Below, in pieces: positions 1 to 64,000 of a DNA stretch of 64,000 nucleotides. Positions within the stretch are counted from its first letter, which is position 1. Each line of letters opens with the position of its first letter. The translations under genes and the position numbers were made by a program. The DNA is taken from the IMG/VR virus record IMGVR_UViG_3300045988_180675, positions 96,001 through 160,000 of that record; one strand, given 5' to 3'. A model generated the notes under the pieces. The model saw only the letters and a program-made list of their open reading frames with translations, was not told where the DNA came from and ran no database searches. Source of the DNA: a virus.

Positions 1-820
1 AACGAACTCGATCATCACCATGCTTTACTGTGATGACTGTAATTAGTTCGCCATTTCCAGCTGTTGGGATACGGTATCCGCTATCCAACATTTCGCCTTC
101 GCCATCACGAACACCCTTGAAGATCAATTTGAAGATATTGTCTACGCCATCTTCTGTTCTAAAGTCCTCTGTTGAAACAAGAGAAATTAACTGATGGTCA
201 TTTACACGAACGTAATCGAAGTTGTATTCGCCAGTTTCATATAAAGCCACTACTGCAACGTCAGAAAGAGTAAATGTAACATCTTCTGTCTTCTCGTCCT
301 TTGTGATAGTATCGTGGATCTCAACCGTGAGCTTTAATAGATTCAATGAAGAATTAATATCTTCGATATCTGATTGAAGCTTCTCAACCTTAACGATCTT
401 ACTATCGTAACCAATGTTGTCAAAATGATCTCTTGTTAGATCATAATTGTACAGATTACCATTTGTAGATAGTAAGAATAAGGATGTTGAGCCAAAAGCA
501 ACGATTTCACTAAAGCGTAGTGAACCGATAATCTTTTCACCCAATACTACCAAAGAGCCATCTTCATCGAGATATGCGTCATCTGATGTTAATAGTGGTG
601 CACGTAGGTCTGGGTTGTTAGTGTTGTTGTAATGTTCATAGGAAATTGTTGGATTTCCATAGTTTGTTACAACGATTGATCCAGCTTCATTAGAAAGATG
701 CATTACATCTCCCTCTACCTTGTCTAAAGTTAGGTAGTCTCGGCTCAACTGGTCAAACCATTCTGTGCCGATACGTAGTTCTAAACGCTTGTTGATCTTT
801 TCTTGAATTGTTGTTGTCAT
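1..820 (-). CDS. hypothetical protein, C-terminus beyond window start (>=273 aa)
   Basis: Minus-strand frame is open from the ATG at 820 to position 1 (begins MTTTIQEKINKRLELRIG). AGGAGG lies at 835-840. It is missing from the ORF track only because no stop falls inside the window. Confidence 0.6.
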   Translation of the reverse strand, partial: MTTTIQEKINKRLELRIGTEWFDQLSRDYLTLDKVEGDVMHLSNEAGSIVVTNYGNPTISYEHYNNTNNPDLRAPLLTSDDAYLDEDGSLVVLGEKIIGSLRFSEIVAFGSTSLFLLSTNGNLYNYDLTRDHFDNIGYDSKIVKVEKLQSDIEDINSSLNLLKLTVEIHDTITKDEKTEDVTFTLSDVAVVALYETGEYNFDYVRVNDHQLISLVSTEDFRTEDGVDNIFKLIFKGVRDGEGEMLDSGYRIPTAGNGELITVITVKHGDDRVR

Positions 821-925
821 AAAATTTAATTTTTCCTCCTATGTCCTCTCTTTTAGGACTCGCTATACTAGCGTCTAATTGTCTTCCTTATTTTTTGAGT
901 AATGCTTTTTATCATCACCCTTTCT

Positions 926-968
926 TTCTCCATTTCTCATCAAATAATTGGACATAAGTATTATGCAA
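926..968 (-). promoter_or_regulatory. type-A promoter/leader cassette, copy A1
   Basis: Read on the minus strand: CATAAT (960-965), then 21 nt, then TTATTTGATGAGAAATGGAGAA. Same architecture as ten other copies. Confidence 0.5.
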
Positions 969-981
969 GAAGAAAAGAAAT

Positions 982-1004
982 AAAAAAAGACGGAATAACC
1001 GTCT
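982..1004 (-). terminator. intrinsic terminator after the helicase gene
   Basis: Hairpin AGACGG-AATAA-CCGTCT (988-1004), followed on the minus strand by a T-run (plus-strand A-run 982-989). Confidence 0.75.
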
Positions 1005-1010
1005 TTCTTT

Positions 1011-2969
1011 TTATAACTGAGCTAATGCCTCTTCGATTTCCTGTAGGAAACGGTTGTATGTTGGGTTTTCAATCGTTCCAAAAGCGATTTCTTGTCCATA
1101 TAAAGATAGGCTATCACGAGCACGAGTGATCATTACGAATAATAAACGTCGTAGCTCTTCAGCTTTTCTTGTGGATAATTTCTCTTTTTCGAATCCTGAA
1201 ACAGAACCAAATACATGTTTCCATTCTAAACCTTTTGATGAGTGTACTGTAATCAACATTACACCATGACCTAAAACAGAACGCTTGAACATCATGTTAT
1301 CTCCAAACGATAAGAAGTTTGAAACATAATACATGATTTCGTCGGCATCCATATCATTGAACTTTTCGGAAAAATTCAATACTGCTTCATCGCCATGTGA
1401 AATCTCCTGGATAAATTCCATGATCATAAGTTTCTTCGCAGCTGGATCTACAGCTTTGATTGTGTTCACCTTATTTACCACTTCATTTACATAGGTAGAC
1501 ATGATTTCTGGTCCAGCTTCAATAATATCTCCATCAAATAAGGCGTTTGCTACTTCTAGCATATCCATATTTGCATCGGCTGCATCTGGTTTAGAAATTT
1601 CTCGAATAAATTTCAACATCGCTATGACACGGTGGTTTTCAATTAATAACTCTGGGAAACCAAACTTAGATGGAATTCCAAAAGCTGTTAAGCGATCTGC
1701 AACGCTCTTTAACTCTCCCTTTGAGAAAGCTAAGAAAGCAATGTTGTCAGGATCTTCACCTGCATCAATAAGAGCCTTGATATCACGAGCAATCGTATCG
1801 ATTTCTCCTTTTTCAAGATTCTTGCCCATATTTAATTTCGATGGCTTCTGATCGTATTTTCTCTTGAATTTCTGTACCGTTGGCATCATGCCTGGTTCAC
1901 GAGATGCGATAAGAGTCTTATCGATCTTATTTTTATTTCTATCAATAATGATGTTTGCTAACTTAATTACGTTTTCAATACATCTGTAATTGATATCCAT
2001 AAATACATCGTGGATGTCGAGTGTAAGCTTATTTCCATCCTCGTCTTTCTTATATAAATAATCTCCTAAATTGATTAAGAAATCTGGAGAAGTATTCATT
2101 AACGATTCATAGATCGCTTGTGAATCATCTCCCACAACAAGTAAAGACTTAAATGACTTCATGTTGATCAAGTGATTTAATAGCTTCATCTGATCTTCCG
2201 AAGTATCCTGTGCTTCATCAACAATAATGTGAGCAAAGTAGAAATTATCATCTAAAAATGTTGGATTGTCATCTAAAATTTTTAATGCCAATACGATCAT
2301 TTCGTCGAACGTGATTACTGGAGCTTGGAACTCATTATCGAATCCCTTCTTCATAGAATCATATTCTGGATACATCGCAATGATCTTCAAGGCAATATTT
2401 GATGGTAAATCCACTTTTCTGTCTGTTAAGAGTTCCGATACGTCATTATAGGCAATATCAGACAACGCTCTTCCTTCCACAACCAGTCTTGAAACTCGAT
2501 GTAGAATCATAGACATGATATCTAATGCTCCAGTCGTACCGTAACCTGAGCTTGTATAGTTCTGGAAATGAACTCCAGTCCACTCTACGATCTCATGACG
2601 GCGAATCAGAGCATCACACATTGCTCTATCTTGTACTTCATCAATAACTGACGGAATATGTCGATATCCTAATGTGTGCCACATTTTTTTAATAATTTCG
2701 AACTCGAAAGCATGGAAAGTTGTAGCGGTCAAACCACAAACAGGCTTTCCAACCATCTTATTTACACGAGCTGCCATCTCAGAAGCACCATTCTTAGAGA
2801 ATGTACTTAGGAAGATTTCTTCAGGTTTAGCACCGACATCTTCTAAAAGATGCTTAACTCTAGCACTAATGACCTGTGTCTTTCCTGTTCCTGCACCCGC
2901 TACAACTCTGTTGTAAGGATGCGTTGTATTGATGGCTGCTAATTGCCCATCATTAAACTTGATTTCCAT
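1011..2969 (-). CDS. UvrD/Rep/PcrA-family SF1 DNA helicase
   Basis: 652 aa. Motifs AGAGTGKT (Walker A), VDEAQDT (II), VGDDSQAIY (III), NYRC (IV), VHSSKGLEW (V), ITRARD (VI). GGAGG SD upstream of the ATG at 2969. Confidence 0.9.
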   Translation of the reverse strand: MEIKFNDGQLAAINTTHPYNRVVAGAGTGKTQVISARVKHLLEDVGAKPEEIFLSTFSKNGASEMAARVNKMVGKPVCGLTATTFHAFEFEIIKKMWHTLGYRHIPSVIDEVQDRAMCDALIRRHEIVEWTGVHFQNYTSSGYGTTGALDIMSMILHRVSRLVVEGRALSDIAYNDVSELLTDRKVDLPSNIALKIIAMYPEYDSMKKGFDNEFQAPVITFDEMIVLALKILDDNPTFLDDNFYFAHIIVDEAQDTSEDQMKLLNHLINMKSFKSLLVVGDDSQAIYESLMNTSPDFLINLGDYLYKKDEDGNKLTLDIHDVFMDINYRCIENVIKLANIIIDRNKNKIDKTLIASREPGMMPTVQKFKRKYDQKPSKLNMGKNLEKGEIDTIARDIKALIDAGEDPDNIAFLAFSKGELKSVADRLTAFGIPSKFGFPELLIENHRVIAMLKFIREISKPDAADANMDMLEVANALFDGDIIEAGPEIMSTYVNEVVNKVNTIKAVDPAAKKLMIMEFIQEISHGDEAVLNFSEKFNDMDADEIMYYVSNFLSFGDNMMFKRSVLGHGVMLITVHSSKGLEWKHVFGSVSGFEKEKLSTRKAEELRRLLFVMITRARDSLSLYGQEIAFGTIENPTYNRFLQEIEEALAQL

Positions 2970-2998
2970 TTTTTATTTTCCTCCTTAGCCTTAATGGC

Positions 2999-3838
2999 TT
3001 ATTCTTCTTCATCTATAACTGTGATAGGAGCTTTCTTGTATTTGCAAATATTGAAGAATTCACAAAACTTACAATTTTCTTCTAATTGCTCTTCTTCTCC
3101 TACTCCATTAATAAACTTTTGAATGATCGGACTCATATAGGTATCGATTTCAGCAGTGTTTCCCATGTAATCTCCTTCAAGACTTACGATGTTCCCACTT
3201 CCGAAGAATGATTGCTCATTTAAGTTCCATGTTTGGGTATCGGTATCCTTCTTTAGAAAATAGAAAGATGCTGTGATATTTTTGAACCCCATTTGACGAC
3301 CATACAAAATTGTTGCGTACAATTGAAGATCTCTCTTCATTGCGTTCTTATTGCCTTTTTGTGTTACATTTGGTTTACCAGTTTTATAGTAAACAAATTC
3401 CACACGATCTTCGCCATCTATACCTTTAGATACAAACGCTGCATGTGGAGCTACCATAATTGGCTTGAGCTGATCTGATACTGAAACAAGTCGTTTTGCG
3501 AAGAAAGATGGAACACGATGTTCATCTCTTAAATATCGCATGACTCTTCTCCAGTCTGCTAATAAAACCTGCATTTTCTGCTGTGGGTTTAAAAAGCCAG
3601 CCTCAATATAACGGGAATTCATGTATTCCATGATATTCCGATCTTCCCGCTCATTGTAACGAAGTGCTTGCTGGATCGTATCTGCACAAATTTCAGCACG
3701 CTTATAAAAGGTGCCAGTTGGGACTGATGACTTAATAGAATCACCAAGAACCCCTTTGAACGTTCTACGTTTTTTACAAGCTCCATATTCTGATAATGAG
3801 CTTAATCGATCATAATCGATTTTTGTTTGATCACACAT
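2999..3838 (-). CDS. PD-(D/E)XK nuclease with Cas4/AddB-like Cys cluster
   Basis: 279 aa. IDGED...EFVYYKTGK core, QLYATILYG motif, one N-terminal Cys (YGACKK) plus C-terminal CKFCEFFNICKY (C-x2-C-x5-C) as in 4Fe-4S Cas4/AddB nucleases. Strong SD. Confidence 0.7.
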   Translation of the reverse strand: MCDQTKIDYDRLSSLSEYGACKKRRTFKGVLGDSIKSSVPTGTFYKRAEICADTIQQALRYNEREDRNIMEYMNSRYIEAGFLNPQQKMQVLLADWRRVMRYLRDEHRVPSFFAKRLVSVSDQLKPIMVAPHAAFVSKGIDGEDRVEFVYYKTGKPNVTQKGNKNAMKRDLQLYATILYGRQMGFKNITASFYFLKKDTDTQTWNLNEQSFFGSGNIVSLEGDYMGNTAEIDTYMSPIIQKFINGVGEEEQLEENCKFCEFFNICKYKKAPITVIDEEE

Positions 3839-3856
3839 TTTATTTTCCTCCTAATT

Positions 3857-5404
3857 TTACTTGAATACGATCAATTTCTTTAGACATGATGCACTTTCGT
3901 TGTAGACAATGATTTCATCATTTCTAAATCCTACACCGCCACCTGCATGATACCATGTTGAGTCGTATCCTTTTTCCTTAAACATGTTCAATAACTCTGT
4001 TGTCTTTTCTGGAGCACCACCGATGCATCCATTTGGTTCGTATGTGTTACCTGTGGCAACACGATAAACGCCCATAATGGAAATCTTACCATCAATACCT
4101 CTATCTCTTGAATATGTGCTTGAGCAATATCCAGCAGACTTGAGAGGATTGTTAGCAAAGTATGAACCATTACCAAATGCCTTACCACAAATACGTGCGT
4201 TAGGATTTAATAATAGCCCCATCTTAATGATACTAACCCAGTTGCAGTTTGCAGAACCATGGAACAGATCATGCTCAACGCTGTTGAACATTCCGTTTTT
4301 AAGGTATTCTTCATAACGAACAACTTGATCATGTGGTGTGATGTCATATACTTCAACGACATCAATCTTTCCAGAAAGCTTATACTCTTTAATCGTTTGT
4401 TCCATCTCTTCAGGTGTTTCCTTGCGTACAGAGACATTTCCGAATGGACTCTCAAATTTTTCTGTCTTGCTATGTGTTTGTGAAACTAATGCTTCCATAG
4501 AAGACACAATTTTGTTTACCCAATCTAGTTTTGCCTCCATCTGTTTGAACAACTCTTCTTCTGTAAGAGGAATCGTTGGAACATGGAAATCCTTGATTTG
4601 GAAATTCTTACCAACCTTTGGTGCTGCAATTGCAATAAAGTCATCAATACATCCATTGAAAAGCGTTGCATCTGTTAGATTGCACATCTTGTTGTACAAC
4701 TTACGTGCAGATGTCACTTGTCGGCGTGTATATGGTGATGATGAAGAATAGAAATTCATTTCAAAACCACTTTCTGATAACGTCTCTTTCGCAACTTGAA
4801 TCAGCCATCTGTAAAGCGTAACGGCTTCATCATCTGATGTTTCTTCAACTGTTGGCTTTTTGAAGAATGCAGAAATCTTTGATTCATCTTCGTCCTGCTT
4901 TAATTCTTCCGTGTAGTCCTTAAATCCAGCGGCAAGCTTTTGGTAATATCTTAACCAATAAAGTTGCGATGGCTGAGCTTTATGAACCGTACCGTCCTCA
5001 AGTCGATCCATTCCCTTTTTACCAATAATACCAGACACAGCACCAATATTAAGTGTACGTGGTCCCATATTATTTGGGTTAAGGTTGTAACGAGAACGCA
5101 AATTAGTTTCAGCATCAACGTGCCTTAGTAATTTTTGTTCATATAGGCTCTTTGCTAATCTGAAAGTATCAGCAGTGATACGAATAACGATGTTATCGTC
5201 TTCTTCATTTTTGACTCTTTCATAGATTTCTACATGAGCCTCTTTGATTCCATCTTCGCTTTTAAGATGAATTGAGTTTGGAACTGGAAAACCATCTGCG
5301 AACAATGTTTCCGCAACCTTTTTCCATAATTCTCCTTCTTCGTTGATACCAGCTGGGAAATCCAACTGATACACTTTTCCTGTTGTTTCCATCGTAACTT
5401 TCAT
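3857..5404 (-). CDS. PARP-like ADP-ribosyltransferase (WGR-like / helical regulatory / H-Y-E catalytic architecture)
   Basis: 515 aa. The C-terminal ~165 aa align by eye with the PARP1 catalytic core: LFHGSANCNWVSIIKMGLLLNP (PARP1 [22 protein letters not shown]), GNGSYFANNPLKSAGYC (GKGIYFADMVSKSANYC), NDEIIVYN (YNEYIVYD). The preceding helical segment resembles the PARP regulatory domain. Confidence 0.85.
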   Translation of the reverse strand: MKVTMETTGKVYQLDFPAGINEEGELWKKVAETLFADGFPVPNSIHLKSEDGIKEAHVEIYERVKNEEDDNIVIRITADTFRLAKSLYEQKLLRHVDAETNLRSRYNLNPNNMGPRTLNIGAVSGIIGKKGMDRLEDGTVHKAQPSQLYWLRYYQKLAAGFKDYTEELKQDEDESKISAFFKKPTVEETSDDEAVTLYRWLIQVAKETLSESGFEMNFYSSSSPYTRRQVTSARKLYNKMCNLTDATLFNGCIDDFIAIAAPKVGKNFQIKDFHVPTIPLTEEELFKQMEAKLDWVNKIVSSMEALVSQTHSKTEKFESPFGNVSVRKETPEEMEQTIKEYKLSGKIDVVEVYDITPHDQVVRYEEYLKNGMFNSVEHDLFHGSANCNWVSIIKMGLLLNPNARICGKAFGNGSYFANNPLKSAGYCSSTYSRDRGIDGKISIMGVYRVATGNTYEPNGCIGGAPEKTTELLNMFKEKGYDSTWYHAGGGVGFRNDEIIVYNESASCLKKLIVFK

Positions 5405-5480
5405 TTTATTTTCCTCCTTAATTTACGATATTTTATATATAAAATTTATTCGATGTTTTTTATTTTCCTCTTTTTTAATA

Positions 5481-5520
5481 TTCTCCATGCTCATCAAATA
5501 AATACATATATATCTTGCTA
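5481..5520 (-). promoter_or_regulatory. type-A promoter/leader cassette, copy A2 (PARP operon)
   Basis: Minus strand: CAAGAT -10-like hexamer (5512-5517), 19 nt to ATC, then TTATTTGATGAGCATGGAGAA. Confidence 0.5.
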
Positions 5521-5532
5521 TAAAAAAGACAA

Positions 5533-5560
5533 TAAAAAAAAGAAGGAAATTACTCCTTCT
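5533..5560 (-). terminator. intrinsic terminator
   Basis: Hairpin AGAAGGA-AATTAC-TCCTTCT (5541-5560), flanked by A and T runs. Confidence 0.75.
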
Positions 5561-5570
5561 TCTTTTTTTA

Positions 5571-5756
5571 CTACTCGTAAAATTTGTAATGTGTTCTTGC
5601 AAAGTAACGACTTGCCACATAAGCAGAAAATGAGATTAAAGCCATAAAACATAAGAATGTTGTCATTGTTTCCCCAATTCCAACGAAAATACAGGCTACA
5701 AATAGAAGTGCAACACCAACCAGTATGCACTTCAAAGCCAATAAAATTAGCTTCAT
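5571..5756 (-). CDS. small two-TM membrane protein (paralog of 6529..6702)
   Basis: 61 aa and hydrophobic. SD AAGGGAGAG upstream. Shares IGE(T/N)xTxFLCF...AYVAS(R/K)YF with the 57-aa protein. Confidence 0.65.
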   Translation of the reverse strand: MKLILLALKCILVGVALLFVACIFVGIGETMTTFLCFMALISFSAYVASRYFARTHYKFYE

Positions 5757-5768
5757 GAATTCTCTCCC

Positions 5769-6227
5769 TTACTCAACGTTGTACTGTGCGATAGCATAGT
5801 ATGTCTTTCCTTCATCAAGAGTTCTGATGAGATCTGGCAACGATAATGCTTCGTTCTCAAATAGGAATAAATCTCTTGATTCATCCATTGTGAATCTAAA
5901 TTTTCTGCGTAAATCCATGTATTCGATCAGATTTTTACTAGAAAATTCTTCTAGGGAAACCTTTTTCATTTCCTCTAAAACGTTTAAGAATTCTTCATAG
6001 TTTTTCTTAAAATAAAGATTCTTATCATTCACAACAAATCCACCATCTTCTGTGCCAGAAATGCCATCTGATTTGATAAGGTTTTCAACAAAAAACTTCT
6101 TATCATCGTTATCATCCAATTCAGAATAAGCATCGTGGAACGGTAGGAAATTATCAACAGATTCTGCTGACATTACCTCTTCATCTTTCTGTGATGAAAT
6201 TAAAACTACTGAAAAAAATATTGACAT
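5769..6227 (-). CDS. acidic hypothetical protein (152 aa)
   Basis: Start trimmed from 6377 to the ATG at 6227 (MSIFF...), which is preceded by AAGGAGGAAAATAAG. The longer track ORF runs through promoter cassette A3. Confidence 0.65.
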   Translation of the reverse strand: MSIFFSVVLISSQKDEEVMSAESVDNFLPFHDAYSELDDNDDKKFFVENLIKSDGISGTEDGGFVVNDKNLYFKKNYEEFLNVLEEMKKVSLEEFSSKNLIEYMDLRRKFRFTMDESRDLFLFENEALSLPDLIRTLDEGKTYYAIAQYNVE

Positions 6228-6255
6228 CTTATTTTCCTCCTTTGCTCTTTTGAGC

Positions 6256-6293
6256 TTCTCCATGATATCAAATAAATACATATATATTATGTT
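6256..6293 (-). promoter_or_regulatory. type-A promoter/leader cassette, copy A3
   Basis: CATAAT (6286-6291), then 19 nt, then TTATTTGATATCATGGAGAA. GCTC-AAAA-GAGC hairpin (6244-6255) abuts the SD. Confidence 0.55.
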
Positions 6294-6302
6294 TGAAACA
6301 TA

Positions 6303-6330
6303 AAAAGAAAAAAGGGAGAATACCCCCCTT
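6303..6330 (-). terminator. intrinsic terminator
   Basis: Minus-strand RNA GGGGG-GUAUU-CUCCC (one G-U pair), followed by UUUUUUCUUUUU. Confidence 0.55.
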
Positions 6331-6336
6331 TTTCTT

Positions 6337-6489
6337 TTATCCTCTTTTTTCGGACATTGCAATGCTACATATAACAACTAATACAAAGAAAACCGCAGGT
6401 TTCATCTTTGTAGTTGCTAATATAACATTTACCAAGATAAAGGCAATAATTAGGCATATAGCCAAAATTATCAATCTATCTCTTCTCAT
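6337..6489 (-). CDS. small hydrophobic protein (50 aa), not in the ORF track
   Basis: ATG at 6489 is preceded by GGAAGGAGGTGG. Translates to MRRDRLIILAICLIIAFILVNVILATTKMKPAVFFVLVVICSIAMSEKRG, with TAA at 6337-6339. It falls below the track length cutoff. Confidence 0.55.
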   Translation of the reverse strand: MRRDRLIILAICLIIAFILVNVILATTKMKPAVFFVLVVICSIAMSEKRG

Positions 6490-6528
6490 TTCATTCCACC
6501 TCCTTCCCAGAGGTTTACTAATTTCTGC

Positions 6529-6702
6529 TTAAACTTCCATCACAAAATATTTTGATGCAACATAAGCTGCGAAAACCAACACTACTACAAAACATAAGAA
6601 TATTGTAGTGTTTTCACCGATTGCGACAAAAGCAACCGCTCCAAGCAATACAAATACTGCTGCCAAGATAAAATTGTAAGCATACTTTAATAAATTTAAC
6701 AT
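6529..6702 (-). CDS. small two-TM membrane protein (57 aa)
   Basis: Start trimmed to the ATG at 6702 (MLNLLKY), preceded by AGGAGGGAAATTAAA. Paralog of 5571..5756. Confidence 0.65.
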   Translation of the reverse strand: MLNLLKYAYNFILAAVFVLLGAVAFVAIGENTTIFLCFVVVLVFAAYVASKYFVMEV

Positions 6703-6730
6703 TTTAATTTCCCTCCTAGCCATTTCGGCT

Positions 6731-6770
6731 TTTCCAATAATCATCAAATAATTACACTTAAATTATGTCA
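6731..6770 (-). promoter_or_regulatory. type-A promoter/leader cassette, copy A4
   Basis: CATAAT (6762-6767), then 19 nt, then TTATTTGATGATTATTGGAAAA. AGCC-GAAAT-GGCT hairpin (6718-6730) abuts the SD. Confidence 0.5.
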
Positions 6771-6782
6771 TAAGGAAAGAAT

Positions 6783-6805
6783 AAAAAAAAGAAGGATTAT
6801 CCTTC
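6783..6805 (-). terminator. intrinsic terminator
   Basis: Hairpin GAAGGA-TTAT-CCTTC (6791-6805), followed by a minus-strand T-run. Confidence 0.7.
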
Positions 6806-6825
6806 TTTTCCGTTTTACACTCCTG

Positions 6826-7200
6826 TTACCAAGCAAAACAAATCTTAAAATCGTTATCTAATAATTCGCAATCTTCACGAAGAATAATTTCTACATTTTT
6901 ATTGCTCGGTTTTACAGCACTCAAAATAAAGTTCCCGAAATTTTCTGAGAATTTACTTTCTTCAACGCTTGCGAGTTCTTTGAATTCATCAGGTGCTGAT
7001 ACAACAACGTTGTCTGATTCAAATTCTGAAATGTATAAATTGTCTAGCTTTATACTATAGTGATGACCAGCCACATGTTCAACGCTGTATTCGTTTGCGT
7101 GCATTACAAACGACACATCGCCAGCATTGATTCTGATTGCTTCGATCTGTAATAGCTCTTCAAGATTTTTTGCTGATATTAGCTCTAATTCCAAATTCAT
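6826..7200 (-). CDS. hypothetical protein (124 aa)
   Basis: ORF with a GGAGGAAAATTAAAA SD lying inside the end of the upstream gene. Third gene of a three-gene operon. Confidence 0.65.
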   Translation of the reverse strand: MNLELELISAKNLEELLQIEAIRINAGDVSFVMHANEYSVEHVAGHHYSIKLDNLYISEFESDNVVVSAPDEFKELASVEESKFSENFGNFILSAVKPSNKNVEIILREDCELLDNDFKICFAW

Positions 7201-7202
7201 TT

Positions 7203-7607
7203 TTAATTTTCCTCCTGGGCTTTTTTCGCCTCTTTTTTATATCGAATCTTGTAGAGGATATTTCCCTTGCGGTCACGTCCTCCATTTACTACTGTGGCGT
7301 TTTCTTCGAAGAATACCTTTTCCTGCTTATACAGTTCGCTAACACGCTTTATGCCAAGCTTTTTAGCAAAGTGTGCAGCTGTATTAAGTGCCATGCCTTC
7401 TTCATGGTTTTCATTTGTAAAAGCACCAAAGAAATTTGTAGACTTCCCTGGATCCAACATGGCAACTGCTAGGTGTGCGTGGATCTCAAAGATACAGGCA
7501 ATTTCATTTGCTTCTCTTTCTTCTTCCACTGTTAATTTTTGCCCTTTGAAAAAGGCTTTTGAAAATAGCTCTTTTGAGCGTCTTTGTAAATCTCCCATTC
7601 TACTCAT
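7203..7607 (-). CDS. hypothetical protein (134 aa), tandem paralog of 7624..7953
   Basis: Shares R(M)xxLxxRxxELxxxxFxxxxKLTxEEExExxEIxCIxxIH and EK/RVxExYxxExxFFxxxATV with its neighbour. SD present. Confidence 0.65.
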   Translation of the reverse strand: MSRMGDLQRRSKELFSKAFFKGQKLTVEEEREANEIACIFEIHAHLAVAMLDPGKSTNFFGAFTNENHEEGMALNTAAHFAKKLGIKRVSELYKQEKVFFEENATVVNGGRDRKGNILYKIRYKKEAKKAQEEN

Positions 7608-7623
7608 CTTTATTTTCCTCCTT

Positions 7624-7953
7624 TTAAATATCGTAAGATGTAGAGTTGTACGAACAACCTTCTGAATCTGTGAAAACGTCTTTAGTAACTGTAGCGTGCT
7701 TGTCGAAGAATTCTACTTCTTTAGCGTAGATTTCCTTAACTTTTTCTTCTCCTAATGTTTTTGCATATTCTTTAGCATAGTTTTTGTAACCATTAAAGAA
7801 GTCTGTTCCATAGACCAAACAAGAATGTATCATGGAAATACATCTTATTTCCTCTAATTCTAATTCCTCTTCTGCTGTTAATTTGCGTTCATTAGTGAAA
7901 CTGATTTGAAGTAGTTCACGCTCTCTCTGTTCTAATCGTTCCATTCTTTTCAT
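7624..7953 (-). CDS. hypothetical protein (109 aa), tandem paralog
   Basis: ORF with an AGGAGGAAATAAT SD. Similar to 7203..7607. Confidence 0.65.
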   Translation of the reverse strand: MKRMERLEQRERELLQISFTNERKLTAEEELELEEIRCISMIHSCLVYGTDFFNGYKNYAKEYAKTLGEEKVKEIYAKEVEFFDKHATVTKDVFTDSEGCSYNSTSYDI

Positions 7954-8005
7954 ATTATTTCCTCCTAGCCTTACTGGCTTTTATTTTTCGCCTTATTCGA
8001 ATATT

Positions 8006-8045
8006 TTCTCCATGATCATCAAATAAAGTCACATTTATTATGTGA
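8006..8045 (-). promoter_or_regulatory. type-A promoter/leader cassette, copy A5
   Basis: CATAAT (8037-8042), then 19 nt, then TTATTTGATGATCATGGAGAA. AGCC-AGTAA-GGCT hairpin (7967-7979) abuts the SD. Confidence 0.55.
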
Positions 8046-8057
8046 TATAGAAAGAAA

Positions 8058-8082
8058 GAAAAAAGAGGCTTATTGCCTCTTC
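8058..8082 (-). terminator. intrinsic terminator
   Basis: Hairpin AGAGGC-TTATT-GCCTCT (8064-8080), followed by a T-run. Confidence 0.8.
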
Positions 8083-8087
8083 TTTTT

Positions 8088-8444
8088 TTAATACAAATCT
8101 TCAAATTCTGCTCCTAAATCAAGCCCATCCTCTTCAAATACTGTCAAAACAGAATTATCTGAGGCTAGTATTTCATGAATATTTTCTTTACCTTTATCTG
8201 ATAGCGTATCTAGTGATTGTCTACATTTATGATATTTCTTGTTCTGACCACTAACTGTAATTGTTGCGTTATCAATAATAATAACGTTCTGTTCTTCATC
8301 AAATGACGATGGTGTATTAAAGTGATTAAATTCATCTTTAGAAAATTCTAAAAAGATATCCGTCTTAATTTCATGTGCTGTCAGCTTCAAGAGTTTAAAC
8401 TTTTTACATCTTGGTTTCTTTGTTAATTTTAATATAATCTTCAT
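8088..8444 (-). CDS. hypothetical protein (118 aa)
   Basis: ORF with an AGGAG SD about 10 nt upstream. Unusually long (~130 nt) leader downstream of cassette A6. Confidence 0.6.
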   Translation of the reverse strand: MKIILKLTKKPRCKKFKLLKLTAHEIKTDIFLEFSKDEFNHFNTPSSFDEEQNVIIIDNATITVSGQNKKYHKCRQSLDTLSDKGKENIHEILASDNSVLTVFEEDGLDLGAEFEDLY

Positions 8445-8578
8445 ATTTTTGTTTGCTCCTGTTTATCTTTGTTATTCTTATTTTTTTGTTTCCGTGAACT
8501 ACTTAATAATAAATATATCTGTTTAATTCTCTCCTTTCATTGTATTTAGCCTGCACGATTTGTGTGGCTATCTTCGTA

Positions 8579-8619
8579 TTCTCAAGAATCATCAAATAAG
8601 AACTGTAAATATCTTGTTA
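8579..8619 (-). promoter_or_regulatory. type-A promoter/leader cassette, copy A6
   Basis: CAAGAT (8611-8616), then 20 nt, then TTATTTGATGATTCTTGAGAA. Confidence 0.45.
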
Positions 8620-8631
8620 GAAAATAAGAAA

Positions 8632-8656
8632 GAAAAAAAGAGGTTTAAAAAACCTC
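8632..8656 (-). terminator. intrinsic terminator
   Basis: Hairpin GAGGTT-TAAAA-AACCTC (8640-8656), followed by a T-run. Confidence 0.8.
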
Positions 8657-8665
8657 TCTCTTTTT

Positions 8666-9370
8666 TTACTTCAGTCCTAGTTCTGTCAAAATCTCTTCTG
8701 GAATAGGGCGGTAAGTCCATCCATGACCATACTTGTAACCACAAACTGGGCATTCCTTTCCAAGTAATCCGAATTCACTTTCTGATAAAGAAGTGTGTCC
8801 TCGTAAGGTTGCTTCTACTTCACGAAGCTTATATCCTTCTGGGATATTTTCCTTTGCTTCATCCGCATTTAAGAAGAATTTCTTGATAGAATACTTCATA
8901 GTATACAGATCTTGTTGATCTTGAGAAAGTGTTACTGTTCCATTTTGAACCAGTTCCTTCTTAATGAAGTCTTCCACTTTTCTCTGCTTTACGATGGTGT
9001 CATGTGTCATCGTATATTCAGCCTTATAAAGTGGTTGACTTGCAAGCTCACGAATACCAGCTTCTTCCTGGTGGATGCATTCTGCATGCATATCGTTTAA
9101 ATGATATTCCTTCCAAATATCTAAAATTCTCTTTAGATCATCAGAAGCTGCTTCATAATCGATATCCATATCGACCTGTCCAAAAGCAATTGGATCCTTT
9201 CTGTAGCCATTTACATACTTATATGTATCGTACAATGCACCAGAAATCGAAAGAACAAGTTCTCCCTTATTGTTGTCTCTAGTTTCAATCTCCAGAACAA
9301 CTTTTACAGTTTTGCCAAAACAGGTTTTAACATCGTAGAACTTCTTTGTTGTTTTGTTTAGTGTTTTCAT
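8666..9370 (-). CDS. hypothetical protein (234 aa) with C-terminal CPVCGYKYGHGW motif
   Basis: ORF with an AGGAGGAAAATCAAAT SD. Monocistronic between cassette A7 and a terminator. Confidence 0.65.
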   Translation of the reverse strand: MKTLNKTTKKFYDVKTCFGKTVKVVLEIETRDNNKGELVLSISGALYDTYKYVNGYRKDPIAFGQVDMDIDYEAASDDLKRILDIWKEYHLNDMHAECIHQEEAGIRELASQPLYKAEYTMTHDTIVKQRKVEDFIKKELVQNGTVTLSQDQQDLYTMKYSIKKFFLNADEAKENIPEGYKLREVEATLRGHTSLSESEFGLLGKECPVCGYKYGHGWTYRPIPEEILTELGLK

Positions 9371-9400
9371 ATTTGATTTTCCTCCTATTGGCTTTTAGCC

Positions 9401-9438
9401 TTCTCCATGTTATCAAATAATACAAAAATATTATGTAA
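9401..9438 (-). promoter_or_regulatory. type-A promoter/leader cassette, copy A7
   Basis: CATAAT (9430-9435), then 18 nt, then TTATTTGATAACATGGAGAA. GGCT-AAA-AGCC hairpin (9390-9400) abuts the SD. Confidence 0.55.
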
Positions 9439-9451
9439 TATAAGAAAGAAT

Positions 9452-9478
9452 AAAAAAAGACAGGATAATTCCCGTCTT
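9452..9478 (-). terminator. intrinsic terminator
   Basis: Hairpin AGACAGG-ATAATT-CCCGTCT (one mismatch), followed by a T-run. Confidence 0.65.
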
Positions 9479-9741
9479 TATTTTTTAACAATCTTCTCAA
9501 TGAAATCAGCTTCCATAATTTCTTCGTCTGTATTTAGATCGCAAACAGTAAATACCTGTCCATTGTCAATGGCAGTGGCAAATAGCTCTTTGTGTTTCTT
9601 TACAAAGTCATGAATTTCATACAAATGAGAAAATGACATCGCATCTTCCTTATCTTGTACGAATAATACGCTTGGCTGATTCTCTTTTCCTGATCTAGCA
9701 CTAAGAACTGTGTTAGATGATGATTTAATATAATTTGTCAT
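9478..9741 (-). CDS. hypothetical protein (87 aa)
   Basis: Start trimmed to the ATG at 9741 (MTNYIK), preceded by AAAGGAGAAAAATTAAA. Confidence 0.6.
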   Translation of the reverse strand: MTNYIKSSSNTVLSARSGKENQPSVLFVQDKEDAMSFSHLYEIHDFVKKHKELFATAIDNGQVFTVCDLNTDEEIMEADFIEKIVKK

Positions 9742-9785
9742 TTTAATTTTTCTCCTTTTTACCAACGAATATACTTTCCTTTTTT

Positions 9786-10256
9786 TCAACCTTCCATAAT
9801 CTTGTAAACTTCTTCCATAATGGATGGAATCATTTTTTTATTGATTCGTTCATATTCTGTTTCATCCTGGATTACTTCTTTTACTGGGTTTGATGTGTAA
9901 TGGGCACCGCCTCTGTAAATCATATCGGAGTATTCTCGAGCGGTGTAAAATGCTTTCATAAGTTCTAACAGTTTCCAGATTTCTGAATCCGTGAAAGGCG
10001 TTTCAGCAAAAAACTCTTTGAATGCAGTGTGACCATCTTTGTTTTTGTTAAAAAATAAACTATCAAAATGTTGATGGCTACTAATATCTCTTGAACGTGA
10101 AGGGCAATTGTTGTTTGTGTATGTTTCAACATAACCGAAACCCCAGTACCATTTACAATCCCAACTTCCAGCCTCTAACCAGTATAATGTACCGTCATTG
10201 TCTTTACCTAATAAATAAATGTCTTTTCCAAAAGCATGATTTTTTTGTTTTTTCAT
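9786..10256 (-). CDS. hypothetical protein (156 aa)
   Basis: Start trimmed to the ATG at 10256 (MKKQKNHAFG), preceded by AAGGAGGAAAATAAA. Confidence 0.65.
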   Translation of the reverse strand: MKKQKNHAFGKDIYLLGKDNDGTLYWLEAGSWDCKWYWGFGYVETYTNNNCPSRSRDISSHQHFDSLFFNKNKDGHTAFKEFFAETPFTDSEIWKLLELMKAFYTAREYSDMIYRGGAHYTSNPVKEVIQDETEYERINKKMIPSIMEEVYKIMEG

Positions 10257-10275
10257 TTTATTTTCCTCCTTTTTT

Positions 10276-10560
10276 TTACCAATGAATGATAAAATTTTTG
10301 TTTTTCTTATCGCAATCAACCTTAAATCCCTTGTCTAAATAATGTAGTAACAAGCGATTTGTGCTGAAAGCATCTAATGAAGTGTCGTTCCAAACCAATC
10401 GTTGATGGCTTCCTTTGCCACAAGTGTATGGTAAGACAATATGTGTATGATTATATGAAGCCTCTTCAATGAGTTCATTAACCATTACAACAATACGCCA
10501 CAAACTTGGGCAAACCTTCTTTGATCCAAGGTTATTTCTAGCAGTCTTTGCAGTAATCAT
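10276..10560 (-). CDS. hypothetical protein (94 aa)
   Basis: ORF abutting the upstream stop, with an AGAGAGG SD inside the upstream gene. Confidence 0.55.
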   Translation of the reverse strand: MITAKTARNNLGSKKVCPSLWRIVVMVNELIEEASYNHTHIVLPYTCGKGSHQRLVWNDTSLDAFSTNRLLLHYLDKGFKVDCDKKNKNFIIHW

Positions 10561-10561
10561 G

Positions 10562-10927
10562 TTAGAAACCTCTCTTGATAATCTCGGCAGCAGCAGAGCC
10601 TACATCGCTCCACTTACATTGATGATTTGGACCGCCAATCCAATCTTTAGCGTGTTCCATTGAACGGATTAGAACGCTTTTACTCCAAGCAAAATATCTA
10701 ACGTCTGATATTGAAACATAAACAAATTTTTCACCATTTGTTAGTACGGCAGAGAAACAATAATGATTTTTATTGAAAGTATGTAACTCTAGTCCGTTTT
10801 CCTTTGCCATCTTCTTTAAATCCGAACGACAATCTCTTTCGAATTGTAGATAATCTTCTCCTGTACCGCATCCAGTTGAGAAATGGTGTTGGAACCATTT
10901 ATTACTTGTTGCTTTTAATGTTGTCAT
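10562..10927 (-). CDS. hypothetical protein (121 aa)
   Basis: ORF with an AGGAGGAAAATTAAAA SD. Confidence 0.65.
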   Translation of the reverse strand: MTTLKATSNKWFQHHFSTGCGTGEDYLQFERDCRSDLKKMAKENGLELHTFNKNHYCFSAVLTNGEKFVYVSISDVRYFAWSKSVLIRSMEHAKDWIGGPNHQCKWSDVGSAAAEIIKRGF

Positions 10928-10950
10928 TTTTAATTTTCCTCCTATTTTTC

Positions 10951-11265
10951 TTAAAAACCAATCTGATCTTCAAAGTGATCGTAAATAACAGCATCGATAT
11001 TGGTCCAATATGTACAATTGCAATCGTAATCGCCTTCAAAAGCGTATCGCTTGGCACACTCTTCAATATCTTTGTCGCTATATTTTAACCATGAGAAATT
11101 GTCCTTGATTCTACTAACGATATCTTCTTTAACATGATTAGCCCATAATCTTCTATAGATATAATTTGAAGTTGAATAGTTTAATTCTGTAAGAAGCTCG
11201 TCGAGCTTTTCTCTGTTTATACGGTCAAGCTTATCAATTTCTTTTTTTAGTTCTTTGATTTCCAT
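10951..11265 (-). CDS. hypothetical protein (104 aa)
   Basis: ORF with an AGGAGGAAAATTAAA SD. Confidence 0.65.
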   Translation of the reverse strand: MEIKELKKEIDKLDRINREKLDELLTELNYSTSNYIYRRLWANHVKEDIVSRIKDNFSWLKYSDKDIEECAKRYAFEGDYDCNCTYWTNIDAVIYDHFEDQIGF

Positions 11266-11278
11266 TTTAATTTTCCTC

Positions 11279-11539
11279 CTAATATGTAATCAAATCCATC
11301 ATTTTATTCACAAAAGAAACGCATTTTGTTAATCCTTTGTGATCGCAGGTGAATGTTTTCTGTTGATATTCATCATCATATTCTGCTTCAACGAACATTA
11401 GATTTGAACCTGATGAATAGCTCAGTCGGATTTCACCATATCCAACAGAGTTTAAGAATGTATATTCTCCACTCTCATCATTTTCGTCAAACAGCTCTAA
11501 TAAGCCATCTAACTCATTTTTTAATTCCTCTAAAAACAT
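11279..11539 (-). CDS. acidic hypothetical protein (86 aa)
   Basis: ORF with an AGGAGGAAAATAAG SD. D/E-rich. Confidence 0.6.
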   Translation of the reverse strand: MFLEELKNELDGLLELFDENDESGEYTFLNSVGYGEIRLSYSSGSNLMFVEAEYDDEYQQKTFTCDHKGLTKCVSFVNKMMDLITY

Positions 11540-11541
11540 TC

Positions 11542-11964
11542 TTATTTTCCTCCTAATTTTGTAATATTTCCATTTTTACATGTTTGATATCCAGCTTTTT
11601 CAAGCATGGCATCATTTAACCAAAGAAAATCTTCTGGTTTCGCACAAGAAATTTCACGAGTCATGAACTGAATCGCTTCTTCTGTACTTCTTTCTTCGTT
11701 ATATGAATCTGTTTCAAGAATGAAACTGTCCATATAAAGATAGTAAGACAGAGTTGTTAGATCCCATTCAAACCAAATGTAATGCTTACCATCTGGTGTC
11801 GTTTTGGATGCCAATACAACATGTGATGCATCTGGATAAATAGTAGAAAAATCTTTAGCAGTTTCAGAATTGGAACTTGCAATAGAATTTCTCTTTCTAT
11901 ATTCCATAATTTCTTCTAGCATCTTTTGATACTGTGGGATCAAAGTTATATCATTCTTTTCCAT
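11542..11964 (-). CDS. hypothetical protein (140 aa)
   Basis: ORF 2 nt downstream of the preceding stop. GGAGGGATAGTT SD. Confidence 0.6.
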   Translation of the reverse strand: MEKNDITLIPQYQKMLEEIMEYRKRNSIASSNSETAKDFSTIYPDASHVVLASKTTPDGKHYIWFEWDLTTLSYYLYMDSFILETDSYNEERSTEEAIQFMTREISCAKPEDFLWLNDAMLEKAGYQTCKNGNITKLGGK

Positions 11965-11966
11965 AA

Positions 11967-12224
11967 CTATCCCTCCAAGATATCCTGTAAGAAATAGTAA
12001 TCAAGAACATCAAGCGTTACTAGCTTACTAGCAGCCTTTGTCTTGATTAAAAGATGATCGTTTTCTCTCACCCAAGTATCGAAGCGATCTGCTTCCTTTT
12101 TGATGTACAAATGGACATCGTTTTCGTGGTTGAAGATTAAGGCTTCTTCCACATTTTTTGTAAATGAGTGATCCTTGGTTAAAAAACCTCGGTCTTCTGG
12201 CAGTGTAACAACAAATTTAATCAT
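11967..12224 (-). CDS. hypothetical protein (85 aa)
   Basis: Start trimmed to the ATG at 12224 (MIKFVVTL), preceded by AAGGAGGAAAATTAAA. Confidence 0.6.
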   Translation of the reverse strand: MIKFVVTLPEDRGFLTKDHSFTKNVEEALIFNHENDVHLYIKKEADRFDTWVRENDHLLIKTKAASKLVTLDVLDYYFLQDILEG

Positions 12225-12275
12225 TTTAATTTTCCTCCTTATGTTGTTTTTATATGTCACCTTTAATTTATTAGA

Positions 12276-12317
12276 TTCTCCATAATCATCAAATTAAAGT
12301 ACAATTATATTCTGCTA
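12276..12317 (-). promoter_or_regulatory. type-A promoter/leader cassette, copy A8 (eight-gene small-ORF operon)
   Basis: TATAAT (12304-12309), then 17 nt, then TTAATTTGATGATTATGGAGAA. No terminator until 9452-9478. Confidence 0.5.
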
Positions 12318-12324
12318 TAAAAAA

Positions 12325-12357
12325 GTAATAAAAAAACGATGTTCTTATGTAGCATCG
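12325..12357 (-). terminator. intrinsic terminator overlapping the stop codon
   Basis: Stem CGATG/CATCG (12337-12341 / 12353-12357), followed by a minus-strand T-run. Confidence 0.55.
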
Positions 12358-12794
12358 CTTTCTTGTTTTGTTCTGTAGAAGTTTGAAACAATATCATCTT
12401 CCATTTTTAATAGATTTTGTATTACTTGATACGCTTTAGTGTATAAACACGGATAGTGAAATTCAAGATTATCACTTCTAACACATGTGTAATACCTATC
12501 TTGATAATATATTCTGTAACTATATTTTTTTAGTATCAATCTTATGAACGGAAGCTTCTCTGGATCCTCATACAAAAGTCCCAAGGTATTTATACACTCT
12601 AAAATTGTTAGCTTCTCTAGCTCTTTTTCTATATCGTTATCTAATGGCTTGAATCCTATGATCGCCAACACAAAACTACAGTCATCTGATAATCTGATCC
12701 GTCTTGATACGCTTCTTATGTTTCTTAGCTTGCTTGCTTCGTTATAAAAACCATTACTCTTGATAAAGCTAGTTACGTTTTTGAATCTTTTCAT
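12345..12794 (-). CDS. hypothetical protein (149 aa)
   Basis: ORF overlapping the upstream gene by 26 nt. Weak SD, so the start is uncertain. Confidence 0.5.
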   Translation of the reverse strand: MKRFKNVTSFIKSNGFYNEASKLRNIRSVSRRIRLSDDCSFVLAIIGFKPLDNDIEKELEKLTILECINTLGLLYEDPEKLPFIRLILKKYSYRIYYQDRYYTCVRSDNLEFHYPCLYTKAYQVIQNLLKMEDDIVSNFYRTKQESDAT

Positions 12795-13488
12795 TTCCTA
12801 AAATATACTTTGCCCGCATCATAGCTGTTTGCGTTAGCACTAATAGTGGAGAGCGTTCCATTGCGTCATAGTAAGACGCCGTTTCTGCACCAGTTTGTGG
12901 TGTGTTATTTGCCCAACGAATAGCAAGCATTTCATCTTCGGTTAAAACGATTCCGTTTGCAGCAATTGTCATCAATGACTTTACGCCAGGACCTAGTGGC
13001 ATTCCATTATTTTTAAATTTATAAAATGTTTCTGCCTTCCATACGAATTGCCCTTTGTTGTCAGATCTAACGTTTTCATTCATCGCTAGTGCAGCCTGGA
13101 TATCCATCTGTTCATAGCTTTTGACATTCTTTGTATCTTCAACAAACAGATCAATATAGTCGATCCAAGGCAATAGCGATACGATTGCAATAGTTGACAT
13201 GTTAACATTTGATACCGTTGTATTACCCTCTTCTGATGTGTAGCTATATGCTGTAAAATGCTTAAATAGACCACCCATCTCCTTAGCTAGCACATTGAAA
13301 GTGTTTAATGCTTGCTGGCACAATCCACCACGTTCACTTAAAATCCCATCTCTAGTTAGTGGGGCTACAAAGAAGTCTGTCGATAATAGATGTGATAAAA
13401 GCTGTTGTCCCGCTCTTGGAGCGATATATGTGTTGTAGAAATTGATAAACATCTGTTTATTTTTCTCTATAAGTTCTGCATTTAACAT
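12769..13488 (-). CDS. HD-phosphohydrolase-like protein with apparently degenerate metal-binding residues
   Basis: 239 aa. The N-terminal pattern LLSHLLSTDFFVAPLTRDGILSERGGLCQQALNTF resembles, from memory, the phage/plasmid HD family (...TDFFTAPAS.R.H....GGL.EHSLNV), but the His positions are replaced. AGGGAGACAATT SD. Confidence 0.35.
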   Translation of the reverse strand: MLNAELIEKNKQMFINFYNTYIAPRAGQQLLSHLLSTDFFVAPLTRDGILSERGGLCQQALNTFNVLAKEMGGLFKHFTAYSYTSEEGNTTVSNVNMSTIAIVSLLPWIDYIDLFVEDTKNVKSYEQMDIQAALAMNENVRSDNKGQFVWKAETFYKFKNNGMPLGPGVKSLMTIAANGIVLTEDEMLAIRWANNTPQTGAETASYYDAMERSPLLVLTQTAMMRAKYILGNEKIQKRN

Positions 13489-13811
13489 AATTGTCTCCCT
13501 TCTATTTCTTTGATTTCTTCTAAATTCTTGTTCATTACATCTTGCAAAGCGATTGGTAGTTGATGTATTTCAAAATCTTCTTGTCCAACAATTCCATCTG
13601 GAGTTGCGACAAATAATGTGGCAAAGTTTTTGTTGTTTGGTTCTAATCTGTGATCAATAACACTTGGTATTACTCCTTTTTTTGGAACAATAACTGGTAT
13701 TGATTCGATTTCGTCGAGTGGCGTGTAAATGACTTTTATGATGTCATGATTGATAAATGTAACTACGGTGTTACTGTTTACTTTTTGAAGTGACTTAATT
13801 TCTACTGACAT
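13482..13811 (-). CDS. hypothetical protein (109 aa)
   Basis: ORF overlapping both neighbours by 7-10 nt, suggesting translational coupling. Confidence 0.55.
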   Translation of the reverse strand: MSVEIKSLQKVNSNTVVTFINHDIIKVIYTPLDEIESIPVIVPKKGVIPSVIDHRLEPNNKNFATLFVATPDGIVGQEDFEIHQLPIALQDVMNKNLEEIKEIEGRQLC

Positions 13812-14077
13812 TGACCTTCTGTTGCCTCCTTTACTTCTTTTGTGATAACAGCATAACTCAGAAGTTCTACCTTATCTAATTCATCACATGTGCTAGGCAC
13901 ACATAAAATATATCCACTCTCTTCAAATGGCGAAGCCTGCAGTTGAGCTACATCGTAATAAATATCATTCCCACTTTTGTATGCAACTAATAATGTTTCG
14001 CTTTCATCAATCAAATCATCAACGATCTGTTGTACGTTATCCTGATAATTTTTACTGTTTAATTTGTTCCATTTCAT
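13802..14077 (-). CDS. hypothetical protein (91 aa)
   Basis: First ORF after promoter B1. AGAGGAAAAGAAAT SD. Confidence 0.6.
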   Translation of the reverse strand: MKWNKLNSKNYQDNVQQIVDDLIDESETLLVAYKSGNDIYYDVAQLQASPFEESGYILCVPSTCDELDKVELLSYAVITKEVKEATEGQCQ

Positions 14078-14139
14078 ATTTCTTTTCCTCTTTCTTTCTT
14101 GTAAAAAATCTTATTTTCTTCCTCTTCTTTTACACCTTT

Positions 14140-14164
14140 ATTATAGCATATAACAGTATATATA
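14140..14164 (-). promoter_or_regulatory. type-B promoter, copy B1 (TGnTATAAT plus B-box)
   Basis: Minus strand: TTGTTA-N17-TGCTATAAT. The spacer contains ATATACTGTTATAT. Confidence 0.65.
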
Positions 14165-14171
14165 ACAAGAC

Positions 14172-14197
14172 AAAGAATAGAGTATTCCCTATTCTTT
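14172..14197 (-). terminator. hairpin overlapping the stop codon (weak terminator)
   Basis: Stem AAGAATAG/CTATTCTT with an 8-nt loop. The U-tract is poor. Confidence 0.4.
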
Positions 14198-14809
14198 TGA
14201 CATATATTTTTTGATGTCTATATAATCTTCTACGACTTTTTCTTTTTCCGTAATTTCGGCTCTAAGAGCATCCATTTCTTCATTTATCTCTATGAGTTGT
14301 TTCTTAATTTTCTCTTTTTCAATAGATTCAGTTTGTAGTTCTTCGATTCTTCTTTGTAACATCTTTATCTTCGGTTCGAGATTGATCATCCAAATATTCT
14401 TGTCAGATAACATTTTACTGAAATCACTAATTTCTTTTTGGATCTTTTCAATTTCTTCTGAACCTTTTGTAGCGAACTTGTATTCAGGAGAATCTGTTAT
14501 TTCTTCCAGTGTTTTTCTCTTTAGTACAATTGTGGCTTTGCACTCGGTTACATGACAACTCCTTTCTTCAACGGTATCAAGAACGAAGTTGAAATCTGTA
14601 TAGATGTTCTCAAGTGCGATCTTAAACTCGATAACATCTTTTAATTGTGCATAAAAAAGTATTTTTGCTCCATCAAATATCTTTTGTTCGTAATGTTTAT
14701 CTTCTAAGTAGTTGTGACCTACGATATTTTCGTAATGTGAATGATCGACAATGAGCGGACAAACACCTCGCTCTTTTGCTTTTCTCAAAAAATTTATATC
14801 TATGTTCAT
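14189..14809 (-). CDS. hypothetical protein with C-terminal coiled coil (206 aa)
   Basis: ATGA start/stop overlap with the RecG-like gene. K/E heptad-rich C-terminal half. Confidence 0.65.
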   Translation of the reverse strand: MNIDINFLRKAKERGVCPLIVDHSHYENIVGHNYLEDKHYEQKIFDGAKILFYAQLKDVIEFKIALENIYTDFNFVLDTVEERSCHVTECKATIVLKRKTLEEITDSPEYKFATKGSEEIEKIQKEISDFSKMLSDKNIWMINLEPKIKMLQRRIEELQTESIEKEKIKKQLIEINEEMDALRAEITEKEKVVEDYIDIKKYMSKE

Positions 14810-16836
14810 TTATTTGTTCCCTCTTTCTTTTTCTTCTTTTTATCCTTGTAAAGTTCTTCTAACTCTTCATGTTCCTTGTATTCTGCAATAAGGAAATTTC
14901 CGATGTTTTTCTTGATGCATTCTTCTGCCAGCTTTGCAGCCTGTTGAAATAGTTCTGGATTATCCAGCATTTCTTCTACAAACTTGTTAATTCCAGATTG
15001 ATTTTGCCCGATTAAGTCTCCTGTTCCACGTTGACGAAGATCCGCTTCTGCGATCTTAAATCCATCGTTTGTCGCTACCATTGTCTGTAATCGCTCGTTA
15101 TCGGCTTCTTCTGCAATTAAGTAACAATAAGATTGATATGACGATCTGCCTACACGACCTCTTAGCTGGTGAAGTGTTGCTAGTCCGAACCGATTTGCCT
15201 GTTCAACAACCATAACAGTCGCAGATGGAACATTTACACCAACTTCTATTACAGTTGTAGAAATTAGAATATCACAAGTGTGATTATTACTATCTGCAAA
15301 AGCTGATATTGTCTTGGCAACATCTGTTGACTTCATTTTCCCATTTACGACTCCCACGCCAATTCCTCTAGGAGCGAAAAAATCTCTGTATAACTTACTC
15401 ATCTGCTCAATGCTGACAATATCTGTATTGTCATTATCTTCAATTGCAGGGCATACTACGTAACATTGATGACCAGCCTGTATTTGCTCTAGTATAAGAT
15501 TAAATACCTCGTTGTGTTCATCCGAAACCTTTGTGATGATCGGAAGTCTTCCTGCTGGTTTCTGTGTGATCAGCTTAATTTCTTTTCCTTGTCCGTATAG
15601 AACGTTTGCCATTGTACGTGGAATTGGAGTAGCAGACATAGAGATACTATGTACTCCATCCTTAGCCTTCTTGATCAGGGATTCTTTTTGTTCCACGCCA
15701 AATAGATGTTCTTCATCTGTAATAACTGATCCAAGATTATGGTAGACTACATCACTAGAAATGCAGGAGTGAGTTCCTATAATGAAATGAATTTCTCCAG
15801 ACTGGATTCTATTTAAAATTTCGTTTCTTTCTTTTTTAAGAAGTTTGCTATGTAAAAATACACAATTCAAACCGAACCGTTTTGCATATTCAGAGATTTC
15901 TTCATAGTGTTGTCTTGCCAAGATTTCTTTTGGAGCCATCAACACAGACTGGTATCCATTCTCAGCCGAATAAAACATCATTGCAGCGGCAACAATCGTT
16001 TTCCCACATCCAACATCACCTTGCAACAAAATGTTGTTTCTAATGCCGTTTCTGGCGTTTAAAAATATCTCATTTAAGATTGCTGCTTGTCCGCCTTGCC
16101 CTTGTGTCAAAGCAAATGGTAAAGATCTTATAAAGCTCTGTGTTAAAGACCAACTCTTATATTTTAAAGATGTGTTCTTGGGGGTTTCTACCCTATTTCT
16201 CTTTAGGGATAAATTAAAGTAAAGAAGATCATTGAAAAGAATTCTTCTTTTTGCCTCTTCTTCTATTTGTTTGTTTTGCGGATCATGAAGAACTTGTAAT
16301 GCCTGTTTATATGGCATAAAACCAGCAATAAGATGTGGTTCAACAATTTCTTGTTGCATTAACATGAAGTTTTCTCTGATTTTAGCTATTTCTTTTTCGT
16401 CTGCATCCTTTAATGATGGATATACTGTATGAGTATGAGGCTGATATTGGCTTGCTAAATAGATGCCTGTTACATCTACAATAGAATATCCATATTCGTC
16501 ATATTTTGGCTCTCCACATACAACAACATCCTTACCAGAGAAGCTGGCATACATGTTTAGTAGGAATACATTATTAAATAGCACGACTTTATAATCCATA
16601 CTGCCCTTGAAATAAAAAACAAGATAGGTCTTTCCAGTTGCCATTCTCTTCTTTTGTACGCTCACCTGTTTTCCAAGAACCGCACAATGACCATTTGCCT
16701 GCTGAATATCTAATGGCTTTCCGTATCGAATCGCTTTACGTGGGAAGAACTCTAAAAAATCTCTTACTGTAAAGAGGTGTTTTTTATTGAGTGCCGCCAG
16801 TGTTTTTTCTGAGATATTTAATCTTTTTAGATCCAC
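14806..16836 (-). CDS. RecG-like SF2 DNA helicase
   Basis: Motifs GDVGCGKT, MAPKEILARQH, DEEHLFGV, SATPIPRT, QLRGRVGRS. The track start ATG at 16863 overlaps the -10 hexamer of promoter B2. The GTG at 16836, preceded by GAAAGGA at 9 nt, is the more plausible start. Confidence 0.85.
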   Translation of the reverse strand: MDLKRLNISEKTLAALNKKHLFTVRDFLEFFPRKAIRYGKPLDIQQANGHCAVLGKQVSVQKKRMATGKTYLVFYFKGSMDYKVVLFNNVFLLNMYASFSGKDVVVCGEPKYDEYGYSIVDVTGIYLASQYQPHTHTVYPSLKDADEKEIAKIRENFMLMQQEIVEPHLIAGFMPYKQALQVLHDPQNKQIEEEAKRRILFNDLLYFNLSLKRNRVETPKNTSLKYKSWSLTQSFIRSLPFALTQGQGGQAAILNEIFLNARNGIRNNILLQGDVGCGKTIVAAAMMFYSAENGYQSVLMAPKEILARQHYEEISEYAKRFGLNCVFLHSKLLKKERNEILNRIQSGEIHFIIGTHSCISSDVVYHNLGSVITDEEHLFGVEQKESLIKKAKDGVHSISMSATPIPRTMANVLYGQGKEIKLITQKPAGRLPIITKVSDEHNEVFNLILEQIQAGHQCYVVCPAIEDNDNTDIVSIEQMSKLYRDFFAPRGIGVGVVNGKMKSTDVAKTISAFADSNNHTCDILISTTVIEVGVNVPSATVMVVEQANRFGLATLHQLRGRVGRSSYQSYCYLIAEEADNERLQTMVATNDGFKIAEADLRQRGTGDLIGQNQSGINKFVEEMLDNPELFQQAAKLAEECIKKNIGNFLIAEYKEHEELEELYKDKKKKKKEGTNK

Positions 16837-16861
16837 AACTGTTATCCTTTCTATACTATAC

Positions 16862-16885
16862 ATTATAGCATATAACAGTATATAT
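16862..16885 (-). promoter_or_regulatory. type-B promoter, copy B2
   Basis: Minus strand: ATATACTGTTATATGCTATAAT (extended -10). Confidence 0.65.
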
Positions 16886-16889
16886 TGGA

Positions 16890-16920
16890 AGAAAAAGAAA
16901 AGAGAGGATTTAACCTCTCT
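16890..16920 (-). terminator. intrinsic terminator with the stop codon in its loop
   Basis: Hairpin AGAGAGG-ATTTAA-CCTCTCT (16901-16920), followed by a T-rich run. Confidence 0.7.
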
Positions 16921-19090
16921 GTAATAAATGTGCGAGTCCTGTTGTTCTCATGATGCACTTGTTTGAAACAATACCTTTTTCCAAAGCATTCCCTTCTGAA
17001 ATAATGATATTCTTTTGCTTTGCTCTTGTAATTCCAACGTAAACAAGACTTCTTTCTAACATCCCTTTTGGTTTTTGAGGTAGCAATATTAGTGAGGTAT
17101 CGCATTCTGAACCTTGTGATTTGTGGATCGTAATCGCATACGCTAGAGCTATATCTTCCAGATTTTCTCCATATACCTGAAAGATCGTTCCATCATATAA
17201 TTGGATTTCTACAACTGGAGTTATATAGTTTTCAAAATGGAAAATATTCACGATTTTTCCTTCGTCTCCATTCAGATACCCAACCTTATAGTTATTTGAT
17301 AACATAATGACTTTATCACCTTTTGAAAAAGTGGTTTTATTAAACACAATGGATTCTTCTTGCCTAAAGTTCAGCATATTATGTATCTGGTTATTAAGGT
17401 TAAAAGTGCTGACAGGGAACTTTTCTTTTTTGATCGGTGAGTAAAGCTTTATATTGTACTTACTAGCATCTGTAGACTTCATCAAATCGATCGTTATCTG
17501 GTTCATTTCATCTTGGTCCTTAGCTCTGATGATTCTAAATGTATCATCTTCTAATAGATCACATCTTCCTTGTCTGATTCGTATACTATTCTCAATAATG
17601 GCGGAGCCTTCTTGTTGGCGGTAAACATTTGTTAAACGAACAAAAGGTATTTTTTGGGACTTCATAAAATCATGTAATACATTTCCTGCCCCCACAGAAC
17701 CCAACTGGTTTTCATCTCCAACGATTAGTAACATTGAACCCTGTTTGATTCCTGTTAATAACATAGAGCAAAGTTCATTATCTACCATAGAAAATTCATC
17801 AGCAATAATCAAATCATAATCCAATTGGTTATGCTCATTATTGTATTGGATAATTTCATTTTCTCCAAAAGGTCTGATATCAAGTAATTTATGAATCGTT
17901 TTAGCATCATTCCCTGTTACCTGACGAATACGTTTTGCAGCCGTTCCTGTTGGAGCAGTCAATGCGATTTTTGCATTAGGGAACATCTTTCGATAGTAAT
18001 GTAGTAAACCGTTAATAACAGTTGATTTCCCTGTTCCTGGACCGCCTGTTAAAATAGCAATCCCTTCTTTTTGCATGAGCGTAAATGCACGCTTCTGTTG
18101 TTCGTCGTATTTGATTCCGCATTCTTTCTCTATCTCTTCAATAATCGCTTCTTTTGGTTTTATAAAACGTCTATTACTGATTAAACGAACCACATTTTCC
18201 TGAATCTTCTTTTCAAATTCGTAAACTTTTCTATGGTAAACATAGATCTGATTATCAAATACCTCAAACTTAAATTTATCTGGTCTATTTAAGATAATTG
18301 CCAATATGTGTAGTGGGCTTGTTCTGTATCCTATCTTTGTACTTTCTTCGATGTATTCTGCCATTGAGAAAAAATTTGTTAATGTGATACAGGTATCTCC
18401 ACGCCTATCTAACGTGGTAAATACTTCTCGGATCAAAGCATATACCCGAATCGGATCACTGGCTATAAATCCCTGTTTTTTGGCTAAAGATTCTCTTTGT
18501 GCAAAAGTTAATCCTGCTTTAAAAAGTATGTAAGGGTTCTTTTTTACAATAGATAAGGATCTATTTCCATATTTGCTATATATTGATTTGGCTCCAAGAT
18601 AACTTCCCCCAGCAGATGTAATAAAGTCAACAAGTTCTTGCATATCTGAATATTGATTGATTTTATTTACAAAACTTTTGGCAATACTATCATTTATTCG
18701 TGGAATCTTTGCAAGCTGTTCTATGGCATCTGGTGATTTACAAAAAGAAAAAATATCGCCATTGCTTAGGTTTATGATTGCGGAAGCAGCTGCGGTTCCA
18801 ATATTAGAGAATTTTCCACTGCTTAAAAAGGATAATGTTGTAGTGTCATTTTTGCTTAGTGGCTTACACTTGCTTGATATAAAGATGTTTCTACCATTTA
18901 TAACTTCGATATTGCCCTCAAGAAAGACTGGCGTACCAGTATCCAAGTCGGTAGCAATTCCTTTGCATAATACCGTGTTGTATTGAGGGTCTAATGGAAT
19001 CGTTTTATCTTCTGTTGAAACAGAAAAATATGTCATTCCTGATAATTCATCTTTTCTAATGACCTTTTGCAGAACGCCGTAAAACTCCAT
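16910..19090 (-). CDS. RecD2-like SF1B helicase (726 aa)
   Basis: GGPGTGKST, IIADEFSMVD, LIVGDENQLGSVGAG, TIHKSQGSE, YVGITRAKQK. SH3-like segment GDKVIMLSNNY. Confidence 0.85.
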   Translation of the reverse strand: MEFYGVLQKVIRKDELSGMTYFSVSTEDKTIPLDPQYNTVLCKGIATDLDTGTPVFLEGNIEVINGRNIFISSKCKPLSKNDTTTLSFLSSGKFSNIGTAAASAIINLSNGDIFSFCKSPDAIEQLAKIPRINDSIAKSFVNKINQYSDMQELVDFITSAGGSYLGAKSIYSKYGNRSLSIVKKNPYILFKAGLTFAQRESLAKKQGFIASDPIRVYALIREVFTTLDRRGDTCITLTNFFSMAEYIEESTKIGYRTSPLHILAIILNRPDKFKFEVFDNQIYVYHRKVYEFEKKIQENVVRLISNRRFIKPKEAIIEEIEKECGIKYDEQQKRAFTLMQKEGIAILTGGPGTGKSTVINGLLHYYRKMFPNAKIALTAPTGTAAKRIRQVTGNDAKTIHKLLDIRPFGENEIIQYNNEHNQLDYDLIIADEFSMVDNELCSMLLTGIKQGSMLLIVGDENQLGSVGAGNVLHDFMKSQKIPFVRLTNVYRQQEGSAIIENSIRIRQGRCDLLEDDTFRIIRAKDQDEMNQITIDLMKSTDASKYNIKLYSPIKKEKFPVSTFNLNNQIHNMLNFRQEESIVFNKTTFSKGDKVIMLSNNYKVGYLNGDEGKIVNIFHFENYITPVVEIQLYDGTIFQVYGENLEDIALAYAITIHKSQGSECDTSLILLPQKPKGMLERSLVYVGITRAKQKNIIISEGNALEKGIVSNKCIMRTTGLAHLLQRG

Positions 19091-19111
19091 CTAAACCCTC
19101 TCTTTCGTACC

Positions 19112-19138
19112 ATTATCTTAGCATATACTGTTATATAT
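19112..19138 (-). promoter_or_regulatory. type-B promoter, copy B3 (inverted B-box)
   Basis: Minus strand: TTGTAA-N17-TGCTAAGAT(AAT). The spacer contains ATATAACAGTATAT, which is the box in the opposite orientation. Confidence 0.55.
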
Positions 19139-19145
19139 TACAATA

Positions 19146-19175
19146 GAAAAACAGGACTAATCAATGTCGTCCTGT
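19146..19175 (-). terminator. intrinsic terminator overlapping the stop codon
   Basis: Stem ACAGGAC/GTCCTGT with an 11-nt loop, followed by TTTTTC. Confidence 0.65.
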
Positions 19176-21640
19176 TCTTCTTCTGTTTCTTCCTTTTCGC
19201 CTTGTGACTTTGCTAAATGTTCTGAAAACAAATCTACTAACCGAGTATTTCTGATCCGATCTGGATTTTCTAAAGCAAGCTTCAAAGCCTCTTCATTTCC
19301 ATATAAACGGATCTTCTGTTTAGCTCTTGTAATTCCTGTGTATACTAAATTTCTACTCAAGAATGAACCCATGTAAATCAGATTTGGCGGGAGTGCCAAT
19401 AGGATATTCTTGTACTCAGATCCTTGCGATTTGTGAATCGTTAATGCATACGCAAGTTGAAGATGTTGTGCCTTTTCTGGATCCAACCAGAAACGTCGCC
19501 CATCATCTGTTTCAAATCCAATATATTTATCTTCGTAATTGATATCAAAGACATATCCAACGTCACCATTGTAGATTCCTTTTCCGTTCTTTTTGTTTAG
19601 GTGATCATGTCTTGTTCCATATCCATTGACACAATAATATCCATTATCGTATGTGTGATAAGAAAATTCTTCCGTGTTAAAATTGACGGTCATCATAACT
19701 CTGTCGTACAGATATATTTTTTGCCCAGACTCTGTTTTTGTTGGAATTGCCTTGCCCTTATTATCTCCATTATATTTCTCTTGTAATAATTTATTCATTT
19801 CTTTAACAAAAGCATTTGTAGGAGCAAGAATAATTGTCTTCTTTGGATCAAAACCAACCTGATATTTGATATCTTCTGCATCGACTGGATCAATCCCCTC
19901 CATAATAAAGTCGTGGTAATCACTTTCTATTTGATTTACTAATGCCGTATTATCATTTGTTTTTGCTCCCCACATAAAAGAGTTATCTACAAATAAAAGT
20001 TTGTTGATATCGCCTTCATTAACAATATCCCAGTTATTTGCAAGAGATGGAATATCTTTCGCTCTGAAGTTTGTTGTTAATTTGGAACACTTGATACTTG
20101 TCTTCAATATATCCTTTAATATCTGCCCAGCTCCGATTGCTGGCAACTGATCAGGATCGCCAACAAATACAACTTGCATGTTGAATATTCCATCTTCATC
20201 AGTTATGACCTTAAAGAACTTCGCAAGCGTTACGATATCGATCATTGATAATTCATCAATAATCAACATGTTATCATACACGGATTCACTTAAAAATTCT
20301 TCTCCACGTCTAATTTTATTTGTCATAGAAAGCATTGTTGCTGCGTGATATGGGAAGAATTCTTTATCAGTAGGATCTGTTTCATCATATAACTTATCTA
20401 CGTAATATCCACCCTTTTCTTCGATTGCTTCCTTGATTCTGCCAGTTGCTTTACCAGTGAAAGAAGTTAAAATGCTAGGATGGTTAAAATACTGTTGAGC
20501 AATATATGCAATACATGCAACTACAGTGGTTTTTCCTCTTCCTGGACCACCAGTAATTACAGACACTCTATTTTTGAATGCCTCATGGATTGCCGCTCGT
20601 TGCTCTTCACTGAATTTACCACTATGAGTTTTTTCTGCCCATTCATCTATGAATGTATTGACTTCATCTTCATTGTAAACCGTAAGTGGTTCTGAATTTT
20701 TTAAATTGGCTAGAGTCTTTGCTACGAAGTTTTCGGCTTCTGTCAATCTTTTAAATTCTACAATACCACGACTAACGCCATCCTTAATAATCTTCTTTAA
20801 TTCTACATGCTCATGCTTGCCAAGAGTTTTAAAGGATTCTTTTATTGCAGCTGCATCCATTCCAGATAAATATTTTGCAGCTACCTGTTGCCAATTGTGT
20901 AGATTACGAGAATCACTTAAATCAAGGTATGTATCCCCATTACAGAATGAAAGTAATGTTTCTTTTGCTGCAAGCCATATTAAGCCTTCAACACGGATCT
21001 TGTCTTCTGGTTCTCCACCTGAACGACTCCAGATCTGATCTGCCATTGATGGAGTTAAAGAAGTTTCAAAAGATGCTTCAAAAGGATTCTGTTGCAATTT
21101 TAATATTACTTTTTCTCCATAAGTGTCGATCAACTCTTCGATCAATTTCTTTTTTCCAGATAATACAGGGAAAGTTGCGGAAATACTGCTGGTAATATCT
21201 ATAGAATAAAAATATTCTTTAATAGCCTGCTTTTGTTTTTCTCCAATTCCCTTGATCTTCTCGATTTCTTCTGGATCCAATAAAAGCGTTTTAATTGCAG
21301 TTCTTCCTAAGTGTTTGAAGATCTTTTCGGCTGTAACTTCTCCAATACCATCAAAATCTTCACCTGAGAAGAACTTTATAATATCATCTTTAGTATTTGC
21401 ATTAGGAAAAATACCAATAATAGAATATACGTCAGACTTTCCTGCTTCGCTTTTGATTTGATATGCACCTAAAAAAGAACTACCACTTTTTAAATGGTGC
21501 CCACTTGTTCCGTTGACCATTACCTTTTGTGGGAATCTTAGTTTGGTATCTGTCATATTTGCAATACAACCAAACCAACCATCTGGTTTTGGACAATCTT
21601 TATACATTTTTAGGACTTTAAATTCTGCGATATTCAACAT
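19157..21640 (-). CDS. RecD2-like SF1B helicase (827 aa), paralog of 16910..19090
   Basis: GGPGRGKTT, LIIDELSMID, VFVGDPDQLPAIGAG, TIHKSQGSEY, YTGITRAKQK. Confidence 0.85.
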   Translation of the reverse strand: MLNIAEFKVLKMYKDCPKPDGWFGCIANMTDTKLRFPQKVMVNGTSGHHLKSGSSFLGAYQIKSEAGKSDVYSIIGIFPNANTKDDIIKFFSGEDFDGIGEVTAEKIFKHLGRTAIKTLLLDPEEIEKIKGIGEKQKQAIKEYFYSIDITSSISATFPVLSGKKKLIEELIDTYGEKVILKLQQNPFEASFETSLTPSMADQIWSRSGGEPEDKIRVEGLIWLAAKETLLSFCNGDTYLDLSDSRNLHNWQQVAAKYLSGMDAAAIKESFKTLGKHEHVELKKIIKDGVSRGIVEFKRLTEAENFVAKTLANLKNSEPLTVYNEDEVNTFIDEWAEKTHSGKFSEEQRAAIHEAFKNRVSVITGGPGRGKTTVVACIAYIAQQYFNHPSILTSFTGKATGRIKEAIEEKGGYYVDKLYDETDPTDKEFFPYHAATMLSMTNKIRRGEEFLSESVYDNMLIIDELSMIDIVTLAKFFKVITDEDGIFNMQVVFVGDPDQLPAIGAGQILKDILKTSIKCSKLTTNFRAKDIPSLANNWDIVNEGDINKLLFVDNSFMWGAKTNDNTALVNQIESDYHDFIMEGIDPVDAEDIKYQVGFDPKKTIILAPTNAFVKEMNKLLQEKYNGDNKGKAIPTKTESGQKIYLYDRVMMTVNFNTEEFSYHTYDNGYYCVNGYGTRHDHLNKKNGKGIYNGDVGYVFDINYEDKYIGFETDDGRRFWLDPEKAQHLQLAYALTIHKSQGSEYKNILLALPPNLIYMGSFLSRNLVYTGITRAKQKIRLYGNEEALKLALENPDRIRNTRLVDLFSEHLAKSQGEKEETEEEQDDID

Positions 21641-21663
21641 GGTTTTTCCTTTCTACCATATCC

Positions 21664-21687
21664 ATTATATCACATAACAGTATATAT
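21664..21687 (-). promoter_or_regulatory. type-B promoter, copy B4
   Basis: Minus strand: ATATACTGTTATGTGATATAAT. SD GAAAGGA lies 16 nt after the -10. Confidence 0.65.
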
Positions 21688-21702
21688 TAAAAGAAAAGAA
21701 AA

Positions 21703-21725
21703 TAAAAAAAGAGGGTTTATCCCTC
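21703..21725 (-). terminator. intrinsic terminator
   Basis: Hairpin GAGGG-TTTAT-CCCTC, flanked by A and T runs. Confidence 0.75.
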
Positions 21726-21732
21726 TTCTTTT

Positions 21733-23811
21733 TTAAAGATCGTCTGATCCAAAGATATCTCCAATTTCATCAATTGCCAACCCTGATGCTTCAGCTACAG
21801 CTTGCACTGTTTCAGAAACTTCTGGCTGCACATCGAATGATTCTGGAAGTGGATCACTAACAATAGTTAGCTCACTAGCCAATGGTTCTTGAGCTACAGG
21901 AACATTACTTGTCAAGTCTTCCGTATTCTTTTCTTTCTTCTTTGCAGTTGACTTTCTCTTCTTCTTTTCCAAAGCAAGAGCAGCTAAACGATTAAGTTCT
22001 GTAATACTGATTCCTTCTTCATTTAGAAGCTCAACAATATCACTATGATTAACGCATGCGATCATGCACATATCAAACTCGTTTTCGTTTGATTTGATCA
22101 ACTTAATAAGCTTTTCGAAGATTTCCTTATCAAGAACGCTTAACTCATCCATAATCAAGATGTTATATCCTGAAAGCTGACTTAGCATGCTCAATAACAC
22201 AAAGGTTACACAAGCTTTTTCACCACCAGATAATGAGTCAAAAGAAATGTATTGGTTTGTGCCATCTACATCAACCATTACCTTGATACCATTTTCAAAT
22301 ACGAATTTAATATCCATATTTGGGAAAATCGTGCGAGCTTTTTCATTACATGGTGCAGAGAATTCCTGAACATAGAATGAAATAATTGCTTCCTTTACCT
22401 TACCCTTTGGAGCAAATGCAATGCAGAGTGATTCATAAGTCATAAGCTTATTGTTATAAGATGTCAACTTACTTTCGAGTTCTGCCTTCTGTGCCAGAAT
22501 ATTCCAAGTGTTAATCATTGCATTTAATTCTGCAATCTTGGTATTGATCTGGTTGAGATCAACATTGATTGGGGCTGGTTCTGGAGGCATCCCAGGTGTA
22601 TTAGCTGATAATCTATTGATATTATCGGTTAATATTCTCAATTGGTTTTCCAGTGCCTTATCGTTATTGATCTTGTTCAAGATGCCTTCTGTTTCTGTTA
22701 CCTTTGCTTCAGCCATTTTTAATGAAGCTTCTAACTTCATATAGTTCTGACGTAAAACATTGCGTTCTGCTTCCATTTCAGAAAGAATCGGAGTCTTGTC
22801 AGTATGACAAACCAACTTCTTTGATAATGGACAGATCGGTTGAGAAACATTCTTGATCGCTTCTGTGATCATGACTCCATTCTGTTTTGTGATTGCCAAC
22901 TGTTGTGATGTTTGAGAGAGCATCTGCTTTGCTGTAGCCAATTCTCTATTTACAGCTGCAACTTCCTCTTCTGTATGTGGTGTCAATACGCCATACTGGT
23001 TTCGGAAATTTTGCATTGCAAGTTTTGCATCTGCCAACATCTTTTGATGATTTTCTACAGTTTGCTTTGAACGCATGTAGGCGTTTAATTTTGCATTATA
23101 TTCAATAACGCTCTTCTTTGCCTGTTCCAATTGTTCAAGTTCAGCAGGAATTCTATCGGCTGTTACAGCTGGAACTGTTAATTCTCCAAAGCCCTTTAAA
23201 ATCCCCTGCGTCTCTTTAAGCTTCTGCTTGATCATCTTTCTTCTGTCTACAAGTGTATCGTATACAGAATTAAGCATCTCAATACCAAATTCTCCATCTG
23301 GTAACACGGAAGAAAGAACTTCTTTTTCTTCTTCTGTTGCTTCTGAAAACTTAGAAAGAACAATGTTCTTATCTAACTGTTCTGGCAAGTATTTTAATAA
23401 TACTTCACCAAATTGTTGGGACGTTAATCCGTTAAACACTTCGCTACTTGTAGCGATCTTTCCAGTTTCAATATTGATCCCTGGAAATGAGGTTTCTAAC
23501 ATCTGATTGATTGCTGTTAATGAAGCTGCTTTTCCATCTAAATAATAGATAGATTGTCTCTTATCTGCATAACAACGACGACCAAATGTTCTACCATCTT
23601 CTAAGGTCACTGTCACTTCAGCATGATCTTCGCCTGCATGAACAATATCACCAGCAGGTTCAACCCCAGTTAAACCATAAATTAATGCGTTGCGAACGGA
23701 AGTCTTTCCTGAACCGTTTGCTTGACAAAATGCTGTGATTTTGCCTAGATCAAAGGAGTGTGTTCCTTTTAATCCTTGGAAGTTTGTTACTAATAAATTT
23801 TTGATTTTCAT
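21733..23811 (-). CDS. SMC/Rad50/SbcC-like ABC ATPase (692 aa)
   Basis: Walker A QANGSGKTS, ~400-aa coiled-coil middle, signature LSGGEKA, Walker B ILIMDELSVLD. Acidic disordered tail. Confidence 0.75.
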   Translation of the reverse strand: MKIKNLLVTNFQGLKGTHSFDLGKITAFCQANGSGKTSVRNALIYGLTGVEPAGDIVHAGEDHAEVTVTLEDGRTFGRRCYADKRQSIYYLDGKAASLTAINQMLETSFPGINIETGKIATSSEVFNGLTSQQFGEVLLKYLPEQLDKNIVLSKFSEATEEEKEVLSSVLPDGEFGIEMLNSVYDTLVDRRKMIKQKLKETQGILKGFGELTVPAVTADRIPAELEQLEQAKKSVIEYNAKLNAYMRSKQTVENHQKMLADAKLAMQNFRNQYGVLTPHTEEEVAAVNRELATAKQMLSQTSQQLAITKQNGVMITEAIKNVSQPICPLSKKLVCHTDKTPILSEMEAERNVLRQNYMKLEASLKMAEAKVTETEGILNKINNDKALENQLRILTDNINRLSANTPGMPPEPAPINVDLNQINTKIAELNAMINTWNILAQKAELESKLTSYNNKLMTYESLCIAFAPKGKVKEAIISFYVQEFSAPCNEKARTIFPNMDIKFVFENGIKVMVDVDGTNQYISFDSLSGGEKACVTFVLLSMLSQLSGYNILIMDELSVLDKEIFEKLIKLIKSNENEFDMCMIACVNHSDIVELLNEEGISITELNRLAALALEKKKRKSTAKKKEKNTEDLTSNVPVAQEPLASELTIVSDPLPESFDVQPEVSETVQAVAEASGLAIDEIGDIFGSDDL

Positions 23812-23841
23812 ATAATTTTCCTCCTGTTGTGGCTTTTAGCC

Positions 23842-23883
23842 TTATCCATGATCATCAAATATGATACAAAAATATTATGTGAT
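23842..23883 (-). promoter_or_regulatory. type-A promoter/leader cassette, copy A9
   Basis: CATAAT (23874-23879), then 20 nt, then CATATTTGATGATCATGGATAA. GGCT-AAA-AGCC hairpin (23831-23841) abuts the SD. Confidence 0.55.
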
Positions 23884-23894
23884 ATAAGGAGAAA

Positions 23895-23921
23895 CAAAAA
23901 ACAGTAGATATATTCTACTGT
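23895..23921 (-). terminator. intrinsic terminator
   Basis: Hairpin ACAGTAGA-TATAT-TCTACTGT (23901-23921), followed by TTTTTTG. Confidence 0.8.
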
Positions 23922-23931
23922 TAGTTGTTTG

Positions 23932-24717
23932 TTACTCCATTTCGTCAGCTTCTTCTGGCTCTAACTCATTAGCTTCTAAGCTCAAGTCATCTTCTTCTAC
24001 GATTGCAACCTTTTCGTTTTCTGTTGCAACTTCGTGTTCGCTCTTATTTTCAACTTCCATATAGCCAACAATTTCCATATCGTCGATCATAAAGTTTTCA
24101 TAGTGGAACTTTGAACCGTTGACTTCTTTTTCTTTGGAAGTCATTCCACAAATGAGGTTTAAGATTGTTCCATTCTTAATATCTTTCAATAGATCGTTTA
24201 CACGAGTCTTTGTAGAGAACTGTGGATAGAAGAAGAACTTCTTGTTTCGATAGGATTCGTCGCCATCTTCTAAAGAAATGCTAAGACGAACATAGCGACC
24301 ATCCTTTGATGGACGTACATTACGTACAACACCACTTGCATATACATGTAAGAAAGAATCACCATGATAACGGATGCCACCATCAGTACCAAATACTTCT
24401 TTCATGATTGTCTTTGTCTTCTTGATCTTGTCTACTTGAATGTATTGTACATGTCGTGTTAATGATTCTGAACTTTCGTTTGAGAATACAACACGTCTAC
24501 GCTGTACTAAGCCAACGATGTGACCTTCAATATCAACTGTATCTCCTACGACAGTTCCTTCTGGAAGTCCATTTACAACAAATGAGATTACATTATCGAA
24601 GCGTCTTTCTTTACCTCTGATGTAAACCAGAATTGATCTGTATCCGTATGCATTATGACCAACGCTGATTACTCTACCTCTTGCTACTACCTTATTTACC
24701 TTCTTAAATTCTGACAT
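23932..24717 (-). CDS. putative OB-fold ssDNA-binding-like protein with acidic tail (261 aa)
   Basis: N-terminal VVARGRVISVGH...SILVYI...DTVDIEGHIVG beta-rich pattern. C-terminal EEDDLSLEANELEPEEADEME tail as in SSBs. The assignment is inferred. Confidence 0.4.
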   Translation of the reverse strand: MSEFKKVNKVVARGRVISVGHNAYGYRSILVYIRGKERRFDNVISFVVNGLPEGTVVGDTVDIEGHIVGLVQRRRVVFSNESSESLTRHVQYIQVDKIKKTKTIMKEVFGTDGGIRYHGDSFLHVYASGVVRNVRPSKDGRYVRLSISLEDGDESYRNKKFFFYPQFSTKTRVNDLLKDIKNGTILNLICGMTSKEKEVNGSKFHYENFMIDDMEIVGYMEVENKSEHEVATENEKVAIVEEDDLSLEANELEPEEADEME

Positions 24718-24737
24718 TTTTCTTTTCCTCTTTCTTT

Positions 24738-25019
24738 CTAATTGTCTTCTTCAAAGATCATTTCAATATTTCTTCGGTGCGGTACAGTGTCGAATCCGTT
24801 TAGCACTGAAATATGCTTGATGATATGATCATCCTTTAATTCGATATTCTGACTGCCTGTTGCTGATGCATCACTCAGATAAGCTGATCCATTTTCATCG
24901 TTTTTTACACATGCTGTAATAAAGAACGGGATCTTCTCTGAGCGACACTCTTCAATAAAATCTTCTATCTTGAACTTTTTGCAAAGCTCTTTATACTCTT
25001 TTTCTTTATCAAAGTTCAT
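24738..25019 (-). CDS. hypothetical protein (93 aa)
   Basis: ORF overlapping the upstream gene by 11 nt. AAAGGAGGAG lies 13 nt upstream. Confidence 0.55.
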   Translation of the reverse strand: MNFDKEKEYKELCKKFKIEDFIEECRSEKIPFFITACVKNDENGSAYLSDASATGSQNIELKDDHIIKHISVLNGFDTVPHRRNIEMIFEEDN

Positions 25020-25497
25020 TTCTGTTTTCGAACTCCTCCTTTGTTAGATATATTTTCTCCAACTTCCTATGCTTCTCTAACCACTTTTCAATCGCAGAAA
25101 ATGGATATTTGCTTCTGATTTTCGCACACTTCGTTCTATAATGCTTAATTAACTTCACTTCTTCTACAAAAGTTTTGAAATCATTCATGTTGATTTCTAA
25201 ATCTATCTGTTGTGAGGATTTTAACCTTTGCAGTGAAATTTGTAATGCTTCGATTAGCCACAACAACATCTCTGGTCTAGCAATACTGTTGTACATCAGC
25301 AAGGCATCTTTGTTTGGCTCGTGGCAATACTTCCCAACGCCATAGCTATCTTCATGTGTTGCCCAACTCACAAAATGTTCTCTTTGACATGACCACCATC
25401 TATTCTTCTTCTGTCCAAACTTTTCATCAAAAAGATTTGTAATCGAAACGTCATTGGTGAGCATAAACATTGATCTTGCAAAATCTGTTGTATTCAT
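25009..25497 (-). CDS. hypothetical protein (162 aa)
   Basis: ORF with a GAGAGG SD. Confidence 0.55.
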   Translation of the reverse strand: MNTTDFARSMFMLTNDVSITNLFDEKFGQKKNRWWSCQREHFVSWATHEDSYGVGKYCHEPNKDALLMYNSIARPEMLLWLIEALQISLQRLKSSQQIDLEINMNDFKTFVEEVKLIKHYRTKCAKIRSKYPFSAIEKWLEKHRKLEKIYLTKEEFENRNEL

Positions 25498-25500
25498 TTT

Positions 25501-26202
25501 CTAGCCTCTCATATTGTTAAACTGAGAAAAGAAATCATACTCTTCTCCATCTGTTAATGTAGGATCTGGAGCGTTTGCGATATCATCTTCTGAGATTACT
25601 TCACTTGTTTCTTCTACTGCCTTTACTGGAGCAGCTTGAACTACTGTTGGTTCCTGCTTTACAATAGGCTTTTCAACAACTGGTTGTTTAGCTTCATCTT
25701 TATCTTCCGTGCTGTAATCTGGTAACTTTTCAACTCTAACAGGAGCTTTCTTCTTTGGCTTTAAGATATCGTCAATTGTGATACGCTTATTCTTTTTAGG
25801 TTCAAGTAATACAACATTCTCTAAGCCTTCCAGACGTATCAATTTAATGCGTTCTGTCTCCTTCTTGATAGTTGTATCATTTCTTAGAAATACGGCTATC
25901 TGTGGCGTTAAAAGGCATGATCTAACAAGTGTTTTAAAGAATGCTGTACGCCAACCTTCCTTGATTTCTCTTTTGAGAAAATCGACGCTTTGTTTATCCT
26001 TGACTTCGAATAACAAGTGATATGTACGTTTTTTCTCTTTTAGTGTAAATGGAATGGCGTTAGGAACAACAAAGGTAATTTGTTGTCCTCTAACATAATA
26101 TTCCAACGCCTTCTTCATTAGCATTGTAACGGATATTCCATTTGCATTTAATGAAATAAGATCTGCGTCATAATTCTTATAAAGCTTTAATTCAACTCTC
26201 AT
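25501..26202 (-). CDS. hypothetical protein; candidate ParR-like adaptor for the ParM-like ATPase
   Basis: 233 aa, directly downstream of the actin-like gene. Short N-terminal beta-alpha segment (MRVELKLY...), then a low-complexity P/E/K/V tail. The function is positional inference only. Confidence 0.3.
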   Translation of the reverse strand: MRVELKLYKNYDADLISLNANGISVTMLMKKALEYYVRGQQITFVVPNAIPFTLKEKKRTYHLLFEVKDKQSVDFLKREIKEGWRTAFFKTLVRSCLLTPQIAVFLRNDTTIKKETERIKLIRLEGLENVVLLEPKKNKRITIDDILKPKKKAPVRVEKLPDYSTEDKDEAKQPVVEKPIVKQEPTVVQAAPVKAVEETSEVISEDDIANAPDPTLTDGEEYDFFSQFNNMRG

Positions 26203-26210
26203 AGATCACC

Positions 26211-27377
26211 TTACTGAGCTTGCTGTCTTAATGAGCGACTCACCTTTTCATATAGATACATGTAGTATCCTCTTGCATTCGAATAATCAAAGCTAAGAGA
26301 CTTATCATTTTGGTTTCCATCGATTACAACCAAGCCTTCAATGCCTGATAAAGTTTGTCTAATAGTATCAGCCCATGCTGCACTTGTTCCGCCTGTAATG
26401 ACAAAATAGTTGAACTCATATAGCTCGTACATTCTGCCAATTCTATCTAACGCTGCATGACAAACTTTTTCACTTTCACGCTGCAAGATTTCCTTGATAG
26501 GTATATGTCCACTGCTGAATCGACTATGCTTGATAACAGTTCCTGTTTCTAAGCACTTCTGGATGGCAATAGGTGATACTTCAACACCATGATTTCTTTG
26601 GATCTCAGCACGCACATTTGCCAGCACTTGTTTCATTGCGAATTCTGGGAATGTCTGCTTATCAACAACTCTATTGTTCTTGATAATAAACATATCTAAA
26701 GTTCCGTGTCCGCCATCAAAGATGATCAAGTTTCTGTTGAAGTAAAAACCAGATTCAGGAATTGCCTTATGGTTGTTCCCCATTGCAATTGACATTAGTG
26801 TACCCATTGGCTGTTCCATAACGTCAACGTTTTCCTTGCCAATCACGATATCATATTCAACTGGCTCATCTGCACCGATCTTCAATGCAAAGTGATGTCT
26901 TCCTGCAAAAGCATTTTTAAGATATGGACTATCTTGTTCTAAATACGCTGATGGTAGACCAGTTTCGATCCAAATCTTTTTTCCAATGTAATTTCCATAT
27001 TGGTTTTGACTGCAAGCAATACCGATTGCCACATCAACTAATACCAAGAACATCGGATCATCATAACGTTCACGCCCATACAGTGTGTTATCTGAATGTG
27101 ATGTATCGCCCTGCTTAATATTGTTTAATGCTGATTCACCAACGATCCAACGCTCACCTGTTTCTAAATTCTTATAAATAATAGAATAAGGAGCTGGCGT
27201 ACCGATTGTTTTAGAATCATCCATCTCAGCAAAAGCTGGGAAAATAGCGTTCTTATTTGGGGAAACTACTTTAACAGCAGAGTATCCGATATCAATTCCG
27301 CAAACCCAATTACCACTAGGGCTACCATTTGGTCTGTCGGCAAAATTTGTTTTAATTTTGTAATCTCTTGTTTCCAT
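26211..27377 (-). CDS. ParM/Alp-family actin-like segregation ATPase
   Basis: 388 aa. Phosphate-1 GIDIGYSAVKV, phosphate-2 IIFDGGHGTLDM, adenosine motif FVITGGTSA. Confidence 0.75.
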   Translation of the reverse strand: METRDYKIKTNFADRPNGSPSGNWVCGIDIGYSAVKVVSPNKNAIFPAFAEMDDSKTIGTPAPYSIIYKNLETGERWIVGESALNNIKQGDTSHSDNTLYGRERYDDPMFLVLVDVAIGIACSQNQYGNYIGKKIWIETGLPSAYLEQDSPYLKNAFAGRHHFALKIGADEPVEYDIVIGKENVDVMEQPMGTLMSIAMGNNHKAIPESGFYFNRNLIIFDGGHGTLDMFIIKNNRVVDKQTFPEFAMKQVLANVRAEIQRNHGVEVSPIAIQKCLETGTVIKHSRFSSGHIPIKEILQRESEKVCHAALDRIGRMYELYEFNYFVITGGTSAAWADTIRQTLSGIEGLVVIDGNQNDKSLSFDYSNARGYYMYLYEKVSRSLRQQAQ

Positions 27378-27395
27378 TTTATTTCCTTTCTTATT

Positions 27396-27908
27396 TTAGA
27401 ATGGTAATGCAAACACTACCTTTTCTTCGATTTCATCTATTGTAATTGGTCCGATCTTTCTGCTGTCATAAGAATTGTTTCGGTTATCTCCAAGAACGAA
27501 ATATTCATTTTCTTTTAAGGTGTAACCATCTTCATATTCTCCCATATCAAGCATTGCTTCTAAACTTCTGTTTTCTCGATTGTTATTCCTGTAAGCATAT
27601 CCATTTTGAAGTTTTATCTCCTCTTCTGGTAATGCCACAACTCGCTTGATAATTTTGTGGGATTTCCCATCCTTTTCTTCGAAAGAATGGTCTTTCATCT
27701 TGTCGGCTGGAACCCTGAATACCACAACATCGTTTTCGTCAATATCCTTTTCTGAAGTGACGACTCTTGTAATAAGGATTGTTCCGTTTTTATAGGTAGG
27801 AGACATTGAATCTCCCACCACACGGACCGTTCTAAATCCAGCTAACCGAAAGCCAAATGCAATAGCTAAGCCAACTAGAATACTTGTTAAATATGGATGC
27901 TTCTTCAT
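27396..27908 (-). CDS. type I signal peptidase (S26 family)
   Basis: 170 aa. N-terminal TM, catalytic-Ser box GDSMSPTY, Lys box KRVVALPEE, box E YFVLGDNRNNSYDSR. Confidence 0.85.
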   Translation of the reverse strand: MKKHPYLTSILVGLAIAFGFRLAGFRTVRVVGDSMSPTYKNGTILITRVVTSEKDIDENDVVVFRVPADKMKDHSFEEKDGKSHKIIKRVVALPEEEIKLQNGYAYRNNNRENRSLEAMLDMGEYEDGYTLKENEYFVLGDNRNNSYDSRKIGPITIDEIEEKVVFALPF

Positions 27909-27909
27909 G

Positions 27910-28314
27910 TTACGACATCATACCCCCATCCTCAGATTCTTTTGGAGAAACTATTTCGCCCTTTCTGATTTTATTGAGCATCTCGAATGTTGCCTGCTCA
28001 TAGTGGCTTGCATAGACACCTAGAAGAACATTGTTGATGGAAGATAGGTATTGAATCATATTGGCAAATCCACCTTCAAATACAAGATCTACTTCCTGTG
28101 TTTCTTCATCGTCCATATCATAAACGCTATAGTCCGTTGGAGAATCTTTAATAATGATGATTTGCCTCATCAATGTATCTTCTCCATCAAGATCTTCTAC
28201 CCAAAGACTCAGCGTAAGAGAATTTTCTTCTGCTTCTTCTATGTTTTCTTCAACTTCAAGCATTGATAAAGCACGTAAAATCAACGCTTCTTCAAGTTCA
28301 CTAAATTTTTCCAT
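27910..28314 (-). CDS. acidic hypothetical protein (134 aa)
   Basis: Start trimmed to the ATG at 28314 (MEKFSELEE), preceded by GGAGGTCAAC. Confidence 0.6.
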   Translation of the reverse strand: MEKFSELEEALILRALSMLEVEENIEEAEENSLTLSLWVEDLDGEDTLMRQIIIIKDSPTDYSVYDMDDEETQEVDLVFEGGFANMIQYLSSINNVLLGVYASHYEQATFEMLNKIRKGEIVSPKESEDGGMMS

Positions 28315-28648
28315 GTTGACCTCCGTTACTAGGAATATTGACATTGCCAAATGGGCGAATATTTAACTCTTTTTCGATAGATTCACGAACGGAATCTGAG
28401 TCACTCTTCTTTGTTTTACGAAGATATTCGCCTTCGTTCTTTTCGTTGAGAAGTGCTACATATTTCTTCTTCAATTCTTCGACAGTTTGGATGTATTCTA
28501 CTAGATCTCCGATTTCGCATTCGATTACAACTCTGTCATTTGGACAGTATCGTTTCATATCGTAATCATCTAGCTTCTTACCATCTTGTTCACTTCTTTC
28601 TTTTCTTGTTTCCATAAAACCAATAATTTCTAAATTCTTTTCTGACAT
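28301..28648 (-). CDS. hypothetical protein (115 aa)
   Basis: ORF with an AGGAGAAAATAAA SD. Confidence 0.6.
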   Translation of the reverse strand: MSEKNLEIIGFMETRKERSEQDGKKLDDYDMKRYCPNDRVVIECEIGDLVEYIQTVEELKKKYVALLNEKNEGEYLRKTKKSDSDSVRESIEKELNIRPFGNVNIPSNGGQHGKI

Positions 28649-28665
28649 TTTATTTTCTCCTATTC

Positions 28666-28962
28666 TTATTTTTGATATATTCCAACAACAATCTTAAATG
28701 GTGTATGCTCTAAGATCTTGCAATGGTAAACATCTCCAAACCCCATTCGTGAGTTCGTTAGGTTCGACTCTACACCTTCGTTAAAATCTGACTCCAAGAT
28801 AAATGCGATCACTCTTTTGATTTCATTTGCATACTTCTGGGGAAATGTTAGCTCTGGGCAAACATAATCCCCATTTGTATCTTCGTGCATTTTTGAAATC
28901 GACTTACCTTGTGAATCCATACTGTGAAACTTGATTTTTTGATCCAAATTGGTTATCGACAT
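28666..28962 (-). CDS. hypothetical protein (98 aa)
   Basis: ORF 4 nt after the RHH gene stop. Weak SD. Confidence 0.5.
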   Translation of the reverse strand: MSITNLDQKIKFHSMDSQGKSISKMHEDTNGDYVCPELTFPQKYANEIKRVIAFILESDFNEGVESNLTNSRMGFGDVYHCKILEHTPFKIVVGIYQK

Positions 28963-28966
28963 TTGC

Positions 28967-29149
28967 TCACGCTTTCTTCATGTCTTCTTCAACTAAATCG
29001 ACAAAGTATCCGTTTAACGATTTGTTTCGCTTTTCCTTTGCAAACTTTTTGATCTTATCACGTTGCCCTTTTTTTACTGTTAGACAAATACGATCGTATG
29101 TCTTTTTATTGTATTCACGGGCAATCTCTGTTTTATTACTTCTTTTCAT
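28967..29149 (-). CDS. ribbon-helix-helix (CopG/Arc-like) DNA-binding protein
   Basis: 60 aa. RICLTVKKGQRDKIKKFAKEKRNKSLNGYFVDLV matches a strand-helix-helix pattern. First gene behind promoter B5. Confidence 0.6.
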   Translation of the reverse strand: MKRSNKTEIAREYNKKTYDRICLTVKKGQRDKIKKFAKEKRNKSLNGYFVDLVEEDMKKA

Positions 29150-29176
29150 GTTTTTTCTCCTGTACTTCTATCTATT

Positions 29177-29198
29177 ATTATACCATAACAGTATATAT
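29177..29198 (-). promoter_or_regulatory. type-B promoter, copy B5
   Basis: Minus strand: ATATACTGTTATGGTATAAT. SD AGGAGAAAAAAC precedes the ATG. Confidence 0.65.
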
Positions 29199-29210
29199 TT
29201 TGGAAGAGGT

Positions 29211-30221
29211 CTAGTCCTCAATATATTCCTCTATTACAGACTCATCTTCGTCTTCTTCATCTTCTAAATCATAATCAATTGTTAATCGTGTTTTTTGATT
29301 CGCCAAGTCTGTAATTGATTGATTACGAATTTGTCTCTTATACTCTTCCGCTTCTTCATCACTTCGATAATTTCCAATGTATTCTGTTGCGTATGGAACG
29401 ATCTCAGAAGTTCTTTCCTGTGTTTCATAACGCTTTCCACAACCTAGTGGTTCTCCGTTTGCGTCTGTTGCGATGATTGGATTTCCAAAACAATCCTTCA
29501 TTGGTTTACCTTTATCATCTAATTTTTGACCGCAAACGACATGCTTCATGACAGATCTTGATTGTAAAAAGCCATCGACATAGATTTCTGATTTCAGAAA
29601 CAGTCTTTCTCTATCTCTTTTTCCAATGATTCCATACGATTTTACCCACGGATAGTCGGCATGATTGCTTGGATCCTGATCAAAAGACACACGTAATTTT
29701 CGGTTAACTGCCAATTGATATTGTGTAAACCCAAATTTATTATTGATGTGGATTCTACCTGGATCACGTACAAGCAAACCAAAAACCCTTACGATATTGG
29801 AAATATCTCGATGTTCTGCAAGATACTTGCTTGCCTCTTCATTAGTATCAACATGTCCTAACATCTCTACAAAGGTTGGGGCTACAAATAGAACTTGCCC
29901 AATATAACTTGTTGGTCTTCCGCAATCTGGACACACTGTACGTTTTGTTTGTCGCAATGTTCCGATTACACCTTTTAAGCCCACAATGTCACCACGCTTA
30001 GCATCTTTGATTTTATTGATAATATTAGCGTCTCTTGATGCAATACGGACTTCGCTTAGTGATAAGTTTTCCTTATCTTGATTTGATCGAACACTTCTTT
30101 CTTGTTTGGCAACCATAATGGTTCCTGTGCAATATATAGGTGTTTGATCGCTATCGTTTCGATAAACCATGATATCATTTACCATGATTCCTCTTAGCAT
30201 AACTAAATTTTCTTTAGCCAT
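29211..30221 (-). CDS. putative OB-fold/zinc-ribbon ssDNA-binding-like protein with acidic tail (336 aa)
   Basis: N-terminal VMLRGIMVNDIMVY... beta-rich segment, CPDCG and VCGQ...GCGK Cys pairs, C-terminal DYDLEDEEDEDESVIEEYIED tail. The assignment is inferred. Confidence 0.35.
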   Translation of the reverse strand: MAKENLVMLRGIMVNDIMVYRNDSDQTPIYCTGTIMVAKQERSVRSNQDKENLSLSEVRIASRDANIINKIKDAKRGDIVGLKGVIGTLRQTKRTVCPDCGRPTSYIGQVLFVAPTFVEMLGHVDTNEEASKYLAEHRDISNIVRVFGLLVRDPGRIHINNKFGFTQYQLAVNRKLRVSFDQDPSNHADYPWVKSYGIIGKRDRERLFLKSEIYVDGFLQSRSVMKHVVCGQKLDDKGKPMKDCFGNPIIATDANGEPLGCGKRYETQERTSEIVPYATEYIGNYRSDEEAEEYKRQIRNQSITDLANQKTRLTIDYDLEDEEDEDESVIEEYIED

Positions 30222-30245
30222 ATTCTTTTCTCCTTCTGTTACACA

Positions 30246-30285
30246 ATATATTATGCTATATCCGATATAAAATATAGCAGTATTT
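30246..30285 (-). promoter_or_regulatory. type-C promoter, copy C1, with a degenerate B-like box upstream
   Basis: Minus strand: AAATACTGCTATATT...GGATATAGCATAATATATTG (CATAAT at 30250-30255). Confidence 0.45.
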
Positions 30286-30296
30286 AAAAGAAAAAA

Positions 30297-30321
30297 TAAA
30301 AAAAGAGCATTTTTATGCTCT
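30297..30321 (-). terminator. intrinsic terminator after dnaE
   Basis: Hairpin AGAGCAT-TTTT-ATGCTCT (30304-30321), flanked by A and T runs. Confidence 0.8.
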
Positions 30322-30329
30322 TTCTTTTT

Positions 30330-33300
30330 TTAAGACATTTTCGTTACACCACAAATCTCATTTACTTTTGAAGAAACTGTGAATCCTAACTTCTCAGTCT
30401 GCTTTGTTTCTACATTGTAGATATAAACAGTATTGCCAAAGTCTTCTTTCATATTTTCCAATTCTTGCATACTAATTGCATTTGAATGGACTAAATATGT
30501 TCCATTCTTCTTCTTAGCTTCGAAACATTTTTGTAATGTGAATTTGTATTCAGCATCTAATGCCTCTCCATCTTCATCTGAAGAATTGAAGTCATCTAAA
30601 TCTGTTTTACCAGAAAAGAGTAACACATTTCCTTCTTTAATGAATTGCTTATTTTGTTCGTATGCTTTTTGGAATACATTGACGTTTGCGGTTCCAGTTT
30701 GATCCTGAACAACAATGAATGCCATATCATTTCCAGTCTTCTTGCTCTGTCTAATCTCAACATTTGTAATCAAACCGAAAATCATTGTTGTATTTGCATC
30801 CATATCACTGATCGGAGTAGCAGATAGTTCCTCTGGTCTACCATAATTGTCTAATGGACTTCCTGAAACATAATATCCAAGAACTTCTTTTTCGTCTGCC
30901 AACTTTTCTTCTGTTGTTTCAATTACAGGAGTAATTGTCAATGACTCAAAAGCTGTTCTTAATCCGATAACTGCTTCTTTTGCTCTTTCTAAAGACTTTT
31001 GCAACTTATCTTCTGTTGCTAGTTTCTTTAGTTCAACATGTAATCCGAGTTCCTTTTGCTTTTCAACTAACTCTTCATCACTGCCACATAAACAAAGTTT
31101 AGGTAAAATCTCTGTTACTGTCTGGATGTAAGTTTCTTTCTTTGCAAGTTTTGCATAAGTTGTCTTGAAAGCATCATAACTATCCAACATTGCCTTACGA
31201 CTTACATTGAAATCATCTAATGCTCCCGCCTTGATCAAGTTGATTACCGATGTCTTATCTGCCTTACTACGAGCTATAAAGTCGTGGAAAGAAGTATAAG
31301 GGGCATTTTCAACAATTGCCTTGGCAGCTGACGCAACTTCTTTTACAGATGCTAGACCAAATAGGATCTTGCCATCATGGACTGTGAATTTGCTCTTAGA
31401 GTAATTTACATTTGGTGGTAACACCTTTACACCGACTTCATGAGCTTCAATCAGAAGTTCTGGAAGTGGGTCCTTGGCTTGCGTTTTTTCAGCCCAGTTC
31501 ATTGCTCCAGCTAAAAATTCGGCTGGATACAATTCTTTAAGATAACCAGAAACATAGCTGTTATAAGCGTATGCTGCGGCATGCGACTTATTAAACGCAT
31601 ACTTAGCGAAGTTAGTCATTTCATCAAACAACTTACTTGCTGCATCATAGTTGATTCCATTTGCAACACATCCACGGATACCTCTATCTGGATCGCCTTC
31701 AATAAAAGCATGACGTTCTAGTTCTAGCTTTTCCATCTTCTTCTTAGACATGTATCGGCGAACCATATCGGCTCCGCCAAGTGTATATCCAGCTAATTTT
31801 TGGAAGATCTGCATAACCTGCTCTTGGTAAGCAATGGCTCCATACGTCTTGCCCAAGATAGGCTCTAGTTCTGGAGTTAGATATTGCACTGGCTTTCTTC
31901 CATGCTTGACATCCATTACGCTATCCAAATATTGCATTGGTCCTGGTCTAAACATTGAAACAAGAATAATCAGATCCTCGAAAGATGATGGTTCAAATCT
32001 CTTCAGCATCTTCTTCATTCCCTTACTTTCAAACTGGAATACAGAGTTAGTATGAGCCTGTGCAAATACCTTCTCAAACGTTTCCTTGTTGTCTAGCGGG
32101 ATTCTATATGGCTCTGGATTGATTCCACGTTCCTTTAATTTCCATTTGCAATCTGTAACGATGTCCAATGTTTTTAATCCTAAGAAGTCGAACTTTAGCA
32201 TTCCGTTTTCTTCAACTTCGATCATATTACATTGGGTCGTGTAGATTCCTAATTTACTGTTGTAACGTAAAGGTACGATTTCTTTTACTGGAGTTCCATC
32301 TGTGATAACAACACCAGCTGCATGAGATCCATATGCTGTACAACAGTTTTCAAAAACCTTAGCCCATTTAATAATCGTATTTGCAGTTTTATCATCTGCA
32401 AACTTCTGAATCAGGTCAGCGTATAATGTGATTTCTGCTCCGTTAGGATCTTGCTTTTCAAGTTTCGTGTTAAACCCTAATCCTGGCTTAGATGGGATTG
32501 CCTTAGCAATCTTGTCGGCTAGTGATAAGAATCTTCCTCGATAACTTTCATCATTGTTCTTATAAGCCAAAAAGAAGCCATAAGAACGTGCTGCTGCACG
32601 AATTGCTCCTCTAGGAGCTTGTGCATTTTGTGTCATGATTCCAACTACGCAATCTTCACCATACTTCTGCTTTACGTATTCGATCGTTCTAGGACGGATC
32701 GTGTTGCTGATATCAGAATCAATATCTGGAAGTGATACACGTTCTGGATTTAAGAAACGTTCAAACAAGAGTTCAAATCTGATCGGATCCAAGTGGGTAA
32801 TGCCTAGTAATTGGCAAACGAGTGATCCTACAGCAGAACCACGTCCAGTTCCATTTGCGATACCGACAGGAGTAGTAAATCCTCTTTCAAGCTTCCAAGC
32901 TCGTAACGCTTCTTTTTCGATCGGAGCGTTTTCGATTTCTTCTGGTGGAATACTATCGTATTCAGCTGCATAGCGATTAAAGTCCTGCACCACCAAATGG
33001 TAATCGACATACCCCATCTTTTTGATGATCTCGATTTCACGATTCAATCTTTCTTGATACTCTGCTGGTAACCCAGCTGGATATAAGCGATTGATTCCAT
33101 CTTGAAGTTCTTTCATGAATACATCATTTGTATACTCTTCTGATTTTCCTTTAAATACCTTTGGAAAGTGATTTGTAATTTTGAAGTCTACATTGCATAT
33201 ACCTGCAATATATAAAGTATTATCAAATGCTTCTTCAATGACATCATCTTCAAAAACATGTGAGAACATAGCTCTCATTTCTGGCGTTGTCTTAATGTAG

Positions 33301-34502
33301 AGTTCTCTGTCTGCATCTTGCAGTGGTTCCCACTTTTCAAATCGTAAACTCTTCATAATCATTCTCTTTAATAATTCCTCGTTGGAGTTTGTTACCGTGT
33401 GTACATCATTTGCGGCAACAAGAGGAATATTCATAGAACGTGCTAGATTTACGATCTTATTGTAGATAACTTTTTCTTCTTGCATTCCATGGTATTGGAT
33501 CTCAGCAAAGAAGTTGTCTTGACCAAAGATGTTGTTAAAAAATTCCATCTCTTTACGAGCTTCTTCTAACATCTCTTCTTCTGTCTTTTTCTTCTTTTCT
33601 AATTCCAATATTTTTTCATTGAATACAGAAGATTTTTCTGCATCTACAGTTTTCTGCTTTAATTCTTTCTTTAAAATAGAGATTCTTGTTCTAAGCTTTT
33701 TGATTTCCTCTGTTAGTACAGGGATCTTTGCTTTGGCATCTTCTACTTCAGCCTTATCACTTTCGATACGTTGACGTTCTGCCTCAGCCATAAGCTCATC
33801 CATAGAAACTAAAATCTTTTCTCGTGCAGAGAACTTGATTTTGGATAATTTCTTCATCTTTTCTAATTCAGACTTCTTTTCTTTTAGTTGTTGATTTAGA
33901 TTGTTGAATTTATCTTCAACGAGAGATAAATTGCTTACATTTGAAGAAATACCTCCTTTTTCCATGGCTCTTCTGATTTTAGCGATTTCTCTTTCTACAA
34001 ACTCATTTGATCGAAAAACCGTTGCGATAACACCACTAATACAAGCTGATGTAGCGATAACGTTGTTATTTCCCAAGAAATACTTGTTGAGAATTTCGTC
34101 ATTCATCAGACAGTATCCGTTTTCACGTTGACCATCTGAAATAGCCATGCTGATCGTCTTCCAACCTTCATCATTTTTAGCATGTAAGATCAGATGCTTT
34201 TCTGGCTCAAGATTATTTTTTTGCATCAGCCCATTCTCTTTGTAGGCTGTGTGCTGGAAATAAGTCTCGATTCCAGGCACAAACTTTAGTCCATACTTCT
34301 TTGCGGCATTTTTAAAATCCCACGTCATAGCAGCCACGCCATGCTGTGTTAAAAATACCGTTTTTCTTCCGATATCACTTAATCTTTTGCAAACATCTTC
34401 GGCTGGATTATCGCAATCAAAAATATCTTTTGAATGCAAATGTGTTTCTTCATAATCTGAGATCTTTTTCATCTCTTCTATTACTTTAATTCTTTCGTTC
34501 AT
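30330..34502 (-). CDS. dnaE: DNA polymerase III alpha subunit, DnaE-type, with a coiled-coil insertion in the PHP domain
   Basis: 1390 aa. PHP motifs THLHS, LTQHG, PGIETY, HLILHAKNDEGW. Core GRGSAVGSLVCQLLGITHLDPIRFELLFERFLNPERVSLPDIDSD. C-terminal OB segment (MIFGLITNVEIRQSKKTGNDMAFIVVQD). Confidence 0.9.
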   Translation of the reverse strand: MNERIKVIEEMKKISDYEETHLHSKDIFDCDNPAEDVCKRLSDIGRKTVFLTQHGVAAMTWDFKNAAKKYGLKFVPGIETYFQHTAYKENGLMQKNNLEPEKHLILHAKNDEGWKTISMAISDGQRENGYCLMNDEILNKYFLGNNNVIATSACISGVIATVFRSNEFVEREIAKIRRAMEKGGISSNVSNLSLVEDKFNNLNQQLKEKKSELEKMKKLSKIKFSAREKILVSMDELMAEAERQRIESDKAEVEDAKAKIPVLTEEIKKLRTRISILKKELKQKTVDAEKSSVFNEKILELEKKKKTEEEMLEEARKEMEFFNNIFGQDNFFAEIQYHGMQEEKVIYNKIVNLARSMNIPLVAANDVHTVTNSNEELLKRMIMKSLRFEKWEPLQDADRELYIKTTPEMRAMFSHVFEDDVIEEAFDNTLYIAGICNVDFKITNHFPKVFKGKSEEYTNDVFMKELQDGINRLYPAGLPAEYQERLNREIEIIKKMGYVDYHLVVQDFNRYAAEYDSIPPEEIENAPIEKEALRAWKLERGFTTPVGIANGTGRGSAVGSLVCQLLGITHLDPIRFELLFERFLNPERVSLPDIDSDISNTIRPRTIEYVKQKYGEDCVVGIMTQNAQAPRGAIRAAARSYGFFLAYKNNDESYRGRFLSLADKIAKAIPSKPGLGFNTKLEKQDPNGAEITLYADLIQKFADDKTANTIIKWAKVFENCCTAYGSHAAGVVITDGTPVKEIVPLRYNSKLGIYTTQCNMIEVEENGMLKFDFLGLKTLDIVTDCKWKLKERGINPEPYRIPLDNKETFEKVFAQAHTNSVFQFESKGMKKMLKRFEPSSFEDLIILVSMFRPGPMQYLDSVMDVKHGRKPVQYLTPELEPILGKTYGAIAYQEQVMQIFQKLAGYTLGGADMVRRYMSKKKMEKLELERHAFIEGDPDRGIRGCVANGINYDAASKLFDEMTNFAKYAFNKSHAAAYAYNSYVSGYLKELYPAEFLAGAMNWAEKTQAKDPLPELLIEAHEVGVKVLPPNVNYSKSKFTVHDGKILFGLASVKEVASAAKAIVENAPYTSFHDFIARSKADKTSVINLIKAGALDDFNVSRKAMLDSYDAFKTTYAKLAKKETYIQTVTEILPKLCLCGSDEELVEKQKELGLHVELKKLATEDKLQKSLERAKEAVIGLRTAFESLTITPVIETTEEKLADEKEVLGYYVSGSPLDNYGRPEELSATPISDMDANTTMIFGLITNVEIRQSKKTGNDMAFIVVQDQTGTANVNVFQKAYEQNKQFIKEGNVLLFSGKTDLDDFNSSDEDGEALDAEYKFTLQKCFEAKKKNGTYLVHSNAISMQELENMKEDFGNTVYIYNVETKQTEKLGFTVSSKVNEICGVTKMS

Positions 34503-34525
34503 ATTTTCCTCCTTTTATTTATTCG

Positions 34526-34564
34526 TTCTCCAACTCATCAAATAAATCAATATTATTATGTTAT
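34526..34564 (-). promoter_or_regulatory. type-A promoter/leader cassette, copy A10 (dnaE)
   Basis: CATAAT (34555-34560), then 18 nt, then TTATTTGATGAGTTGGAGAA. Confidence 0.5.
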
Positions 34565-34574
34565 ATGCTGGGGA

Positions 34575-34617
34575 AAGAAAAAGTGCCTACGGAAGAACGT
34601 TATATTCTTTCGTAAGC
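34575..34617 (-). terminator. intrinsic terminator downstream of the sigma-like gene
   Basis: 13-position stem 34585-34597 / 34605-34617 (one mismatch, one G-U), followed by ACTTTTTCTTT on the minus strand. Confidence 0.7.
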
Positions 34618-34619
34618 AA

Positions 34620-34644
34620 ATTATATCACATATACTGTTATATT
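34620..34644 (-). promoter_or_regulatory. type-B element, copy B6 (inverted box), abutting the sigma stop codon
   Basis: Minus strand: ATATAACAGTATATGTGATATAAT. The -10 lies at 34620-34625, immediately upstream of the terminator hairpin. Confidence 0.5.
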
Positions 34645-34645
34645 T

Positions 34646-35752
34646 CTACATGAGATTCTCTACATCCAGTAATGAGATATCGTTAGCAAATGCATCTGCA
34701 AAGCCCTCATCGTCTGACTTGGTGTAGAAATGATTGTCCATATTGATCGCTTCAATTGGCATGCTTTGTCGAACTGTATTGATTTCCCTGGAGTTTAGTA
34801 ATATTGACTTAAATTCATTCTTTGCTGCTCTAAATGCTACAGAAAAAGTTGATTTTGAACCTTCATATCCATGAGCCTTAGCGTAATTGTATAGGGCTGC
34901 ATCTTTAATAGTCTTATCTGGATATTTTGCTGCAAACTCTAAGAAGAATGTCAGAATCTTTTTTGATTTCGGTCTTAACTTATTTAACATCTCCTGAAAT
35001 TCAATTGTTTCTTCTTTTTCTCTTAATTGTTTAGCTGGATCAGCTGCATTTGGATCTTGAATCTCAAGTGTTTGTGTCTGTTCTGAACTATCCTTACGCC
35101 AATCCAATTGGACAACAACGAATTTTAATTCAAGACACTTTCTTACGGTAATAAGTGATACCTTTTTGTCAAAATGTGTTTGGATATATTTTGTAAGTAT
35201 TTCTGGAGTATACGTATTGATTCCATCTGACTGTAATTCTTGGATAGCCTTATTTACAAGCGTCATTGATCTGGCATAATGAATAGATAATTGGACAGAG
35301 CCATCAATGATCGTCGAAACTTTGGCTGAGAAGAACTTGCTTACAAATGGAGTGATAAAAGTAGTGATGTTATATTCTGGGTTATATTCCTCTAAATGTT
35401 CTGCGAGAATCACAAATACTTCCTGCATGGCTTCTTCGATGTTTTCAATCGAAGGGAACGTATGTCGAATATAATAATGCAGCTGTTTATATGAAACTGC
35501 AAAAGCTAACCCTCTTGCTAAACTCTTGATTTCTGGTTCTTCATACTTGATTGCCTTTGCGATTACTTTTTCATCTGTTTTGTTCATACGATCGAAGCCG
35601 AGATTGAATCCATTTAATCTTTCTCTAAAATAGGCGATCAGATCTGGATATTTTTCTTCTAACTCTTTTGGGATATGAACAAAATCATCAATATGAAGCT
35701 TCATTCCTTTATCAATATACATTTTTGCATCATTTTCAATTTTGTTTCGCAT
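34646..35752 (-). CDS. sigma-70-family-like transcription factor (divergent)
   Basis: 368 aa. MQEVFVILAEHLEEYNPEYNITTFITPFVSKFF (region 2.1-2.3 pattern). VQLSIHYARSMTLVNKAIQELQSDGINTYTPEILTKYI...VSLITVRKCLE (region 2.4/3.0 pattern). ETIEFQEMLNKLRPKSKKILTFFLEF (region 4.1 pattern). Region 4.2 is poorly recognisable. Confidence 0.55.
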   Translation of the reverse strand: MRNKIENDAKMYIDKGMKLHIDDFVHIPKELEEKYPDLIAYFRERLNGFNLGFDRMNKTDEKVIAKAIKYEEPEIKSLARGLAFAVSYKQLHYYIRHTFPSIENIEEAMQEVFVILAEHLEEYNPEYNITTFITPFVSKFFSAKVSTIIDGSVQLSIHYARSMTLVNKAIQELQSDGINTYTPEILTKYIQTHFDKKVSLITVRKCLELKFVVVQLDWRKDSSEQTQTLEIQDPNAADPAKQLREKEETIEFQEMLNKLRPKSKKILTFFLEFAAKYPDKTIKDAALYNYAKAHGYEGSKSTFSVAFRAAKNEFKSILLNSREINTVRQSMPIEAINMDNHFYTKSDDEGFADAFANDISLLDVENLM

Positions 35753-35951
35753 ACAACTCTCCTACTATTTTTCTAAAAAAAGCATCTTTTCCATTTTTTC
35801 TCAATGTATATATAGCTTGGAACGTATTGTTAATATCTTCTGGCTTTACAACAGATGCGATCATCGAATGATTAAATGCATCAATTTCGTTATAACCATT
35901 ACCAAGATCACTTAATAGCTGCATTTCTTGTTTTAAAATTCCCATGTTCAT
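35736..35951 (-). CDS. hypothetical small protein (about 69-71 aa) upstream of the sigma-like gene
   Basis: The track start (35966) lies inside the -10 region of promoter B7. The ATG at 35951 sits 7 nt after TATAAA (possible leaderless start). The ATG at 35945 is the alternative. Confidence 0.5.
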   Translation of the reverse strand: MNMGILKQEMQLLSDLGNGYNEIDAFNHSMIASVVKPEDINNTFQAIYTLRKNGKDAFFRKIVGELYAKQN

Positions 35952-35957
35952 TTTTCC

Positions 35958-35978
35958 TTTATACATATAACAGTATAT
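35958..35978 (-). promoter_or_regulatory. type-B promoter, copy B7
   Basis: Minus strand: ATATACTGTTATATGTATAAA. Confidence 0.55.
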
Positions 35979-36011
35979 CTTCTTTCACCACAATTGTAAA
36001 GAGAAGAAAAA

Positions 36012-36035
36012 GAAAAAGAACAGATTTTTATCTGT
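36012..36035 (-). terminator. intrinsic terminator after the HipA-like gene
   Basis: Hairpin ACAGAT-TTTT-ATCTGT (36020-36035), followed by a T-rich run. Confidence 0.65.
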
Positions 36036-36041
36036 CCTTTC

Positions 36042-37250
36042 CTATTTTGACAATGGAGAAATTTCCTTTTCCGAAATCTTTTTTACTCTCCCATTTGACT
36101 TCTGGACCAATTGAATCAACAAATCTCTTTGATCGTTGTTCAAAGTTGGATACGTCTTTATCATCTGTTCCATTGCACTGCATGTTAGTTTCTGCGGAAG
36201 CTTTTTTTTATAGTTTTTCTTAACATACTTGATTGCTTCTTTTTTATTTTCTTCTGAAAAATAGACAAAAGCAGGAGATTCGTTGCTTCTTAATTGGAAA
36301 GCAGAACCAGAGTCAAATAATGGAGCAAAACCAATGATTTCTGCGGTGTTTGCATCTCTAATGAATCCAAAGTTTCCAAGATGCCTGTCAGTGTTTCCAA
36401 TTACATAATCACAATAGATCATTTTCTTAATGTAATCATCTGCTCCTTTGATTTTAAGTTCATTACACGAACGTATAAAGAAATTCATCAGGTCTTCTCC
36501 TTCTTTTGGAGTGAATGGTTTCATAACATGTGAAGCAGGAACAAACTCTGTATCTCTCGTTATGAAATTTCTGCACTTTGAACAAAGTTGCATACTCTCA
36601 ATGACTAATGAATATTCAACAATATCTAATAGATTCAGTTGTTTCAATATCATTGATGCTAATACTTCTGAAAGTGGCTCTTGGTCAATCTGAAGCCCAG
36701 CTCCCTTATAAAGATAAGAAATTCCATCTTCTTTCTTCCACTTCTTAATTAAGATTCCGTTTGTTGTTAGATCAGGAGAGAAGGAGATCAAAGATGATGT
36801 ATCAAGACTTCCATCAAGTTCTCCTTTTTCTGCATGGGTTCTTATTTTTTCTTTATTTACTTCCCATATTCCAAAGAAAGCTTTCCCAACCTCTTCGCAA
36901 TAAGGGTTATCAAAGAAATTCAATTTTTCCCATGTTTCTCTTTTGTCATATTTCAGCCAATACTGATCGGAAAGAGAAAAGAAATTTCTGTATGTATTCA
37001 ATAAATCTTTAGAACTTTCCATTACATACGTTCTATTTTCTCTCTCACTTGGAATCATACGCTTTCTGAACCATGTTTGAAGATTTTCTAGTGATAGATT
37101 CCCATTCTGTAAAAACATTGGCAGATACCTCTGGTTATTCTTGTGTCGTCCTATGATTTTAATGATCTTATCTTTATCAATTACTATTTTTAATACTTTT
37201 TTATCCTTATTACAAAGCCATACTTCAAATCCGCTATTGTTTTCTGCCAT
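36042..37250 (-). CDS. HipA-like Ser/Thr kinase
   Basis: About 402 aa. Catalytic loop CDYVIGNTDRHLGNFGFI, Mg-binding PLFDSGSAF, N-terminal FSLSDQYWL motif. Start set to the ATG at 37250 (MAENNSG); the 5' extension in the track overlaps the upstream gene by 83 nt. Confidence 0.75.
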   Translation of the reverse strand: MAENNSGFEVWLCNKDKKVLKIVIDKDKIIKIIGRHKNNQRYLPMFLQNGNLSLENLQTWFRKRMIPSERENRTYVMESSKDLLNTYRNFFSLSDQYWLKYDKRETWEKLNFFDNPYCEEVGKAFFGIWEVNKEKIRTHAEKGELDGSLDTSSLISFSPDLTTNGILIKKWKKEDGISYLYKGAGLQIDQEPLSEVLASMILKQLNLLDIVEYSLVIESMQLCSKCRNFITRDTEFVPASHVMKPFTPKEGEDLMNFFIRSCNELKIKGADDYIKKMIYCDYVIGNTDRHLGNFGFIRDANTAEIIGFAPLFDSGSAFQLRSNESPAFVYFSEENKKEAIKYVKKNYKKKLPQKLTCSAMEQMIKTYPTLNNDQRDLLIQLVQKSNGRVKKISEKEISPLSK

Positions 37251-38562
37251 AATCGAACATCTCAACTTCTGCAACATTTTCACTTGGGTTATCTGTTTCA
37301 TCCCATTTACAAGCAAACTTTAGCATTTCCCCATTATTGTTGACCAAAATAGGTTCACCAGTTGAATAACCGATATCTACTAACTGATCGTGTTTAAATA
37401 CACAATACGCAAATTTTGCATGCCCGTTGGCTTCATTTTTCTTTCCACTTGGGAACATACGAACAGAAATTCCAGTTGCAGGATCAAAAGCTTCTAAGTG
37501 CCCTTTTCCAGATAATCCTTCGTCTTTGATTGCAGCAATCACAAATTCAGAACCATCAATACCTTCTACCATTGGTTGTAGCACACCTTCTTCTGATATG
37601 GAACAAGTTACTTTTAAAGAATTTCCTTTGCCATCATTGATGATTGCCTCTGGTGACTCTCCAAGAGCATCTGCCATCAACTGCTTGTCGGCATTGCGAT
37701 CAATGACATATCGGACAATAAATTCAGGGGTACGTATACTTGTAGCTAGTGGAGTAATAAACATATCGACTCTGCTTAAAGGCTCTCCATTTTCATCTGT
37801 GAAGTTACCCTTTACGTATGCATACATAATATCTTTTTGCTTAATTTTTATATCCATTCTTTCAGGATGCAATAAAACATTCTTTAAAACTTCTTCATTT
37901 TGAACTGGTGTATCCTTTGTTTCGTTTCCGTTACTTGATGTTGGAACATCGTAGTCTGGTTCATCTGGTTCACCAAAATTTAAGCCATCAGATAATAGTG
38001 GTGTATTAACGGAGCTATCAGAAGAAAATGGATCGTTATCTTCAGACATAAATGTTGGCATATCTGGTTCATATCCCGTTTCTTCTGGATTGAATGTTTC
38101 ATTGTTTACTTCGTCTCCAGCCTCATTCGTCTCATCTTGACTTAATGGATGTTCACTAACTGCCTGCTGTGGGATATTCACCTCTTTATCTTGCTTAGAT
38201 TCATCAGAGGCTTCTTTTTGCTTATCTTCTTTTTCTTCCGTTGTTTCTTGCGTGCCATGTTCTTGGTTTTGTGTAGTATCTACAGGTTTTTCCTCTTGTT
38301 TTTCTTCTTGATCGACAGATAACAGTTGGTCCATTGCTCTCATGGTTTCTTCATCAAATACATAGCTCTTTCCATCCGTCTGGATCACGATATTTTCTGC
38401 ATATTTTCTGAGTTCAAATGGCTTGTTTTGTGATATCAATCTACTTGCGATCATAGACTTTGCCATTGTGGCTAATACAACGTCTTTTTCGTCAGCATCT
38501 TCTGTATTGATAATGCTTTCTAAAAGATCCATGATTTCAAAATATGTTCTTACAAATTTCAT
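37234..38562 (-). CDS. hypothetical protein with an acidic low-complexity linker (442 aa)
   Basis: ORF with a GGGAGGATTTTTAAA SD. ATGA overlap with the upstream gene. Confidence 0.65.
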   Translation of the reverse strand: MKFVRTYFEIMDLLESIINTEDADEKDVVLATMAKSMIASRLISQNKPFELRKYAENIVIQTDGKSYVFDEETMRAMDQLLSVDQEEKQEEKPVDTTQNQEHGTQETTEEKEDKQKEASDESKQDKEVNIPQQAVSEHPLSQDETNEAGDEVNNETFNPEETGYEPDMPTFMSEDNDPFSSDSSVNTPLLSDGLNFGEPDEPDYDVPTSSNGNETKDTPVQNEEVLKNVLLHPERMDIKIKQKDIMYAYVKGNFTDENGEPLSRVDMFITPLATSIRTPEFIVRYVIDRNADKQLMADALGESPEAIINDGKGNSLKVTCSISEEGVLQPMVEGIDGSEFVIAAIKDEGLSGKGHLEAFDPATGISVRMFPSGKKNEANGHAKFAYCVFKHDQLVDIGYSTGEPILVNNNGEMLKFACKWDETDNPSENVAEVEMFDYGRKQ

Positions 38563-38906
38563 TTTAAAAATCCTCCCAATATTTTCTGTAGTAATGTCTT
38601 TCTTTTATGTGTCTTGGCGAACTCGGCAAACCGCTCTGGAGTTCTTCTGGCACTCTTTTCTTCTTCGATTCTCTCTTTTGAAATAAGCTTTCCATTAACG
38701 TCATAATGCCACTCATTTCCACAAGATTCACAATAACAGTTGTTATATGGTACTTCTTCTGCAAATCTAATCAGTTCTCCAGCTTTCAAAGACTCTCTTT
38801 CTGTATATATCTGATCATTTTCGCTTCTAGGCATTTTAATATATCGACCAGTTAATCTACTGCCACATTCTGGACATCTTTGTACATAATAATATATCTT
38901 CTTCAC
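38559..38906 (-). CDS. four-Cys zinc-ribbon protein (115 aa)
   Basis: CPECG...CESCG. GTG start in a GTGA overlap with the upstream stop, GAGGA 9 nt upstream. Basic C-terminus. Confidence 0.6.
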   Translation of the reverse strand: MKKIYYYVQRCPECGSRLTGRYIKMPRSENDQIYTERESLKAGELIRFAEEVPYNNCYCESCGNEWHYDVNGKLISKERIEEEKSARRTPERFAEFAKTHKRKTLLQKILGGFLK

Positions 38907-39703
38907 TCTAAATCATCCTCGCCTTCGTTTGTTTCTTCTGTTTTGTTTTCATTTGATTCAATTTCTTGATTCGTATCTAAGAAGTATTGACACTCCTCTG
39001 GAGTCAATACCAACTGCCAACTGCATGCATTGACCAATATTCCATGATTCATGGATATTCTTGTAATATCTTGTGATGAGAGCAACAATGGACGCCACTC
39101 CCATTCTTCTTTGTTAGTTTTTGCGTTTGCCCTTTCCCATTTTTCATATTCTAGCCCATCTGTAAAGACAAAGTAATAGGCTTCTTTGGTTTTTGTCATA
39201 TATGCTTGGGCGTATATGAATACAAATGTATCTTTTCCACTCTTTGTTTTTGCTGGTTTGATCTTACAAGGAATAATGAATTTCAGATTTCTTATTCTTT
39301 TTAGCCATACAAAGTTTTTCGTCTGAACATATTCCGATATATTTCTTGATAATTCTTGATTGTAATAATACGCTGGGACATTTTCATACTTGATTTCTCT
39401 TTTATCTTTTCTTCCATCGTTATATGTACATTCAATATGATTTCCACCTGCCGAATACACCTTGGATACATACTTGTTCCAACTTTCTTCATTAAACTTG
39501 ATTGGAATGAAATATATACTTTCTTTCCATGTTTCACCTTTTTCTTCAGCCTTGGCATTGATATAGTCTTGTGCCATTTTCGAATTTTCAAAAAGTCTAT
39601 TTGTAAAATCTTTGTCAATATATGGAATCATTGCAAATTTGTTTGCTAGAAAATATAAGGTTATGTTCTTTTTAATAAATTCATTCAGCTTTCTTTCTTC
39701 CAT
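38903..39703 (-). CDS. hypothetical protein (266 aa)
   Basis: First ORF behind promoter C2. GTGAGGTTAAA SD. Confidence 0.6.
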   Translation of the reverse strand: MEERKLNEFIKKNITLYFLANKFAMIPYIDKDFTNRLFENSKMAQDYINAKAEEKGETWKESIYFIPIKFNEESWNKYVSKVYSAGGNHIECTYNDGRKDKREIKYENVPAYYYNQELSRNISEYVQTKNFVWLKRIRNLKFIIPCKIKPAKTKSGKDTFVFIYAQAYMTKTKEAYYFVFTDGLEYEKWERANAKTNKEEWEWRPLLLSSQDITRISMNHGILVNACSWQLVLTPEECQYFLDTNQEIESNENKTEETNEGEDDLE

Positions 39704-39715
39704 TTTAACCTCACA

Positions 39716-39734
39716 TATATATTATGCTATATCC
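39716..39734 (-). promoter_or_regulatory. type-C promoter, copy C2
   Basis: Minus strand: GGATATAGCATAATATATA (CATAAT at 39721-39726). Confidence 0.45.
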
Positions 39735-39736
39735 AA

Positions 39737-39764
39737 AAGAAAAAGTAGAGAATTTCTTCTCTAC
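39737..39764 (-). terminator. intrinsic terminator
   Basis: Hairpin GTAGAGAA-TTTC-TTCTCTAC (39745-39764), followed by TTTTTCTTTT. Confidence 0.8.
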
Positions 39765-39771
39765 TGTTTAC

Positions 39772-42700
39772 TCACTCCGTAGGATTGTAGCCTGCTGGTG
39801 GATGGAACCCGTATGTCCAGCCACTCCAATCTGTAGGACCTTCACTGATTTCTTCACCAGTTTGGTCGCCGCCGATCGCACCTTGTACGCCACCTACTTC
39901 ATCGATATGGGCACCAACTGTTCTGCCGCCACCAATATAGATTTCTGTATGTTCTTGCCGCCACAAGATGTCTCCTGGTCTTAGATCATCTGGAGATGTG
40001 ATTTCGTACTGGACGAAGCCTGCTTCAGTCATTAGGTTGATCTGACTATAGGTTGAGAATGCTGGTGGTCCGACATTAAATCCAGCTTGTGTAAGGGCAT
40101 AATAAACTAGTGATGAGCAGTCGTAGTCTGGGTTTCCTAAACGATGAACCCAAGAATATCCATGTGAATCATCTGCAGCAATTTCTCTTGCCCATTTTAC
40201 ATAAGGTAAATTAGAAATACCACCAAAGCCATCTGCCCATTCTGGGTTTGCATTTCCGCCAACATAACCAAATGAAAGAGCCCTGATTTTGACATTAAAT
40301 ACCTTTTCAAAGTCGCTAGAGCGTAACGCAATATAACTTTGTACTAGCTTGTCCCCATAAGTCTTGTTTGATAGATCCCAAGAATAGTTAAACATCTTGT
40401 CGTTTTCTTCTAATTTTGCAAGATCACATAGAACTGGGATCTTGACCGTTGCGACGATCTTCTTCCCATTAACTTCTACTTTGTTTCCTTCTTCATCTGT
40501 CCAACTTTCCTTTTGCCCACTGGCAGTTGTTCTAAGTTCTACTGTGATACCCTGACCATGACCTGCAATTGCATAATCTGCTAATGTGACACAATACTTT
40601 TGGAAATGGTAGTTATCCTTTGGATCACCACTGTATCCAGCCACGGCACCCATACTTAGGATTTCTTTTACAAACAATAGTTGTCCAGCTCCAGAACTAC
40701 TTGATGTTCCCGATGTTCCTGCTTGTACGACATCGATTGCTCCAGCACCCGTTACTTCAACGTTGGCTAGATCAACCTCCATGTTTTCTGGAATCTTTTC
40801 ATCGATCCATTCCTTATATTTTGCATGTCTTGAATTGTATAAGGAAGCACCGATTTGGCTACCTTCATTACGCTTTTTCAAATTCTTTAAAATATTTTCT
40901 GTACTGTAATCTCCATTACAAGCTTGGAATACTGCATCTACAGGGCTAGAAGCATAATCGCCTCCCCCAAGTTCTGCTAGTTGGGTATACCAAAATACAG
41001 CTCTTAAATTCGTTGTGTAAGTATTGGCACAATAATTCCAATGTTTTACCACACGTTCTGCTGCAATTCTATCTTGTAGCTTTTTACCTTCGCTGCTTGT
41101 TAAAATTTTCTTTACAACTTCTGTTTGTTCAGCATTTAGTTCTATCCGATCTGCTTCCCAATCCTTCTCAAGAAGAGGAGCGATGATTCCATTACTATCG
41201 AGTTCGGAGAACTTACTTTGGTTTTCGCTTCTGAATCTTGTTAAATAATTTCTTGCATTATTTCCATATAAAGAACTCCAACCAATTGTAGAAGCCACTT
41301 CTCCACCTGCTTCAGCGTTGATTACATTACTATAATCTCTCTGCCCATAAACCTGTCCGCCAGTTTCCATGGCACCAAGCATATTTAACATGATATCCAT
41401 TTGCGTTTCAGAGCCAAGTTTAGCGGAAGAATCGCCAGATGTATTCTGGATCGTTGTATTTGTTTTGGCAGCTTTACCAGCTGTGCCATTTGGAAATACA
41501 ATATCGCTTTCTGGACTTAATAAGAATTTATCATTTCCGATCGTATTTCCTTCCCCATCTACAAAGTCATAGGTAGGAATCACGGCAGATACGCCGATGT
41601 TCTTTTTAAATAATCCAGAAAAAATACTTCCATTTTTATCGGTTTTGCTACCAGACAAATTGTATTCAGCTGAGAAATTCTTTAAATTTGACATTGTGAT
41701 GCTGCCTGCATCGATCTCTGCCCCATCTAAGGTAGCCTTTGTAATTGTAATATCTTGTAATGGAACGTAATCGGATCCAGCCTTCTTCTTTTCTTCTTCT
41801 GTAAGGGTTTCTCCCTTTAAGATCTTGTAATAAGCCTTCAAGCGTTCCTGCAACATGTTTGCCATTTCTTGCATCATGTTCTCATCTTTATCTGCTGACG
41901 ACTTATTTACAGCTTGTACAGGTTGGACGATATGGGTATTGTTACTTCTGATTCTGCCCTGATACAAAGCTGTACCACCAAAGATTCCACCCATCGTCAC
42001 GGATGTTGCAAGACCTGCTGTAAGAGCCTTTTTACCAATACTCTGTACAATAGCTTTTCCGCCATTCGCAATGCCCTGTGGGCTGAATATGTTTTGACTA
42101 GGTGTAACATTTCCTCTTCTTGCAAGGAACTGTTTCATCTTGCTGGCTTCTTTGTCTGCCCTTGCAAGGGAGCCTTCTCTTTGTGCCCCAATTAAACTAT
42201 CTTTACCTGTAAGAACCTTATCTTTATCCCCGATAGCTCCTGTTGATATTTTATCTTTTACTAATGTTCTTTTTTCCGTTGAAAGCTGCTGTCCTGCATC
42301 TACGTTGACTTCTCCTCCACTAATTTTAACAAGCTTCTTCTTTTCTGGTTGAAGAACGGATTTTTCTTGTGATGGTTTTAGTTTCTTAGCAATGCCTGCA
42401 TCGTATTCTTTCTGAGAGATATATCGCATGGTGCCATCAGCACGCTTTTCAATGAATCGCCCTGATGATTTCAGATACTCGACATTTTCTTTTGGACCTG
42501 GTGAATTTATAATGCCAGAACTTTGTCCAATGGAATTCTTCTCACTTATCGAAGAAATACCTGGCATGTTGTTTCTTGTGATGTTTGAGATTGCATCTTT
42601 TAACTTCTTCGCTTTTTGTTCATCAATTGACTTTTGCTGTTCTAAAAATGAATTTTTTACAATCTGTTTATTAGGTTGAGCAATTTGACGTTCATTCTTT

Positions 42701-44358
42701 ATAACCCGCTTATTATCTGTAGGTACATTTACCTTTTTCATTAATCCACTGCGGTCAAAATTTTGTTGTTGTGTAATTGCTCCGCTATCGCCTTGACTAA
42801 AAGCTCCACTTGAGAAATCATTCTTACTTGATATTCCACTATTTATATTTGGTTTGTTATCTGTAATATTTGGATGATTGTTTGGAATATCTCCAATTTG
42901 TTTCTTCGCTATATTTTCAGGGCTAATATTTCTTTTAACATTCGCAATATTTTTATTGATCTTATTTAATAATTCTTGTTCTTTTTCAGCTACATGTTGG
43001 ATAACTTCACTACTATATTTTTGTTTATTAACAACTTTATTTACATCTGTCTTTAATCCACTAAAGTTACCTTCTAGTTTATCTTCGATAAATGTTTCTT
43101 TCTGGGAGAATGCTTCATTACTAAAGTTTTGGTGAGAATCAATTCCAGTTCTACCAATATTCGTATTTTGTGCTTGTTGATTCTTAAACCCACTATTTTC
43201 CTGAATAATATTCTTATCTGCATTCTTAACTACTTGCTTATTTCCTGTGTGGGTATTCGATAATCTTTCATTGATCTTATCTGATAGTCTTTGACGCTCA
43301 TAACTAAGTGCATCTGATGGCTGCTCTTTTGTAGCCGTAGAGAAAGCGTCATTACTTAATTCTTTGTTTAAATTTGAAAAGACTTCTTGTTGAGCCTGTG
43401 GAAAGGTTCTTTCCCTTACTCTTTCCTCATTTAAAAACTTATGGTCAGCCTTTGCTGCATGCTCTTGCTTAGCAGCTTTCTTATCAATATCATTGTTGAT
43501 CCGTTTTGCTAGTTGTTGTCTTTCATATTCGATCGGATCAGAAGCTGTTGCTGTATCAATCTGTGAAAAAGCATCCCTATTGAGTTCTGTTGGGGGCTCA
43601 ATATTTTGTCTAAACTCTCTTGACGGCTGATCAAAATAGTTATTGTTTAAACGTTGCTCTTTAAAGCCTTCTCTTCCGTTAGGGGTCTTTTTAATTTCTT
43701 TATTTAATTTTTCTGATAATCTTCTTTGTTCGTATTCAATTGGGTTAGATGCCTCTGGGACATCTTCAATATTATCTTCTAATAGGTTCTCAACGCTATC
43801 CCCATGAGGCTTATTTAAAGGGTTAAATTGAGCCGATTGTGACTCTAATGGAGTACGTTCCAATCTGTTCTCAAACGGCTCTGTACTGCTATTTAACATC
43901 GCTTCTTGTTTGTTTAATAACTCTTGTTCTCTGTATTGTTGTTTGATTAATTCTTTACGATGTTCTTCTTGTTGTTTTTTAAAAAAATCTTCTTTTGCTT
44001 TTTTCTCTTTTTCACCTGAGAATCTTGCGTGATCCTTTTCTACATCGATTTCTTTTGGTTCATCAACTTTGTCTGTGTTTTCTTCTAAATCCTTATCATC
44101 TTCATTTGGTTCTTCTTCTAAATCTTCATTACTATCATCTTGATCCTGATCACGCTCTAATTCATCCTTATCATCATCTTCTGATTTTTCTTCTTCGTTT
44201 CCTTCTTTTTCAGTATCTTCTTCAGAAGCTTCTTCATCGTCCATGCTTAAAGCATCTCCTAGATCTGGAGACTGTTCTTCTTTTTCTTCACTGCCAGAAC
44301 CTTCGCTTGGTTCAATGTCATCAGTTTCTTTTATTTCTTTCTCATTGATTTCTGTCAT
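39772..44358 (-). CDS. large T4SS-associated cell-wall hydrolase with C-terminal NlpC/P60 domain (1528 aa)
   Basis: C-terminal DCSSLVYYALTQAGF (Cys) and HTEIYIGGGRTVGAH (His). One central TM (LTAGLATSVTMGGIFGGTALY). Extremely acidic N-terminus and internal repeats. Confidence 0.75.
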   Translation of the reverse strand: MTEINEKEIKETDDIEPSEGSGSEEKEEQSPDLGDALSMDDEEASEEDTEKEGNEEEKSEDDDKDELERDQDQDDSNEDLEEEPNEDDKDLEENTDKVDEPKEIDVEKDHARFSGEKEKKAKEDFFKKQQEEHRKELIKQQYREQELLNKQEAMLNSSTEPFENRLERTPLESQSAQFNPLNKPHGDSVENLLEDNIEDVPEASNPIEYEQRRLSEKLNKEIKKTPNGREGFKEQRLNNNYFDQPSREFRQNIEPPTELNRDAFSQIDTATASDPIEYERQQLAKRINNDIDKKAAKQEHAAKADHKFLNEERVRERTFPQAQQEVFSNLNKELSNDAFSTATKEQPSDALSYERQRLSDKINERLSNTHTGNKQVVKNADKNIIQENSGFKNQQAQNTNIGRTGIDSHQNFSNEAFSQKETFIEDKLEGNFSGLKTDVNKVVNKQKYSSEVIQHVAEKEQELLNKINKNIANVKRNISPENIAKKQIGDIPNNHPNITDNKPNINSGISSKNDFSSGAFSQGDSGAITQQQNFDRSGLMKKVNVPTDNKRVIKNERQIAQPNKQIVKNSFLEQQKSIDEQKAKKLKDAISNITRNNMPGISSISEKNSIGQSSGIINSPGPKENVEYLKSSGRFIEKRADGTMRYISQKEYDAGIAKKLKPSQEKSVLQPEKKKLVKISGGEVNVDAGQQLSTEKRTLVKDKISTGAIGDKDKVLTGKDSLIGAQREGSLARADKEASKMKQFLARRGNVTPSQNIFSPQGIANGGKAIVQSIGKKALTAGLATSVTMGGIFGGTALYQGRIRSNNTHIVQPVQAVNKSSADKDENMMQEMANMLQERLKAYYKILKGETLTEEEKKKAGSDYVPLQDITITKATLDGAEIDAGSITMSNLKNFSAEYNLSGSKTDKNGSIFSGLFKKNIGVSAVIPTYDFVDGEGNTIGNDKFLLSPESDIVFPNGTAGKAAKTNTTIQNTSGDSSAKLGSETQMDIMLNMLGAMETGGQVYGQRDYSNVINAEAGGEVASTIGWSSLYGNNARNYLTRFRSENQSKFSELDSNGIIAPLLEKDWEADRIELNAEQTEVVKKILTSSEGKKLQDRIAAERVVKHWNYCANTYTTNLRAVFWYTQLAELGGGDYASSPVDAVFQACNGDYSTENILKNLKKRNEGSQIGASLYNSRHAKYKEWIDEKIPENMEVDLANVEVTGAGAIDVVQAGTSGTSSSSGAGQLLFVKEILSMGAVAGYSGDPKDNYHFQKYCVTLADYAIAGHGQGITVELRTTASGQKESWTDEEGNKVEVNGKKIVATVKIPVLCDLAKLEENDKMFNYSWDLSNKTYGDKLVQSYIALRSSDFEKVFNVKIRALSFGYVGGNANPEWADGFGGISNLPYVKWAREIAADDSHGYSWVHRLGNPDYDCSSLVYYALTQAGFNVGPPAFSTYSQINLMTEAGFVQYEITSPDDLRPGDILWRQEHTEIYIGGGRTVGAHIDEVGGVQGAIGGDQTGEEISEGPTDWSGWTYGFHPPAGYNPTE
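42768..43761 (-). repeat. intragenic protein repeats (AFS...DPIEYERQxLxxxIN units)
   Basis: SNPIEYEQRRLSEKLNKEI, DAFSQIDTATASDPIEYERQQLAKRINNDI, DAFSTATKEQPSDALSYERQRLSDKINERL, plus degenerate EAFSQ and GAFSQ units. Confidence 0.6.
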
Positions 44359-44382
44359 TTAAAGATGCTCCTTTCGTACATC

Positions 44383-44398
44383 TTATATTATGCTATTT
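44383..44398 (-). promoter_or_regulatory. type-C promoter, copy C3
   Basis: Minus strand: AAAAATAGCATAATATAAG (CATAAT at 44387-44392). The SD sits in the loop of an AGATG/CATCT stem. Confidence 0.4.
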
Positions 44399-44411
44399 TT
44401 CATAAAATCAA

Positions 44412-44438
44412 AAAGAAAAAGACTATATTTTTAGTCTT
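44412..44438 (-). terminator. orphan terminator (copy of the one at 45984-46011)
   Basis: Hairpin AAGACTA-TATTTT-TAGTCTT flanked by A/T runs. No intact gene ends here. Confidence 0.55.
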
Positions 44439-44445
44439 TTCTTCT

Positions 44446-44515
44446 TTAATCCATATTCTTGTGAACTGCTTTGCATACTAAATACACGATTATCATGTAT
44501 ACCAAATATATGATT
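44446..44515 (-). pseudogene. decayed copy of the 3' end of a 45997..46737-like gene
   Basis: By eye about 75-80 percent identical to 46012-46085 (both contain TTTAATCCATATT...ACTGCTTT...). The frame is broken by TAG. Confidence 0.4.
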
Positions 44516-44519
44516 ATCG

Positions 44520-44690
44520 CCAGTCAACTACCCACCACCTAAAGGTAGTGGGCTTGTAACTGCCCAGTCGTACTAGCGGCTTACGCCTCCGACCTTTAAC
44601 CCCAATGAGCATTGCTACTCAAAGTGGCGTTACATCATAGGATGGTTGACACAACACCCTTTACGATAAAGTTTACTCTACCGTAACTGT
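44520..44690 (-). ncRNA. candidate omega-RNA (reRNA) scaffold of TnpB
   Basis: GC-rich, hairpin-dense ~150 nt that overlaps and follows the tnpB 3' end in an otherwise AT-rich window. This is the position expected for TnpB guide-RNA scaffolds. Confidence 0.5.
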
Positions 44691-45812
44691 ATCTGGTACT
44701 TGAGCTTCTTTGAGATAGCTGATTCCCATGTGATACAGATTCATAGCTCCAATGCGATCATCGTTAGAACTGTAGCCACAGTTTTTACAAGTAAACAGAT
44801 GTATCTTCTTGTTTCGATTAGACTTTTCAATATGTCCACATACAGGGCAACATTGACTTGTGTAACGAGGATCAACCTTAATAACAGTCGATTGATTCTG
44901 TTTTGCCTTGTAAATCAGTTTTTGTTCAAGGTCATAGAATGACCACGATACAGATACATAACGATCTTTTGTTTTAACACGTTCTGTAACACTACGAATA
45001 CCTGTCAGATCTTCAAGAACAAAGAGTGTATGCTTCGGATTAGATTCAACGAGTGCCTTACTAATGCAATGATTAACATCTTGCATCCAACGGTTTTCTC
45101 GCTGACCGATAGCTTTCAATCTGCGTCTTGCAGATGGAGTCTGACGCTTTTGTAGTTCTTTACGGAGCTTGGAGTAGTGGGCACGTTTCTGTTTGATAGA
45201 TCTGCCACTTACAAATCCAGATTTGTGCTTACTATCATAAGTAGCAATAACAAAGTTGATACCTCTATCAATCCCTACAACGTTACAGATATCTGATATG
45301 TTACTTTCTTCGACCTCATAACTTACAGGGATATGTAAAAAATACTTACCATGCTTATTTACAAGCTTGGCTGTACCAAACTTATAGGTTGTATGATCGA
45401 AGTATTTAGACATGCCCTTTGCAAAGTATGGTAGCTTGACACGACCATCCAGTGTATTAACTGAAAAACAGTTCTGCGTTAAGGAATAATCTCGATTCCA
45501 AACAAGGTCGTATTGAGGCTTATCAAAATTTGGCTTGATCCATTTTTTCTGGTTTTCAAGAATTGTCTTGTACCTTGCAATAACGGTCTTAAAAACAGAT
45601 TGAGCCATTTGTGATCTGAGTCCAAATTGTTCTCTAAGTGTAGAGTACAAAACCTGATTCAAAGAAAACTGCTTTAAGTTCTTTGTATTAAATATATATT
45701 CAGATACAAAATTACAGGCATCAGAATAGGCAGACATCGTTTTATCAAGTAAAGCTTTACTGTCTGTATCAACTGATATTTGGATTTTAGCTGTAACTGT
45801 CATCCGCTCCAT
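44673..45812 (-). CDS. tnpB: RNA-guided endonuclease TnpB (IS605 OrfB family)
   Basis: 379 aa. RuvC-I VGIDRGINF, RuvC-II FVLEDLTGIR, zinc finger CCPVCGH...CKNCGY, RuvC-III NDDRIGAMN. The catalytic D-E-D residues are all present. Confidence 0.9.
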   Translation of the reverse strand: MERMTVTAKIQISVDTDSKALLDKTMSAYSDACNFVSEYIFNTKNLKQFSLNQVLYSTLREQFGLRSQMAQSVFKTVIARYKTILENQKKWIKPNFDKPQYDLVWNRDYSLTQNCFSVNTLDGRVKLPYFAKGMSKYFDHTTYKFGTAKLVNKHGKYFLHIPVSYEVEESNISDICNVVGIDRGINFVIATYDSKHKSGFVSGRSIKQKRAHYSKLRKELQKRQTPSARRRLKAIGQRENRWMQDVNHCISKALVESNPKHTLFVLEDLTGIRSVTERVKTKDRYVSVSWSFYDLEQKLIYKAKQNQSTVIKVDPRYTSQCCPVCGHIEKSNRNKKIHLFTCKNCGYSSNDDRIGAMNLYHMGISYLKEAQVPDTVTVE

Positions 45813-45983
45813 AAATAAACCTTATTGTCCTTTCATTAAATATAGTATATACTATTATTAGTGAAAGTCAACAACTTTGAGGGGATTCAACTAAGGTTGA
45901 TACTTACAAACTTATAAGGCTCCTCCCCCGCCCAATGGCAGTGGGTTTCCGCAGATAGAATAGGGAGGACTTTATTTATAAAA

Positions 45984-46011
45984 GAAAAGAAAAAGACTAT
46001 TTATCTAGTCT
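45984..46011 (-). terminator. intrinsic terminator overlapping the stop codon
   Basis: Hairpin AGACTA-TTTATC-TAGTCT (45994-46011), followed by a T-rich run. Confidence 0.7.
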
Positions 46012-46737
46012 CTTTTCTTTAATCCATATTTGGCAGACTGCTTTATATGCCATATATATAATTATTACCAATGAAATCATAGTAAACGCTGTTCTCACAA
46101 CAATAGCTGGGGGAAGATTTTCCCCTTCCTTTTCTGCCTCGATCACCTTTTGTTCTTCTTTGTTTTCTTGCTTGTATTTCTCTTTCATCGGCTTTCCGAG
46201 CACTTCGTTTGCGTATTTATTTTCGAGTGTCTTTAACATGTTTAGATCATAGACTCCACCGTAATCTTCTGGCTTATTGGCAAAAGGGAAGTTGACGATC
46301 CAACCGTATTTATACATTAGGTCTTCATTACCGACAAAGGTTCTAAAACTTGCTACTTCATTATCCTTTACTTCGATATTGCCATAAATATCAAATGTAT
46401 ACAGTTTTTCAGAGGAAGAGCTATTATGACCGTTCTCCAAACCAATTACAGATGTCTTGATATGATATTTGCCAACTGGTAAATGGATCTTCTCTTGGAA
46501 CTTATCTGTACTATATGACATTTGGACAGAAAGAACCTCGTTTTCATTGGCATCGTAGAACTTTGTTTCAATAATAACATCTTTGTAGTCTTCGACCACA
46601 AAGCCAGCAAGGATTGCTTCTCCACATGGGGAGCCTGCAACACATGCATTGTTGGCTTCTTCTGCGTATGAAGCCTGTGGAACAAGTGCTAATCCCATAA
46701 TAGCAATAATTGTTAATAAAATCTTAATGAATTTCAA
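45997..46737 (-). CDS. secreted protein with C-terminal membrane anchor (246 aa)
   Basis: TTG start with AAGGAGGATCCATTT upstream. Signal peptide MKFIKILLTIIAIMGLALVPQASYA. C-terminal TM FTMISLVIIIYMAY. Confidence 0.65.
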   Translation of the reverse strand: MKFIKILLTIIAIMGLALVPQASYAEEANNACVAGSPCGEAILAGFVVEDYKDVIIETKFYDANENEVLSVQMSYSTDKFQEKIHLPVGKYHIKTSVIGLENGHNSSSSEKLYTFDIYGNIEVKDNEVASFRTFVGNEDLMYKYGWIVNFPFANKPEDYGGVYDLNMLKTLENKYANEVLGKPMKEKYKQENKEEQKVIEAEKEGENLPPAIVVRTAFTMISLVIIIYMAYKAVCQIWIKEKRLDK

Positions 46738-46749
46738 AATGGATCCTCC

Positions 46750-46989
46750 TTACTCGATTACAATATCGAACGTGTTATCACTTTCAAAAGTTTCTAGCAC
46801 ATCTCTGTTCAAATATGCGGCAAAACGTTCTTGTGGTACCCAGTCTGTTTTCGTGAGCCAGTGGACGTGCAGTCCGTTAGGTGTTGTCGCCTGAACTATA
46901 TACCAACCAGCAAAATTGTTTTTAGCCCACAAAGAAATGTTTTCGTACTTCTTTTCTTGAATCTGTTCTAAACATTCTCTTAACTTCAT
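46750..46989 (-). CDS. hypothetical protein (79 aa)
   Basis: ORF with an AAAGGAGAAAATGAA SD, behind promoter B8. Confidence 0.6.
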   Translation of the reverse strand: MKLRECLEQIQEKKYENISLWAKNNFAGWYIVQATTPNGLHVHWLTKTDWVPQERFAAYLNRDVLETFESDNTFDIVIE

Positions 46990-47030
46990 TTCATTTTCTC
47001 CTTTTCTAAGCGTATTTTACCATAAAGGAT

Positions 47031-47055
47031 ATTATCTTGCAATATACTGTTATGT
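47031..47055 (-). promoter_or_regulatory. type-B promoter, copy B8 (inverted box)
   Basis: Minus strand: ACATAACAGTATATTGCAAGATAAT. Confidence 0.5.
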
Positions 47056-47063
47056 CATTTTTA

Positions 47064-47100
47064 GCAAAAGAAAAAGAGGGGCGGTACCACCAACCTCTCT
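47064..47100 (-). terminator. GC-rich intrinsic terminator
   Basis: Minus-strand stem AGAGG(TT)GGTGG / CCGCCCCTCT with a T-run. Lies 48 nt after the annotated stop at 47158. Confidence 0.65.
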
Positions 47101-47157
47101 TTCTTTTAGACCTGATCTTCCTCAAATAGAATCGCAACATCGTCGATTACGATATCG

Positions 47158-47772
47158 TCATTCTTCAATGTAAAGTGTGAAAACATACTTATCATCCTTC
47201 CATTGTTCATCCATCTTATCAAAGCCCAAGAATACATTGTGGAATTCTGTAGCCATGACCTTAAAATCAATATGATGATTTTTGAGCTTTTTGGCTTCTG
47301 TTGGGTAGACCATTGAATAAGAACTCAACAATTCCATTCCAACGAGATCTTCCCAGTTTACCTGAGTGTTTTCAAAGTCTGGTGTTCCATCTTTATAGAA
47401 TGCCCAGTCAATGTAGACAACCGAACCGTCGAAGTTGACGATCTTTTCCTCAATGTTCTTTAAAGCCTTCTGCCCAGCTGTAAATTCATCGGCAGAACCC
47501 ATTAGATATCTGTTAATATCTTCTAGCTTCTGAATTTGATTCTGGAAGTCCTTTCCTTTTAGAACTGTGTTTGATCCAGATGAAGCACAATAGCAAACAG
47601 TGTTAAATGGGTTCTTTACACTATTTACACCATTCTGTGTTTGATAAAGCATTTTCATGCGAAGCAAGAATTCATCTGTCACCTCTAGTCCTGGGTAGGT
47701 TGAACCGCATAGATAATGGAAGAATACATTTTCGATCTTACCATTCCTTCTATTTACTACTAATAATTTCAT
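47158..47772 (-). CDS. hypothetical protein (204 aa)
   Basis: ORF with an AGGAGGAAAATCAA SD, behind cassette A11. Confidence 0.65.
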   Translation of the reverse strand: MKLLVVNRRNGKIENVFFHYLCGSTYPGLEVTDEFLLRMKMLYQTQNGVNSVKNPFNTVCYCASSGSNTVLKGKDFQNQIQKLEDINRYLMGSADEFTAGQKALKNIEEKIVNFDGSVVYIDWAFYKDGTPDFENTQVNWEDLVGMELLSSYSMVYPTEAKKLKNHHIDFKVMATEFHNVFLGFDKMDEQWKDDKYVFTLYIEE

Positions 47773-47829
47773 TTGATTTTCCTCCTATAGCCATTTTGGC
47801 TTTATTATTTCCCACCTTATTCGAATCTT

Positions 47830-47869
47830 TTCTCCATGATCATCAAATAAAGTCATATTTATTATGCGA
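47830..47869 (-). promoter_or_regulatory. type-A promoter/leader cassette, copy A11
   Basis: CATAAT (47861-47866), then 19 nt, then TTATTTGATGATCATGGAGAA. AGCC-AAAAT-GGCT hairpin (47789-47801) abuts the SD. Confidence 0.55.
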
Positions 47870-47881
47870 TACAAAAGGAAA

Positions 47882-47906
47882 AGAAAAAGATAGGGGTTTC
47901 CTATCT
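47882..47906 (-). terminator. intrinsic terminator
   Basis: Hairpin AGATAGG-GGTTT-CCTATCT (47888-47906), followed by a T-run. Confidence 0.75.
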
Positions 47907-47912
47907 TCTTTC

Positions 47913-50801
47913 TTATTTTTTCTTCTTCTTAAAGAAGGCGAATAATCCCGCTGATAATGTTCCTACTGTTGCCATAATAGAGACGATAGGATTTGCCTCA
48001 ATACCAGTTGAAATAATTTCCTTAACCTTTTCTACAGGCTTTTCAACTGGAGAATCAACTGGAGAAGTAGCCTTCTTATAGAAGTGAACAATATCACCAT
48101 TTTCTAACTTCTCTGTTCGAACGTATTCGTATGAAGAAATTTCACCTGGCTTTTCAATTGCTCCATCAGATTCCTTTAGTAAAGTATTAGAGCCTTCTTC
48201 AACCCAAGTTGTATGTAATTTATGGTAAACATGAGTTGTTGTATCGTGGTCCTTATCAACACTTGTTGTAATATACGTATAGCCGCCGATATCTTGTTTT
48301 TCAGCAAATTTGTTACCCTTGACCATATCTAAGATATCATTGTTATCTTCATCAACGAATCTCGTTAATAGTTGCTTAAAGATGTATGTTACATTTCCAT
48401 CTTCATCAACTTTCTTTTCTTTGAATACGTATCCGTCGATATCGCCCTGTTCCATGATCTTACCACCTGTGAATGGATCTTTAATATCCTTGCCTTCTGG
48501 ATCAACCCACTTTGTCTTCAATTGTTTAAACACGTGTGTTTCATTTCCATTTTCATCACGGTCTGTATGATCAAATACATAGTTTTCGATTTCACCATGT
48601 TCTTCTGGAGTAGAGTTCTTTGATAATGGCTTTAACTCCTTACCATCCTTATCAACCCACTTTGTAGTGAATTGCTTGAAGAAATGAGTAACATTACCAT
48701 CTTCATCTACACTCGTTGAAACAAATGAATATTTCTCGATAGAACCTGCTTCAAAAGTTTTTTCATCTGTTACAGGATCCTTTAGTTCCTTTCCAGTTTC
48801 CTTATCGATCCATTTTGTTGTGTATTGGGCAACCAGCGTTCTATGATAATGAACCTCTAATGGTTTCACTTCTTCCGCTGGATTTGTTGGAACAGAAGGT
48901 TCTGTTACGCTTGGTCTAACTGGTTCTACTGGATCGACCCATGTATTTAACTCAGGAGCCTTTGGCTCTTCTGGCTTAACAGGCTTTTCTAAACGTTCAG
49001 GAATTTCATTGTAAGATGGCTCATCTGGTGTTGGAGTAGGTGTTGGTTCTTCTGGAATTTCTCCATCTGGTGATACAGGTGGATGTCCTGGCTTTGACTT
49101 AAACTCAATTGTAGAAGAGTTGAAGTTTAATGCACCACCATCTCCATTCCATGTATCGACGATTGTATCACCAGCAAATACACCAATCACTGTTCCCAGT
49201 GGAGTAGAATTAGTATTTCCATAAGTATTTGGTTGACCTTCTAAGCGTGGCATATTTAGATCCGCCATGTGAACATCACCTGCGTATGTCGCAGCATTGT
49301 CAGATGTATTTGTAATACTTGGATAGCCATGTGTTCCTTCTTGCATGCCAGCAGTCTTATCTGATGGAGCCATTGGAACAATCATACGTAGCTTATCTGG
49401 TGTGCCATTTGTTGTTGCTTCTAGTGTTTGTCCTTCACCAGCTTCTGTATCGTCCATATAGAAATAGCGTACTAACTTAATTGGTTCGCCTGTTGCTTCA
49501 TCGAAGAAGTGATATGTTGTACGAATACCATCACCGAATCCGCCCATAATACCATTTCGATAAGTGAATGTTGCACTTTCCTTTTCGCTAGACCACTTAG
49601 ATGCTTCAACACGAGCAGAGATAGTCTTTCCACTTTCTGTTGTACCGATGTTATGAAGTACAAATGACATAAACTTGCCTGTCTCTGTCTTATCTGCTGG
49701 CTTGAACTCGTAGTTTTTTCCATATTGGTCATCGAATACTCTAACACGAGGATCCTTTTCAGTGACTTCCATCGTTGTCTCTGGGTTGATACCAATATTG
49801 CCCTTTGAATATTCATATCCATTCTGATAGATCAACTCTTCATCATACATCGCAAATACATTCTTGAAGTAAGCATCTTTATCAGCACCACCGTAAACGG
49901 TAAAGTCGAGTCCTCCATCCCATAGAGCCTTGTACTTAGGATTTACAGTAGTCATATATTGCCACCATTCCTTGTACTTTGTATTTTCTCCCATTGCATG
50001 ATACTTAACGGAATCATCGTATCTACCAACAATAGAGATACCTCTTTCTGCATAGAGATCAGCTAATACAGGGTTGCTATTTAACCATTCTTCAAAATCA
50101 TTCTTTTGCTTTTCATACTTAGCAACTTCAGCATTGTGTTCATCGTTAATGCGATCAACCTCAGCTTGCCACTCGGCATGCTTGTCGGCATTTTGCTTAT
50201 TGATTGCTTCGACTTGAGCCTGCCAAGCCTTCTTAGCAGCTTCATTTAGAGCTGTCTTATCAGCAATCTCCTTTTCACGAGCGTTATATGCTTCTACATC
50301 AGCGTTGTACTGATTCATATCCTTATTGTACTGTTCAACTGCTGATTGATATTGAGCCTTCTTCGCTTCATTTTCTTTCTTTAATTCTTCAATATGAGCC
50401 AACTGCTGATCATATTGAGCTTTTTGTTCATTGTATACTCGCATAAGCTCATCGAATGTAATCTTATCCTGCTTATATTGTTCTACGGCAGTTTCATATT
50501 CCTTTGTTAGCTTTTCGAATTGAGCAATCTTCTCTTTTATTTCTTCATCGGAAGCTTTTAAAGACTTCAATTGCTCTGTATATGCAGCTTGAGCTTCCTT
50601 TGCAGAAGAATACATCACTGGTTCATCTTCCACTACATTCAGCTTTGGATTTTCCTTCTTTAATCTTTCGATGTATTCCAAAAAGTCTTTTTCAGTTACA
50701 TCCTTTGTTTGGATCTGTGCAAAAGCTGGTGTAATACTACCAACAGTTGTGCCTGCTAAAAGTAAGGCAACAGCACTTGTCTTAATCATTTTCTTTAACA
50801 T
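47913..50801 (-). CDS. surface adhesin-like protein (962 aa): signal peptide, coiled coil, globular domain, Pro-rich spacer, five tandem repeats, C-terminal anchor
   Basis: Signal peptide MLKKMIKTSAVALLLAGTTVGSITPAFA. Pro-rich EEPTPTPTPDEP. C-terminal IISTG plus hydrophobic stretch plus KKKKK. Confidence 0.75.
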   Translation of the reverse strand: MLKKMIKTSAVALLLAGTTVGSITPAFAQIQTKDVTEKDFLEYIERLKKENPKLNVVEDEPVMYSSAKEAQAAYTEQLKSLKASDEEIKEKIAQFEKLTKEYETAVEQYKQDKITFDELMRVYNEQKAQYDQQLAHIEELKKENEAKKAQYQSAVEQYNKDMNQYNADVEAYNAREKEIADKTALNEAAKKAWQAQVEAINKQNADKHAEWQAEVDRINDEHNAEVAKYEKQKNDFEEWLNSNPVLADLYAERGISIVGRYDDSVKYHAMGENTKYKEWWQYMTTVNPKYKALWDGGLDFTVYGGADKDAYFKNVFAMYDEELIYQNGYEYSKGNIGINPETTMEVTEKDPRVRVFDDQYGKNYEFKPADKTETGKFMSFVLHNIGTTESGKTISARVEASKWSSEKESATFTYRNGIMGGFGDGIRTTYHFFDEATGEPIKLVRYFYMDDTEAGEGQTLEATTNGTPDKLRMIVPMAPSDKTAGMQEGTHGYPSITNTSDNAATYAGDVHMADLNMPRLEGQPNTYGNTNSTPLGTVIGVFAGDTIVDTWNGDGGALNFNSSTIEFKSKPGHPPVSPDGEIPEEPTPTPTPDEPSYNEIPERLEKPVKPEEPKAPELNTWVDPVEPVRPSVTEPSVPTNPAEEVKPLEVHYHRTLVAQYTTKWIDKETGKELKDPVTDEKTFEAGSIEKYSFVSTSVDEDGNVTHFFKQFTTKWVDKDGKELKPLSKNSTPEEHGEIENYVFDHTDRDENGNETHVFKQLKTKWVDPEGKDIKDPFTGGKIMEQGDIDGYVFKEKKVDEDGNVTYIFKQLLTRFVDEDNNDILDMVKGNKFAEKQDIGGYTYITTSVDKDHDTTTHVYHKLHTTWVEEGSNTLLKESDGAIEKPGEISSYEYVRTEKLENGDIVHFYKKATSPVDSPVEKPVEKVKEIISTGIEANPIVSIMATVGTLSAGLFAFFKKKKK
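48072..48839 (-). repeat. five tandem ~50-aa repeats within the adhesin gene
   Basis: Units of the form (T/K)TKWVDxxGKxLKxxxxxxxxxExGxIxxYxFxxTxxDExGNxTHxFKQ occur five times. Confidence 0.7.
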
Positions 50802-50847
50802 TGTTTTTTTCTCCTTTTTCTCTTCCGTTGTTTTTACAACTACGAGA

Positions 50848-50862
50848 TATATTATGCTATAT
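50848..50862 (-). promoter_or_regulatory. type-C promoter, copy C4
   Basis: Minus strand: GCATATAGCATAATATATC (CATAAT at 50851-50856). GCTTGT-TTTTC-ACAAGC hairpin immediately upstream (50863-50879). GTTGT-AAAA-ACAAC hairpin in the leader. Confidence 0.45.
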
Positions 50863-50907
50863 GCTTGTGAAAAACAAGCGATTTGCGTAATAAAATTTCA
50901 ACAAAAG

Positions 50908-50936
50908 AAATAAAAAAGGAGACGGTTTGTCTCCAA
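50908..50936 (-). terminator. intrinsic terminator after virB4-like gene
   Basis: Hairpin GGAGAC-GGTTT-GTCTCC (50918-50934), followed by TTTTTTATTT. Confidence 0.8.
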
Positions 50937-50952
50937 TTTTATACATTATATT

Positions 50953-53364
50953 TTAATCCGTCTTTTTGTCAGTGTTCGTTATTCTATACAAGTTTGTATT
51001 CTTCGGAATCTTATTTGAAAAAGGAATAATAATATCTCCCGCTTTAAATAGTCCTGTTCCAGATGGGGCATTTGTAATTACTTCTAATTGTGAATCAGAA
51101 AGATTCAATAATTCCTGAAGATTACTTCTATCCATTTGAGAAGAGTTCATCATAGTAACGAAAGAAGTATTGTTGATAATGTTTCTTGTCGCTTCAGAAC
51201 GCAATAGATCTTCTGTATTTTGCATGATTCCAGTTGGGATTCCGTTCCATTTTCTTGCACGTTTCCAGATCTGAACCAAGAACTCTACAGCTGCATCGGA
51301 CTTCAACAGAACGTGGAATTCATCAATATAAACCCATGTAAATAGTCCTTTATCATGATTTTCCATCATTTTGTTCCAAATATCGTTTAGACAGATAAAT
51401 AGACCAATTTCTTTTAAGGTCGTTCCTAGATTACGGATATTGTATACCAAGAAGCGAGAATCAGATTCAACATTTGATCTATGTGCAAACATATCGTATC
51501 CACCGACTGCATAGTTCTCAATTACAGTAGCTAAAGTATTGGCTTCTGGATCAGGCTGTCGTTTAAGCTCTCCATACAAGTTCGCCAGTGTTGGAGCAGA
51601 TTGTTTATCACATGTGATACGTGGATCGATCTCTCTTAATTTTTTAACATGTTGAATATATGGATTGTAAATATTTTTAATACATCTAGTCAAAACTGAT
51701 TTTCCAGTTGGATTCAATGCTGCATTTTTACCAAGCATGATCTCAACTAGTGATGTGATGTAGTCTGTCTTTGATGCTACAGGATCGGTTTCATCATCTG
51801 TAATATTGATATCCATTGGATTCAAATAAGATTGTGAACCTGGAGCAATCGAAATCGTTTCTCCCCCTTTAATTTGGGCTGCAATTCTGGAATATTCTCC
51901 ATCTGGGTCAATAATATATACAATATTTCTTTCATCTGATAGATAAGCCGCCAACATCTCCTGCTTAACCTGCATGGATTTACCAGAACCAGACTCACCA
52001 AATGTTAGTCCGTTAAAGTTTCTTCCTGTTTTTCTATCATATACTAATAGATTATTAGAAGATTTATTGACGCCATACATGATTCCGCTCTTTTGATAGA
52101 TTTCAACATTTGAATATGGTAAAAATGCTGCCGCAGATTCTGTTGTATGTAAACGTCTTACACTTAATTGGTTAATACATAATGGAAGTGCGACGTTCAT
52201 TCCTGCTTCCTGTTGAAAAGATAAAACTCGGATAGGACATAATTTACCATTTGCACAGTTTTGAAGATCTTGTGTGTACTTATCTAATTCTTCCTTTGTA
52301 TTTCCAAACACATTCACTACAAATGTCATGTAAAACAAGTGTTGATCACGATCTGAAATGTCATCCTGCAATTCTTTAATTGCATCATTCGCTTTTTGTA
52401 GTGAAGGAGGAAGTAAATCGAAACTATATCCATTTTTAAGAGCACTCTTTTGATTTTCTGCAATCTGTCCCTGAATTGCCATAAATTGATTTTTAACCAT
52501 CTTAGAACCCTTTGCAATGTCGATAGGGTTATATTGCATAGAGATATTCAGACTAAACTGTAAGTCAGCGATACTAGCTAAAAATTCAACAGAAAGGGAT
52601 GTTGGCAATCGTTCCAAGAATAAGGCTCTTCCGAATTTATTTCCCATCATGTAATAATCAGAAAAGAACTGAAAGCCAGATGGACCGATAATATCTTTTG
52701 ATGTTAATCCACCCATACCGATCTTCTTATAATTAAAGAAAGGTTTTTTGTTTGTATCAAAATCATTGTAAAAGACACTTGTCCCATCTTGATTGTAAAA
52801 ATCAAATAATGTATGTAATCGTTCTTCAATTGTTAATCTTGTAAGTTCAGATGATTTCCCAAAGTTCTTTATAACCGTATCTAAAGCTCTTTCTGTACTA
52901 TCTAAATGCTGAAAAGCATTTTGAATATTTGGATTTTTACAAGCAATAATAAGATATTTTTCCTGCTGTAACATCTTAGCCCCATGCTTAATGCGATATA
53001 ACGTCAATTGGTTAAATTCATTTCTAATCGCATCTTCAATACTTCCATCACCCTTGATCTTCATCTTTGTATCAGACAATTTGATATCCTTAGCTGAAGT
53101 ATTTTGAATAATAAATTGGAACTTGATTTCAGGTGAAAATGTGTTTAAAACATCTTTAAATACACTGAAAATCTCCAATTGTCTCTCTTCAGACTCTTTG
53201 GAGAAATTTAACTCATTTAACTTAAAGGCTCTTGTATAATATCCTTCCTTATTTTCAATTGTTCCATCATTAAAGATTCTTTTATATGGAATCGTTTCCT
53301 GAACTGTTTTTGGCAGTTCTTTAATTCCGTTTACTGTACCCTTCTTTTTACTGAATAGTCCCAT
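50953..53364 (-). CDS. VirB4-family T4SS ATPase (Tn916 Orf16 / TcpF / PrgJ-like)
   Basis: 803 aa. Walker A GESGSGKS, Walker B WVYIDEFH. The N-terminal TVQETIPYKRIFNDGTIENKEGYYTRAFKLNELNF pattern is typical of Gram-positive VirB4 homologs. Confidence 0.85.
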   Translation of the reverse strand: MGLFSKKKGTVNGIKELPKTVQETIPYKRIFNDGTIENKEGYYTRAFKLNELNFSKESEERQLEIFSVFKDVLNTFSPEIKFQFIIQNTSAKDIKLSDTKMKIKGDGSIEDAIRNEFNQLTLYRIKHGAKMLQQEKYLIIACKNPNIQNAFQHLDSTERALDTVIKNFGKSSELTRLTIEERLHTLFDFYNQDGTSVFYNDFDTNKKPFFNYKKIGMGGLTSKDIIGPSGFQFFSDYYMMGNKFGRALFLERLPTSLSVEFLASIADLQFSLNISMQYNPIDIAKGSKMVKNQFMAIQGQIAENQKSALKNGYSFDLLPPSLQKANDAIKELQDDISDRDQHLFYMTFVVNVFGNTKEELDKYTQDLQNCANGKLCPIRVLSFQQEAGMNVALPLCINQLSVRRLHTTESAAAFLPYSNVEIYQKSGIMYGVNKSSNNLLVYDRKTGRNFNGLTFGESGSGKSMQVKQEMLAAYLSDERNIVYIIDPDGEYSRIAAQIKGGETISIAPGSQSYLNPMDINITDDETDPVASKTDYITSLVEIMLGKNAALNPTGKSVLTRCIKNIYNPYIQHVKKLREIDPRITCDKQSAPTLANLYGELKRQPDPEANTLATVIENYAVGGYDMFAHRSNVESDSRFLVYNIRNLGTTLKEIGLFICLNDIWNKMMENHDKGLFTWVYIDEFHVLLKSDAAVEFLVQIWKRARKWNGIPTGIMQNTEDLLRSEATRNIINNTSFVTMMNSSQMDRSNLQELLNLSDSQLEVITNAPSGTGLFKAGDIIIPFSNKIPKNTNLYRITNTDKKTD

Positions 53365-53382
53365 TATTTTCCCTCTTCCTTC

Positions 53383-53808
53383 TTATAATTTTGCATCATA
53401 TTTTTTAAGTAATAACTTTGTTCTGATTTTTTCTTTTTCGCTTTCTTTTATATTTGCCTGCGGTTGTTCTGGTTTGTAGCCAGAGATATATTTGTTGATT
53501 GTTTTATATGGTCTTGTTTTACTTGCAAAAACAGACGGTAATACACATTTCATAATGTATGTTTCTAGTGGCATTCCGAGCATTTTCACCCATCCACATG
53601 CAAGAATAGGCGTTACCAAAGATCCAGCAATCATGATCTGCATCGCAAGTTCCATTTTAAAGATTCCTAATAGCTTAAATAGACCATATCCAATTACAGA
53701 AGAAATAACAAATAAGACTGTCTGGCGTTTTGTAAGTGGTCCAATGAAGCGTGCTTCAAAATCTTGAATATCTCTTGGAATAGCCACCTTAATTGATGTA
53801 GCAGCCAT
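53383..53808 (-). CDS. PrgI/TcpE-like (VirB3-like) small T4SS membrane protein
   Basis: 141 aa. N-terminal FEARFIGPLTKRQTVLF, then two TM helices. Located directly upstream of virB4. Confidence 0.55.
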   Translation of the reverse strand: MAATSIKVAIPRDIQDFEARFIGPLTKRQTVLFVISSVIGYGLFKLLGIFKMELAMQIMIAGSLVTPILACGWVKMLGMPLETYIMKCVLPSVFASKTRPYKTINKYISGYKPEQPQANIKESEKEKIRTKLLLKKYDAKL

Positions 53809-53811
53809 AGA

Positions 53812-54837
53812 TTATACCCCTACAAGCTCATCTGCAATTCCACTTGATTGCATCATCATAAGAGCTGTAACAACAGGTGAACCTAGCATTAGGATCATAT
53901 CCATATTTAAGCCTTCAATGATAACCGAAGAAGTGATGACCTTATTATAGAAATATAACATTGAAAATGTGCCGATTGCAGCAATACCAAAGTAAATCGC
54001 AATTCGTAACATGCAAGCTAAGAACTTCTTAACAAATCGTATTGCAGATCCTCTAAAGCCATCCGAAATAACGGACGAAAGTGCGATCGGAGCAAACATT
54101 TGTCTTAGTTTGATTTCCATGATTGCCGTATATGTTAAAAATAAACATACAAAGATTGGTGCCCATGCGACAATCGTTAATAAATCAAATGATTCACCGA
54201 GCGATTGTAGATTGTAATAATTGATCTGTGTATTTGCAGGATCTAAAGCGTCACCAAGACCATTGAGCATTGGGATCGTTTCCAACCCCTTAATAACTTT
54301 ATTGTATGCCTGTGGATTTCCGCCACTTGTGATATCGATCGTTGCATTCTTGATCGTATTTACACTTTCAATTACAGCATTTACTCTCTGGATAATTAAA
54401 TCCCCTAATTTGTATAAGAGGTCCAGCATATCACCGATCATAAAGATTGCAATGAGTGTAAAGCCGATCGTAAACAATGTTCTTTGCCAAAATTCTTGTG
54501 ATAGATCACCCTTCTTTGCTTCTTCATAAATCAAGATAAAACCATGTAAGGTGGCAATCAACAACCCGAATCCGATCATGATACTTTTCATTGTATTAGG
54601 GAAAGTATATTGACCAGTTGTTAAAAACCCATTAAAAGAGCTATACGCCTCTTTCATCTGTTCAAACATTGTTTGACTATATCCTTCCATGAAGGCAACA
54701 ACTTTTGCTGCAAGTGTAGCACTATCTACTACTGAAGCCCACACTGGAGCTGAAACTAATAAACATAAACATATAGCTCCTGCCAGAACCTTTAATGATA
54801 TATGTGGCAGTCTCAACTTCTTTAATTTGAATACCAT
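53812..54837 (-). CDS. VirB6/TrbL-like polytopic T4SS membrane protein
   Basis: 341 aa with six or more predicted TM segments. Position is between the pilin-like and VirB3/VirB4-like genes. Confidence 0.5.
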   Translation of the reverse strand: MVFKLKKLRLPHISLKVLAGAICLCLLVSAPVWASVVDSATLAAKVVAFMEGYSQTMFEQMKEAYSSFNGFLTTGQYTFPNTMKSIMIGFGLLIATLHGFILIYEEAKKGDLSQEFWQRTLFTIGFTLIAIFMIGDMLDLLYKLGDLIIQRVNAVIESVNTIKNATIDITSGGNPQAYNKVIKGLETIPMLNGLGDALDPANTQINYYNLQSLGESFDLLTIVAWAPIFVCLFLTYTAIMEIKLRQMFAPIALSSVISDGFRGSAIRFVKKFLACMLRIAIYFGIAAIGTFSMLYFYNKVITSSVIIEGLNMDMILMLGSPVVTALMMMQSSGIADELVGV

Positions 54838-54901
54838 AAAACTTCCTTTCTTAGAAAATTAGAGGACAAGATCATTCTTGCCCCCTTCTTTGTTTCATCA
54901 A

Positions 54902-55327
54902 TTACTTAACAAGGTCGATAAACTTGACGATCTGGTTTTCTAAATGCAAGTTAAAGATGATGGCTGGAATAAAGATTCCTGCGATAGACCATGCAATCTT
55001 ATTTGTAGCCTTAGACTTAGCTGGACCGTCATCAGCACCAGCCGAGGAAAGTTCTCCAATCGCAACTACCAAGTTAAATACAGCGATGACTGCAAAGACT
55101 ACACAGATGATTGTGATAATTGTCTTAGCAATACCCTTTGCAATTTCTTTTTCTCCTTCTGCAAAACCAAATGGAGCTAATGCAATTGGTGCTGCCAGTG
55201 TTGCTGCTGCCAGTGTAAATGATACAGCCTTATGCTTTTCTAACCACTTCTCTGTCTTGTTTAGTGCTGAAGCCATGTTGTTTCTAGCCAGCATCATAGA
55301 TTGTCCTACAATTTCTTTCGTACTCAT
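54902..55327 (-). CDS. small membrane protein, candidate VirB2/TrbC-like pilin
   Basis: 141 aa. Long leader ending APFGFA-EGE, then two hydrophobic helices. First gene of the T4SS operon. Confidence 0.35.
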   Translation of the reverse strand: MSTKEIVGQSMMLARNNMASALNKTEKWLEKHKAVSFTLAAATLAAPIALAPFGFAEGEKEIAKGIAKTIITIICVVFAVIAVFNLVVAIGELSSAGADDGPAKSKATNKIAWSIAGIFIPAIIFNLHLENQIVKFIDLVK

Positions 55328-55372
55328 TTTTTCTTCCTTTCTTCACTTTTTGTGAAACCAAAATGGTTACAC

Positions 55373-55390
55373 TTATATTATGCTATATTT
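55373..55390 (-). promoter_or_regulatory. type-C promoter, copy C5 (T4SS operon)
   Basis: Minus strand: AAATATAGCATAATATAAG (CATAAT at 55377-55382). Leader hairpin at 55352-55373. Confidence 0.45.
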
Positions 55391-55403
55391 CTTTGAAAAT
55401 AAA

Positions 55404-55430
55404 TAAAAAAAAGAGAGGAATTTTCCTCTC
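55404..55430 (-). terminator. intrinsic terminator
   Basis: Palindrome GAGAGGAA-TT-TTCCTCTC (55413-55430), flanked by A and T runs. Confidence 0.8.
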
Positions 55431-55441
55431 AATTTTTAGAA

Positions 55442-58400
55442 TTACTTAGATTCCTTCTTTTTCTTCTTGCCAATTACGATACCGAAACCAGCTAGAGCTG
55501 TTGCTACTAATGCTCCGATACCAACCTTAGCAACTGTATCATCTGAAGATTCTTCGCTCTTCTTCTCTTCTGTAGCGACATCCTTCTTGTTGTCGTTCTT
55601 CTGAGTTTCTGTCTTTTTATCATCAGACTTCTTTGCATCCTGCTTATCGTTCTTGCTATCCTTTGATGCTTCCTTTTGCTTATCGGATGCCTTCTTTTCA
55701 TTCTTTTCAACCATTGCGTCTGTACCAACGGACTTGTTTGTTGCACTTTCGATTTGACGTGCTGCCTGATTAGCTAACTCAGCTTGACGAGCTGCTTCTG
55801 CTTTTTGAGCCGCTTCTGTAGCGACACGAACGTTGTATGCTGCAAGTTCACGGATGTAGTTTGCTTCAGCCTTAGCTGCACGTGTTGTAGCTTCTTCAAG
55901 AGCTTCGTTTGCTTCCACTAAAGCTTGCTTTGCAGTTGCTAATGCCGCACGAGCCTTTTGTACTGCTTCGATATAAGGATTCACTGTAGAAGCGAATTCT
56001 GGATCACTTACTAAGGTATTGAATGTTTCATCGAATGTAAATGCGTTTGTACGGTCTGCCTTAGCACGAGCTTCTGTTGCCTTAGTTGTTAATTCTACTA
56101 GAGCATCCATAGCCTTTGTATGTGCTGCCTTAGCATCTTCGTAAGCCTGAGCCTTCTTAGCTGCTTCTGCCTTGGAATCTTCTAATTCCTTAACCTTAGC
56201 ATCGTATGCTGCTACCTTATCAGTAAGAGCCTTCAATGCAAGTTCAGCATTTGTAAGATCAGTTGTCTTAGCCTCTAGTGTAGATTGAGCTGTTGCTAAC
56301 TCGTTTGTCTTTGTATCAACATTTGCCTGAGCTGTGTTACGAGCTGCTACTGCATCGTTATAAGCATTTGTGGCATCATTCAATGCGTTCTGCTTCTCTT
56401 CAACGACTTTTTCACTAGCCTTCTGAACTTCCTTCGCATCGGCTACAGCCTTGCGTAGAGCCTTCATTTCTTCAACGCCTACCATAGAGTCAACTACTGC
56501 TGTCTTTGCAGATAAGTCGTCATCAGCAGTCTTTGCATCTGCTTCTGCATTCTTACGTTCTGCAACCTTTGCATCATATACGCCCTTTGCTGCATCGTAT
56601 GTGGATTGAGCTGTTACTGTTTTAGCCTTTGCTGCATCATGTGCCAACTTCGCACTGTCACGAGTTGCTTTTGCTGCCTCTAATTCACTCTTAGCATTTT
56701 CTAATGCTGTTGTAGCATCTGTTAATACCTTCTGAGCATTTGTAAGTGCTGTATTTGCTTCAGCCAACTTCTGTACTGCTGCATCGTATGCTTTTTCTTC
56801 AGGTAATACTTCACGTTCACCTAGAGCTGGTTCACCCTTATATGCATCACGAACTGTTACTGCATCGTTATACTTCTTATTTGCTTCGTCTAACTTAGCG
56901 TTTAACTTCGTTGTATCTACAGTATCCATATATTCATCGAATAGACTTGTGAACTCTGCAATTGTATAAATCTTTTCAGCCTCTGGACCATTTCCTTCGG
57001 TGCTTGTTGAGAATGTCTGGCTGAATGTAATACCATAAGAATCTAACTGATCTTCAGTATATTTCTTTTCTCCGCCAACCTCAACAAACTTTTGTAGCTG
57101 TTGGTCATAAACCATCTTGCCACGCTTGTTGGCTACTGTACTACGTCCGATACCTGTCATGATGTAATTTCTATTTACTGCGTTTGTGTAATGACCTGTT
57201 TGGATATTGAAGAACTTCTTCTCATTCTTTGCATAATTTGTCCAAGCATTCTCGAACGCTGTCTTTTCTGGACCTCTCTTAGTGATGTTTACACCAGGAT
57301 GTTCTGCCAAATACTTAGCTGTAAATTCTTGTAATGCTTCCCAAACAACCTTTTCCTCTTCGTACCAACCCTTGTTAGGATCTGCATAGCCCCATGCTAA
57401 GTTTTCACCCATATTGAAGTGTCTTGTGTGTCCATTTGCTGGGTTTGCTGAGTTGTCTGCATTAGAGATTGCTGTAGCCATCATGTAGAATGTTGTGCCT
57501 AATGGATCTAATCCTGTAAAGTGTTCATCATGTACACGCTGTTCATTGTACTTAATTAAAACCTTTAATGCTTCCTTAACGTTGCGTAAGCTTGTAGCAT
57601 CATTTTCATCGCCCACAATCATTCCTGCTGGGTACTGATGTAGAGCCTTTACGGCACGCTCAATGTCTTTTAATGTATTTTCATCGCCAGCAAATTTTGT
57701 CTTTGCCCAACCTAAGAATCCTTCAAAGCCCTTCTTCACTTGTTCGCTTGCATTAGCGATTTTCTGAGAGATGGCATTCTTTTCTGTATCTGCATCTGTA
57801 ACGTCCTTATTTAACTTCTCACGCTTAGCTGCTTCTGTTGCGGCACGGTTTGTTTCATAATCCTGACGTTCCTTAGCCTGTTTTTCAAGAGCCTTGTTCT
57901 TTTCTGTTTCCTTAGTGTTGACATCACTCTTAGCGTTTTCGACATTGTTCTTTGCTGTATCTACAGAAGTTGAAGCACTATTCTTTTGAGCTTCCTTTTC
58001 GGATGCAACAGATTCTTTAGTAGAAACATTTGCGTTTTCTGCATCTAATGCATTCTTCTTTTCTGCTTCTACACTCTTCTTATCATTTAAGATGGATTCC
58101 TTTGCGTCAGCATCCTTCTTTGCTTCTGCTTCAGCAGTCTTCTTCTCTTCAACCTTTTCATGAGCCTTTGCAGATTCTTTTTCTGCATTTAGCATAGCCT
58201 TGTATTCATCAGTTTCAAGGACATCCTTGCCACCATTCTTCTCTAATGCCTTACGAAGATCATTTTCCTTTTCTGCTGTTACTCCCTTATCGCTATTTAA
58301 CTTAGCGTTGGCATTTTCTAAATCTGTATTAGCGGAATTCTTAGCGTTTTCCTTAGTAGTAACATCGTTAGTCTTCTCTTCTAATACTGCCTTAGCATCA

Positions 58401-58948
58401 TTTAAAGCGTTATTTGCTTCTGTTACTGCTCCTTGTGCAGAATCCTTGTTTGCCTTTGCTGTATCTACATTTGATGTAGCTGTATTGATCTGCTCTTCTG
58501 ATGGCTTCTCAGCGTTTGCTGCTTCTACTTCTGCTGTTTTTGTTTCTACAGTAGCCTTAGCGTTTTCAGATGCAACCTTAGCATCTTCTTCAGCCTGTTT
58601 TGCGTTTTCGATCACAGTAGGCTGGTTCTTTGCTGCTTCCTCTGCTGCCTTAGCGTCTGCTTCTGCATTAGCCTTCATGTCTACAACTGCCTTGTGAGCG
58701 TCTTCTTCTGCCTGCTTAATAGAGCTTTCTGTTTCTGTTACTGTGTTTGCCGCACTCGTTGCATTTGCTTCTGCTGTAGCCTTTTCTGCATCTGCATTAG
58801 CCTTTACTGCTGTTGCTGTATCGAGTGCTGCCTGTGTTCCTGTTGCTTGTTCATTTGTTTCCTCTGCGAATGTTGTTGCTGTTGTTGCAGCGATTGAAGC
58901 TGCTGCTGTTGCTGTGATAACTGCTGTCTTAACTAATTCCTTTTTCAT
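55442..58948 (-). CDS. alanine-rich coiled-coil surface protein with an internal CAP/SCP domain (1168 aa)
   Basis: Signal peptide. Long A/E/K coiled coils on both sides of a CAP-like core (HFNMGENLAWGY ... TGHYTNAVNRNY). C-terminal TM plus KKKKKESK and no LPXTG. Confidence 0.7.
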   Translation of the reverse strand: MKKELVKTAVITATAAASIAATTATTFAEETNEQATGTQAALDTATAVKANADAEKATAEANATSAANTVTETESSIKQAEEDAHKAVVDMKANAEADAKAAEEAAKNQPTVIENAKQAEEDAKVASENAKATVETKTAEVEAANAEKPSEEQINTATSNVDTAKANKDSAQGAVTEANNALNDAKAVLEEKTNDVTTKENAKNSANTDLENANAKLNSDKGVTAEKENDLRKALEKNGGKDVLETDEYKAMLNAEKESAKAHEKVEEKKTAEAEAKKDADAKESILNDKKSVEAEKKNALDAENANVSTKESVASEKEAQKNSASTSVDTAKNNVENAKSDVNTKETEKNKALEKQAKERQDYETNRAATEAAKREKLNKDVTDADTEKNAISQKIANASEQVKKGFEGFLGWAKTKFAGDENTLKDIERAVKALHQYPAGMIVGDENDATSLRNVKEALKVLIKYNEQRVHDEHFTGLDPLGTTFYMMATAISNADNSANPANGHTRHFNMGENLAWGYADPNKGWYEEEKVVWEALQEFTAKYLAEHPGVNITKRGPEKTAFENAWTNYAKNEKKFFNIQTGHYTNAVNRNYIMTGIGRSTVANKRGKMVYDQQLQKFVEVGGEKKYTEDQLDSYGITFSQTFSTSTEGNGPEAEKIYTIAEFTSLFDEYMDTVDTTKLNAKLDEANKKYNDAVTVRDAYKGEPALGEREVLPEEKAYDAAVQKLAEANTALTNAQKVLTDATTALENAKSELEAAKATRDSAKLAHDAAKAKTVTAQSTYDAAKGVYDAKVAERKNAEADAKTADDDLSAKTAVVDSMVGVEEMKALRKAVADAKEVQKASEKVVEEKQNALNDATNAYNDAVAARNTAQANVDTKTNELATAQSTLEAKTTDLTNAELALKALTDKVAAYDAKVKELEDSKAEAAKKAQAYEDAKAAHTKAMDALVELTTKATEARAKADRTNAFTFDETFNTLVSDPEFASTVNPYIEAVQKARAALATAKQALVEANEALEEATTRAAKAEANYIRELAAYNVRVATEAAQKAEAARQAELANQAARQIESATNKSVGTDAMVEKNEKKASDKQKEASKDSKNDKQDAKKSDDKKTETQKNDNKKDVATEEKKSEESSDDTVAKVGIGALVATALAGFGIVIGKKKKKESK

Positions 58949-59099
58949 TTCCTTTTCCTCTTTCTTTCTAACTTTTTTAACTACTTCACAACATATATTA
59001 TATACGAAGATTTGATATAAATATACAGTGTTTTTTCGTTATTTACTTGTAAAAGTTTTATTTTCTTCCTTTCTTTTTTCTACTTCCTTTACAACTATT

Positions 59100-59128
59100 A
59101 TTTTATCATAACAGTATATATAAGTCAA
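59100..59128 (-). promoter_or_regulatory. type-B promoter, copy B9, with canonical -35
   Basis: Minus strand: TTGACT-N17-TAAAAT. The 17-nt spacer ends in the extended -10 TG (TGATAAAAT) and contains ATATACTGTTAT. Confidence 0.65.
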
Positions 59129-59156
59129 TACATTTTGTGTTCTTTATAGAAAATAT

Positions 59157-59345
59157 TTACCATTTGTAATCTAATATTTTCTTTGCGGTTGAAAGCGTCA
59201 TATTTTCTAGCTTATACTTACCATTCCGATATCTGCTGATCATTGACTTATTGATTCCTGTACTTTTTGAAAGCTCGTGACCACTGATTCGACTGTTGTA
59301 CAGAATGTTTTTGATCTTTTCTTCGATCTTTTCGATCTCTTTCAT
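59157..59345 (-). CDS. XRE-family helix-turn-helix regulator (62 aa)
   Basis: ISGHELSKSTGINKSMISRYRNGK matches the HTH_3 pattern. Confidence 0.75.
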   Translation of the reverse strand: MKEIEKIEEKIKNILYNSRISGHELSKSTGINKSMISRYRNGKYKLENMTLSTAKKILDYKW

Positions 59346-59370
59346 ATTTCCCTTTCCTTTCTATACCCAT

Positions 59371-59399
59371 AGTATAGCATATTAGTTGCTATATTACAA
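59371..59399 (-). promoter_or_regulatory. sigma-A-type promoter of the XRE gene
   Basis: Minus strand: TTGTAA-N17-TATACT. The spacer ends in the extended -10 TG (TGCTATACT). Confidence 0.55.
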
Positions 59400-59408
59400 C
59401 CATTATTT

Positions 59409-59433
59409 AAAAAGAAAACATGCTTTTAGCATG
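59409..59433 (-). terminator. intrinsic terminator with the stop codon in its loop
   Basis: Stem CATGC/GCATG (59419-59433), followed by TTTTCTTTTT. Confidence 0.65.
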
Positions 59434-60136
59434 CTTCCTCTTCCTTTTTTGAAATCATATAAGCTCCAGCAGATGCTGTTAACAACACAGCTAGTAATGT
59501 TAATAGGCTTGAGTTTGCACTGATACCTGTATCTGCCTTTGGTTTTTCCTTTGGCTTTTCGCTTGGGGGCACAACAGGTTTTTCGTTTGGAATCTTTTTA
59601 ACTTCACTCTTTGGTGAAATTGTAACATTATGTTTCCACTCACCACTTGTATACAGTGGTAGTGAAACAAGGAACGGCTTAGCAAGTTCATATTTGCCTG
59701 CTTCTCCTTCTGCCTTTGTTTCTGCAACTAAATACATTCCATCTGGTAAATTCGCAAATGTTGCCTGTCCATCTTCATTCGTTTTTCCTGTTGCAACAGG
59801 ATCAATTTTATTTGCTAAAGCAAAAATCTTTTCTGCTGCCTCATTTGATTTCTCTGCTGTCATCCCATCGAAATTGATTTCTGTTTCTTTGTATTCATCA
59901 ACCAGTGTATATGTAGCAGAAGCTGCATTTCCATTGTATGTGATATCAGCAACCTTATAAACTACAAATGTTGCATCTGGAATATTTGTAATTGTAGCTG
60001 TTTCGGAATCTTTTTCTGAGAATTGGATTGTTGCTGTATTTTCCTGTTGTTCTGCCAAAACAAGAAAGCTGGAAGAATTAAATAAGAAAATACTCGTGAT
60101 TCCTGTGATTAATATTTTTTTGAATAAGTTTTTCAT
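59426..60136 (-). CDS. Cna-B/SpaA-fold pilin-like surface protein with a xxxTG sorting signal (236 aa)
   Basis: Start trimmed to the ATG at 60136 (MKNLFKK) with a GAAAGGAAAAACG SD. GQATFANLPDGMYLVAETKA and KPFLVSLP motifs. C-terminal KADTG plus hydrophobic stretch plus KKEEE. Confidence 0.65.
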   Translation of the reverse strand: MKNLFKKILITGITSIFLFNSSSFLVLAEQQENTATIQFSEKDSETATITNIPDATFVVYKVADITYNGNAASATYTLVDEYKETEINFDGMTAEKSNEAAEKIFALANKIDPVATGKTNEDGQATFANLPDGMYLVAETKAEGEAGKYELAKPFLVSLPLYTSGEWKHNVTISPKSEVKKIPNEKPVVPPSEKPKEKPKADTGISANSSLLTLLAVLLTASAGAYMISKKEEEAC

Positions 60137-60162
60137 CGTTTTTCCTTTCTGGACCAATGGTT

Positions 60163-60186
60163 GAGCGTAGCCAGAAGACTACGCTC
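60163..60186 (-). other. intercistronic hairpin without U-tract
   Basis: Stem GAGCGTAG/CTACGCTC with an 8-nt loop, between the adhesin and pilin-like genes. Confidence 0.5.
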
Positions 60187-60203
60187 CCCTTTCATTGATC
60201 ACT

Positions 60204-63200
60204 TTAATTCTTTTCTTTCTTTTTCGCACTGATCACAAGATAACCAGCACCACCAAGTAATACCATTGCGATAATTACAAATGTAATCATTCCTCGACCA
60301 CCAGTAGAAGGTAATACCTTTAACTTATCGTCGTGAAGTTCAATTTGAACTGTTGTATTTAATTGGTTTTTCTTAATTTCAAACTCATGCTTATTAGGAT
60401 CTAAAGCGTATCCCTCTGGAGCCTTTGTTTCAATTAAGTAATAGTTACCAACGCCAATACCATCGATTTCATCTGATTTACCATTGCTATTGATATCAAT
60501 ATTCTTGATAAAGAATGTTCCCTTGTATAAAGCGTATGTTGCTCCACCCAACTTCTCGTTGTTTTCACCAAACTTCGTTAGTTGGATCTTAGCTGATGGA
60601 GGTGTGATGTTTGTAAATATTACAGTTGCATCTTCTCCATCATCAATCGTTTCAAGCTCTGTTACAAGATCAAGCATTGCTTCATCATTTTCCTTTGTTG
60701 CGTTTGCGAAGTTTCCTTTGTCGGCTGTTAGTGCATATTTTGCAAGCTTCTTATTTGCTTGTTCAATAACTTTGTATTCAACACCAACAGGAATATCTGT
60801 AAACTTAACGCTTTCGCCATTTCCTAATGTGAAATCCTTAGTTGCTTCTCCGTTTTCATCAGCTCTTACAAGACCGATATCAGAACTAAAGAAACTATTA
60901 GGTTTCATATTTGAGAATTGGATCGAGAATGGATACTTCTCAGTTGTTACTTCTGGTTCAACCTTGGTTACAACTAATGATTGCTTATGTTCAATCGTAT
61001 TTGTGAATGTAATAGATACGTTTTCATTAGCATCAACAGTTTCTACAGCTGTACTTAAATCTTTATTTTCTTCTTCATTCAATCCATTTTCAGAATTAAA
61101 TTTATTGATTCCTCTATCATCAGAGAGTTCGTACTTAGAAGTATAAGCACCTGCTAGTTCTGTTACTTGATATGTTGCACCAACAGGTAGTTTCTTAAAC
61201 ATGATCGATTCATCTTTTCTTAATCTTAAATCAAGTAATGCGTGTCCAGACAAGTCTGAATCAAAGTAAACACCATTATTTGTCGTTAAATATCTTGTAT
61301 TTGGAGTCAAATTACTAAATTCAACACGGAATGGGTATTCTGTATTTTCATCAGCAATTCCTGATACTTTCTTAACAAGTGTGACATTGCTCACTTCACC
61401 TGGTTCTGGAGGTGTAAATGTATTTGTACAAACGATATCAGATTGCTTTCCTGATTCTATTGTTACATTTTTAGCACTATAAGTTGTCTGATAAGGACCT
61501 GTTTGTTCATGTACACCTACCACTGTTCCTTCTGGTAATCCTTCGATAACTAGATCCTGTCCACCCTTTAGCTGTACCATAGCATGTCCACCAAAGATAG
61601 ATACGCCAGATAAAACTCTAGGTTTGTTGAAGAATCCGTTCGGATTACTGAAGTTCAAGAAGAATGTATAAGATGCTCCTGGGACTAATTCACCATTTAC
61701 AACCTTTGATAAGTGGAATGAACCAGTTCCTACAGTTGACTTATTAGTGATTGTTGCTCCCTTGCTTTGTGTACCATTGACAATTGCGTACTTAGGTAAC
61801 ATTGCTTCGGAAGTGTATCCATCCATCTTTTCTTCGAACAACTTATATTCCAAAGTATCATCGAATACATTGAATGTATATGTCCAAACGTTATCATCAC
61901 CCTTCACCCATTTATCTGCTTGTGATCTATAAGTGATGGTGCCGTCTAGCATTTGTTTCACTTCTGGTTCTGCTGGCTCTGGGACAGGTCTCCACCCAAG
62001 CTCGTTCCAGTCTACGGATGTTACTCCATTGCGGTCGTATGAAGATTTAGAGTCATCCATCTTTATATTATTTCTACTTGTTTTTGATAAGGCATATCCC
62101 GAAACATCTATGCCATAGGTGAAGCCGAGTTTCTTTATAACGCCATTTATTTTTGCGACACTAGCTCGTATTTCATTTGGAGCTGCTTTTTCTGGAGCAA
62201 AACCAATTACCACCTTAGATGTTGTCTTTAGGTCTCCAAGCAACTTGTTAATTACAGATGCCATCTCTTCTTCACTTAAATGAGCAAACTCTCTTAAACT
62301 TGTGTTATAAAAATTTAGATTTGTAAGAGTTCTATTACCCTGTTTTATCGTGTTTCCCAAATTCATTTTTATTGCGTCTAATTTTTGCTTATCTTTTACC
62401 AATTTAACTAGATCCATTGAGAACGCAAAATATTGAAAATCTTTTGCGGTTGCTGTTGGACTATTTGGTTGGGTTGGCTTTGCAAAACTTGAGCCCTTGA
62501 ACATGTCTTCAAAATCTACTACGTTTTCGACGTTTAGAGAATCTATAATTTTATCAATGTCGCCATTTACACTTTGGAAGTTCAAGAACATTCCCTTTGC
62601 AATTTTTAAATTTCCACTAGATTTGCTTCCGATTGCAGATGTTGGCAAGGATATATTCGCTTGTTGGTTTGCGAACATTTCTGTTGCGTTTTCTACTTTG
62701 CTAAAGTCAAATTGTGTCAATGCAATTCTAGATAGTTGAAAAATATTTTCATTACTATTACTATCGTACTTAAACAACTCGGAAGAGTCTTTTGGTAAGA
62801 ATAGTGTATTAGCCTCTGAAGATAAAATAATTTGTCCATTCCTAATGTTAACGTGTGCATAAATTTTGTACGGAGAATCTTCTGAAGAAACAATTAAATA
62901 ATCAGTTTGTTTATTTATCTCCATGATTGCTTCTTTCGTTATTGACCGATCCACGAAGAGTGTAAACTTTTTACCATTTACAGATGAATGTGTTAAATTT
63001 TCTGCTTGTACAATCTTATTAAGGAAATGTGGTTCCAAATAAGCAACTTTGAACTTGTTGTCCTTGAAAACGAATGTTCTTGTATATAAGTCCGACTCGT
63101 TCAACGTTCCTGTGAACAAGTGGGACTGATCAAATATGATCTCTCTAAATATAACTTCTCCGTTTTCAAAGCTATTAAGAGTAGTTTCTCTTTCTGGGAA

Positions 63201-64000
63201 AGCAGAGCTTATAATAGTTTCATTTCTCTTCGCAAAAGCCTTGATTTGCTCGCCGACTTTTTTAACTATATAAGTTGTTAAACTGTTATTCGAATCAGAG
63301 TTTCTTTCTATCTCTTCTTTGCTGAACGTTATAATTACCTTTCGTTCGCTTTCTGGAATGCCTGGAATATTTCCAAAATCAACTGTATAAACGATATTAT
63401 TCACGTTTGGATCAGTGGCTGTCATCGTTAATTGTGGGATTGGTCTGTTTTCGTTATTCTTATCTGCGTCTTCCCACACTTTTTTAACAATAATTTTTCC
63501 ATCTTCTGATCTTTCATTTTTAACGATGAAGAATCCTGTATTATTTTCTTTTTCCAAGCCGTCAATCGTTATTTCTCCGAGTTTACTGATGTGAACAATA
63601 TATTCTTTTTGATCTTTAATATAATTTCTGTTTCCACCCTTTTTACCATCAGCAGTAACATTTGTTGGAGCTGTGATTTCTTTTAATGTGTATGTACCCT
63701 TCTCAATATTTTCAAATGTTAATACACCATTTTCGTCTGATGTTGCAGTAATATTTGTACTTGTTCCAAGTTCTGATACACCTTTAAGTAAGAACTCTGC
63801 CCCCTCTAACCATATAGAGTTATTGTCTGCATCTATCTTGCGAAGTTTGAAACCGTTGTATCTATGCTCATTGAATACTGTTTCGTTCTTGTAATATTCA
63901 GAATTGTCACTTGATATTGAATATTTACCAAACTCATCGACGAGAATATTTACAGTTAGTTCTTTATTTGGGACATATCTCTGGTTTTCTAAAGCAATTT
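60204..64000 (-). CDS. large LPXTG-anchored adhesin with multiple Cna-B-like domains, N-terminus beyond window end (>=1265 aa)
   Basis: The frame stays open upstream of the track start (TTG at 63557) through position 64000 (…GTYTLKEITAPTN…). C-terminal LPSTGG plus TM plus KKKEKN. Repeated G.Y.L.E..AP.GY-type motifs. Confidence 0.8.
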   Translation of the reverse strand, partial: IALENQRYVPNKELTVNILVDEFGKYSISSDNSEYYKNETVFNEHRYNGFKLRKIDADNNSIWLEGAEFLLKGVSELGTSTNITATSDENGVLTFENIEKGTYTLKEITAPTNVTADGKKGGNRNYIKDQKEYIVHISKLGEITIDGLEKENNTGFFIVKNERSEDGKIIVKKVWEDADKNNENRPIPQLTMTATDPNVNNIVYTVDFGNIPGIPESERKVIITFSKEEIERNSDSNNSLTTYIVKKVGEQIKAFAKRNETIISSAFPERETTLNSFENGEVIFREIIFDQSHLFTGTLNESDLYTRTFVFKDNKFKVAYLEPHFLNKIVQAENLTHSSVNGKKFTLFVDRSITKEAIMEINKQTDYLIVSSEDSPYKIYAHVNIRNGQIILSSEANTLFLPKDSSELFKYDSNSNENIFQLSRIALTQFDFSKVENATEMFANQQANISLPTSAIGSKSSGNLKIAKGMFLNFQSVNGDIDKIIDSLNVENVVDFEDMFKGSSFAKPTQPNSPTATAKDFQYFAFSMDLVKLVKDKQKLDAIKMNLGNTIKQGNRTLTNLNFYNTSLREFAHLSEEEMASVINKLLGDLKTTSKVVIGFAPEKAAPNEIRASVAKINGVIKKLGFTYGIDVSGYALSKTSRNNIKMDDSKSSYDRNGVTSVDWNELGWRPVPEPAEPEVKQMLDGTITYRSQADKWVKGDDNVWTYTFNVFDDTLEYKLFEEKMDGYTSEAMLPKYAIVNGTQSKGATITNKSTVGTGSFHLSKVVNGELVPGASYTFFLNFSNPNGFFNKPRVLSGVSIFGGHAMVQLKGGQDLVIEGLPEGTVVGVHEQTGPYQTTYSAKNVTIESGKQSDIVCTNTFTPPEPGEVSNVTLVKKVSGIADENTEYPFRVEFSNLTPNTRYLTTNNGVYFDSDLSGHALLDLRLRKDESIMFKKLPVGATYQVTELAGAYTSKYELSDDRGINKFNSENGLNEEENKDLSTAVETVDANENVSITFTNTIEHKQSLVVTKVEPEVTTEKYPFSIQFSNMKPNSFFSSDIGLVRADENGEATKDFTLGNGESVKFTDIPVGVEYKVIEQANKKLAKYALTADKGNFANATKENDEAMLDLVTELETIDDGEDATVIFTNITPPSAKIQLTKFGENNEKLGGATYALYKGTFFIKNIDINSNGKSDEIDGIGVGNYYLIETKAPEGYALDPNKHEFEIKKNQLNTTVQIELHDDKLKVLPSTGGRGMITFVIIAMVLLGGAGYLVISAKKKEKN

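Follow-up and report, generated by a model that had tools for sequence, protein, structure and literature searches.

What does a short, nearly invariant block do when it follows the promoters of eleven otherwise different transcription units, and is it read as DNA or as RNA? The question arises in a stretch of 64,000 nucleotides from an IMG/VR virus record (IMGVR_UViG_3300045988_180675, positions 96,001 to 160,000), here called the window.

Eleven cassettes share a promoter and the predicted start of a leader

An initial annotation of the window had recorded eleven promoter-plus-leader cassettes, termed type A, and its observations hold in part: the sites and their common minus strand are real (Table 1), whereas the gap between hexamer and block, the count of a palindrome and the count of one block end had to be corrected. 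Their number is far beyond chance, as a 21-mer search allowing ≤3 mismatches gave 6 matches against 0.01 expected, and an HMM built from the cassette copies and run on the window returned exactly the 11 known sites at E<1e-3 and no others. As far as sequence tells, 11 genes or operons of a plasmid-like element from an uncultured mouth bacterium share a promoter and, given the predicted start, the first ~25 transcribed bases. Related contigs from human oral metagenomes yielded ~90 distinct variants of the block, and in every locus with several cassettes these all lie on one strand, which in the window is the gene strand; the variants keep a fixed distance of 13-16 nt from their hexamer.

The -10 hexamers are CATAAT in eight copies and CAAGAT in two, both as first listed, and CAGAAT, previously unlisted, in one; TATAAT, which had been listed, is absent from all 11. 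The gap from hexamer to block, given earlier as 17-21 nt (mode 19), is 9-12 nt (mode 10) when measured to TTATTTGATGA, and TTGAT follows the hexamer at 13-16 nt (mode 14). The reported lack of a -35 and of a TG extension stands, with 0/11 copies passing a two-hexamer sigma-70 scan and 0/11 carrying the extension; consensus sigmaA-type promoters are present elsewhere in the window. Transcription would start at the G 7 nt past CATAAT, and relative to this predicted start the block occupies about +4 to +25, not the +10 to +30 once proposed. Across a set of 83 window and relative cassettes, the T-run of the upstream terminator occupies -34 to -28, and the promoter half would comprise this T-tract and a TAnnCATAATAnA -10 region, without a -35.

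The block ends in ATGGAGAA in seven of the 11 copies (eight had been counted), the variants being ATGGATAA in copy 23842, TTGGAGAA in 34526, CTTGAGAA in 8579 and ATTGGAAA in 6731, and its centre is the least conserved part and variable in length. The palindrome ATGATCAT, described as a feature of the block, occurs in only three copies (8006, 23842 and 47830); since it is not conserved, it offers no argument for an operator.

Table 1. Type A cassettes and associated features in window coordinates; +1 positions, 3' arms and folds are predicted, and hairpins come from a terminator scan (scan) or were read from the sequence (read).
Feature	Span (strand)	-10	+1	Block	Upstream hairpin	3' arm, start codon, cargo and fold
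Cassette 1	926..965 (-)	CATAAT 960-965	G 953	926-947	982..1010 (-), intrinsic terminator, hairpin and T-run (scan)	133-nt leader to ATG at 820; ORF runs off window start; usual arm helix unused in MFE fold
Cassette 2	5481..5517 (-)	CAAGAT 5512-5517	G 5505	5481-5501	5534-5567 (scan)	Distal 3' arm CAUCGAAUAAAU, 5444..5455 (-), pairs with block nt 5492-5503 across 36-nt loop, fold recurs in relatives; ATG at 5404; operon of PARP-like, PD-(D/E)XK and UvrD-like genes
Cassette 3	6256..6291 (-)	6286-6291	G 6279	6256-6275	6303-6338 (scan)	3' arm 6221-6228 overlaps start codon at 6227
Cassette 4	6730..6767 (-)	6762-6767	G 6755	6730-6751	6785-6811 (scan)	Degenerate block ...ATTGGAAAA; start codon at 6702; local alternative fold, z -0.25
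Cassette 5	8006..8042 (-)	8037-8042	G 8030	8006-8026	8059-8085 (scan)	Proximal 3' arm 7993-8000 (GAAUAAGG in predicted fold), then GCC hairpin, SD and ATG at 7953; covariance-model match 67.6 bits
Cassette 6	8579..8616 (-)	CAAGAT 8611-8616	A 8604	8579-8599	8633-8663 (scan)	GAGAAU pairs with upstream GUUCUUA instead of a downstream arm
Cassette 7	9401..9435 (-)	9430-9435	G 9423	9401-9420	9456-9479 (scan)	3' arm AUCAAAUA at 9370-9377 adjoins start codon at 9370
Cassette 8	12276..12314 (-)	CAGAAT 12309-12314	G 12302	12276-12296 (UUUAAUUUGAU variant)	12337-12357 (read)	Matching 3' arm AAAUUAAAGG at 12261-12270; 5' arm variant compensated in 3' arm
Cassette 9	23842..23879 (-)	23874-23879	G 23867	23842-23862	23901-23921 (read)	Block pairs with start-codon region and first codons (23800-23812); SMC-like ATPase gene
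Cassette 10	34526..34560 (-)	34555-34560	G 34548	34526-34545	34589-34613, atypical (read)	3' arm 34514-34522; dnaE, ATG at 34502
Cassette 11	47830..47866 (-)	47861-47866	G 47854	47830-47850	47887-47907 (read)	3' arm 47814-47827; start codon at 47772; covariance-model match 69.2 bits
Sigma-70-family gene	34646..35752 (-)					Divergent, 368 aa; profile and fold

The 5' half of the block is complementary to downstream RNA

Sequence complementary to the 5' half of the block is found after each copy, a feature that had been overlooked. Because only the sense strand shows this complementarity, that half has to be part of the RNA, which upholds the earlier proposal that the block follows the -10-like hexamer and forms the beginning of the transcribed leader. 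In the structural models, the U-rich half, UUUAUUUGAU, is most likely the 5' arm of a stem beginning 1-5 nt from the RNA 5' end. The 3' arm varies among copies yet remains complementary across ~90 variants; it can be supplied by an AAUAAGG close by, by a stretch 35-50 nt off, or by the spacer between SD and AUG, the start codon or the first codons.

This conclusion draws on arm swaps, strand asymmetry and covariation. Native duplexes of 92 cassettes have an energy of -8.17 kcal/mol against -6.92 +/- 0.15 for swapped arms, and when each of the 23 arm classes is represented by a single cassette the values are -7.40 and -6.09 +/- 0.33 (p about 1e-4). Folding of +1 to +55 gave -7.9 kcal/mol for the sense and -3.9 for the antisense strand, the sense strand being lower in 70/78 cases, while random sense-strand windows differed between strands by only 0.7. 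G-U pairs make up 13% of stem pairs. Covariation, counted on an alignment fitted by a covariance model, is limited in extent: 92.4% of cells are paired against 20-51% with the partner slid, and compensatory changes occur in 5/12 pairs, a level reached by 1/500 shuffles. Examples are AAUUUG/CAAAU against AAUCUG/CAGAU, and CUUUAUU/AAUAAGG against CUUUAAUUU/AAAUUAAAGG. Among 82 distinct leaders, 73 have their first paired nucleotide at position ≤5, 65 have the arm within a helix and 81 leave GGAG unpaired; the unpaired probability is 0.89 for GGAG and 0.15 for the arm. Two results count against an RNA tag: the individual hairpins are A/U-rich and weak (-4 to -13 kcal/mol, z -0.25 to -2.6), and three of the 11 window copies (926, 6731 and 8579) fold differently.

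Conservation and shuffling among relatives

The block is far better conserved than the sequence on either side. It is intact upstream of dnaE in an ortholog whose neighbouring sigma is 49% identical, where the flanks have changed and the 3' arm has moved, and its core survives in families at 36-38% protein identity. Distant relatives keep CATA[AC]T-N13-17-TTGA-N3-8-RGAG, with nine occurrences in four distant loci against 0.12 expected. Four diverged leaders (L307, L308), when folded, again gave 5'-terminal hairpins with the motif as the 5' arm; in distant families RGAG is sometimes paired instead of looped, which speaks against an RNA tag.

Directly upstream of every cassette is a terminator-type hairpin with a T-run, which had been missed; a scan of 800-12600 found 23 terminator-like sites against 5.6 expected, seven of them the hairpins upstream of the cassettes at 926-9401. 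By sequence comparison the cassettes also behave as shuffling junctions, again overlooked before: homology breakpoints are enriched at them (12/35 clusters, compared with about 5.5% of the sequence covered), and relatives carry gene modules and cassette classes in reshuffled combinations. Promoter-early stem-loop (PeSL) elements are mobile regulatory cassettes of T4-like phages (PMC2839356, PMC4122927). Both they and the window modules are repeated composites of ~100 bp joining a terminator stem-loop, promoter, SD and ATG, both are concentrated among ORFan genes of a hyperplastic region, and in both, the motifs mark the limits of indels and replacements that distinguish relatives. The replicon here, however, is a conjugative-plasmid-like element and not a T4-like phage, its promoter lacks a -35 and is off the host sigma-70 consensus, and its module adds a conserved transcribed block with predicted RNA structure.

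Possible functions of the block

The best explanation, in which we place about as much belief as doubt, treats the block as part of the mRNA, nucleotides about +4 to +25, rather than as a promoter or a palindromic operator. Most likely it would be a 5'-UTR tag that these mRNAs share, serving stability and/or access to the start codon and recognised by some factor, a proposal we hold with middling confidence. The composite module would run from the terminator of the upstream unit through a promoter without a -35, a start G, a structured 5' leader and a strong SD to the gene. Within the leader the U-rich half of the block would pair as the 5' arm and the purine half, UGGAGAA, would stay single-stranded. 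The 5'-terminal hairpin would protect the mRNA against decay that depends on the 5' end and, where the leader is short, would also occlude the start-codon region. UUGAU...GGAG would be the handle for one putative trans-acting factor, through which the element could place dnaE, the SMC-like ATPase, the PARP/UvrD operon and many ORFan genes under common control. The repeated modules might double as homology patches for gene-cassette exchange.

Firmicute mRNAs are known to be stabilised by stem-loops at the 5' end and by polypurine tracts that resemble an SD (Hambraeus 2002, Hue 1995 and Agaisse & Lereclus 1996, cited in PMC3997798). The examples covered there (aprE leader, SP82 polypurine and cryIIIA STAB-SD; PMC3997798) resemble the window leaders in having a hairpin within a few nucleotides of the 5' end, predicted in our case, and an exposed GGAG polypurine with a strong RBS downstream. 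The known stabilisers are single-gene features, whereas the window tag is sequence-conserved and common to many genes and to divergent elements. It also matches the anti-SD only weakly (-6.3 kcal/mol for the GGAG loop against -10.7 for the real RBS), which speaks against the tag. Leaders targeted by CsrA/RsmA present one GGA in a hairpin loop and another in the SD, and plasmid- and ICE-encoded CsrA homologs exist. The window family likewise shows a GGA in the loop and a second in AGGAGGA 20-60 nt downstream; unlike such targets, its distant families have AGAG for GGA, and no CsrA-family protein, nor an Hfq or NusG-like RNA-binding regulator, was found among the ~60 ORFs of the window, a further point against an RNA tag.

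Sequence is conserved in the 5' arm and loop but left free in the 3' arm, and the -10 spacing stays fixed across deep divergence; a DNA-level or co-transcriptional signal would predict both features equally well or better. Such a signal could be a DNA operator at about +4 to +25, bound by an element-encoded global repressor or activator that would block promoter clearance at all type A promoters, with the RNA hairpin secondary (compare KorA/KorB of IncP, or LacI at O1); we think this unlikely. Conservation of primary sequence on one arm only, a -10 spacing of 13-16 nt held across deep divergence, and the three window copies that keep the sequence without the arm helix all suit an operator, and an XRE-type HTH protein is encoded in the window, but this repressor more plausibly serves a separate 12-mer, ATATACTGTTAT. 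Moreover, the block has neither dyad nor direct-repeat symmetry, its centre varies in length by 3 nt, and the strong sense-strand-specific complementarity, together with the G-U pairs, calls for an RNA-level reason. KorA and KorB run global operator regulons of large plasmids from palindromes over or upstream of promoters; the likeness lies in one conserved sequence at many promoters of a single replicon, and the difference in a window block that is asymmetric, transcribed from the predicted start and complementary at the RNA level. It is distinctly improbable that TTGA...ATGGAG, in the non-template strand or nascent RNA, holds or modifies RNA polymerase early in elongation, as a promoter-proximal pause or antitermination-loading site, be it a sigma-dependent pause, a NusG-type TTNTTT pause or a put/qut-like site. 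Polymerase from type A promoters would then run through the many intrinsic terminators. The bipartite motif at a fixed promoter distance, TTATTT in most copies, one-direction transcription of a genome punctuated by terminators and the element's own sigma would fit; however, the window yielded no gene for Q, N or a NusG-like protein, TTNTTT is lost in distant families, the motif is unlike the element's own -10, and type A units are mostly short, with a terminator of their own at the end.

There is little probability that the block is functionless beyond a strong promoter region and kept by recombination or gene conversion among PeSL-type promoter-terminator cassettes. The breakpoints and cassette swapping at modules, and the ~110 nt common to the paralogous copies 8006 and 47830, are as expected of homogenised repeats, but conservation far above both flanks, an intact block in the ortholog with diverged flanks and survival of the core at such low protein identity are not. 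We give hardly any credence to the block as the promoter of a phage-type single-subunit RNA polymerase or alternative sigma, starting at GGAGAA (T7-like ...CAT|GGAGAA), or as a translated leader peptide (MEK...). It does resemble the 21-bp T7-class promoter ending in GGAGA; against this, the 3' arms are complementary to its 5' half, which means that this half is transcribed, and no gene for a single-subunit polymerase turned up in the window. The mini-ORFs opened by the block, which the initial annotation had pointed out, are frequently of six codons, but they have no SD, range from 4 to 22 codons with lengths that follow hairpin geometry, and lose their AUG in diverged families that keep the motif.

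A candidate reader of the promoter half

The initial interpretation is thus supported in part, and the dedicated common control it envisaged is plausible: a divergent sigma-70-family protein is encoded in the window, and searches of RNA, plasmid and phage collections turned up the block/leader motif nowhere outside this family of elements. Profile and fold identify the 368-aa protein as a sigma factor, predicted to be full length from region 2 to region 4. As a candidate it may read the promoters that lack a -35, and under the preferred reading of the block as a leader tag it probably does. In the promoter region of the sigma gene itself lie a sigmaA-type -10 and a 12-mer common to other consensus-type promoters. 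T4 late promoters consist of a -10 only, TATAAATA, read by gp55 in a phage-type transcription cascade. The window shares with them a conserved extended -10-like motif without a -35 and an element-encoded divergent sigma, here only a candidate reader, itself under a sigmaA-type promoter; the window sigma, by prediction full length, is unlike gp55.

Promoters without the block, here named type B and missed in the initial annotation, are driven by the type A -10 region as well.

A promoter-plus-leader module repeated on one strand

The cassettes form a real, highly non-random and family-specific promoter-plus-leader module. All eleven sites claimed in the initial annotation are genuine and lie on the minus strand, where a TTTGAT anchor aligns all 11 copies; this strand carries all the called genes, with a few longer plus-strand ORFs overlapping them. 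A search with a 21-mer from the block (the conserved element at about +4 to +25 of the mRNA, with a U-rich 5' half followed by GGAGAA) gave 6 matches at up to 3 mismatches where 0.01 would be expected, and an HMM built on the copies recovered exactly these 11 sites in the window at E<1e-3. The hexamer reads CATAAT in eight cassettes, CAAGAT in two and CAGAAT in one. As had been claimed, there is neither a -35 element nor a TG extension, the fit to a two-hexamer sigma-70 model and the extension both standing at 0/11.

The promoter-and-leader reading made from these copies at the outset is right in outline, but several of its details need correction. The gap between hexamer and block, given as 17-21 nt, is actually 9-12 nt to TTATTTGATGA and 13-16 nt to TTGAT; seven copies, not eight, end in ATGGAGAA; and the palindrome ATGATCAT is found in 3 of the 11 copies only. 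The block varies most at its centre, where its length changes as well. The idea of a palindromic operator is thus unsupported, as is that of translated mini-ORFs, and we rejected a leader peptide.

Two constant features had been missed. Directly upstream of every copy stands a terminator-type hairpin with a T-run, and downstream of each lies a stretch complementary to the 5' half of the block. Terminator-like sites number 23 in 800-12600 against 5.6 expected; the hairpins ahead of cassettes 926-9401 account for 7 of these, and across a wider set of window and relative cassettes the T-run lies at -34 to -28. Coordinates of these and other features are collected in the table.

Features of the window discussed in the text
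Feature	Position or cassette	Strand	Remark
Predicted +1, G	953, 5505, 6279, 6755, 8030, 9423, 12302, 23867, 34548, 47854	minus	7 nt after hexamer
Predicted +1, A	8604	minus	7 nt after hexamer
3' arm, form 1	cassettes 8006, 47830		proximal AAUAAGG
3' arm, form 2	PARP cassette		segment 36 nt downstream
3' arm, form 3	cassettes 6256, 9401, 23842		SD-AUG spacer, start codon or first codons
Type B promoters	55327-55442, 50801-50953, 44358-44673, 39703-39772, 30221-30330	minus	
Type C promoters	58948-59157, 46989-47158, 35951-36042, 34620-34646, 29149-29211, 21640-21733, 19090-19157, 14077-14189	minus	
Bidirectional terminators	982-1010, 5534-5567, 8059-8085, 8633-8663	both	A-run before stem, T-run after; reported on both strands
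Operon behind cassette 5481	1011-5404		PARP-catalytic-domain protein (515 aa), PD-(D/E)XK nuclease-like protein, UvrD-like helicase
49-aa TTG ORF	7955-8104		simple ORF calling; overlaps cassette 8006; probably spurious
Real target of cassette 8006	starts at 7953		
Extended -10 with 12-mer, then hairpin	34589-34646	minus	just upstream of dnaE cassette
71-aa ORF	35736-35951		overlaps sigma start by 17 nt; no family match
HipA_C-like kinase-domain protein	36042-37316		upstream of sigma operon; weak match, E 4e-6, below Pfam cut-off
TnpB (IS605 OrfB) gene	44673-45812		
omega-RNA-like tail	44440-44673		GC-rich, structured; follows TnpB gene
962-aa surface-protein gene	47913-50801		SSSPR-51 repeats; own type B promoter
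62-aa Cro/C1-type HTH protein	59157-59345		

The leader is predicted to fold on a conserved 5' arm

We placed the start of transcription, as a prediction, at the conserved step from T to G 7 nt after the hexamer, from which the leaders begin G(A/U)(C/A)UUUAUUUGAU. About 90 distinct cassettes were gathered from relatives, and in these the 5' half of the block forms the 5' arm of a helix while GGAGAA is unpaired. A 5'-terminal stem-loop stabiliser, which lengthens mRNA half-life, has a stable hairpin beginning within about 4 nt of the 5' end. Among 82 distinct leaders, with the start predicted and the stems weak, the first paired nucleotide falls at position 5 or earlier in 73; in 65 the arm lies within a helix, and in 81 GGAG is left free. 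GGAG has an unpaired probability of 0.89, the arm one of 0.15. The 3' arm, the complementary downstream partner, is conserved neither in sequence nor in position, and takes three forms in the window. Because the 3' arms stand at differing distances, MAFFT with RNAalifold on mixed cassette classes found no structure, and arm-swap tests and a covariance model were used in their place.

Four tests argue that pairing between the two arms is under selection. Across 92 cassettes, native arms pair with their own downstream region at -8.17 kcal/mol against -6.92 +/- 0.15 kcal/mol for swapped ones, and with one cassette per arm class (23 classes) the values are -7.40 and -6.09 +/- 0.33 kcal/mol (p ~1e-4). 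Sense leaders fold at -7.9 kcal/mol against -3.9 kcal/mol for the antisense strand, the sense being lower in 70/78, whereas random sense-strand windows used as a control differ by 0.7 only; G-U makes up 13% of stem pairs. In the covariance-model alignment 92.4% of cells are paired, compared with 20-51% when the partner is slid, and 5 of 12 pairs show compensatory changes, a number reached by 1 of 500 shuffles. The fourth test is the presence of explicit compensations, such as AAUUUG...CAAAU against AAUCUG...CAGAU, CUUUAUU/AAUAAGG against CUUUAAUUU/AAAUUAAAGG, and UUCAUUUGAU/AUUAAAUGAA, whose C is matched to the start-codon G. The stems themselves are A/U-rich and weak (z of -0.25 to -2.6 for the window copies), and copies 926, 6731 and 8579 fold differently from the others in the window.

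Conservation across related and distant elements

Gene content assigns the window to a Gram-positive, conjugative-plasmid-like element. Encoded in the window are a VirB4-like ATPase (CD1110 family), an NlpC/P60 hydrolase, LPXTG adhesins and pilins, a ParM-like actin, dnaE, two RecD2-like helicases, UvrD-like and RecG-like helicases, an SMC-like ATPase, a PARP-like protein and TnpB. Exact-protein look-up and pattern scans found the element in contigs of 160-206 kb from human oral metagenomes, and one relative, a 178-kb contig, is in IMG/VR. PLSDB and INPHARED, searched with the region and with one cassette, gave nothing meaningful and contain no close relative. The loose pattern TTTGATGAN{1,3}ATGGAGAA gave chance single matches only among genome contigs, in a scan that was non-exhaustive for host chromosomes.

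The leader motif is conserved unusually deeply and is absent from Rfam, whose covariance models, run over the whole window at E<=1, returned two sub-threshold chance matches only. In the lineage whose sigma-family protein is 49% identical to that of the window, the dnaE cassette keeps TTTATTTGATGAGTTGGAGA exactly, with its flanks changed and its 3' arm moved. More distant elements, on contigs up to 284 kb, have an SMC-like ATPase 36-38% identical to that of the window and share a core of SMC-like, RecD2, RecG-like, ParM and S26-peptidase genes. Their cassettes look superficially unlike those of the window (TGTGGCATACTA...ATTGATAAGATAGAG and TGTGGCATACTA...TTGATAAGATAGAG), but CATA[AC]T-N13-17-TTGA-N3-8-[AG]GAG occurs 9 times in 87 kb of these elements against 0.12 expected, every time on the strand of the target and downstream genes, with several sites upstream of a primase gene or of the small genes that immediately precede one. 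When folded, four of these leaders (loci L307 and L308) give hairpins at the 5' terminus whose 5' arm contains the motif. Since the distant cassettes obey the same pattern, the universal core is a -10, a fixed gap of 14-16 nt, TTGA(T/A), 3-6 nt and RGAG.

The distant loci L307, L308, L311 and L312 (43-284 kb) may be related to the 'Inocle' elements (PMC12340149), for which GC contents of 32% (alpha to gamma) and 24% (delta) are reported, against ~36% here. In some of them the SMC-like ATPase is fused to a MarR-type HTH, and their core also includes a DnaG/DUF3854 primase and a ribonucleotide reductase, the latter not seen in the L311 stretch.

Promoter classes and a sigma-family protein

Three kinds of promoter are present in the window. 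Type A is that of the cassettes. Type B shares the ATAGCATAATATA -10 region and TG start context of type A, without the block and with a very short leader; behind it stand transfer (T4SS) genes, surface-protein genes and an SSB-like gene. Type C is sigmaA-type, with a TATAAT-like and mostly TG-extended -10, one member also having TTGACT as its -35. A conserved 12-mer (ATATACTGTTAT, or the complement of this) overlaps the type C promoters and is probably a repressor operator. A small Cro/C1-type HTH protein is also encoded in the window.

A 368-aa protein of the sigma-70 family (34646-35752, minus strand) extends from sigma region 2 to region 4 by both sequence and predicted fold. It matches TIGR02937 at E 1.4e-8, under the curated cut-off, and its AlphaFold model (pLDDT 66.5) has SigA, sigmaS and sigma32 as top Foldseek matches, each with probability 1.0. 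Its gene adjoins dnaE, and its promoter region has a sigmaA-type -10 with the 12-mer. Promoters lacking a -35 share the element with sigmaA-consensus ones and with a sigma-family protein whose own promoter is of the sigmaA-type, 12-mer class, which suggests a phage-like transcription cascade in which the element's sigma would read the -35-less promoters. Homologs are too few to follow sigma-promoter co-variation: a set of 5.8 billion proteins contains two 90%-identity clusters only, one 99% and the other 49% identical, and the gene is present on one IMG/VR contig. An extended -10 (TGATATAAT) with the 12-mer lies immediately upstream of the dnaE cassette, and ~10 nt beyond it come a hairpin and T-run. 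This arrangement might produce a very short transcript or act as an attenuator, or the hairpin could simply be the terminator of the sigma gene.

Possible roles of the leader

What the data show is a promoter with a transcribed and structured tag downstream of it; for the action of the tag we prefer a proposal in three parts. A hairpin at the 5' end would protect the mRNA, as described for Firmicute 5' stabilisers in work referenced by PMC3997798; in versions with a short leader the hairpin would control access to the start codon; and a single trans-acting factor may recognise the conserved single-stranded UUGAU...GGAG. A serious rival to these RNA-level roles is a DNA-level operator, or a pause or antitermination signal in early elongation, because one arm is conserved in sequence and its spacing to the -10 is fixed. 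On the pairing evidence, by which the 5' half of the block must be transcribed, we rejected a promoter for a T7-class single-subunit RNA polymerase, which would have its start site within the block; no gene for such a polymerase was detected in the window. Judged by eye, the block agrees with a Fur 7-1-7 box at one half-site only and shows no fit to a cre box. A search for trans-antisense copies of the block on the sense strand found a single TTCTCCAT in the window, situated inside a gene.

A STAB-SD or polypurine stabiliser is an SD-like stretch of the 5' UTR that lies apart from the start codon and pairs with the 16S 3' end. The loop scores -6.3 kcal/mol against that end, compared with -10.7 for the real RBS and -2.7 for random 13-mers, 8% of which score at least as well. 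This weak anti-SD match makes a pure STAB-SD role unconvincing, and the block GGAG as a strong STAB-SD is weakly supported. Targets of CsrA/RsmA have a GGA in a hairpin loop and a second GGA at the SD. Both are present in the window's family only, the distant families having AGAG, and there is no CsrA-family Pfam match among ~60 window ORFs; nor were CsrA, Hfq, NusG/KOW or zinc-knuckle regulators found among them. More tentatively, and with a good deal of doubt, the bipartite signal (-10, 14-16 nt, TTGA, 3-6 nt, RGAG) might be an ancient, superfamily-wide loading site or tag for a regulator, whether an RNA-binding protein, a nuclease or a sigma/RNA-polymerase-associated factor. It would amount to a new global regulatory system, distinct from all those described so far, governing replication and establishment genes (dnaE, primase, SMC-like ATPase, anti-defence-like ORFans) in plasmid-like elements of 160-280 kb from human-associated Firmicutes, a large group that had not been described before.

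If the tag reading is true, it would provide a new cis-regulatory RNA motif, absent from Rfam, whose ~90 natural variants with built-in compensatory changes lend themselves directly to structure probing and to capture of the binding factor. It would also define a regulon and a likely cascade, from host sigmaA and a repressor to the element's sigma and on to promoters with or without the tag, in giant plasmid-like elements of the mouth, a widespread and uncultured family that is otherwise obscure in its biology.

Cassettes as probable sites of module exchange

The module can be seen as a variation on two known kinds, mobile regulatory cassettes and 5'-UTR stabiliser or regulatory hairpins. It resembles the PeSL cassettes of T4-like phages, in which a composite of stem-loop terminator, promoter (host sigma-70 consensus in both -35 and -10) and SD/ATG recurs beside ORFans in plastic regions, indels and replacements have their breakpoints at the motifs, and mini-circles form by inter-motif recombination (PMC2839356, PMC4122927). 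The cassettes here are likewise repeated composites of terminator stem-loop, promoter and SD/ATG; 7 of the 11 lie in 5.4-12.4 kb among ORFs without Pfam matches, breakpoints fall at them, and module order varies among relatives. They differ in that none of the 11 fits a two-hexamer sigma-70 promoter, in the added leader element, and in their replicon, which is of Gram-positive conjugative-plasmid type (VirB4 of the CD1110 family, ParM, LPXTG adhesin) and not a T4-like phage. Integron attC arrays have R''/R' core sites (RYYYAAC...GTTRRRY) at cassette ends and an IntI integrase. We rejected such an array here, no core sites being visible in the repeats, and found no tyrosine recombinase in the window.

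When the window is compared with its relatives, homology breakpoints fall into 35 clusters, of which 12 are no more than 120 nt from a cassette, cassettes making up ~5.5% of the covered sequence. Relatives differ in the presence or absence of ORFan modules between cassettes, and one gene (MKTLNKTT...) stands behind four different cassette classes. Shuffling at the cassettes matches the behaviour of PeSL in T4-like phages; if true, this would extend mobile regulatory cassettes from those phages to a conjugative element, and offer a mechanism by which ORFan cargo could be swapped without disturbing neighbouring expression. The gene for the 962-aa surface protein is absent from the 178-kb relative, and its module is an indel that ends near the terminator-promoter junctions at ~47920 and ~50950. 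The same relative is without the TnpB gene, and near 84-126 of locus L295 the same TnpB-tail sequence stands in the opposite orientation directly after the SD of a cassette.

Follow-up and report, generated by a model that had tools for sequence, protein, structure and literature searches.

Within the window, a 64,000-nucleotide stretch of a giant conjugative, plasmid-like element of a low-GC Gram-positive bacterium, we find a three-gene operon predicted to encode a PARP1–3-type ADP-ribosyltransferase, a Cas4/AddB-fold protein and a UvrD-type helicase. Judged from the loci compared, the linkage of these proteins is real but facultative, each partner family also occurring alone, and the second and third genes appear as two separate parts of what in other Bacillota plasmids and ICEs is usually one 900–1000-aa polypeptide. 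The operon and its boundaries comprise the following features.

5534–5567, minus strand: terminator-like hairpin, a 15-bp stem then a T run, ending the preceding small-membrane-protein gene and marking the upstream limit of the unit
5481–5520, minus strand: repeated promoter-like intergenic cassette (…TATTTGATGAGCATGGAGAA), about 80 nt 5′ of the PARP start codon; putative promoter
3857–5404, minus strand: gene 1, PARP-like ADP-ribosyltransferase, 515 aa (PF00644, PDB sequence matches to PARP1/2, AF2, Foldseek)
5150–5404, minus strand: N-terminal alpha/beta domain of gene 1, aa 1–85 (AF2 pLDDT >90; alignments)
4910–5143, minus strand: degenerate WGR-like domain of gene 1, aa ~88–165 (hhalign)
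4445–4837, minus strand: helical regulatory (HD/PRD-like) domain of gene 1, aa ~190–320 (phmmer and profile alignments to PARP2/PARP1)
3860–4405, minus strand: ART catalytic domain of gene 1, aa 334–515, carrying H382, Y415 and E497
2999–3838, minus strand: gene 2, Cas4/AddB-fold protein, 279 aa (Foldseek, family alignments; PDDEXK_1 below cutoff)
1011–2969, minus strand: gene 3, UvrD/Rep/PcrA-like SF1A helicase, 652 aa (PF00580, UvrD_C, closest solved structures)
982–1010, minus strand: intrinsic-terminator-like hairpin closing the three-gene unit (sequence inspection)
926–947, minus strand: next copy of the promoter-like cassette (same motif), opening the following unit; given for context

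The three open reading frames are co-oriented and separated by 18 nt (genes 1 and 2) and 29 nt (genes 2 and 3), and each is preceded by an AGGAGG ribosome-binding site in the start context (A)AGGAGGAAAATAAA(AA)ATG. The upstream cassette contains TTTGATGAGCATGGAGA, and its motif, TTTGATGA-N-TGGAGA, occurs six times in the window (0.03 expected by chance), always on the minus strand and always intergenic. The original prediction of a single unit running from this cassette to the terminator, with short gaps each holding a Shine–Dalgarno sequence, is borne out by the hairpins on both sides and by the position of the following gene, which begins ~870 nt from the window's left end, only after the terminator and the new cassette copy.

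Sequence and model together identify gene 1 as a clade 1 (PARP1–3-type) ADP-ribosyltransferase with a degenerate WGR-like domain, an autoinhibitory-type HD and an intact H-Y-E triad. Pfam PARP (PF00644) matches aa 334–456 at 62.3 bits against a cutoff of 26.7; the gene 1 family profile aligns at positions 169–462 to the HD and ART domains of PARP1 in the PDB (E 1e-21), and phmmer aligns aa 163–437 to those of PARP2. The AF2 model (overall pLDDT 79.6) has a helical bundle at aa 193–307, N-terminal to the ART domain, and its best PDB matches in Foldseek are the WGR-HD-ART fragments of human PARP1 and PARP2 over ~510 columns (PARP1 WGR-CAT, E 2.5e-18; structural matches 4dqy/4opx chain C, 7aeo and 6x0l). 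The peptides earlier taken to mark a PARP catalytic core (LFHGS, MGLLLNP, GNGSYFANNPLKSAGYC and NDEIIVYN) are all found in the translation, and the triad is in register: H382, Y415 and E497 line up with the HGS, YFA and xE motifs in PARP1/2 and in other bacterial PARPs, H382 and Y415 being invariant in the family alignment and E497 present in at least 90%.

The regulatory regions also agree with what had been proposed. The helical segment aligns by phmmer and profile to the helical domain of PARP1/2, and "degenerate WGR" is an accurate description of aa 88–169, which hhalign places on the WGR domains of short bacterial PARPs (probability 89%, E 2e-6); the W and R of the triad are replaced across the gene 1 clade, W-G-R reading S-G-I here. 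Neither Pfam WGR nor Pfam PARP_reg matches gene 1 at E ≤ 1. In PARP1/2 structures the WGR W and R touch the DNA end and the helical domain. Because both residues are replaced, direct break sensing may be lost in the gene 1 clade. The N-terminal alpha/beta domain is common to the 470–520-aa PARPs of other Bacillota mobile elements and absent from the ~400-aa bacterial PARPs.

Bacterial PARPs have been catalogued since about 2011–2014; two are active in vitro, and their targets and functions are listed as unknown (PMC8120803). The Herpetosiphon enzyme needs DNA for its activity, and in vitro activity has also been seen with the C. difficile PARP (PMC8120803, PMC4245714). With its WGR-like domain in the WGR position, gene 1 shares the WGR-(helical domain)-ART order and the H-Y-E triad with the proteins of Herpetosiphon aurantiacus, Clostridioides difficile CD160 and Butyrivibrio proteoclasticus (E0S444), and with bacterial PARPs generally a sporadic, horizontally transferred distribution (PMC8120803, PMC4245714, PMC5966428). 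E0S444, encoded on the megaplasmid pCY360, is directly homologous to gene 1, with 28.6% identity across 84% of the length. Compared with the known bacterial proteins, the gene 1 clade carries the ~85-aa N-terminal domain in addition and has lost the W and R of the WGR triad. Over WGR, HD and ART the best structural match is to eukaryotic PARP1/PARP2/PARP3, and the PARP1/2 alignment covers the helical domain and the NAD+ site (HGS, GxGxYFA, KSxxY and xE motifs). Unlike PARP1–3, gene 1 has no zinc fingers or BRCT domain, its WGR triad is degenerate and its N-terminal domain is unrelated; it is also carried by a bacterial mobile element and shares its operon with a helicase gene. Three papers on bacterial PARPs (PMC8120803, PMC4245714, PMC5966428) list target and function as unknown and mention no helicase, and two of them no plasmid; the conserved Cas4-like/UvrD partner is therefore undescribed in that literature.

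Gene 2 had been called a PD-(D/E)XK nuclease of the Cas4/AddB type with a Cys cluster. The fold and the cluster stand, at the level of alignment and model; the catalytic motif does not. Foldseek relates the model (pLDDT 74.6, with low-confidence Cys-bearing termini) to ACE1 of the Cas4 family (9iac, E 8e-5), Cas4 SSO0001 (4ic1), AddAB (4ceh), AdnAB (6ppr) and RecB, with E values of 8e-5 to 1e-2 and TM scores of 0.41–0.51 (AdnAB 6ppr, TMq 0.51). The cysteines C21...C256-x2-C259-x5-C265, predicted to be of the Fe-S cluster type, follow the layout of one N-terminal Cys plus C-x2-C-x5-C that accompanies the same fold in Cas4 SSO0001, ACE1, AddB, AdnA/B and Exo5; all four are kept in 132–134 of 136 family representatives, C256 being substituted in one clade of ~300-kb elements. 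Pfam PDDEXK_1 (PF12705) scores 18.1 bits, below the gathering score of 22, and one close relative (P0026) carries a precomputed match to it. In the alignment with the family and ACE1, the canonical D...(D/E)-x-K is not present in gene 2. Unlike in Cas4/AddB nucleases, the motif II Asp, found in 70% of the gene 2 family, is H132, and the motif III acid, the catalytic Asp of ACE1, is Y150, a position that is Lys or hydrophobic elsewhere and never acidic in the family. K152 is retained, with a conserved E147 five residues before it, and the most conserved polar residues of the family (R101, E106, D200, N216 and D232) lie outside the classical motifs. With H132 and Y150 standing where the canonical acids would be, gene 2 can be called no more than a candidate nuclease, and DNA ends may not be resected by the protein encoded in the window.

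Gene 3 is, by its sequence, the SF1 helicase that had been predicted, of the UvrD/Rep/PcrA-like SF1A kind. PF00580 (UvrD-helicase) scores 137 bits and PF13361 (UvrD_C) 57.7 bits; motifs I (GAGTGKT), II (DEAQD), III (GDDSQAIY), V and VI (TRAR) are intact, NYRC and HSSKGLEW are also readable, and among solved structures Rep, PcrA and UvrD come closest. No NCBIfam equivalog cutoff is reached (best score 162 bits, against 911 for PcrA; all far below), and we therefore rejected orthology to PcrA, Rep, UvrD, AddA, RecB or HelD. An SF1A UvrD-type motor with a RecB/Cas4-fold Fe-S domain, as in genes 2 and 3, is also found in AddAB, RecBCD, AdnAB and UvrD–Cas4 fusions. The nuclease domain is C-terminal in AddA, RecB and AdnB, and machines of this type are usually two-motor heterodimers. 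The present pair differs in having a single motor, a Cas4-like domain that is N-terminal in fused relatives (aa 23–283 of 924 in pCY360, and likewise in nearly all 900–1000-aa representatives), a non-canonical catalytic motif and a PARP partner; on the first two counts we rejected an AddAB/RecBCD/AdnAB-type helicase–nuclease. An unfused Cas4-like plus UvrD operon is known from Clostridiales in a non-defence context, in a study with no occurrence of PARP (Hudaiberdiev et al. 2017, PMC5704561).

Co-occurrence in related elements, one of the points at which the original prediction could have failed, was found. The PARP gene lies upstream in 19 of 19 metagenome loci retrieved via gene 2, with the helicase downstream wherever the contig reaches, and the trio is kept in elements of ~200–313 kb at 45–55% identity despite the insertion of 1–5 small genes between its members. 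Fusion of genes 2 and 3 into one 899–1059-aa protein adjoining a PARP gene is seen in six distant Bacillota elements; carriers are Butyrivibrio proteoclasticus pCY360 and contigs of Bulleidia, Clostridiales, Lachnospiraceae and Clostridium porci, and such a fusion also adjoins the PARP gene on a Rep3 plasmid. Gene order at these loci varies, the PARP gene either preceding the fusion or following it with an overlap of 4 nt. Adjacency of PARP and partner persists down to ~26–30% protein identity, the divergence of the three proteins is broadly parallel from locus to locus, and dN/dS is 0.03–0.06 for all three genes. The claimed coupling thus holds as a conserved linkage but not as an obligatory one: the partner is missing in about half of full-length PARP relatives (L004 and L005 have PARP with RadC and no helicase; L015–L022 have PARP alone), and PARP is missing near three of the four informative members of the wider fused helicase family (P0118, P0150 and P0199).

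The surroundings of the operon are replication, repair, partition and establishment genes rather than defence islands. In the window they include DnaE, two RecD2, a RecG-like helicase, an SbcC-like protein, an SSB-like protein and ParM; in relatives, Rep3, SSB, ParA, ArdC-N, primase, AcrVA2-like and RadC. No PARG, macrodomain or ARH eraser was found by Pfam among the window ORFs, so that a reversible signalling role fits less well.

We tentatively read the operon as an element-borne DNA-end or nick response module acting in plasmid replication, repair or establishment, and not as a toxin, a reading to which we give somewhat less than an even chance. The helicase and Cas4-like pair would load onto the element's own DNA at ends, nicks or gaps such as may arise in replication, break repair or conjugative entry. 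The PARP would be recruited to the resulting DNA–protein structure, or activated there, by way of its WGR-like and N-terminal domains and with the helical domain being released. It would then spend NAD+ on ADP-ribosylating its partner, host proteins close by, the DNA end or itself, a modification that may regulate or protect end processing. The operon spacing, the linkage across elements, the fusion, the dN/dS values, the neighbourhood, the DNA dependence of the Herpetosiphon PARP and the in vitro activity of the C. difficile PARP speak for such a module; the replaced WGR-triad residues, the missing catalytic acids in gene 2, the non-obligatory partnership and the lack of an eraser speak against it.

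A stronger version, which we regard as doubtful, is a self-contained, PARP-based pathway of DNA-end signalling carried by bacterial mobile elements. Here the Cas4-like/UvrD helicase at ends or nicks would switch on the PARP1-type enzyme, which would mark or cap the end and the processing proteins for plasmid establishment, or collapse NAD+ as a suicide defence; it would be a prokaryotic counterpart, and possibly an evolutionary precursor, of the eukaryotic PARP1–3 break response. If true, this would give a bacterial PARP its first assigned physiological role.

Among the alternatives, we consider it unlikely that the operon encodes a counter-defence or establishment effector, in which the PARP modifies host defence or repair proteins (AddAB/RexAB, restriction enzymes) or caps phosphorylated ends of incoming element DNA, with the helicase and Cas4-like protein shielding the ends by occupying or remodelling them. 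PARP1–3 can ADP-ribosylate DNA-end phosphates in vitro, and a Cas4-like protein that keeps its Fe-S cysteines and not its catalytic acids suits end-binding more than cutting. PARP homologues lie beside AcrVA2-like, DUF3846, RadC, SSB and HipA-like genes, others near orphan DNA methylase and primase genes, and ArdC-N is also a neighbour. Modification of host proteins by phage and plasmid ARTs is well documented (PMC5512222, PMC7824862). However, an architecture with HD regulation and a WGR-like domain speaks for gating by DNA, and not for a toxin that modifies the host constitutively.

About as unlikely, in our estimate, is an abortive-infection-type anti-phage or anti-plasmid defence, in which the pair detects foreign ends and the PARP becomes hyperactive, draining NAD+ or poly-ADP-ribosylating essential proteins until the infected cell stops. 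Depleting NAD+ is a widely used means of defence, pairs of a UvrD-like helicase and a nuclease-fold protein are common among defence systems, no eraser gene lies near the operon, and the module shows the patchy occurrence, mobility and facultative assembly often seen in defence modules; UvrD–Cas4 fusions of another type occur in defence contexts (PMC5704561). In PADLOC-DB v2 many GajB models and a model of a DRT helicase match gene 3, but these matches reflect generic UvrD similarity, and the PARP and gene 2 match no model. GajA (OLD/TOPRIM), the obligatory Gabija partner of GajB, is absent, and with its component set incomplete we rejected a known anti-phage system of that database. Nor are the neighbours restriction-modification, CRISPR or Abi genes, and at locus L004 the PARP gene stands beside an AcrVA2-like anti-CRISPR homologue, DUF3846, RadC and SSB, an anti-defence or establishment neighbourhood.

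It is very improbable that coincidence alone put the PARP and the helicase/Cas4-like pair, as independent cargo, into one operon: either family is found without the other, but their adjacency survives deep divergence and outlasts order inversion, gene fusion or splitting and small-gene insertions.

For the DNA-end response module, a specific helicase/Cas4-like partner, backed by gene fusion and conservation, names a substrate class, namely DNA ends, nicks and gaps on mobile DNA. The linkage gives a testable lead to the role of bacterial PARPs, and partner and substrate class together make their function experimentally approachable; cultured carriers exist, for example Butyrivibrio proteoclasticus B316 (pCY360) and Clostridium porci. 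It also bears on the origin of the eukaryotic PARP1–3 break response, and the NAD+-depletion or DNA-end-capping reading, if true, would amount to a defence or counter-defence mechanism of a new type.

The host of the element is probably an oral bacterium, the closest genome match being a Solobacterium MAG. The window resembles the Inocle giant oral extrachromosomal elements in gene content: it has DNA polymerase III, RecD-like helicases, a sigma factor, signal peptidase, LPXTG proteins and IS elements, to which low GC and an oral-type closest MAG can be added. Inocle elements are reportedly present in most human saliva samples, and the operon would add an unnoticed function to giant plasmid-like elements with Inocle-like gene content.

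The PARP-like ADP-ribosyltransferase gene (gene 1), the Cas4/AddB-fold gene (gene 2) and the UvrD-type helicase gene (gene 3) lie back to back on the minus strand of the window, with spacings of 18 nt and then 29 nt, and each begins at an ATG that follows AGGAGGAAAATAAA. Terminator-like hairpins bracket the block, and a repeated promoter-like intergenic motif (the cassette) separates the upstream terminator from the PARP start.

Features of the three-gene block and copies of the cassette
5567–5534, minus strand: terminator-like hairpin, ends the small gene preceding the operon
5482–5498, minus strand: cassette copy, between the upstream terminator and the PARP start
5404–3857, minus strand: gene 1 ORF, 515 aa
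3838–2999, minus strand: gene 2 ORF, 279 aa
2969–1011, minus strand: gene 3 ORF, 652 aa
1010–982, minus strand: terminator-like hairpin, ends the three-gene block
927–944, minus strand: cassette copy, after the downstream terminator and before the next gene
8007–8023, minus strand: cassette copy, motif match
12277–12293, minus strand: cassette copy, motif match
34527–34542, minus strand: cassette copy, motif match
47831–47847, minus strand: cassette copy, motif match

Given the close ORFs, the ribosome-binding sites and the bracketing terminators and cassette, a single transcription unit is the natural reading, in agreement with the layout originally predicted. The 64-kb window contains six matches to the cassette core, TTTGATGA-N(1-3)-(A)TGGAGA, versus 0.03 expected by chance. 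All six copies are intergenic and on the minus strand, each preceding a gene or gene block, and the two that were read in detail (927–944 and 5482–5498) directly follow a terminator-like hairpin. A generic sigma-70 promoter scan gave a lower site count than in shuffled sequence, with no site ahead of the PARP gene, so it is only on the repeated cassette that the promoter assignment rests; the cassette may serve as a promoter specific to the element, and the sigma-70-like protein encoded at 34646–35752 could be what reads it. Two apparent paralogue pairs lie nearby on the minus strand: two-helix membrane proteins of ~60–70 aa (5571–5756 and 6529–6747), the first of which ends just upstream of the 5567–5534 terminator and the 5482–5498 cassette, and proteins of ~110–134 aa with similar N termini (7203–7607 and 7624–7953).

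Gene 1 is a genuine PARP1–3-type enzyme. The Pfam PARP catalytic model scores it at 62 bits (cutoff 26.7), residues 163–437 align to the helical domain (HD) and catalytic domain (ART) of PARP2 when the PDB is searched by plain sequence, and the gene 1 family profile recovers PARP1 over the same span (E = 1e-21). In a Foldseek comparison, the best PDB matches to its AlphaFold2 model (pLDDT 79.6) are WGR–HD–ART fragments of PARP1/PARP2 bound to DNA breaks (4opx/4dqy chain C, 7aeo and 6x0l; E about 1e-18, about 510 aligned columns). H382 and Y415 are invariant in the family alignment and E497 nearly so; they fall in the HGS, GxGxYFA...KSxxY and DE(I/V) motifs, common to every bacterial PARP aligned. 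The PARP1–3 architecture of the original prediction is supported, and its wording of a degenerate WGR region proved exact: residues 88–169 share homology with the WGR domain found in bacterial PARPs of ~400 aa (hhalign probability 89%, E = 2e-6), and in the gene 1 clade the W-G-R triad is replaced by S/A-G-I/E/D. Residues 1–85 form a confidently modelled extra α/β domain that is common to the 470–520-aa PARPs of other Bacillota mobile elements and absent from short forms. With a degenerate triad and this additional domain, we speculate that activation may depend on a partner and not on direct break recognition. The best viral match to gene 1 is a 415-aa phage NAD+ ADP-ribosyltransferase.

Gene 3 has the complete set of helicase motifs and is, as expected, an intact UvrD/Rep/PcrA-type SF1A helicase; compared with named helicases, it is an orthologue of none. 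For gene 2, proposed as a Cas4-like nuclease, the fold and the cysteine cluster stand and the catalytic motif does not. Its model (pLDDT 74.6) matches the Cas4-family protein ACE1, Cas4 SSO0001, AddAB, AdnAB, Exo5 and RecB, and C21 and C256-x2-C259-x5-C265 form the Fe–S ligand pattern of Cas4/AddB, kept in 132–134 of 136 family representatives. However, the motif III Asp of ACE1 aligns with Y150, a position that is never acidic across the family, and at the motif II position, where 70% of the family has Asp, the window copy has His. The best-conserved polar residues of the family (R101, E106, D200, N216 and D232) lie outside the classical motifs. Gene 2 is not decaying: its dN/dS is about 0.055 relative to homologues at 93–94% protein identity (dS 0.39–0.59), as calculated from loci L054 and L055, with L052 and L053 left out for an indel artefact giving values near 1. 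The PARP gene has a corresponding value of 0.04 and the helicase gene one of 0.03, and all three genes are under purifying selection. Since gene 2 combines the fold and cysteines with selection but no canonical catalytic motif, we describe it as a predicted Cas4-fold Fe–S protein, the nuclease label being unproven; it may have an end-binding role.

The three genes belong together, through a link that is facultative rather than obligatory. A lack of co-occurrence in related elements would have counted against the proposed operon, and the trio is instead found together across them: a PARP homologue lies upstream of gene 2 in 19/19 metagenome loci, and the helicase lies downstream of it in all those with enough sequence. 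Contigs of ~200–313 kb retain the trio at only 45–55% identity, with one to five unrelated small genes inserted between its members. Among genome-collection loci encoding PARP relatives of about 460–510 aa, 5 of the 11 that are informative also have both partners, as does the Butyrivibrio proteoclasticus megaplasmid pCY360. Moreover, in six distant cases (five genome-collection loci and pCY360), genes 2 and 3 are one polypeptide of 899–1059 aa; in pCY360, residues 23–283 match gene 2 (37% identity, E = 3e-52) and residues 292–898 match the helicase (34% identity, E = 1e-109). The PARP gene precedes the fusion in three of these loci and follows it in three, two of which (L023 and L028) have the fusion gene overlapping the PARP start by 4 nt. 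A word-indexed profile search gave almost only known close relatives, and the fused family emerged only when 1.84 billion representatives were scanned in full with HMMER. Most of the 231 gene 2 relatives recovered in that scan are 900–1000 aa long with the Cas4-like domain at the N terminus, which makes the two-gene form in the window a split of the usual fused architecture. On a Rep3 plasmid, the fused gene directly follows a 549-aa PARP gene. Three other fused helicases have no PARP gene and lie beside ParA, ArdC-N, DUF3990 or AAA_5 genes, and some PARP genes are solitary or accompanied by RadC. No near-identical DNA turned up when the operon was compared by megablast with plasmid and phage collections.

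A DUF3990 protein (plus or minus DUF3791) may be a further recurring neighbour: it adjoins the PARP gene in pCY360 (6820–7323 of that locus) and a PARP-less fused Cas4-like–UvrD gene (L075, 5352–6041). Two ~100–300-kb relatives have partial matches only, to the PARP gene in both L066 and L060 and also to the helicase gene in L066 (L066 8011–8592 and 11808–12479; L060 6027–7262), suggesting disrupted or decaying copies of the module.

The window's gene content and one-strand arrangement are typical of a large Gram-positive conjugative plasmid, and its GC content is about 35%. ORFs of at least 150 aa are all on one strand, bar three that overlap larger minus-strand genes. It encodes transfer and surface proteins (PrgI, a VirB4-like ATPase, a 1528-aa NlpC/P60 protein and LPXTG pilins), maintenance and regulatory proteins (a ParM-type actin, the sigma-70-like protein and TnpB) and replication and repair proteins (DnaE, an SSB-like protein, two RecD2, a RecG-like helicase and an SbcC-like protein). 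Phage origin was set aside, given the conjugation and partition genes (PrgI, VirB4-like, NlpC/P60 and ParM) and only three distant PARP matches in IMG/VR, none of the gene 1 family. The closest genome match to the PARP gene (98% identity) is on a contig binned with an uncultured Solobacterium MAG, and such binning is unreliable for plasmids. From gene content alone, the window closely resembles the giant oral plasmid-like 'Inocle' elements (PMC12340149), sharing DnaE, two RecD2, RecG-like and SbcC-like proteins, a sigma-like factor, signal peptidase S26, LPXTG pilins, TnpB, ParM and T4SS parts; PARP, ADP-ribosylation and UvrD are all absent from that paper's main text.

Catalogues of bacterial PARPs exist and cover the Butyrivibrio protein, with targets and functions given as unknown and a helicase mentioned in none of the reports (PMC4245714, PMC5966428, PMC8120803). 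Cas4-like–UvrD fusions and an unfused Clostridiales operon have been described without any PARP (PMC5704561). Our literature search on PARP with conjugation, leading regions, anti-defence, UvrD and defence, whose scope did not extend to the Aravind et al. 2015 ART review, gave nothing relevant. The enzyme family is therefore known, and the conserved, fusion-supported three-component module appears to be undescribed on mobile elements, offering a concrete handle on bacterial PARP function.

We tentatively read the module as a response to DNA ends, a possibility we rate at somewhat below even odds. The Cas4-like/helicase pair would engage ends, nicks or gaps of the element, and the PARP, activated there, would modify itself, its partners, host proteins or the DNA end. 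The Herpetosiphon PARP depends on DNA to be active, and in vitro activity is documented for the C. difficile enzyme (PMC8120803, PMC4245714). A role in counter-defence or establishment is less likely than this reading. PARP homologues elsewhere have replication and establishment genes as neighbours, namely primase, DnaE, integrase, orphan methylase, SSB, AcrVA2-like and RadC genes. Defence by NAD+ depletion strikes us as unlikely: restriction–modification, CRISPR and Abi genes are absent among the neighbours of PARP homologues, and membership of a known defence system was rejected. No macrodomain, PARG or ARH was found among the window ORFs screened with Pfam or in the precomputed annotations of related loci. 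Coincidental adjacency, to which the solitary PARP genes might speak, is highly improbable beside a neighbourhood that is both conserved and fused.

A second DNA-processing cluster lies 10–20 kb from the PARP operon, where tandem RecD2-type helicases (16910–19090 and 19157–21640, minus strand) are flanked by the RecG-like helicase and an SMC/SbcC-like ATPase (14806–16863 and 21733–23811). A HipA_C-like kinase domain protein (36042–37316, minus strand) and an SSB-like gene in the window both have counterparts in L004 (HipA_C-like at 4479–5597), a PARP-bearing element without the helicase. Finally, a Lachnospiraceae contig (L020) carries two PARP paralogues about 1.5 kb apart (7196–8413 and 9947–11374), and an Oscillospiraceae contig (L017) encodes a separate WGR-domain protein (9058–9999) just upstream of its PARP gene.

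Follow-up and report, generated by a model that had tools for sequence, protein, structure and literature searches.

Nine promoters in the DNA analysed here share a 14-bp box that we read as the putative operator of a sequence-specific repressor encoded by the element itself. The most likely repressor is a 60-aa RHH protein, which would also regulate its own operon; taken as a whole, we give this reading about an even chance. It contains three things that we infer: that a protein binds at the box, that the effect is repressive and that the RHH protein is the binder. The source, known from oral or gut Firmicutes metagenomes, is a giant, uncultivated, conjugative plasmid-like element (~160-208 kb), of which the window, i.e. 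the whole stretch studied, covers 64 kb.

The box has an invariant 10-bp core, ATACTGTTAT, of which there are nine perfect copies in the window. Non-coding DNA makes up 5.9% of the window and contains all nine cores, an arrangement that is very unlikely to arise by chance (P ~1e-11). A scan of the window for the 14-mer with at most two mismatches gives 10 matches where 1.15 are expected, and 0 of 100 shuffled sequences attain 10. Cores with one mismatch occur seven times in the window, which is the chance expectation. An unbiased count of 10-mers puts the core among the most recurrent words, together with the ribosome-binding site and a second, different motif. What is conserved is ATACTGTTAT[A/G]; positions 13-14 are variable, as are positions 1-2 at two further sites beyond the window. 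A tenth, weak site at 30272 is not conserved.

All nine sites are present as first described, six forward and three reverse. Read on the gene (minus) strand, the sequence is ATATACTGTTAT.. at 14148, 16870, 21672, 29183, 35965 and 59106, and the reverse complement at 19123, 34630 and 47042. Each promoter has a single copy:

14148..14161, minus strand: Box 1, forward, in the spacer of TTGTTA(14168-14163)-17-TGcTATAAT(14145-14140)
16870..16883, minus strand: Box 2, forward, followed by gc and TATAAT (16867-16862)
19123..19136, plus strand: Box 3, reverse relative to the genes, within TTGTAA(19143-19138)-17-TGcTAAGAT(19120-19115)
21672..21685, minus strand: Box 4, forward, ending in ATGT, then TGaTATAAT (21669-21664)
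29183..29196, minus strand: Box 5, forward, ending in ATGG, abutting TATAAT (29182-29177), with TTCCAA at the -35 position
34630..34643, plus strand: Box 6, reverse, then gTGaTATAAT (34625-34620)
35965..35978, minus strand: Box 7, forward, including the -10 TATACT (35977-35972)
47042..47055, plus strand: Box 8, reverse, beginning with ACAT, its last base being the first T of the -35 TTGCAA (47042-47037)
59106..59119, minus strand: Box 9, forward, ending in ATGA, in the spacer of TTGACT(59128-59123)-17-TGaTAAAAT(59105-59100)

The promoter with Box 1 heads a small-gene operon (14077..12345) and has a counterpart in the relative L132 at 11715. Box 2 belongs to the promoter that serves the RecG-like helicase (14806..16863) together with a 206-aa gene. 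Two RecD2-like helicases are served by Box 3 (16910..19090; L132 counterpart at 6738, also reverse) and Box 4 (19157..21640; L132 counterpart at 4202). Box 5 precedes an operon that opens with the 60-aa RHH gene, whose start codon is 36 nt downstream, and that also includes an S26 peptidase, ParM and a ParR-like gene; in a second relative, L008, its counterpart is at 16557. Between the stop codon of the sigma-like gene and DnaE (30330..34502) lies Box 6. DnaE has two promoters in tandem; the box is in the first of them and is kept in L002 and L008 with orientation and spacing unchanged. The promoter with Box 7 leads to a small ORF and the gene of the element's own sigma-70-family protein (34646..35752), that with Box 8 to genes of 79 and 246 aa (L008 counterpart at 223), and that with Box 9 to a surface protein of 1168 aa (55442..58948). 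The list of putative target genes in the earlier note is correct, with DnaE and three small-gene operons to be added. Beyond the window two extra sites are found, upstream of SSB and upstream of a SecA-like gene, so there are at least 11 box promoters, scattered over more than 55 kb. The host sigma-A-type promoters seen in the element carry the box, the XRE and IS promoters excepted.

The box had been placed in the spacer of an extended -10 promoter at all nine sites. This holds for seven of them, which are predicted sigma-A-type promoters with a TGn-extended -10 (TGcTATAAT, TGaTATAAT, TGgTATAAT, TGaTAAAAT or TGcTAAGAT), but not for the sites at 35965 and 47042, where conserved pairs of -35 and -10 hexamers 17 bp apart are found. 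At 35965 relatives have not kept the downstream TATAAA; the conserved promoter is TTTACA(36000-35995)-17-TATACT(35977-35972), with its -10 inside the box. The site at 47042 has a GATAAT without TG; the conserved promoter is TTGCAA(47042-47037)-17-TAAAAT(47019-47014), with TATGG upstream, and the box therefore abuts the -35. The distance to the -10, thought to be fixed, varies among promoters, with 2, 4 or 6 nt between core and hexamer. These core promoters match the sigma-A type, with TGnTATAAT and, at 17 bp, TTGACT, TTGACA, TTGTAA or TTTACA. An operator of the MerR type was considered and rejected, as it would require an over-long spacer of 19-20 bp and the callable -35s give 17 bp. The boxes usually sit just after a terminator, and an intrinsic terminator is found directly upstream of Box 4.

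The two main relatives allow the boxes to be compared at orthologous promoters. L008 is syntenic, with a sigma-like protein 49% identical and neighbouring proteins 36-98% identical, and in L132 the RecD2 protein is 84% identical. At eight orthologous promoters in L008 and L132, box and core promoter form a conserved island with diverged flanks. Conservation in the 61 bp ahead of the RHH gene is limited to the box, the -10 and the RBS. The RecG promoter shows a natural orientation swap: the window has the box forward, L132 has it reversed, and in both a gap of 2 nt separates it from TATAAT.

Conservation, variable position and the orientation flip point to a putative site for a trans-acting protein, usable either way round, and such a site would most simply be the operator of a repressor blocking RNA polymerase. 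The variable position relative to -35 and -10 fits steric repression, as neither a sigma contact nor a fixed-geometry activator would be expected to tolerate it. The sequence comparison (conserved islands, variable position, the RecG flip at unchanged spacing) thus sides with the original proposal that the box is an operator and not a polymerase contact.

In the proposed mechanism the repressor would bind within the RNA-polymerase footprint of host sigma-A-type promoters, usually between the -35 and the TGn-extended -10, once over the -10 and once against the -35. Once bound, it would block the polymerase or destabilise it, regardless of the orientation of the box. The regulon would include the two RecD2-like helicases, the RecG-like helicase, DnaE, the ParM operon, the surface protein, the small-gene operons and the sigma-70-family gene, to which SSB and the SecA-like gene would be added beyond the window. 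Because its own operon begins at a box, the RHH protein would be subject to negative autoregulation.

The same geometry bears on the idea that the box is a positive promoter element, recognised by the element's sigma-70-family protein or by an activator and defining a promoter class together with the -10. We consider this improbable. The sigma gene itself does carry a box, which would resemble positive autoregulation. The -35 hexamer is weak in several of the box promoters, and the reverse box ATATAACAGTATAT resembles ATATAGCATAATAT, an element-specific motif, agreeing with it at 11 of 14 positions. However, the box is found both ways round and is flipped at one orthologous promoter, its distance to the -10 spans 4 nt, and it overlies the -10 in one promoter (35965) and sits upstream of the -35 in another (47042). 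Further, the -10s are textbook sigma-A TGnTATAAT, with TTGACT, TTGACA or TTGTAA at 17 bp at three sites, the sigma-like protein is just 49% identical between lineages with identical boxes, and the superfamily-wide motif CATAATATA fits the element sigma better.

The box was initially described as an imperfect palindrome and ascribed to a dimeric repressor. As a dimer site the invariant core is not a persuasive palindrome: its centre is asymmetric, and symmetry is confined to the ATA..TAT arms or to ACnGT. The ACTGT centre is invariant across 26 distinct site sequences while the flanks vary; these sites were chosen by the exact core, and one-mismatch cores are, however, at chance level. Such constancy argues against a box that no protein binds, whether as a copied promoter cassette or as an AT-rich spacer that makes a strong promoter, as does the occurrence of the box in both orientations and its retention since protein divergence to 36-49% identity. 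A cassette or spacer of this kind would suit the TATG at the 3' end of the box, which overlaps the Gram-positive TRTG '-16' motif, and the T-rich upstream tracts that the box promoters have in common, and yet we hold it to be very improbable.

If a repressor does act at the box, three proteins encoded in the window are candidates:

28967..29149, minus strand: 60-aa Arc/AmrZ-type RHH protein (by family profile), first gene behind a box
59157..59345, minus strand: 62-aa XRE/Cro-type HTH protein with a clear HTH domain, adjoining Box 9; alternative candidate binder
25501..26202, minus strand: 233-aa ParR-like gene, in the ParR position after ParM; second alternative candidate binder

The most likely binder, judging from sequence, is the 60-aa RHH protein. 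Searched on its own, its sequence matches nothing in Pfam or NCBIfam. A profile built from its 60-member family matches Arc (E 1.4e-5), AmrZ (7.9e-5, strand region included) and pArc; 12 of the 60 members match Pfam PF03869 Arc, and others match NikA, TacA, HicB or RepB regulators. The family profile thus assigns the protein to the RHH superfamily, a predicted fold that the AlphaFold model (low confidence, pLDDT 60, no beta-strand) does not confirm. Its identity with the L008 protein is 96.6%, against 36 to 98% for its operon neighbours; this conservation may be partly regional, because ParM (98%) and the ParR-like protein (90%), encoded in the same operon, are highly conserved between lineages too.

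The distribution of box and protein agrees with this choice. Among the fetched loci, which are partial (15-22 kb), RHH family members are confined to box-bearing lineages. Four relatives among these loci lack the box; they have a syntenic ParM operon without the RHH gene, preceded by an element-specific CATAAT-type motif. In L133, a further relative, a different box of 13 bp (TGTGGCACTCAT) precedes TATAAT by 2 nt, beside a gene that is weakly RHH-like (hhalign probability 7%, missed by the family HMM).

Both the RHH and the XRE protein had been named as possible binders; the former is favoured by its Arc/AmrZ profile, its conservation and its co-occurrence with the box. We regard it as rather unlikely that the box is a repressor operator with another binder, be it the XRE protein, the ParR-like protein or one encoded beyond the window. 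A clear HTH domain, and a 14-bp operator with AT-rich arms that suits Cro-like dimers, would favour the XRE protein, but its gene's promoter contains a separate, unique and perfect palindrome, TATAGCA-N7-TGCTATA at 59373-59393, which is a more natural XRE operator. Further, the conservation of the box forms one contiguous block, strongest at the centre, and this suits a single-groove beta-ribbon better than two HTH half-sites, to judge by the solved DNA complexes of Arc, MetJ and CopG. L008 keeps the ParR-like protein at 89.7% identity and an iteron-type centromere was not found within the window, but the family search gave no match for the protein. Its N-terminal RHH-like pattern was judged by eye only. 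As the element measures 160-208 kb and the window 64 kb, the binder gene may also sit elsewhere.

A host regulator could also bind the box and tie the replication and repair genes of the element to a host signal, e.g. a DNA-damage-type response. SOS-like functions are abundant in the regulon (helicases, SSB, DnaE), an SMC/RecN-like gene lies nearby, and the box is identical across lineages whose own proteins have strongly diverged. LexA half-sites are arranged as CTGT-N8-ACAG in enterobacteria and as GAAC-N4-GTTC in Firmicutes. The core does include CTGT, but the second half-site, ACAG, is absent at the required spacing at every box, and GAAC-N4-GTTC is unrelated to the box and does not occur at the sites. 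Also against a host regulator is that the box is missing in four fetched relatives and replaced by a different one, at the same promoter position, in the fifth (L133). We therefore find host control unlikely.

Arc and CopG bind 13-bp elements overlapping promoters, the CopG target Pcr being an extended -10 promoter, and their operators consist of two inverted 4-bp subsites 5 bp apart, 4-N5-4 (PMC2724298). The control proposed here resembles that by P22 Arc (Pant/Pmnt) and pMV158 CopG (Pcr), with a small RHH protein, an operator of ~13 bp overlapping the core promoter and a candidate repressor gene within the operon it would regulate. The candidate operator overlaps the candidate repressor's own promoter, the box at 29183-29196 abutting TATAAT at 29182-29177. 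The size of the box, 10-14 bp, matches that of RHH operators, but the 4-N5-4 inverted repeat is absent at the boxes. In contrast to Arc and CopG, which act at a single locus each, at least 11 promoters are involved here, with one contiguous asymmetric core per promoter, and the binder is putative. Many RHH repressors need several adjacent subsites, whereas each promoter here has one box, which, like the asymmetric core, counts against the RHH reading.

Global repressor regulons, autoregulated, are known from conjugative plasmids, with KorA/KorB in IncP-1 (RK2) and omega in Inc18 (pSM19035). As in these systems, one short operator is found at many replication, maintenance and other promoters; no sequence relation to KorA/KorB is seen, and unlike those plasmids the element is giant and has its own sigma factor. 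Omega is itself an RHH protein, and its sites function in direct or inverted orientation. Arrays of omega heptad operators (at least two contiguous 7-bp WATCACW) were searched for and not found. In mycobacteriophage L5 the 'stoperators' of gp71, one element-encoded repressor, are asymmetric sites of ~13 bp that act within transcription units and are orientation-dependent. The boxes share with them a short asymmetric site in many copies in short intergenic regions of a mobile element, but they lie in promoters and in both orientations. The mode of control is thus of an ordinary kind, its principle already known from Arc, CopG, KorA/KorB and omega, within an undescribed element.

Logic of the KorA/KorB or omega kind would suit a burst of expression on entering a new cell, followed by shut-down. 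Tentatively, and with low confidence, we suggest a two-tier, phage-like programme, in which RHH-controlled host-type promoters, including that of the sigma gene, act before the element sigma reads 'CATAATATA' promoters; nearly all promoters readable by host RNA polymerase alone would then share one operator. If true, the 60-aa RHH protein would act as master switch for an element of ~180 kb, comparable to prophage immunity. The element-specific 'CATAATATA' motif is conserved across the whole superfamily, relatives with 50% G+C included, and its promoters head transfer, surface and accessory genes.

The box, a recurrent promoter motif of 10-14 bp, is strongly enriched in the window. At up to two mismatches the 14-mer is observed 10 times, while 1.15 matches are expected. 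Its invariant core, ATACTGTTAT, occurs nine times without a mismatch, each time in the non-coding DNA that makes up only 5.9% of the window; one-mismatch copies of the core are at chance level. In an unbiased 10-mer count the core ranks alongside the ribosome-binding site and one other motif. The nine sites described in the earlier note are thus real and highly non-random, with some details corrected below, and their use in both orientations (six forward and three reverse relative to the genes) is as stated there. Numbered by ascending coordinate, the boxes belong to a small-gene operon (1), RecG (2), the two RecD2 genes (3 and 4), the RHH/ParM operon (5), DnaE (6), the sigma-like gene (7), the genes of a 79-aa and a 246-aa protein (8) and a surface protein (9).

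A tenth and weaker site at 30272 was discounted, as it is not kept in the syntenic relative L008 and is part of another inverted repeat (TGCTATA..TATAGCA). When viral contigs were scanned with the bare 14-mer, chance matches swamped the matches listed, and a stricter pattern of box plus TATAAT gave, apart from chance matches, only the same element (IMGVR_UViG_3300045988_178166). One of these chance matches is L147, an unrelated contig of 24% G+C whose seven "boxes" are a 16-bp tandem repeat.

All nine boxes had been placed upstream of an extended -10 element. This is correct for seven of the nine, where TGn is combined with TATAAT, TAAAAT or TAAGAT, and incorrect for boxes 7 and 8. The distance between box and -10, said to be fixed, varies: from core to hexamer it is 2, 4 or 6 nt. 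Where a -35 can be called it is found 17 bp from the -10, for example TTGTTA (box 1), TTGTAA (box 3) and TTGACT (box 9). At box 7 the hexamer after the box is not kept in relatives; what is kept is TTTACA-17-TATACT, with a spacer that has diverged in sequence and is constant in length (17 bp), and the -10 is therefore inside the box. At box 8 conservation falls on the promoter TTGCAA-17-TAAAAT, which has a TRTG motif, and the last base of the box is also the first T of the -35. Given the TGn-extended sites and these two layouts, each box lies within a polymerase footprint, in more than one geometry. Two further boxes are located just outside the window, upstream of an SSB gene and a SecA-like gene; both occupy 17-bp spacers, in promoters of TTGACA and TTGTAA type, and retain only the core.

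Next, we compared the window with related loci. L008, from a 194-kb contig, is syntenic with the window (proteins 36-98% identical, the sigma-like protein 49%), and it retains boxes at the orthologues of 5, 6, 7 and 8 as conserved islands in intergenic DNA that has otherwise diverged. In L132, whose RecD2 is 84% identical, the orthologues of boxes 1-4 are retained. Of these, the box of the RecG promoter is oppositely oriented in the two loci, forward in the window but reverse in L132, and 2 nt and TATAAT follow it in each. This natural exchange shows that, at one promoter, either orientation can replace the other. The box is unlikely to confer specificity for the sigma factor that the element encodes, because the orientation flips, the geometry is variable and the hexamers are those of textbook sigma-A promoters. 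Promoters on the plus strand were rejected for the reversed boxes; at box 3, TACAAT and a 70-aa antisense ORF lie downstream on that strand, but they are not conserved in L132. Nor is a perfect plus-strand TTGACA-18-TATAAT at 14197-14226.

In more distant relatives RecD2 is 41-43% identical, and the ParM, S26, SMC, RecD2 and RecG modules are common to all. Within the 15-22 kb fetched, no box is found in L134, L166, L167 or L168. Two intergenic regions of L133 (51% G+C) carry another 13-bp box, TGTGGCACTCAT, which is 2 nt upstream of TATAAT and beside a gene of divergent orientation whose RHH-type matches are weak. Since four relatives have no box and L133 has a different one, the box is a lineage-specific layer over conserved sigma-A-type core promoters. 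This is how a co-evolving repressor-operator pair would be expected to look.

The two L133 regions (5769-5934 and 9482-9678) hold several copies of the quasi-palindrome, ATGAGTGCCACAT / TGTGGCACTCAT, on both strands and 2-13 nt upstream of TATAAT hexamers. The adjoining gene encodes 124 aa with weak matches of MobA/RelB-type RHH, and this protein is a doubtful RHH homologue.

The box is best read as a putative repressor operator. The following features bear on what might bind it:

28967-29149, minus strand: 60-aa RHH protein
59157-59345, minus strand: 62-aa XRE protein
25501-26202, minus strand: 233-aa ParR-like protein
59373-59393: perfect inverted repeat TATAGCA-N7-TGCTATA

The leading candidate, as yet unproven, is the Arc-like RHH protein. 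As a single sequence it matches no family. An exhaustive search gave 294 related cluster representatives, and a profile of 60 of these matches Arc (1.4e-5) and AmrZ (7.9e-5); Pfam Arc is matched by 12 of the 60 members, and further RHH families by others. In the family alignment a strand (YDRIxLxV), a turn with glycine and two helices follow one another as in RHH proteins, and the variable residues are those predicted to face DNA. Confidence in the AlphaFold model is low; the model is uninformative and does not confirm the fold.

The RHH gene is the first behind box 5, and its 61-bp upstream region is conserved only at the box, the -10 and the ribosome-binding site. Between the window and L008 the protein is 96.6% identical, compared with 43% and 36% for the two closest neighbouring proteins that have diverged in sequence. 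This conservation may be partly regional, given the similarly high values for ParM (98%) and the ParR-like protein (90%). Further, among the fetched loci, members found by the family HMM occur only in box-bearing lineages, while box-less relatives have a syntenic ParM operon that lacks the RHH gene and carries an element-specific CATAAT-type motif upstream. The 13-bp elements bound by Arc and CopG overlap promoters, which in the case of CopG is an extended -10 promoter (PMC2724298).

The XRE protein is an alternative binder and has a clear HTH domain. However, the 17-bp spacer of its own promoter (TTGTAA-17-TATACT) contains the perfect palindrome TATAGCA-N7-TGCTATA, which is unique in the window and a more natural XRE site; it is probably the operator of the XRE protein itself. 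In addition, the box is conserved as a single contiguous block, which would suit a beta-ribbon better than two HTH half-sites. The ParR-like protein or host factors might also be the binder.

Besides the box, the window contains two other recurrent intergenic motifs, both with a CATAAT-type core and no TG. The first, ATATAGCATAATATA, has five copies and no clear -35, and heads T4SS, surface and lysin genes; GCATAATAT is observed 5 times in the window and expected 1.2 times. The second is a variant followed about 15 nt later by a conserved leader, TTATTTGATGAnnnTGGAGAA, with eleven intergenic copies that head mostly small genes of no known function, the SMC-like gene and DnaE.

ATATAGCATAATATA sites, minus strand: 30248-30256, 39719-39727, 44385-44393, 50849-50857, 55375-55383
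Genes headed by ATATAGCATAATATA: SSB-like gene; four-gene operon; 1528-aa NlpC/P60 protein; 962-aa surface protein; T4SS operon
TTATTTGATGAnnnTGGAGAA leaders, minus strand: 937, 5491, 6265, 6741, 8016, 8589, 9410, 12286, 23852, 34535, 47840

The leader has no Rfam match, and a related one is present in L134, L133 and L168. The CATAAT-type core recurs in all distant relatives, for example as GGCATAATA in L134 and CAACCATAATATA in L167 (50% G+C). Judged from the sequences, this recurrence suggests, with less certainty, that the ATATAGCATAATATA-type promoter may be read by the element's own sigma factor, whose gene lies behind box 7. The sigma-70-family protein (34646-35752, minus) is assigned by a TIGR02937 match of E 1.4e-8, which is below the curated cut-off, and by its model, for which every top Foldseek match is a sigma-A, sigma-S, sigma-B or sigma-32 chain. 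Among 5.8 billion proteins it has just two related clusters (99% and 49% identical). The start of its gene is overlapped by a conserved ORF of 68-76 aa (35736-35966 in the window).

The transcript of box promoter 6 would start inside a stable hairpin (34556-34618, minus; -15.2 kcal/mol, z -5.0), with a U-rich tract after it. Hairpin and tract probably form the sigma operon's terminator, positioned after the box promoter and not before it; in L008, unlike the window, the terminator is upstream of the DnaE-side box. In both lineages a box-type and a CATAAT-type promoter stand in tandem before DnaE.

All long ORFs of the window are on the minus strand, and its recognisable content includes:

Minus strand: CD1110-type VirB4 ATPase, LPXTG-type surface proteins, large NlpC/P60 protein
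Minus strand: DnaE, two RecD2-like helicases, RecG-like helicase, SMC-like ATPase, ParM, S26 peptidase
Also in the window: TnpB insertion, sigma-70-family protein

We treat the element as a giant conjugative plasmid-like element. IMG/VR lists it as a 178-kb viral contig, yet the window encodes sortase-anchored surface proteins as well as a conjugation ATPase, and no phage structural family is matched by those of its proteins that were scanned; for these reasons the "viral" label is probably a misclassification. VirB4 is only about 35% identical to Firmicutes CD1110-type conjugation ATPases. Apart from the IMG/VR contig, matches to the window are metagenomic contigs 160-208 kb long, which come from human-associated Firmicutes metagenomes and have nearly all genes unannotated. 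In plasmid and phage collections, 22 kb of the window gave no megablast match and the sigma-like protein no tblastn match. A weak hint of the host is a single 1.9-kb contig, binned to an uncultured Solobacterium MAG in a genome-collection scan. The gene repertoire reported for the oral "Inocle" elements resembles that of the window (PMC12340149). Rfam and tRNA scans of the window gave no match, and it has no tandem iterons able to serve as a ParR centromere.

The predicted operator and regulon give a first handle on the regulation of these 160-208 kb elements: the box marks genes read by the host polymerase and probably switched off together, and points to a small protein candidate. If there are indeed two tiers of promoters, the box together with the RHH protein would govern access to the element's own sigma-dependent programme, conjugation genes included. 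The mechanism is of a known kind and the setting is an undescribed family of elements. As one repressor with many promoter-embedded operators is a well-known principle, the value is in the annotation of this new family and not in a new mechanism.

Three other features of the window can be mentioned. The TnpB insertion (44359-45996; OrfB_IS605 and a Cas12f1-like TNB domain) has structured flanks, separates the 246-aa gene from the NlpC/P60 promoter, and is missing in L008. A protein with a HipA_C-like kinase domain (36042-37316, minus) is matched at E 4e-6, below the Pfam cut-off, and has no adjoining HipB-like gene. Finally, a 515-aa protein (3857-5404, minus) has a close homologue with a PARP-type ADP-ribosyltransferase domain in precomputed annotation.
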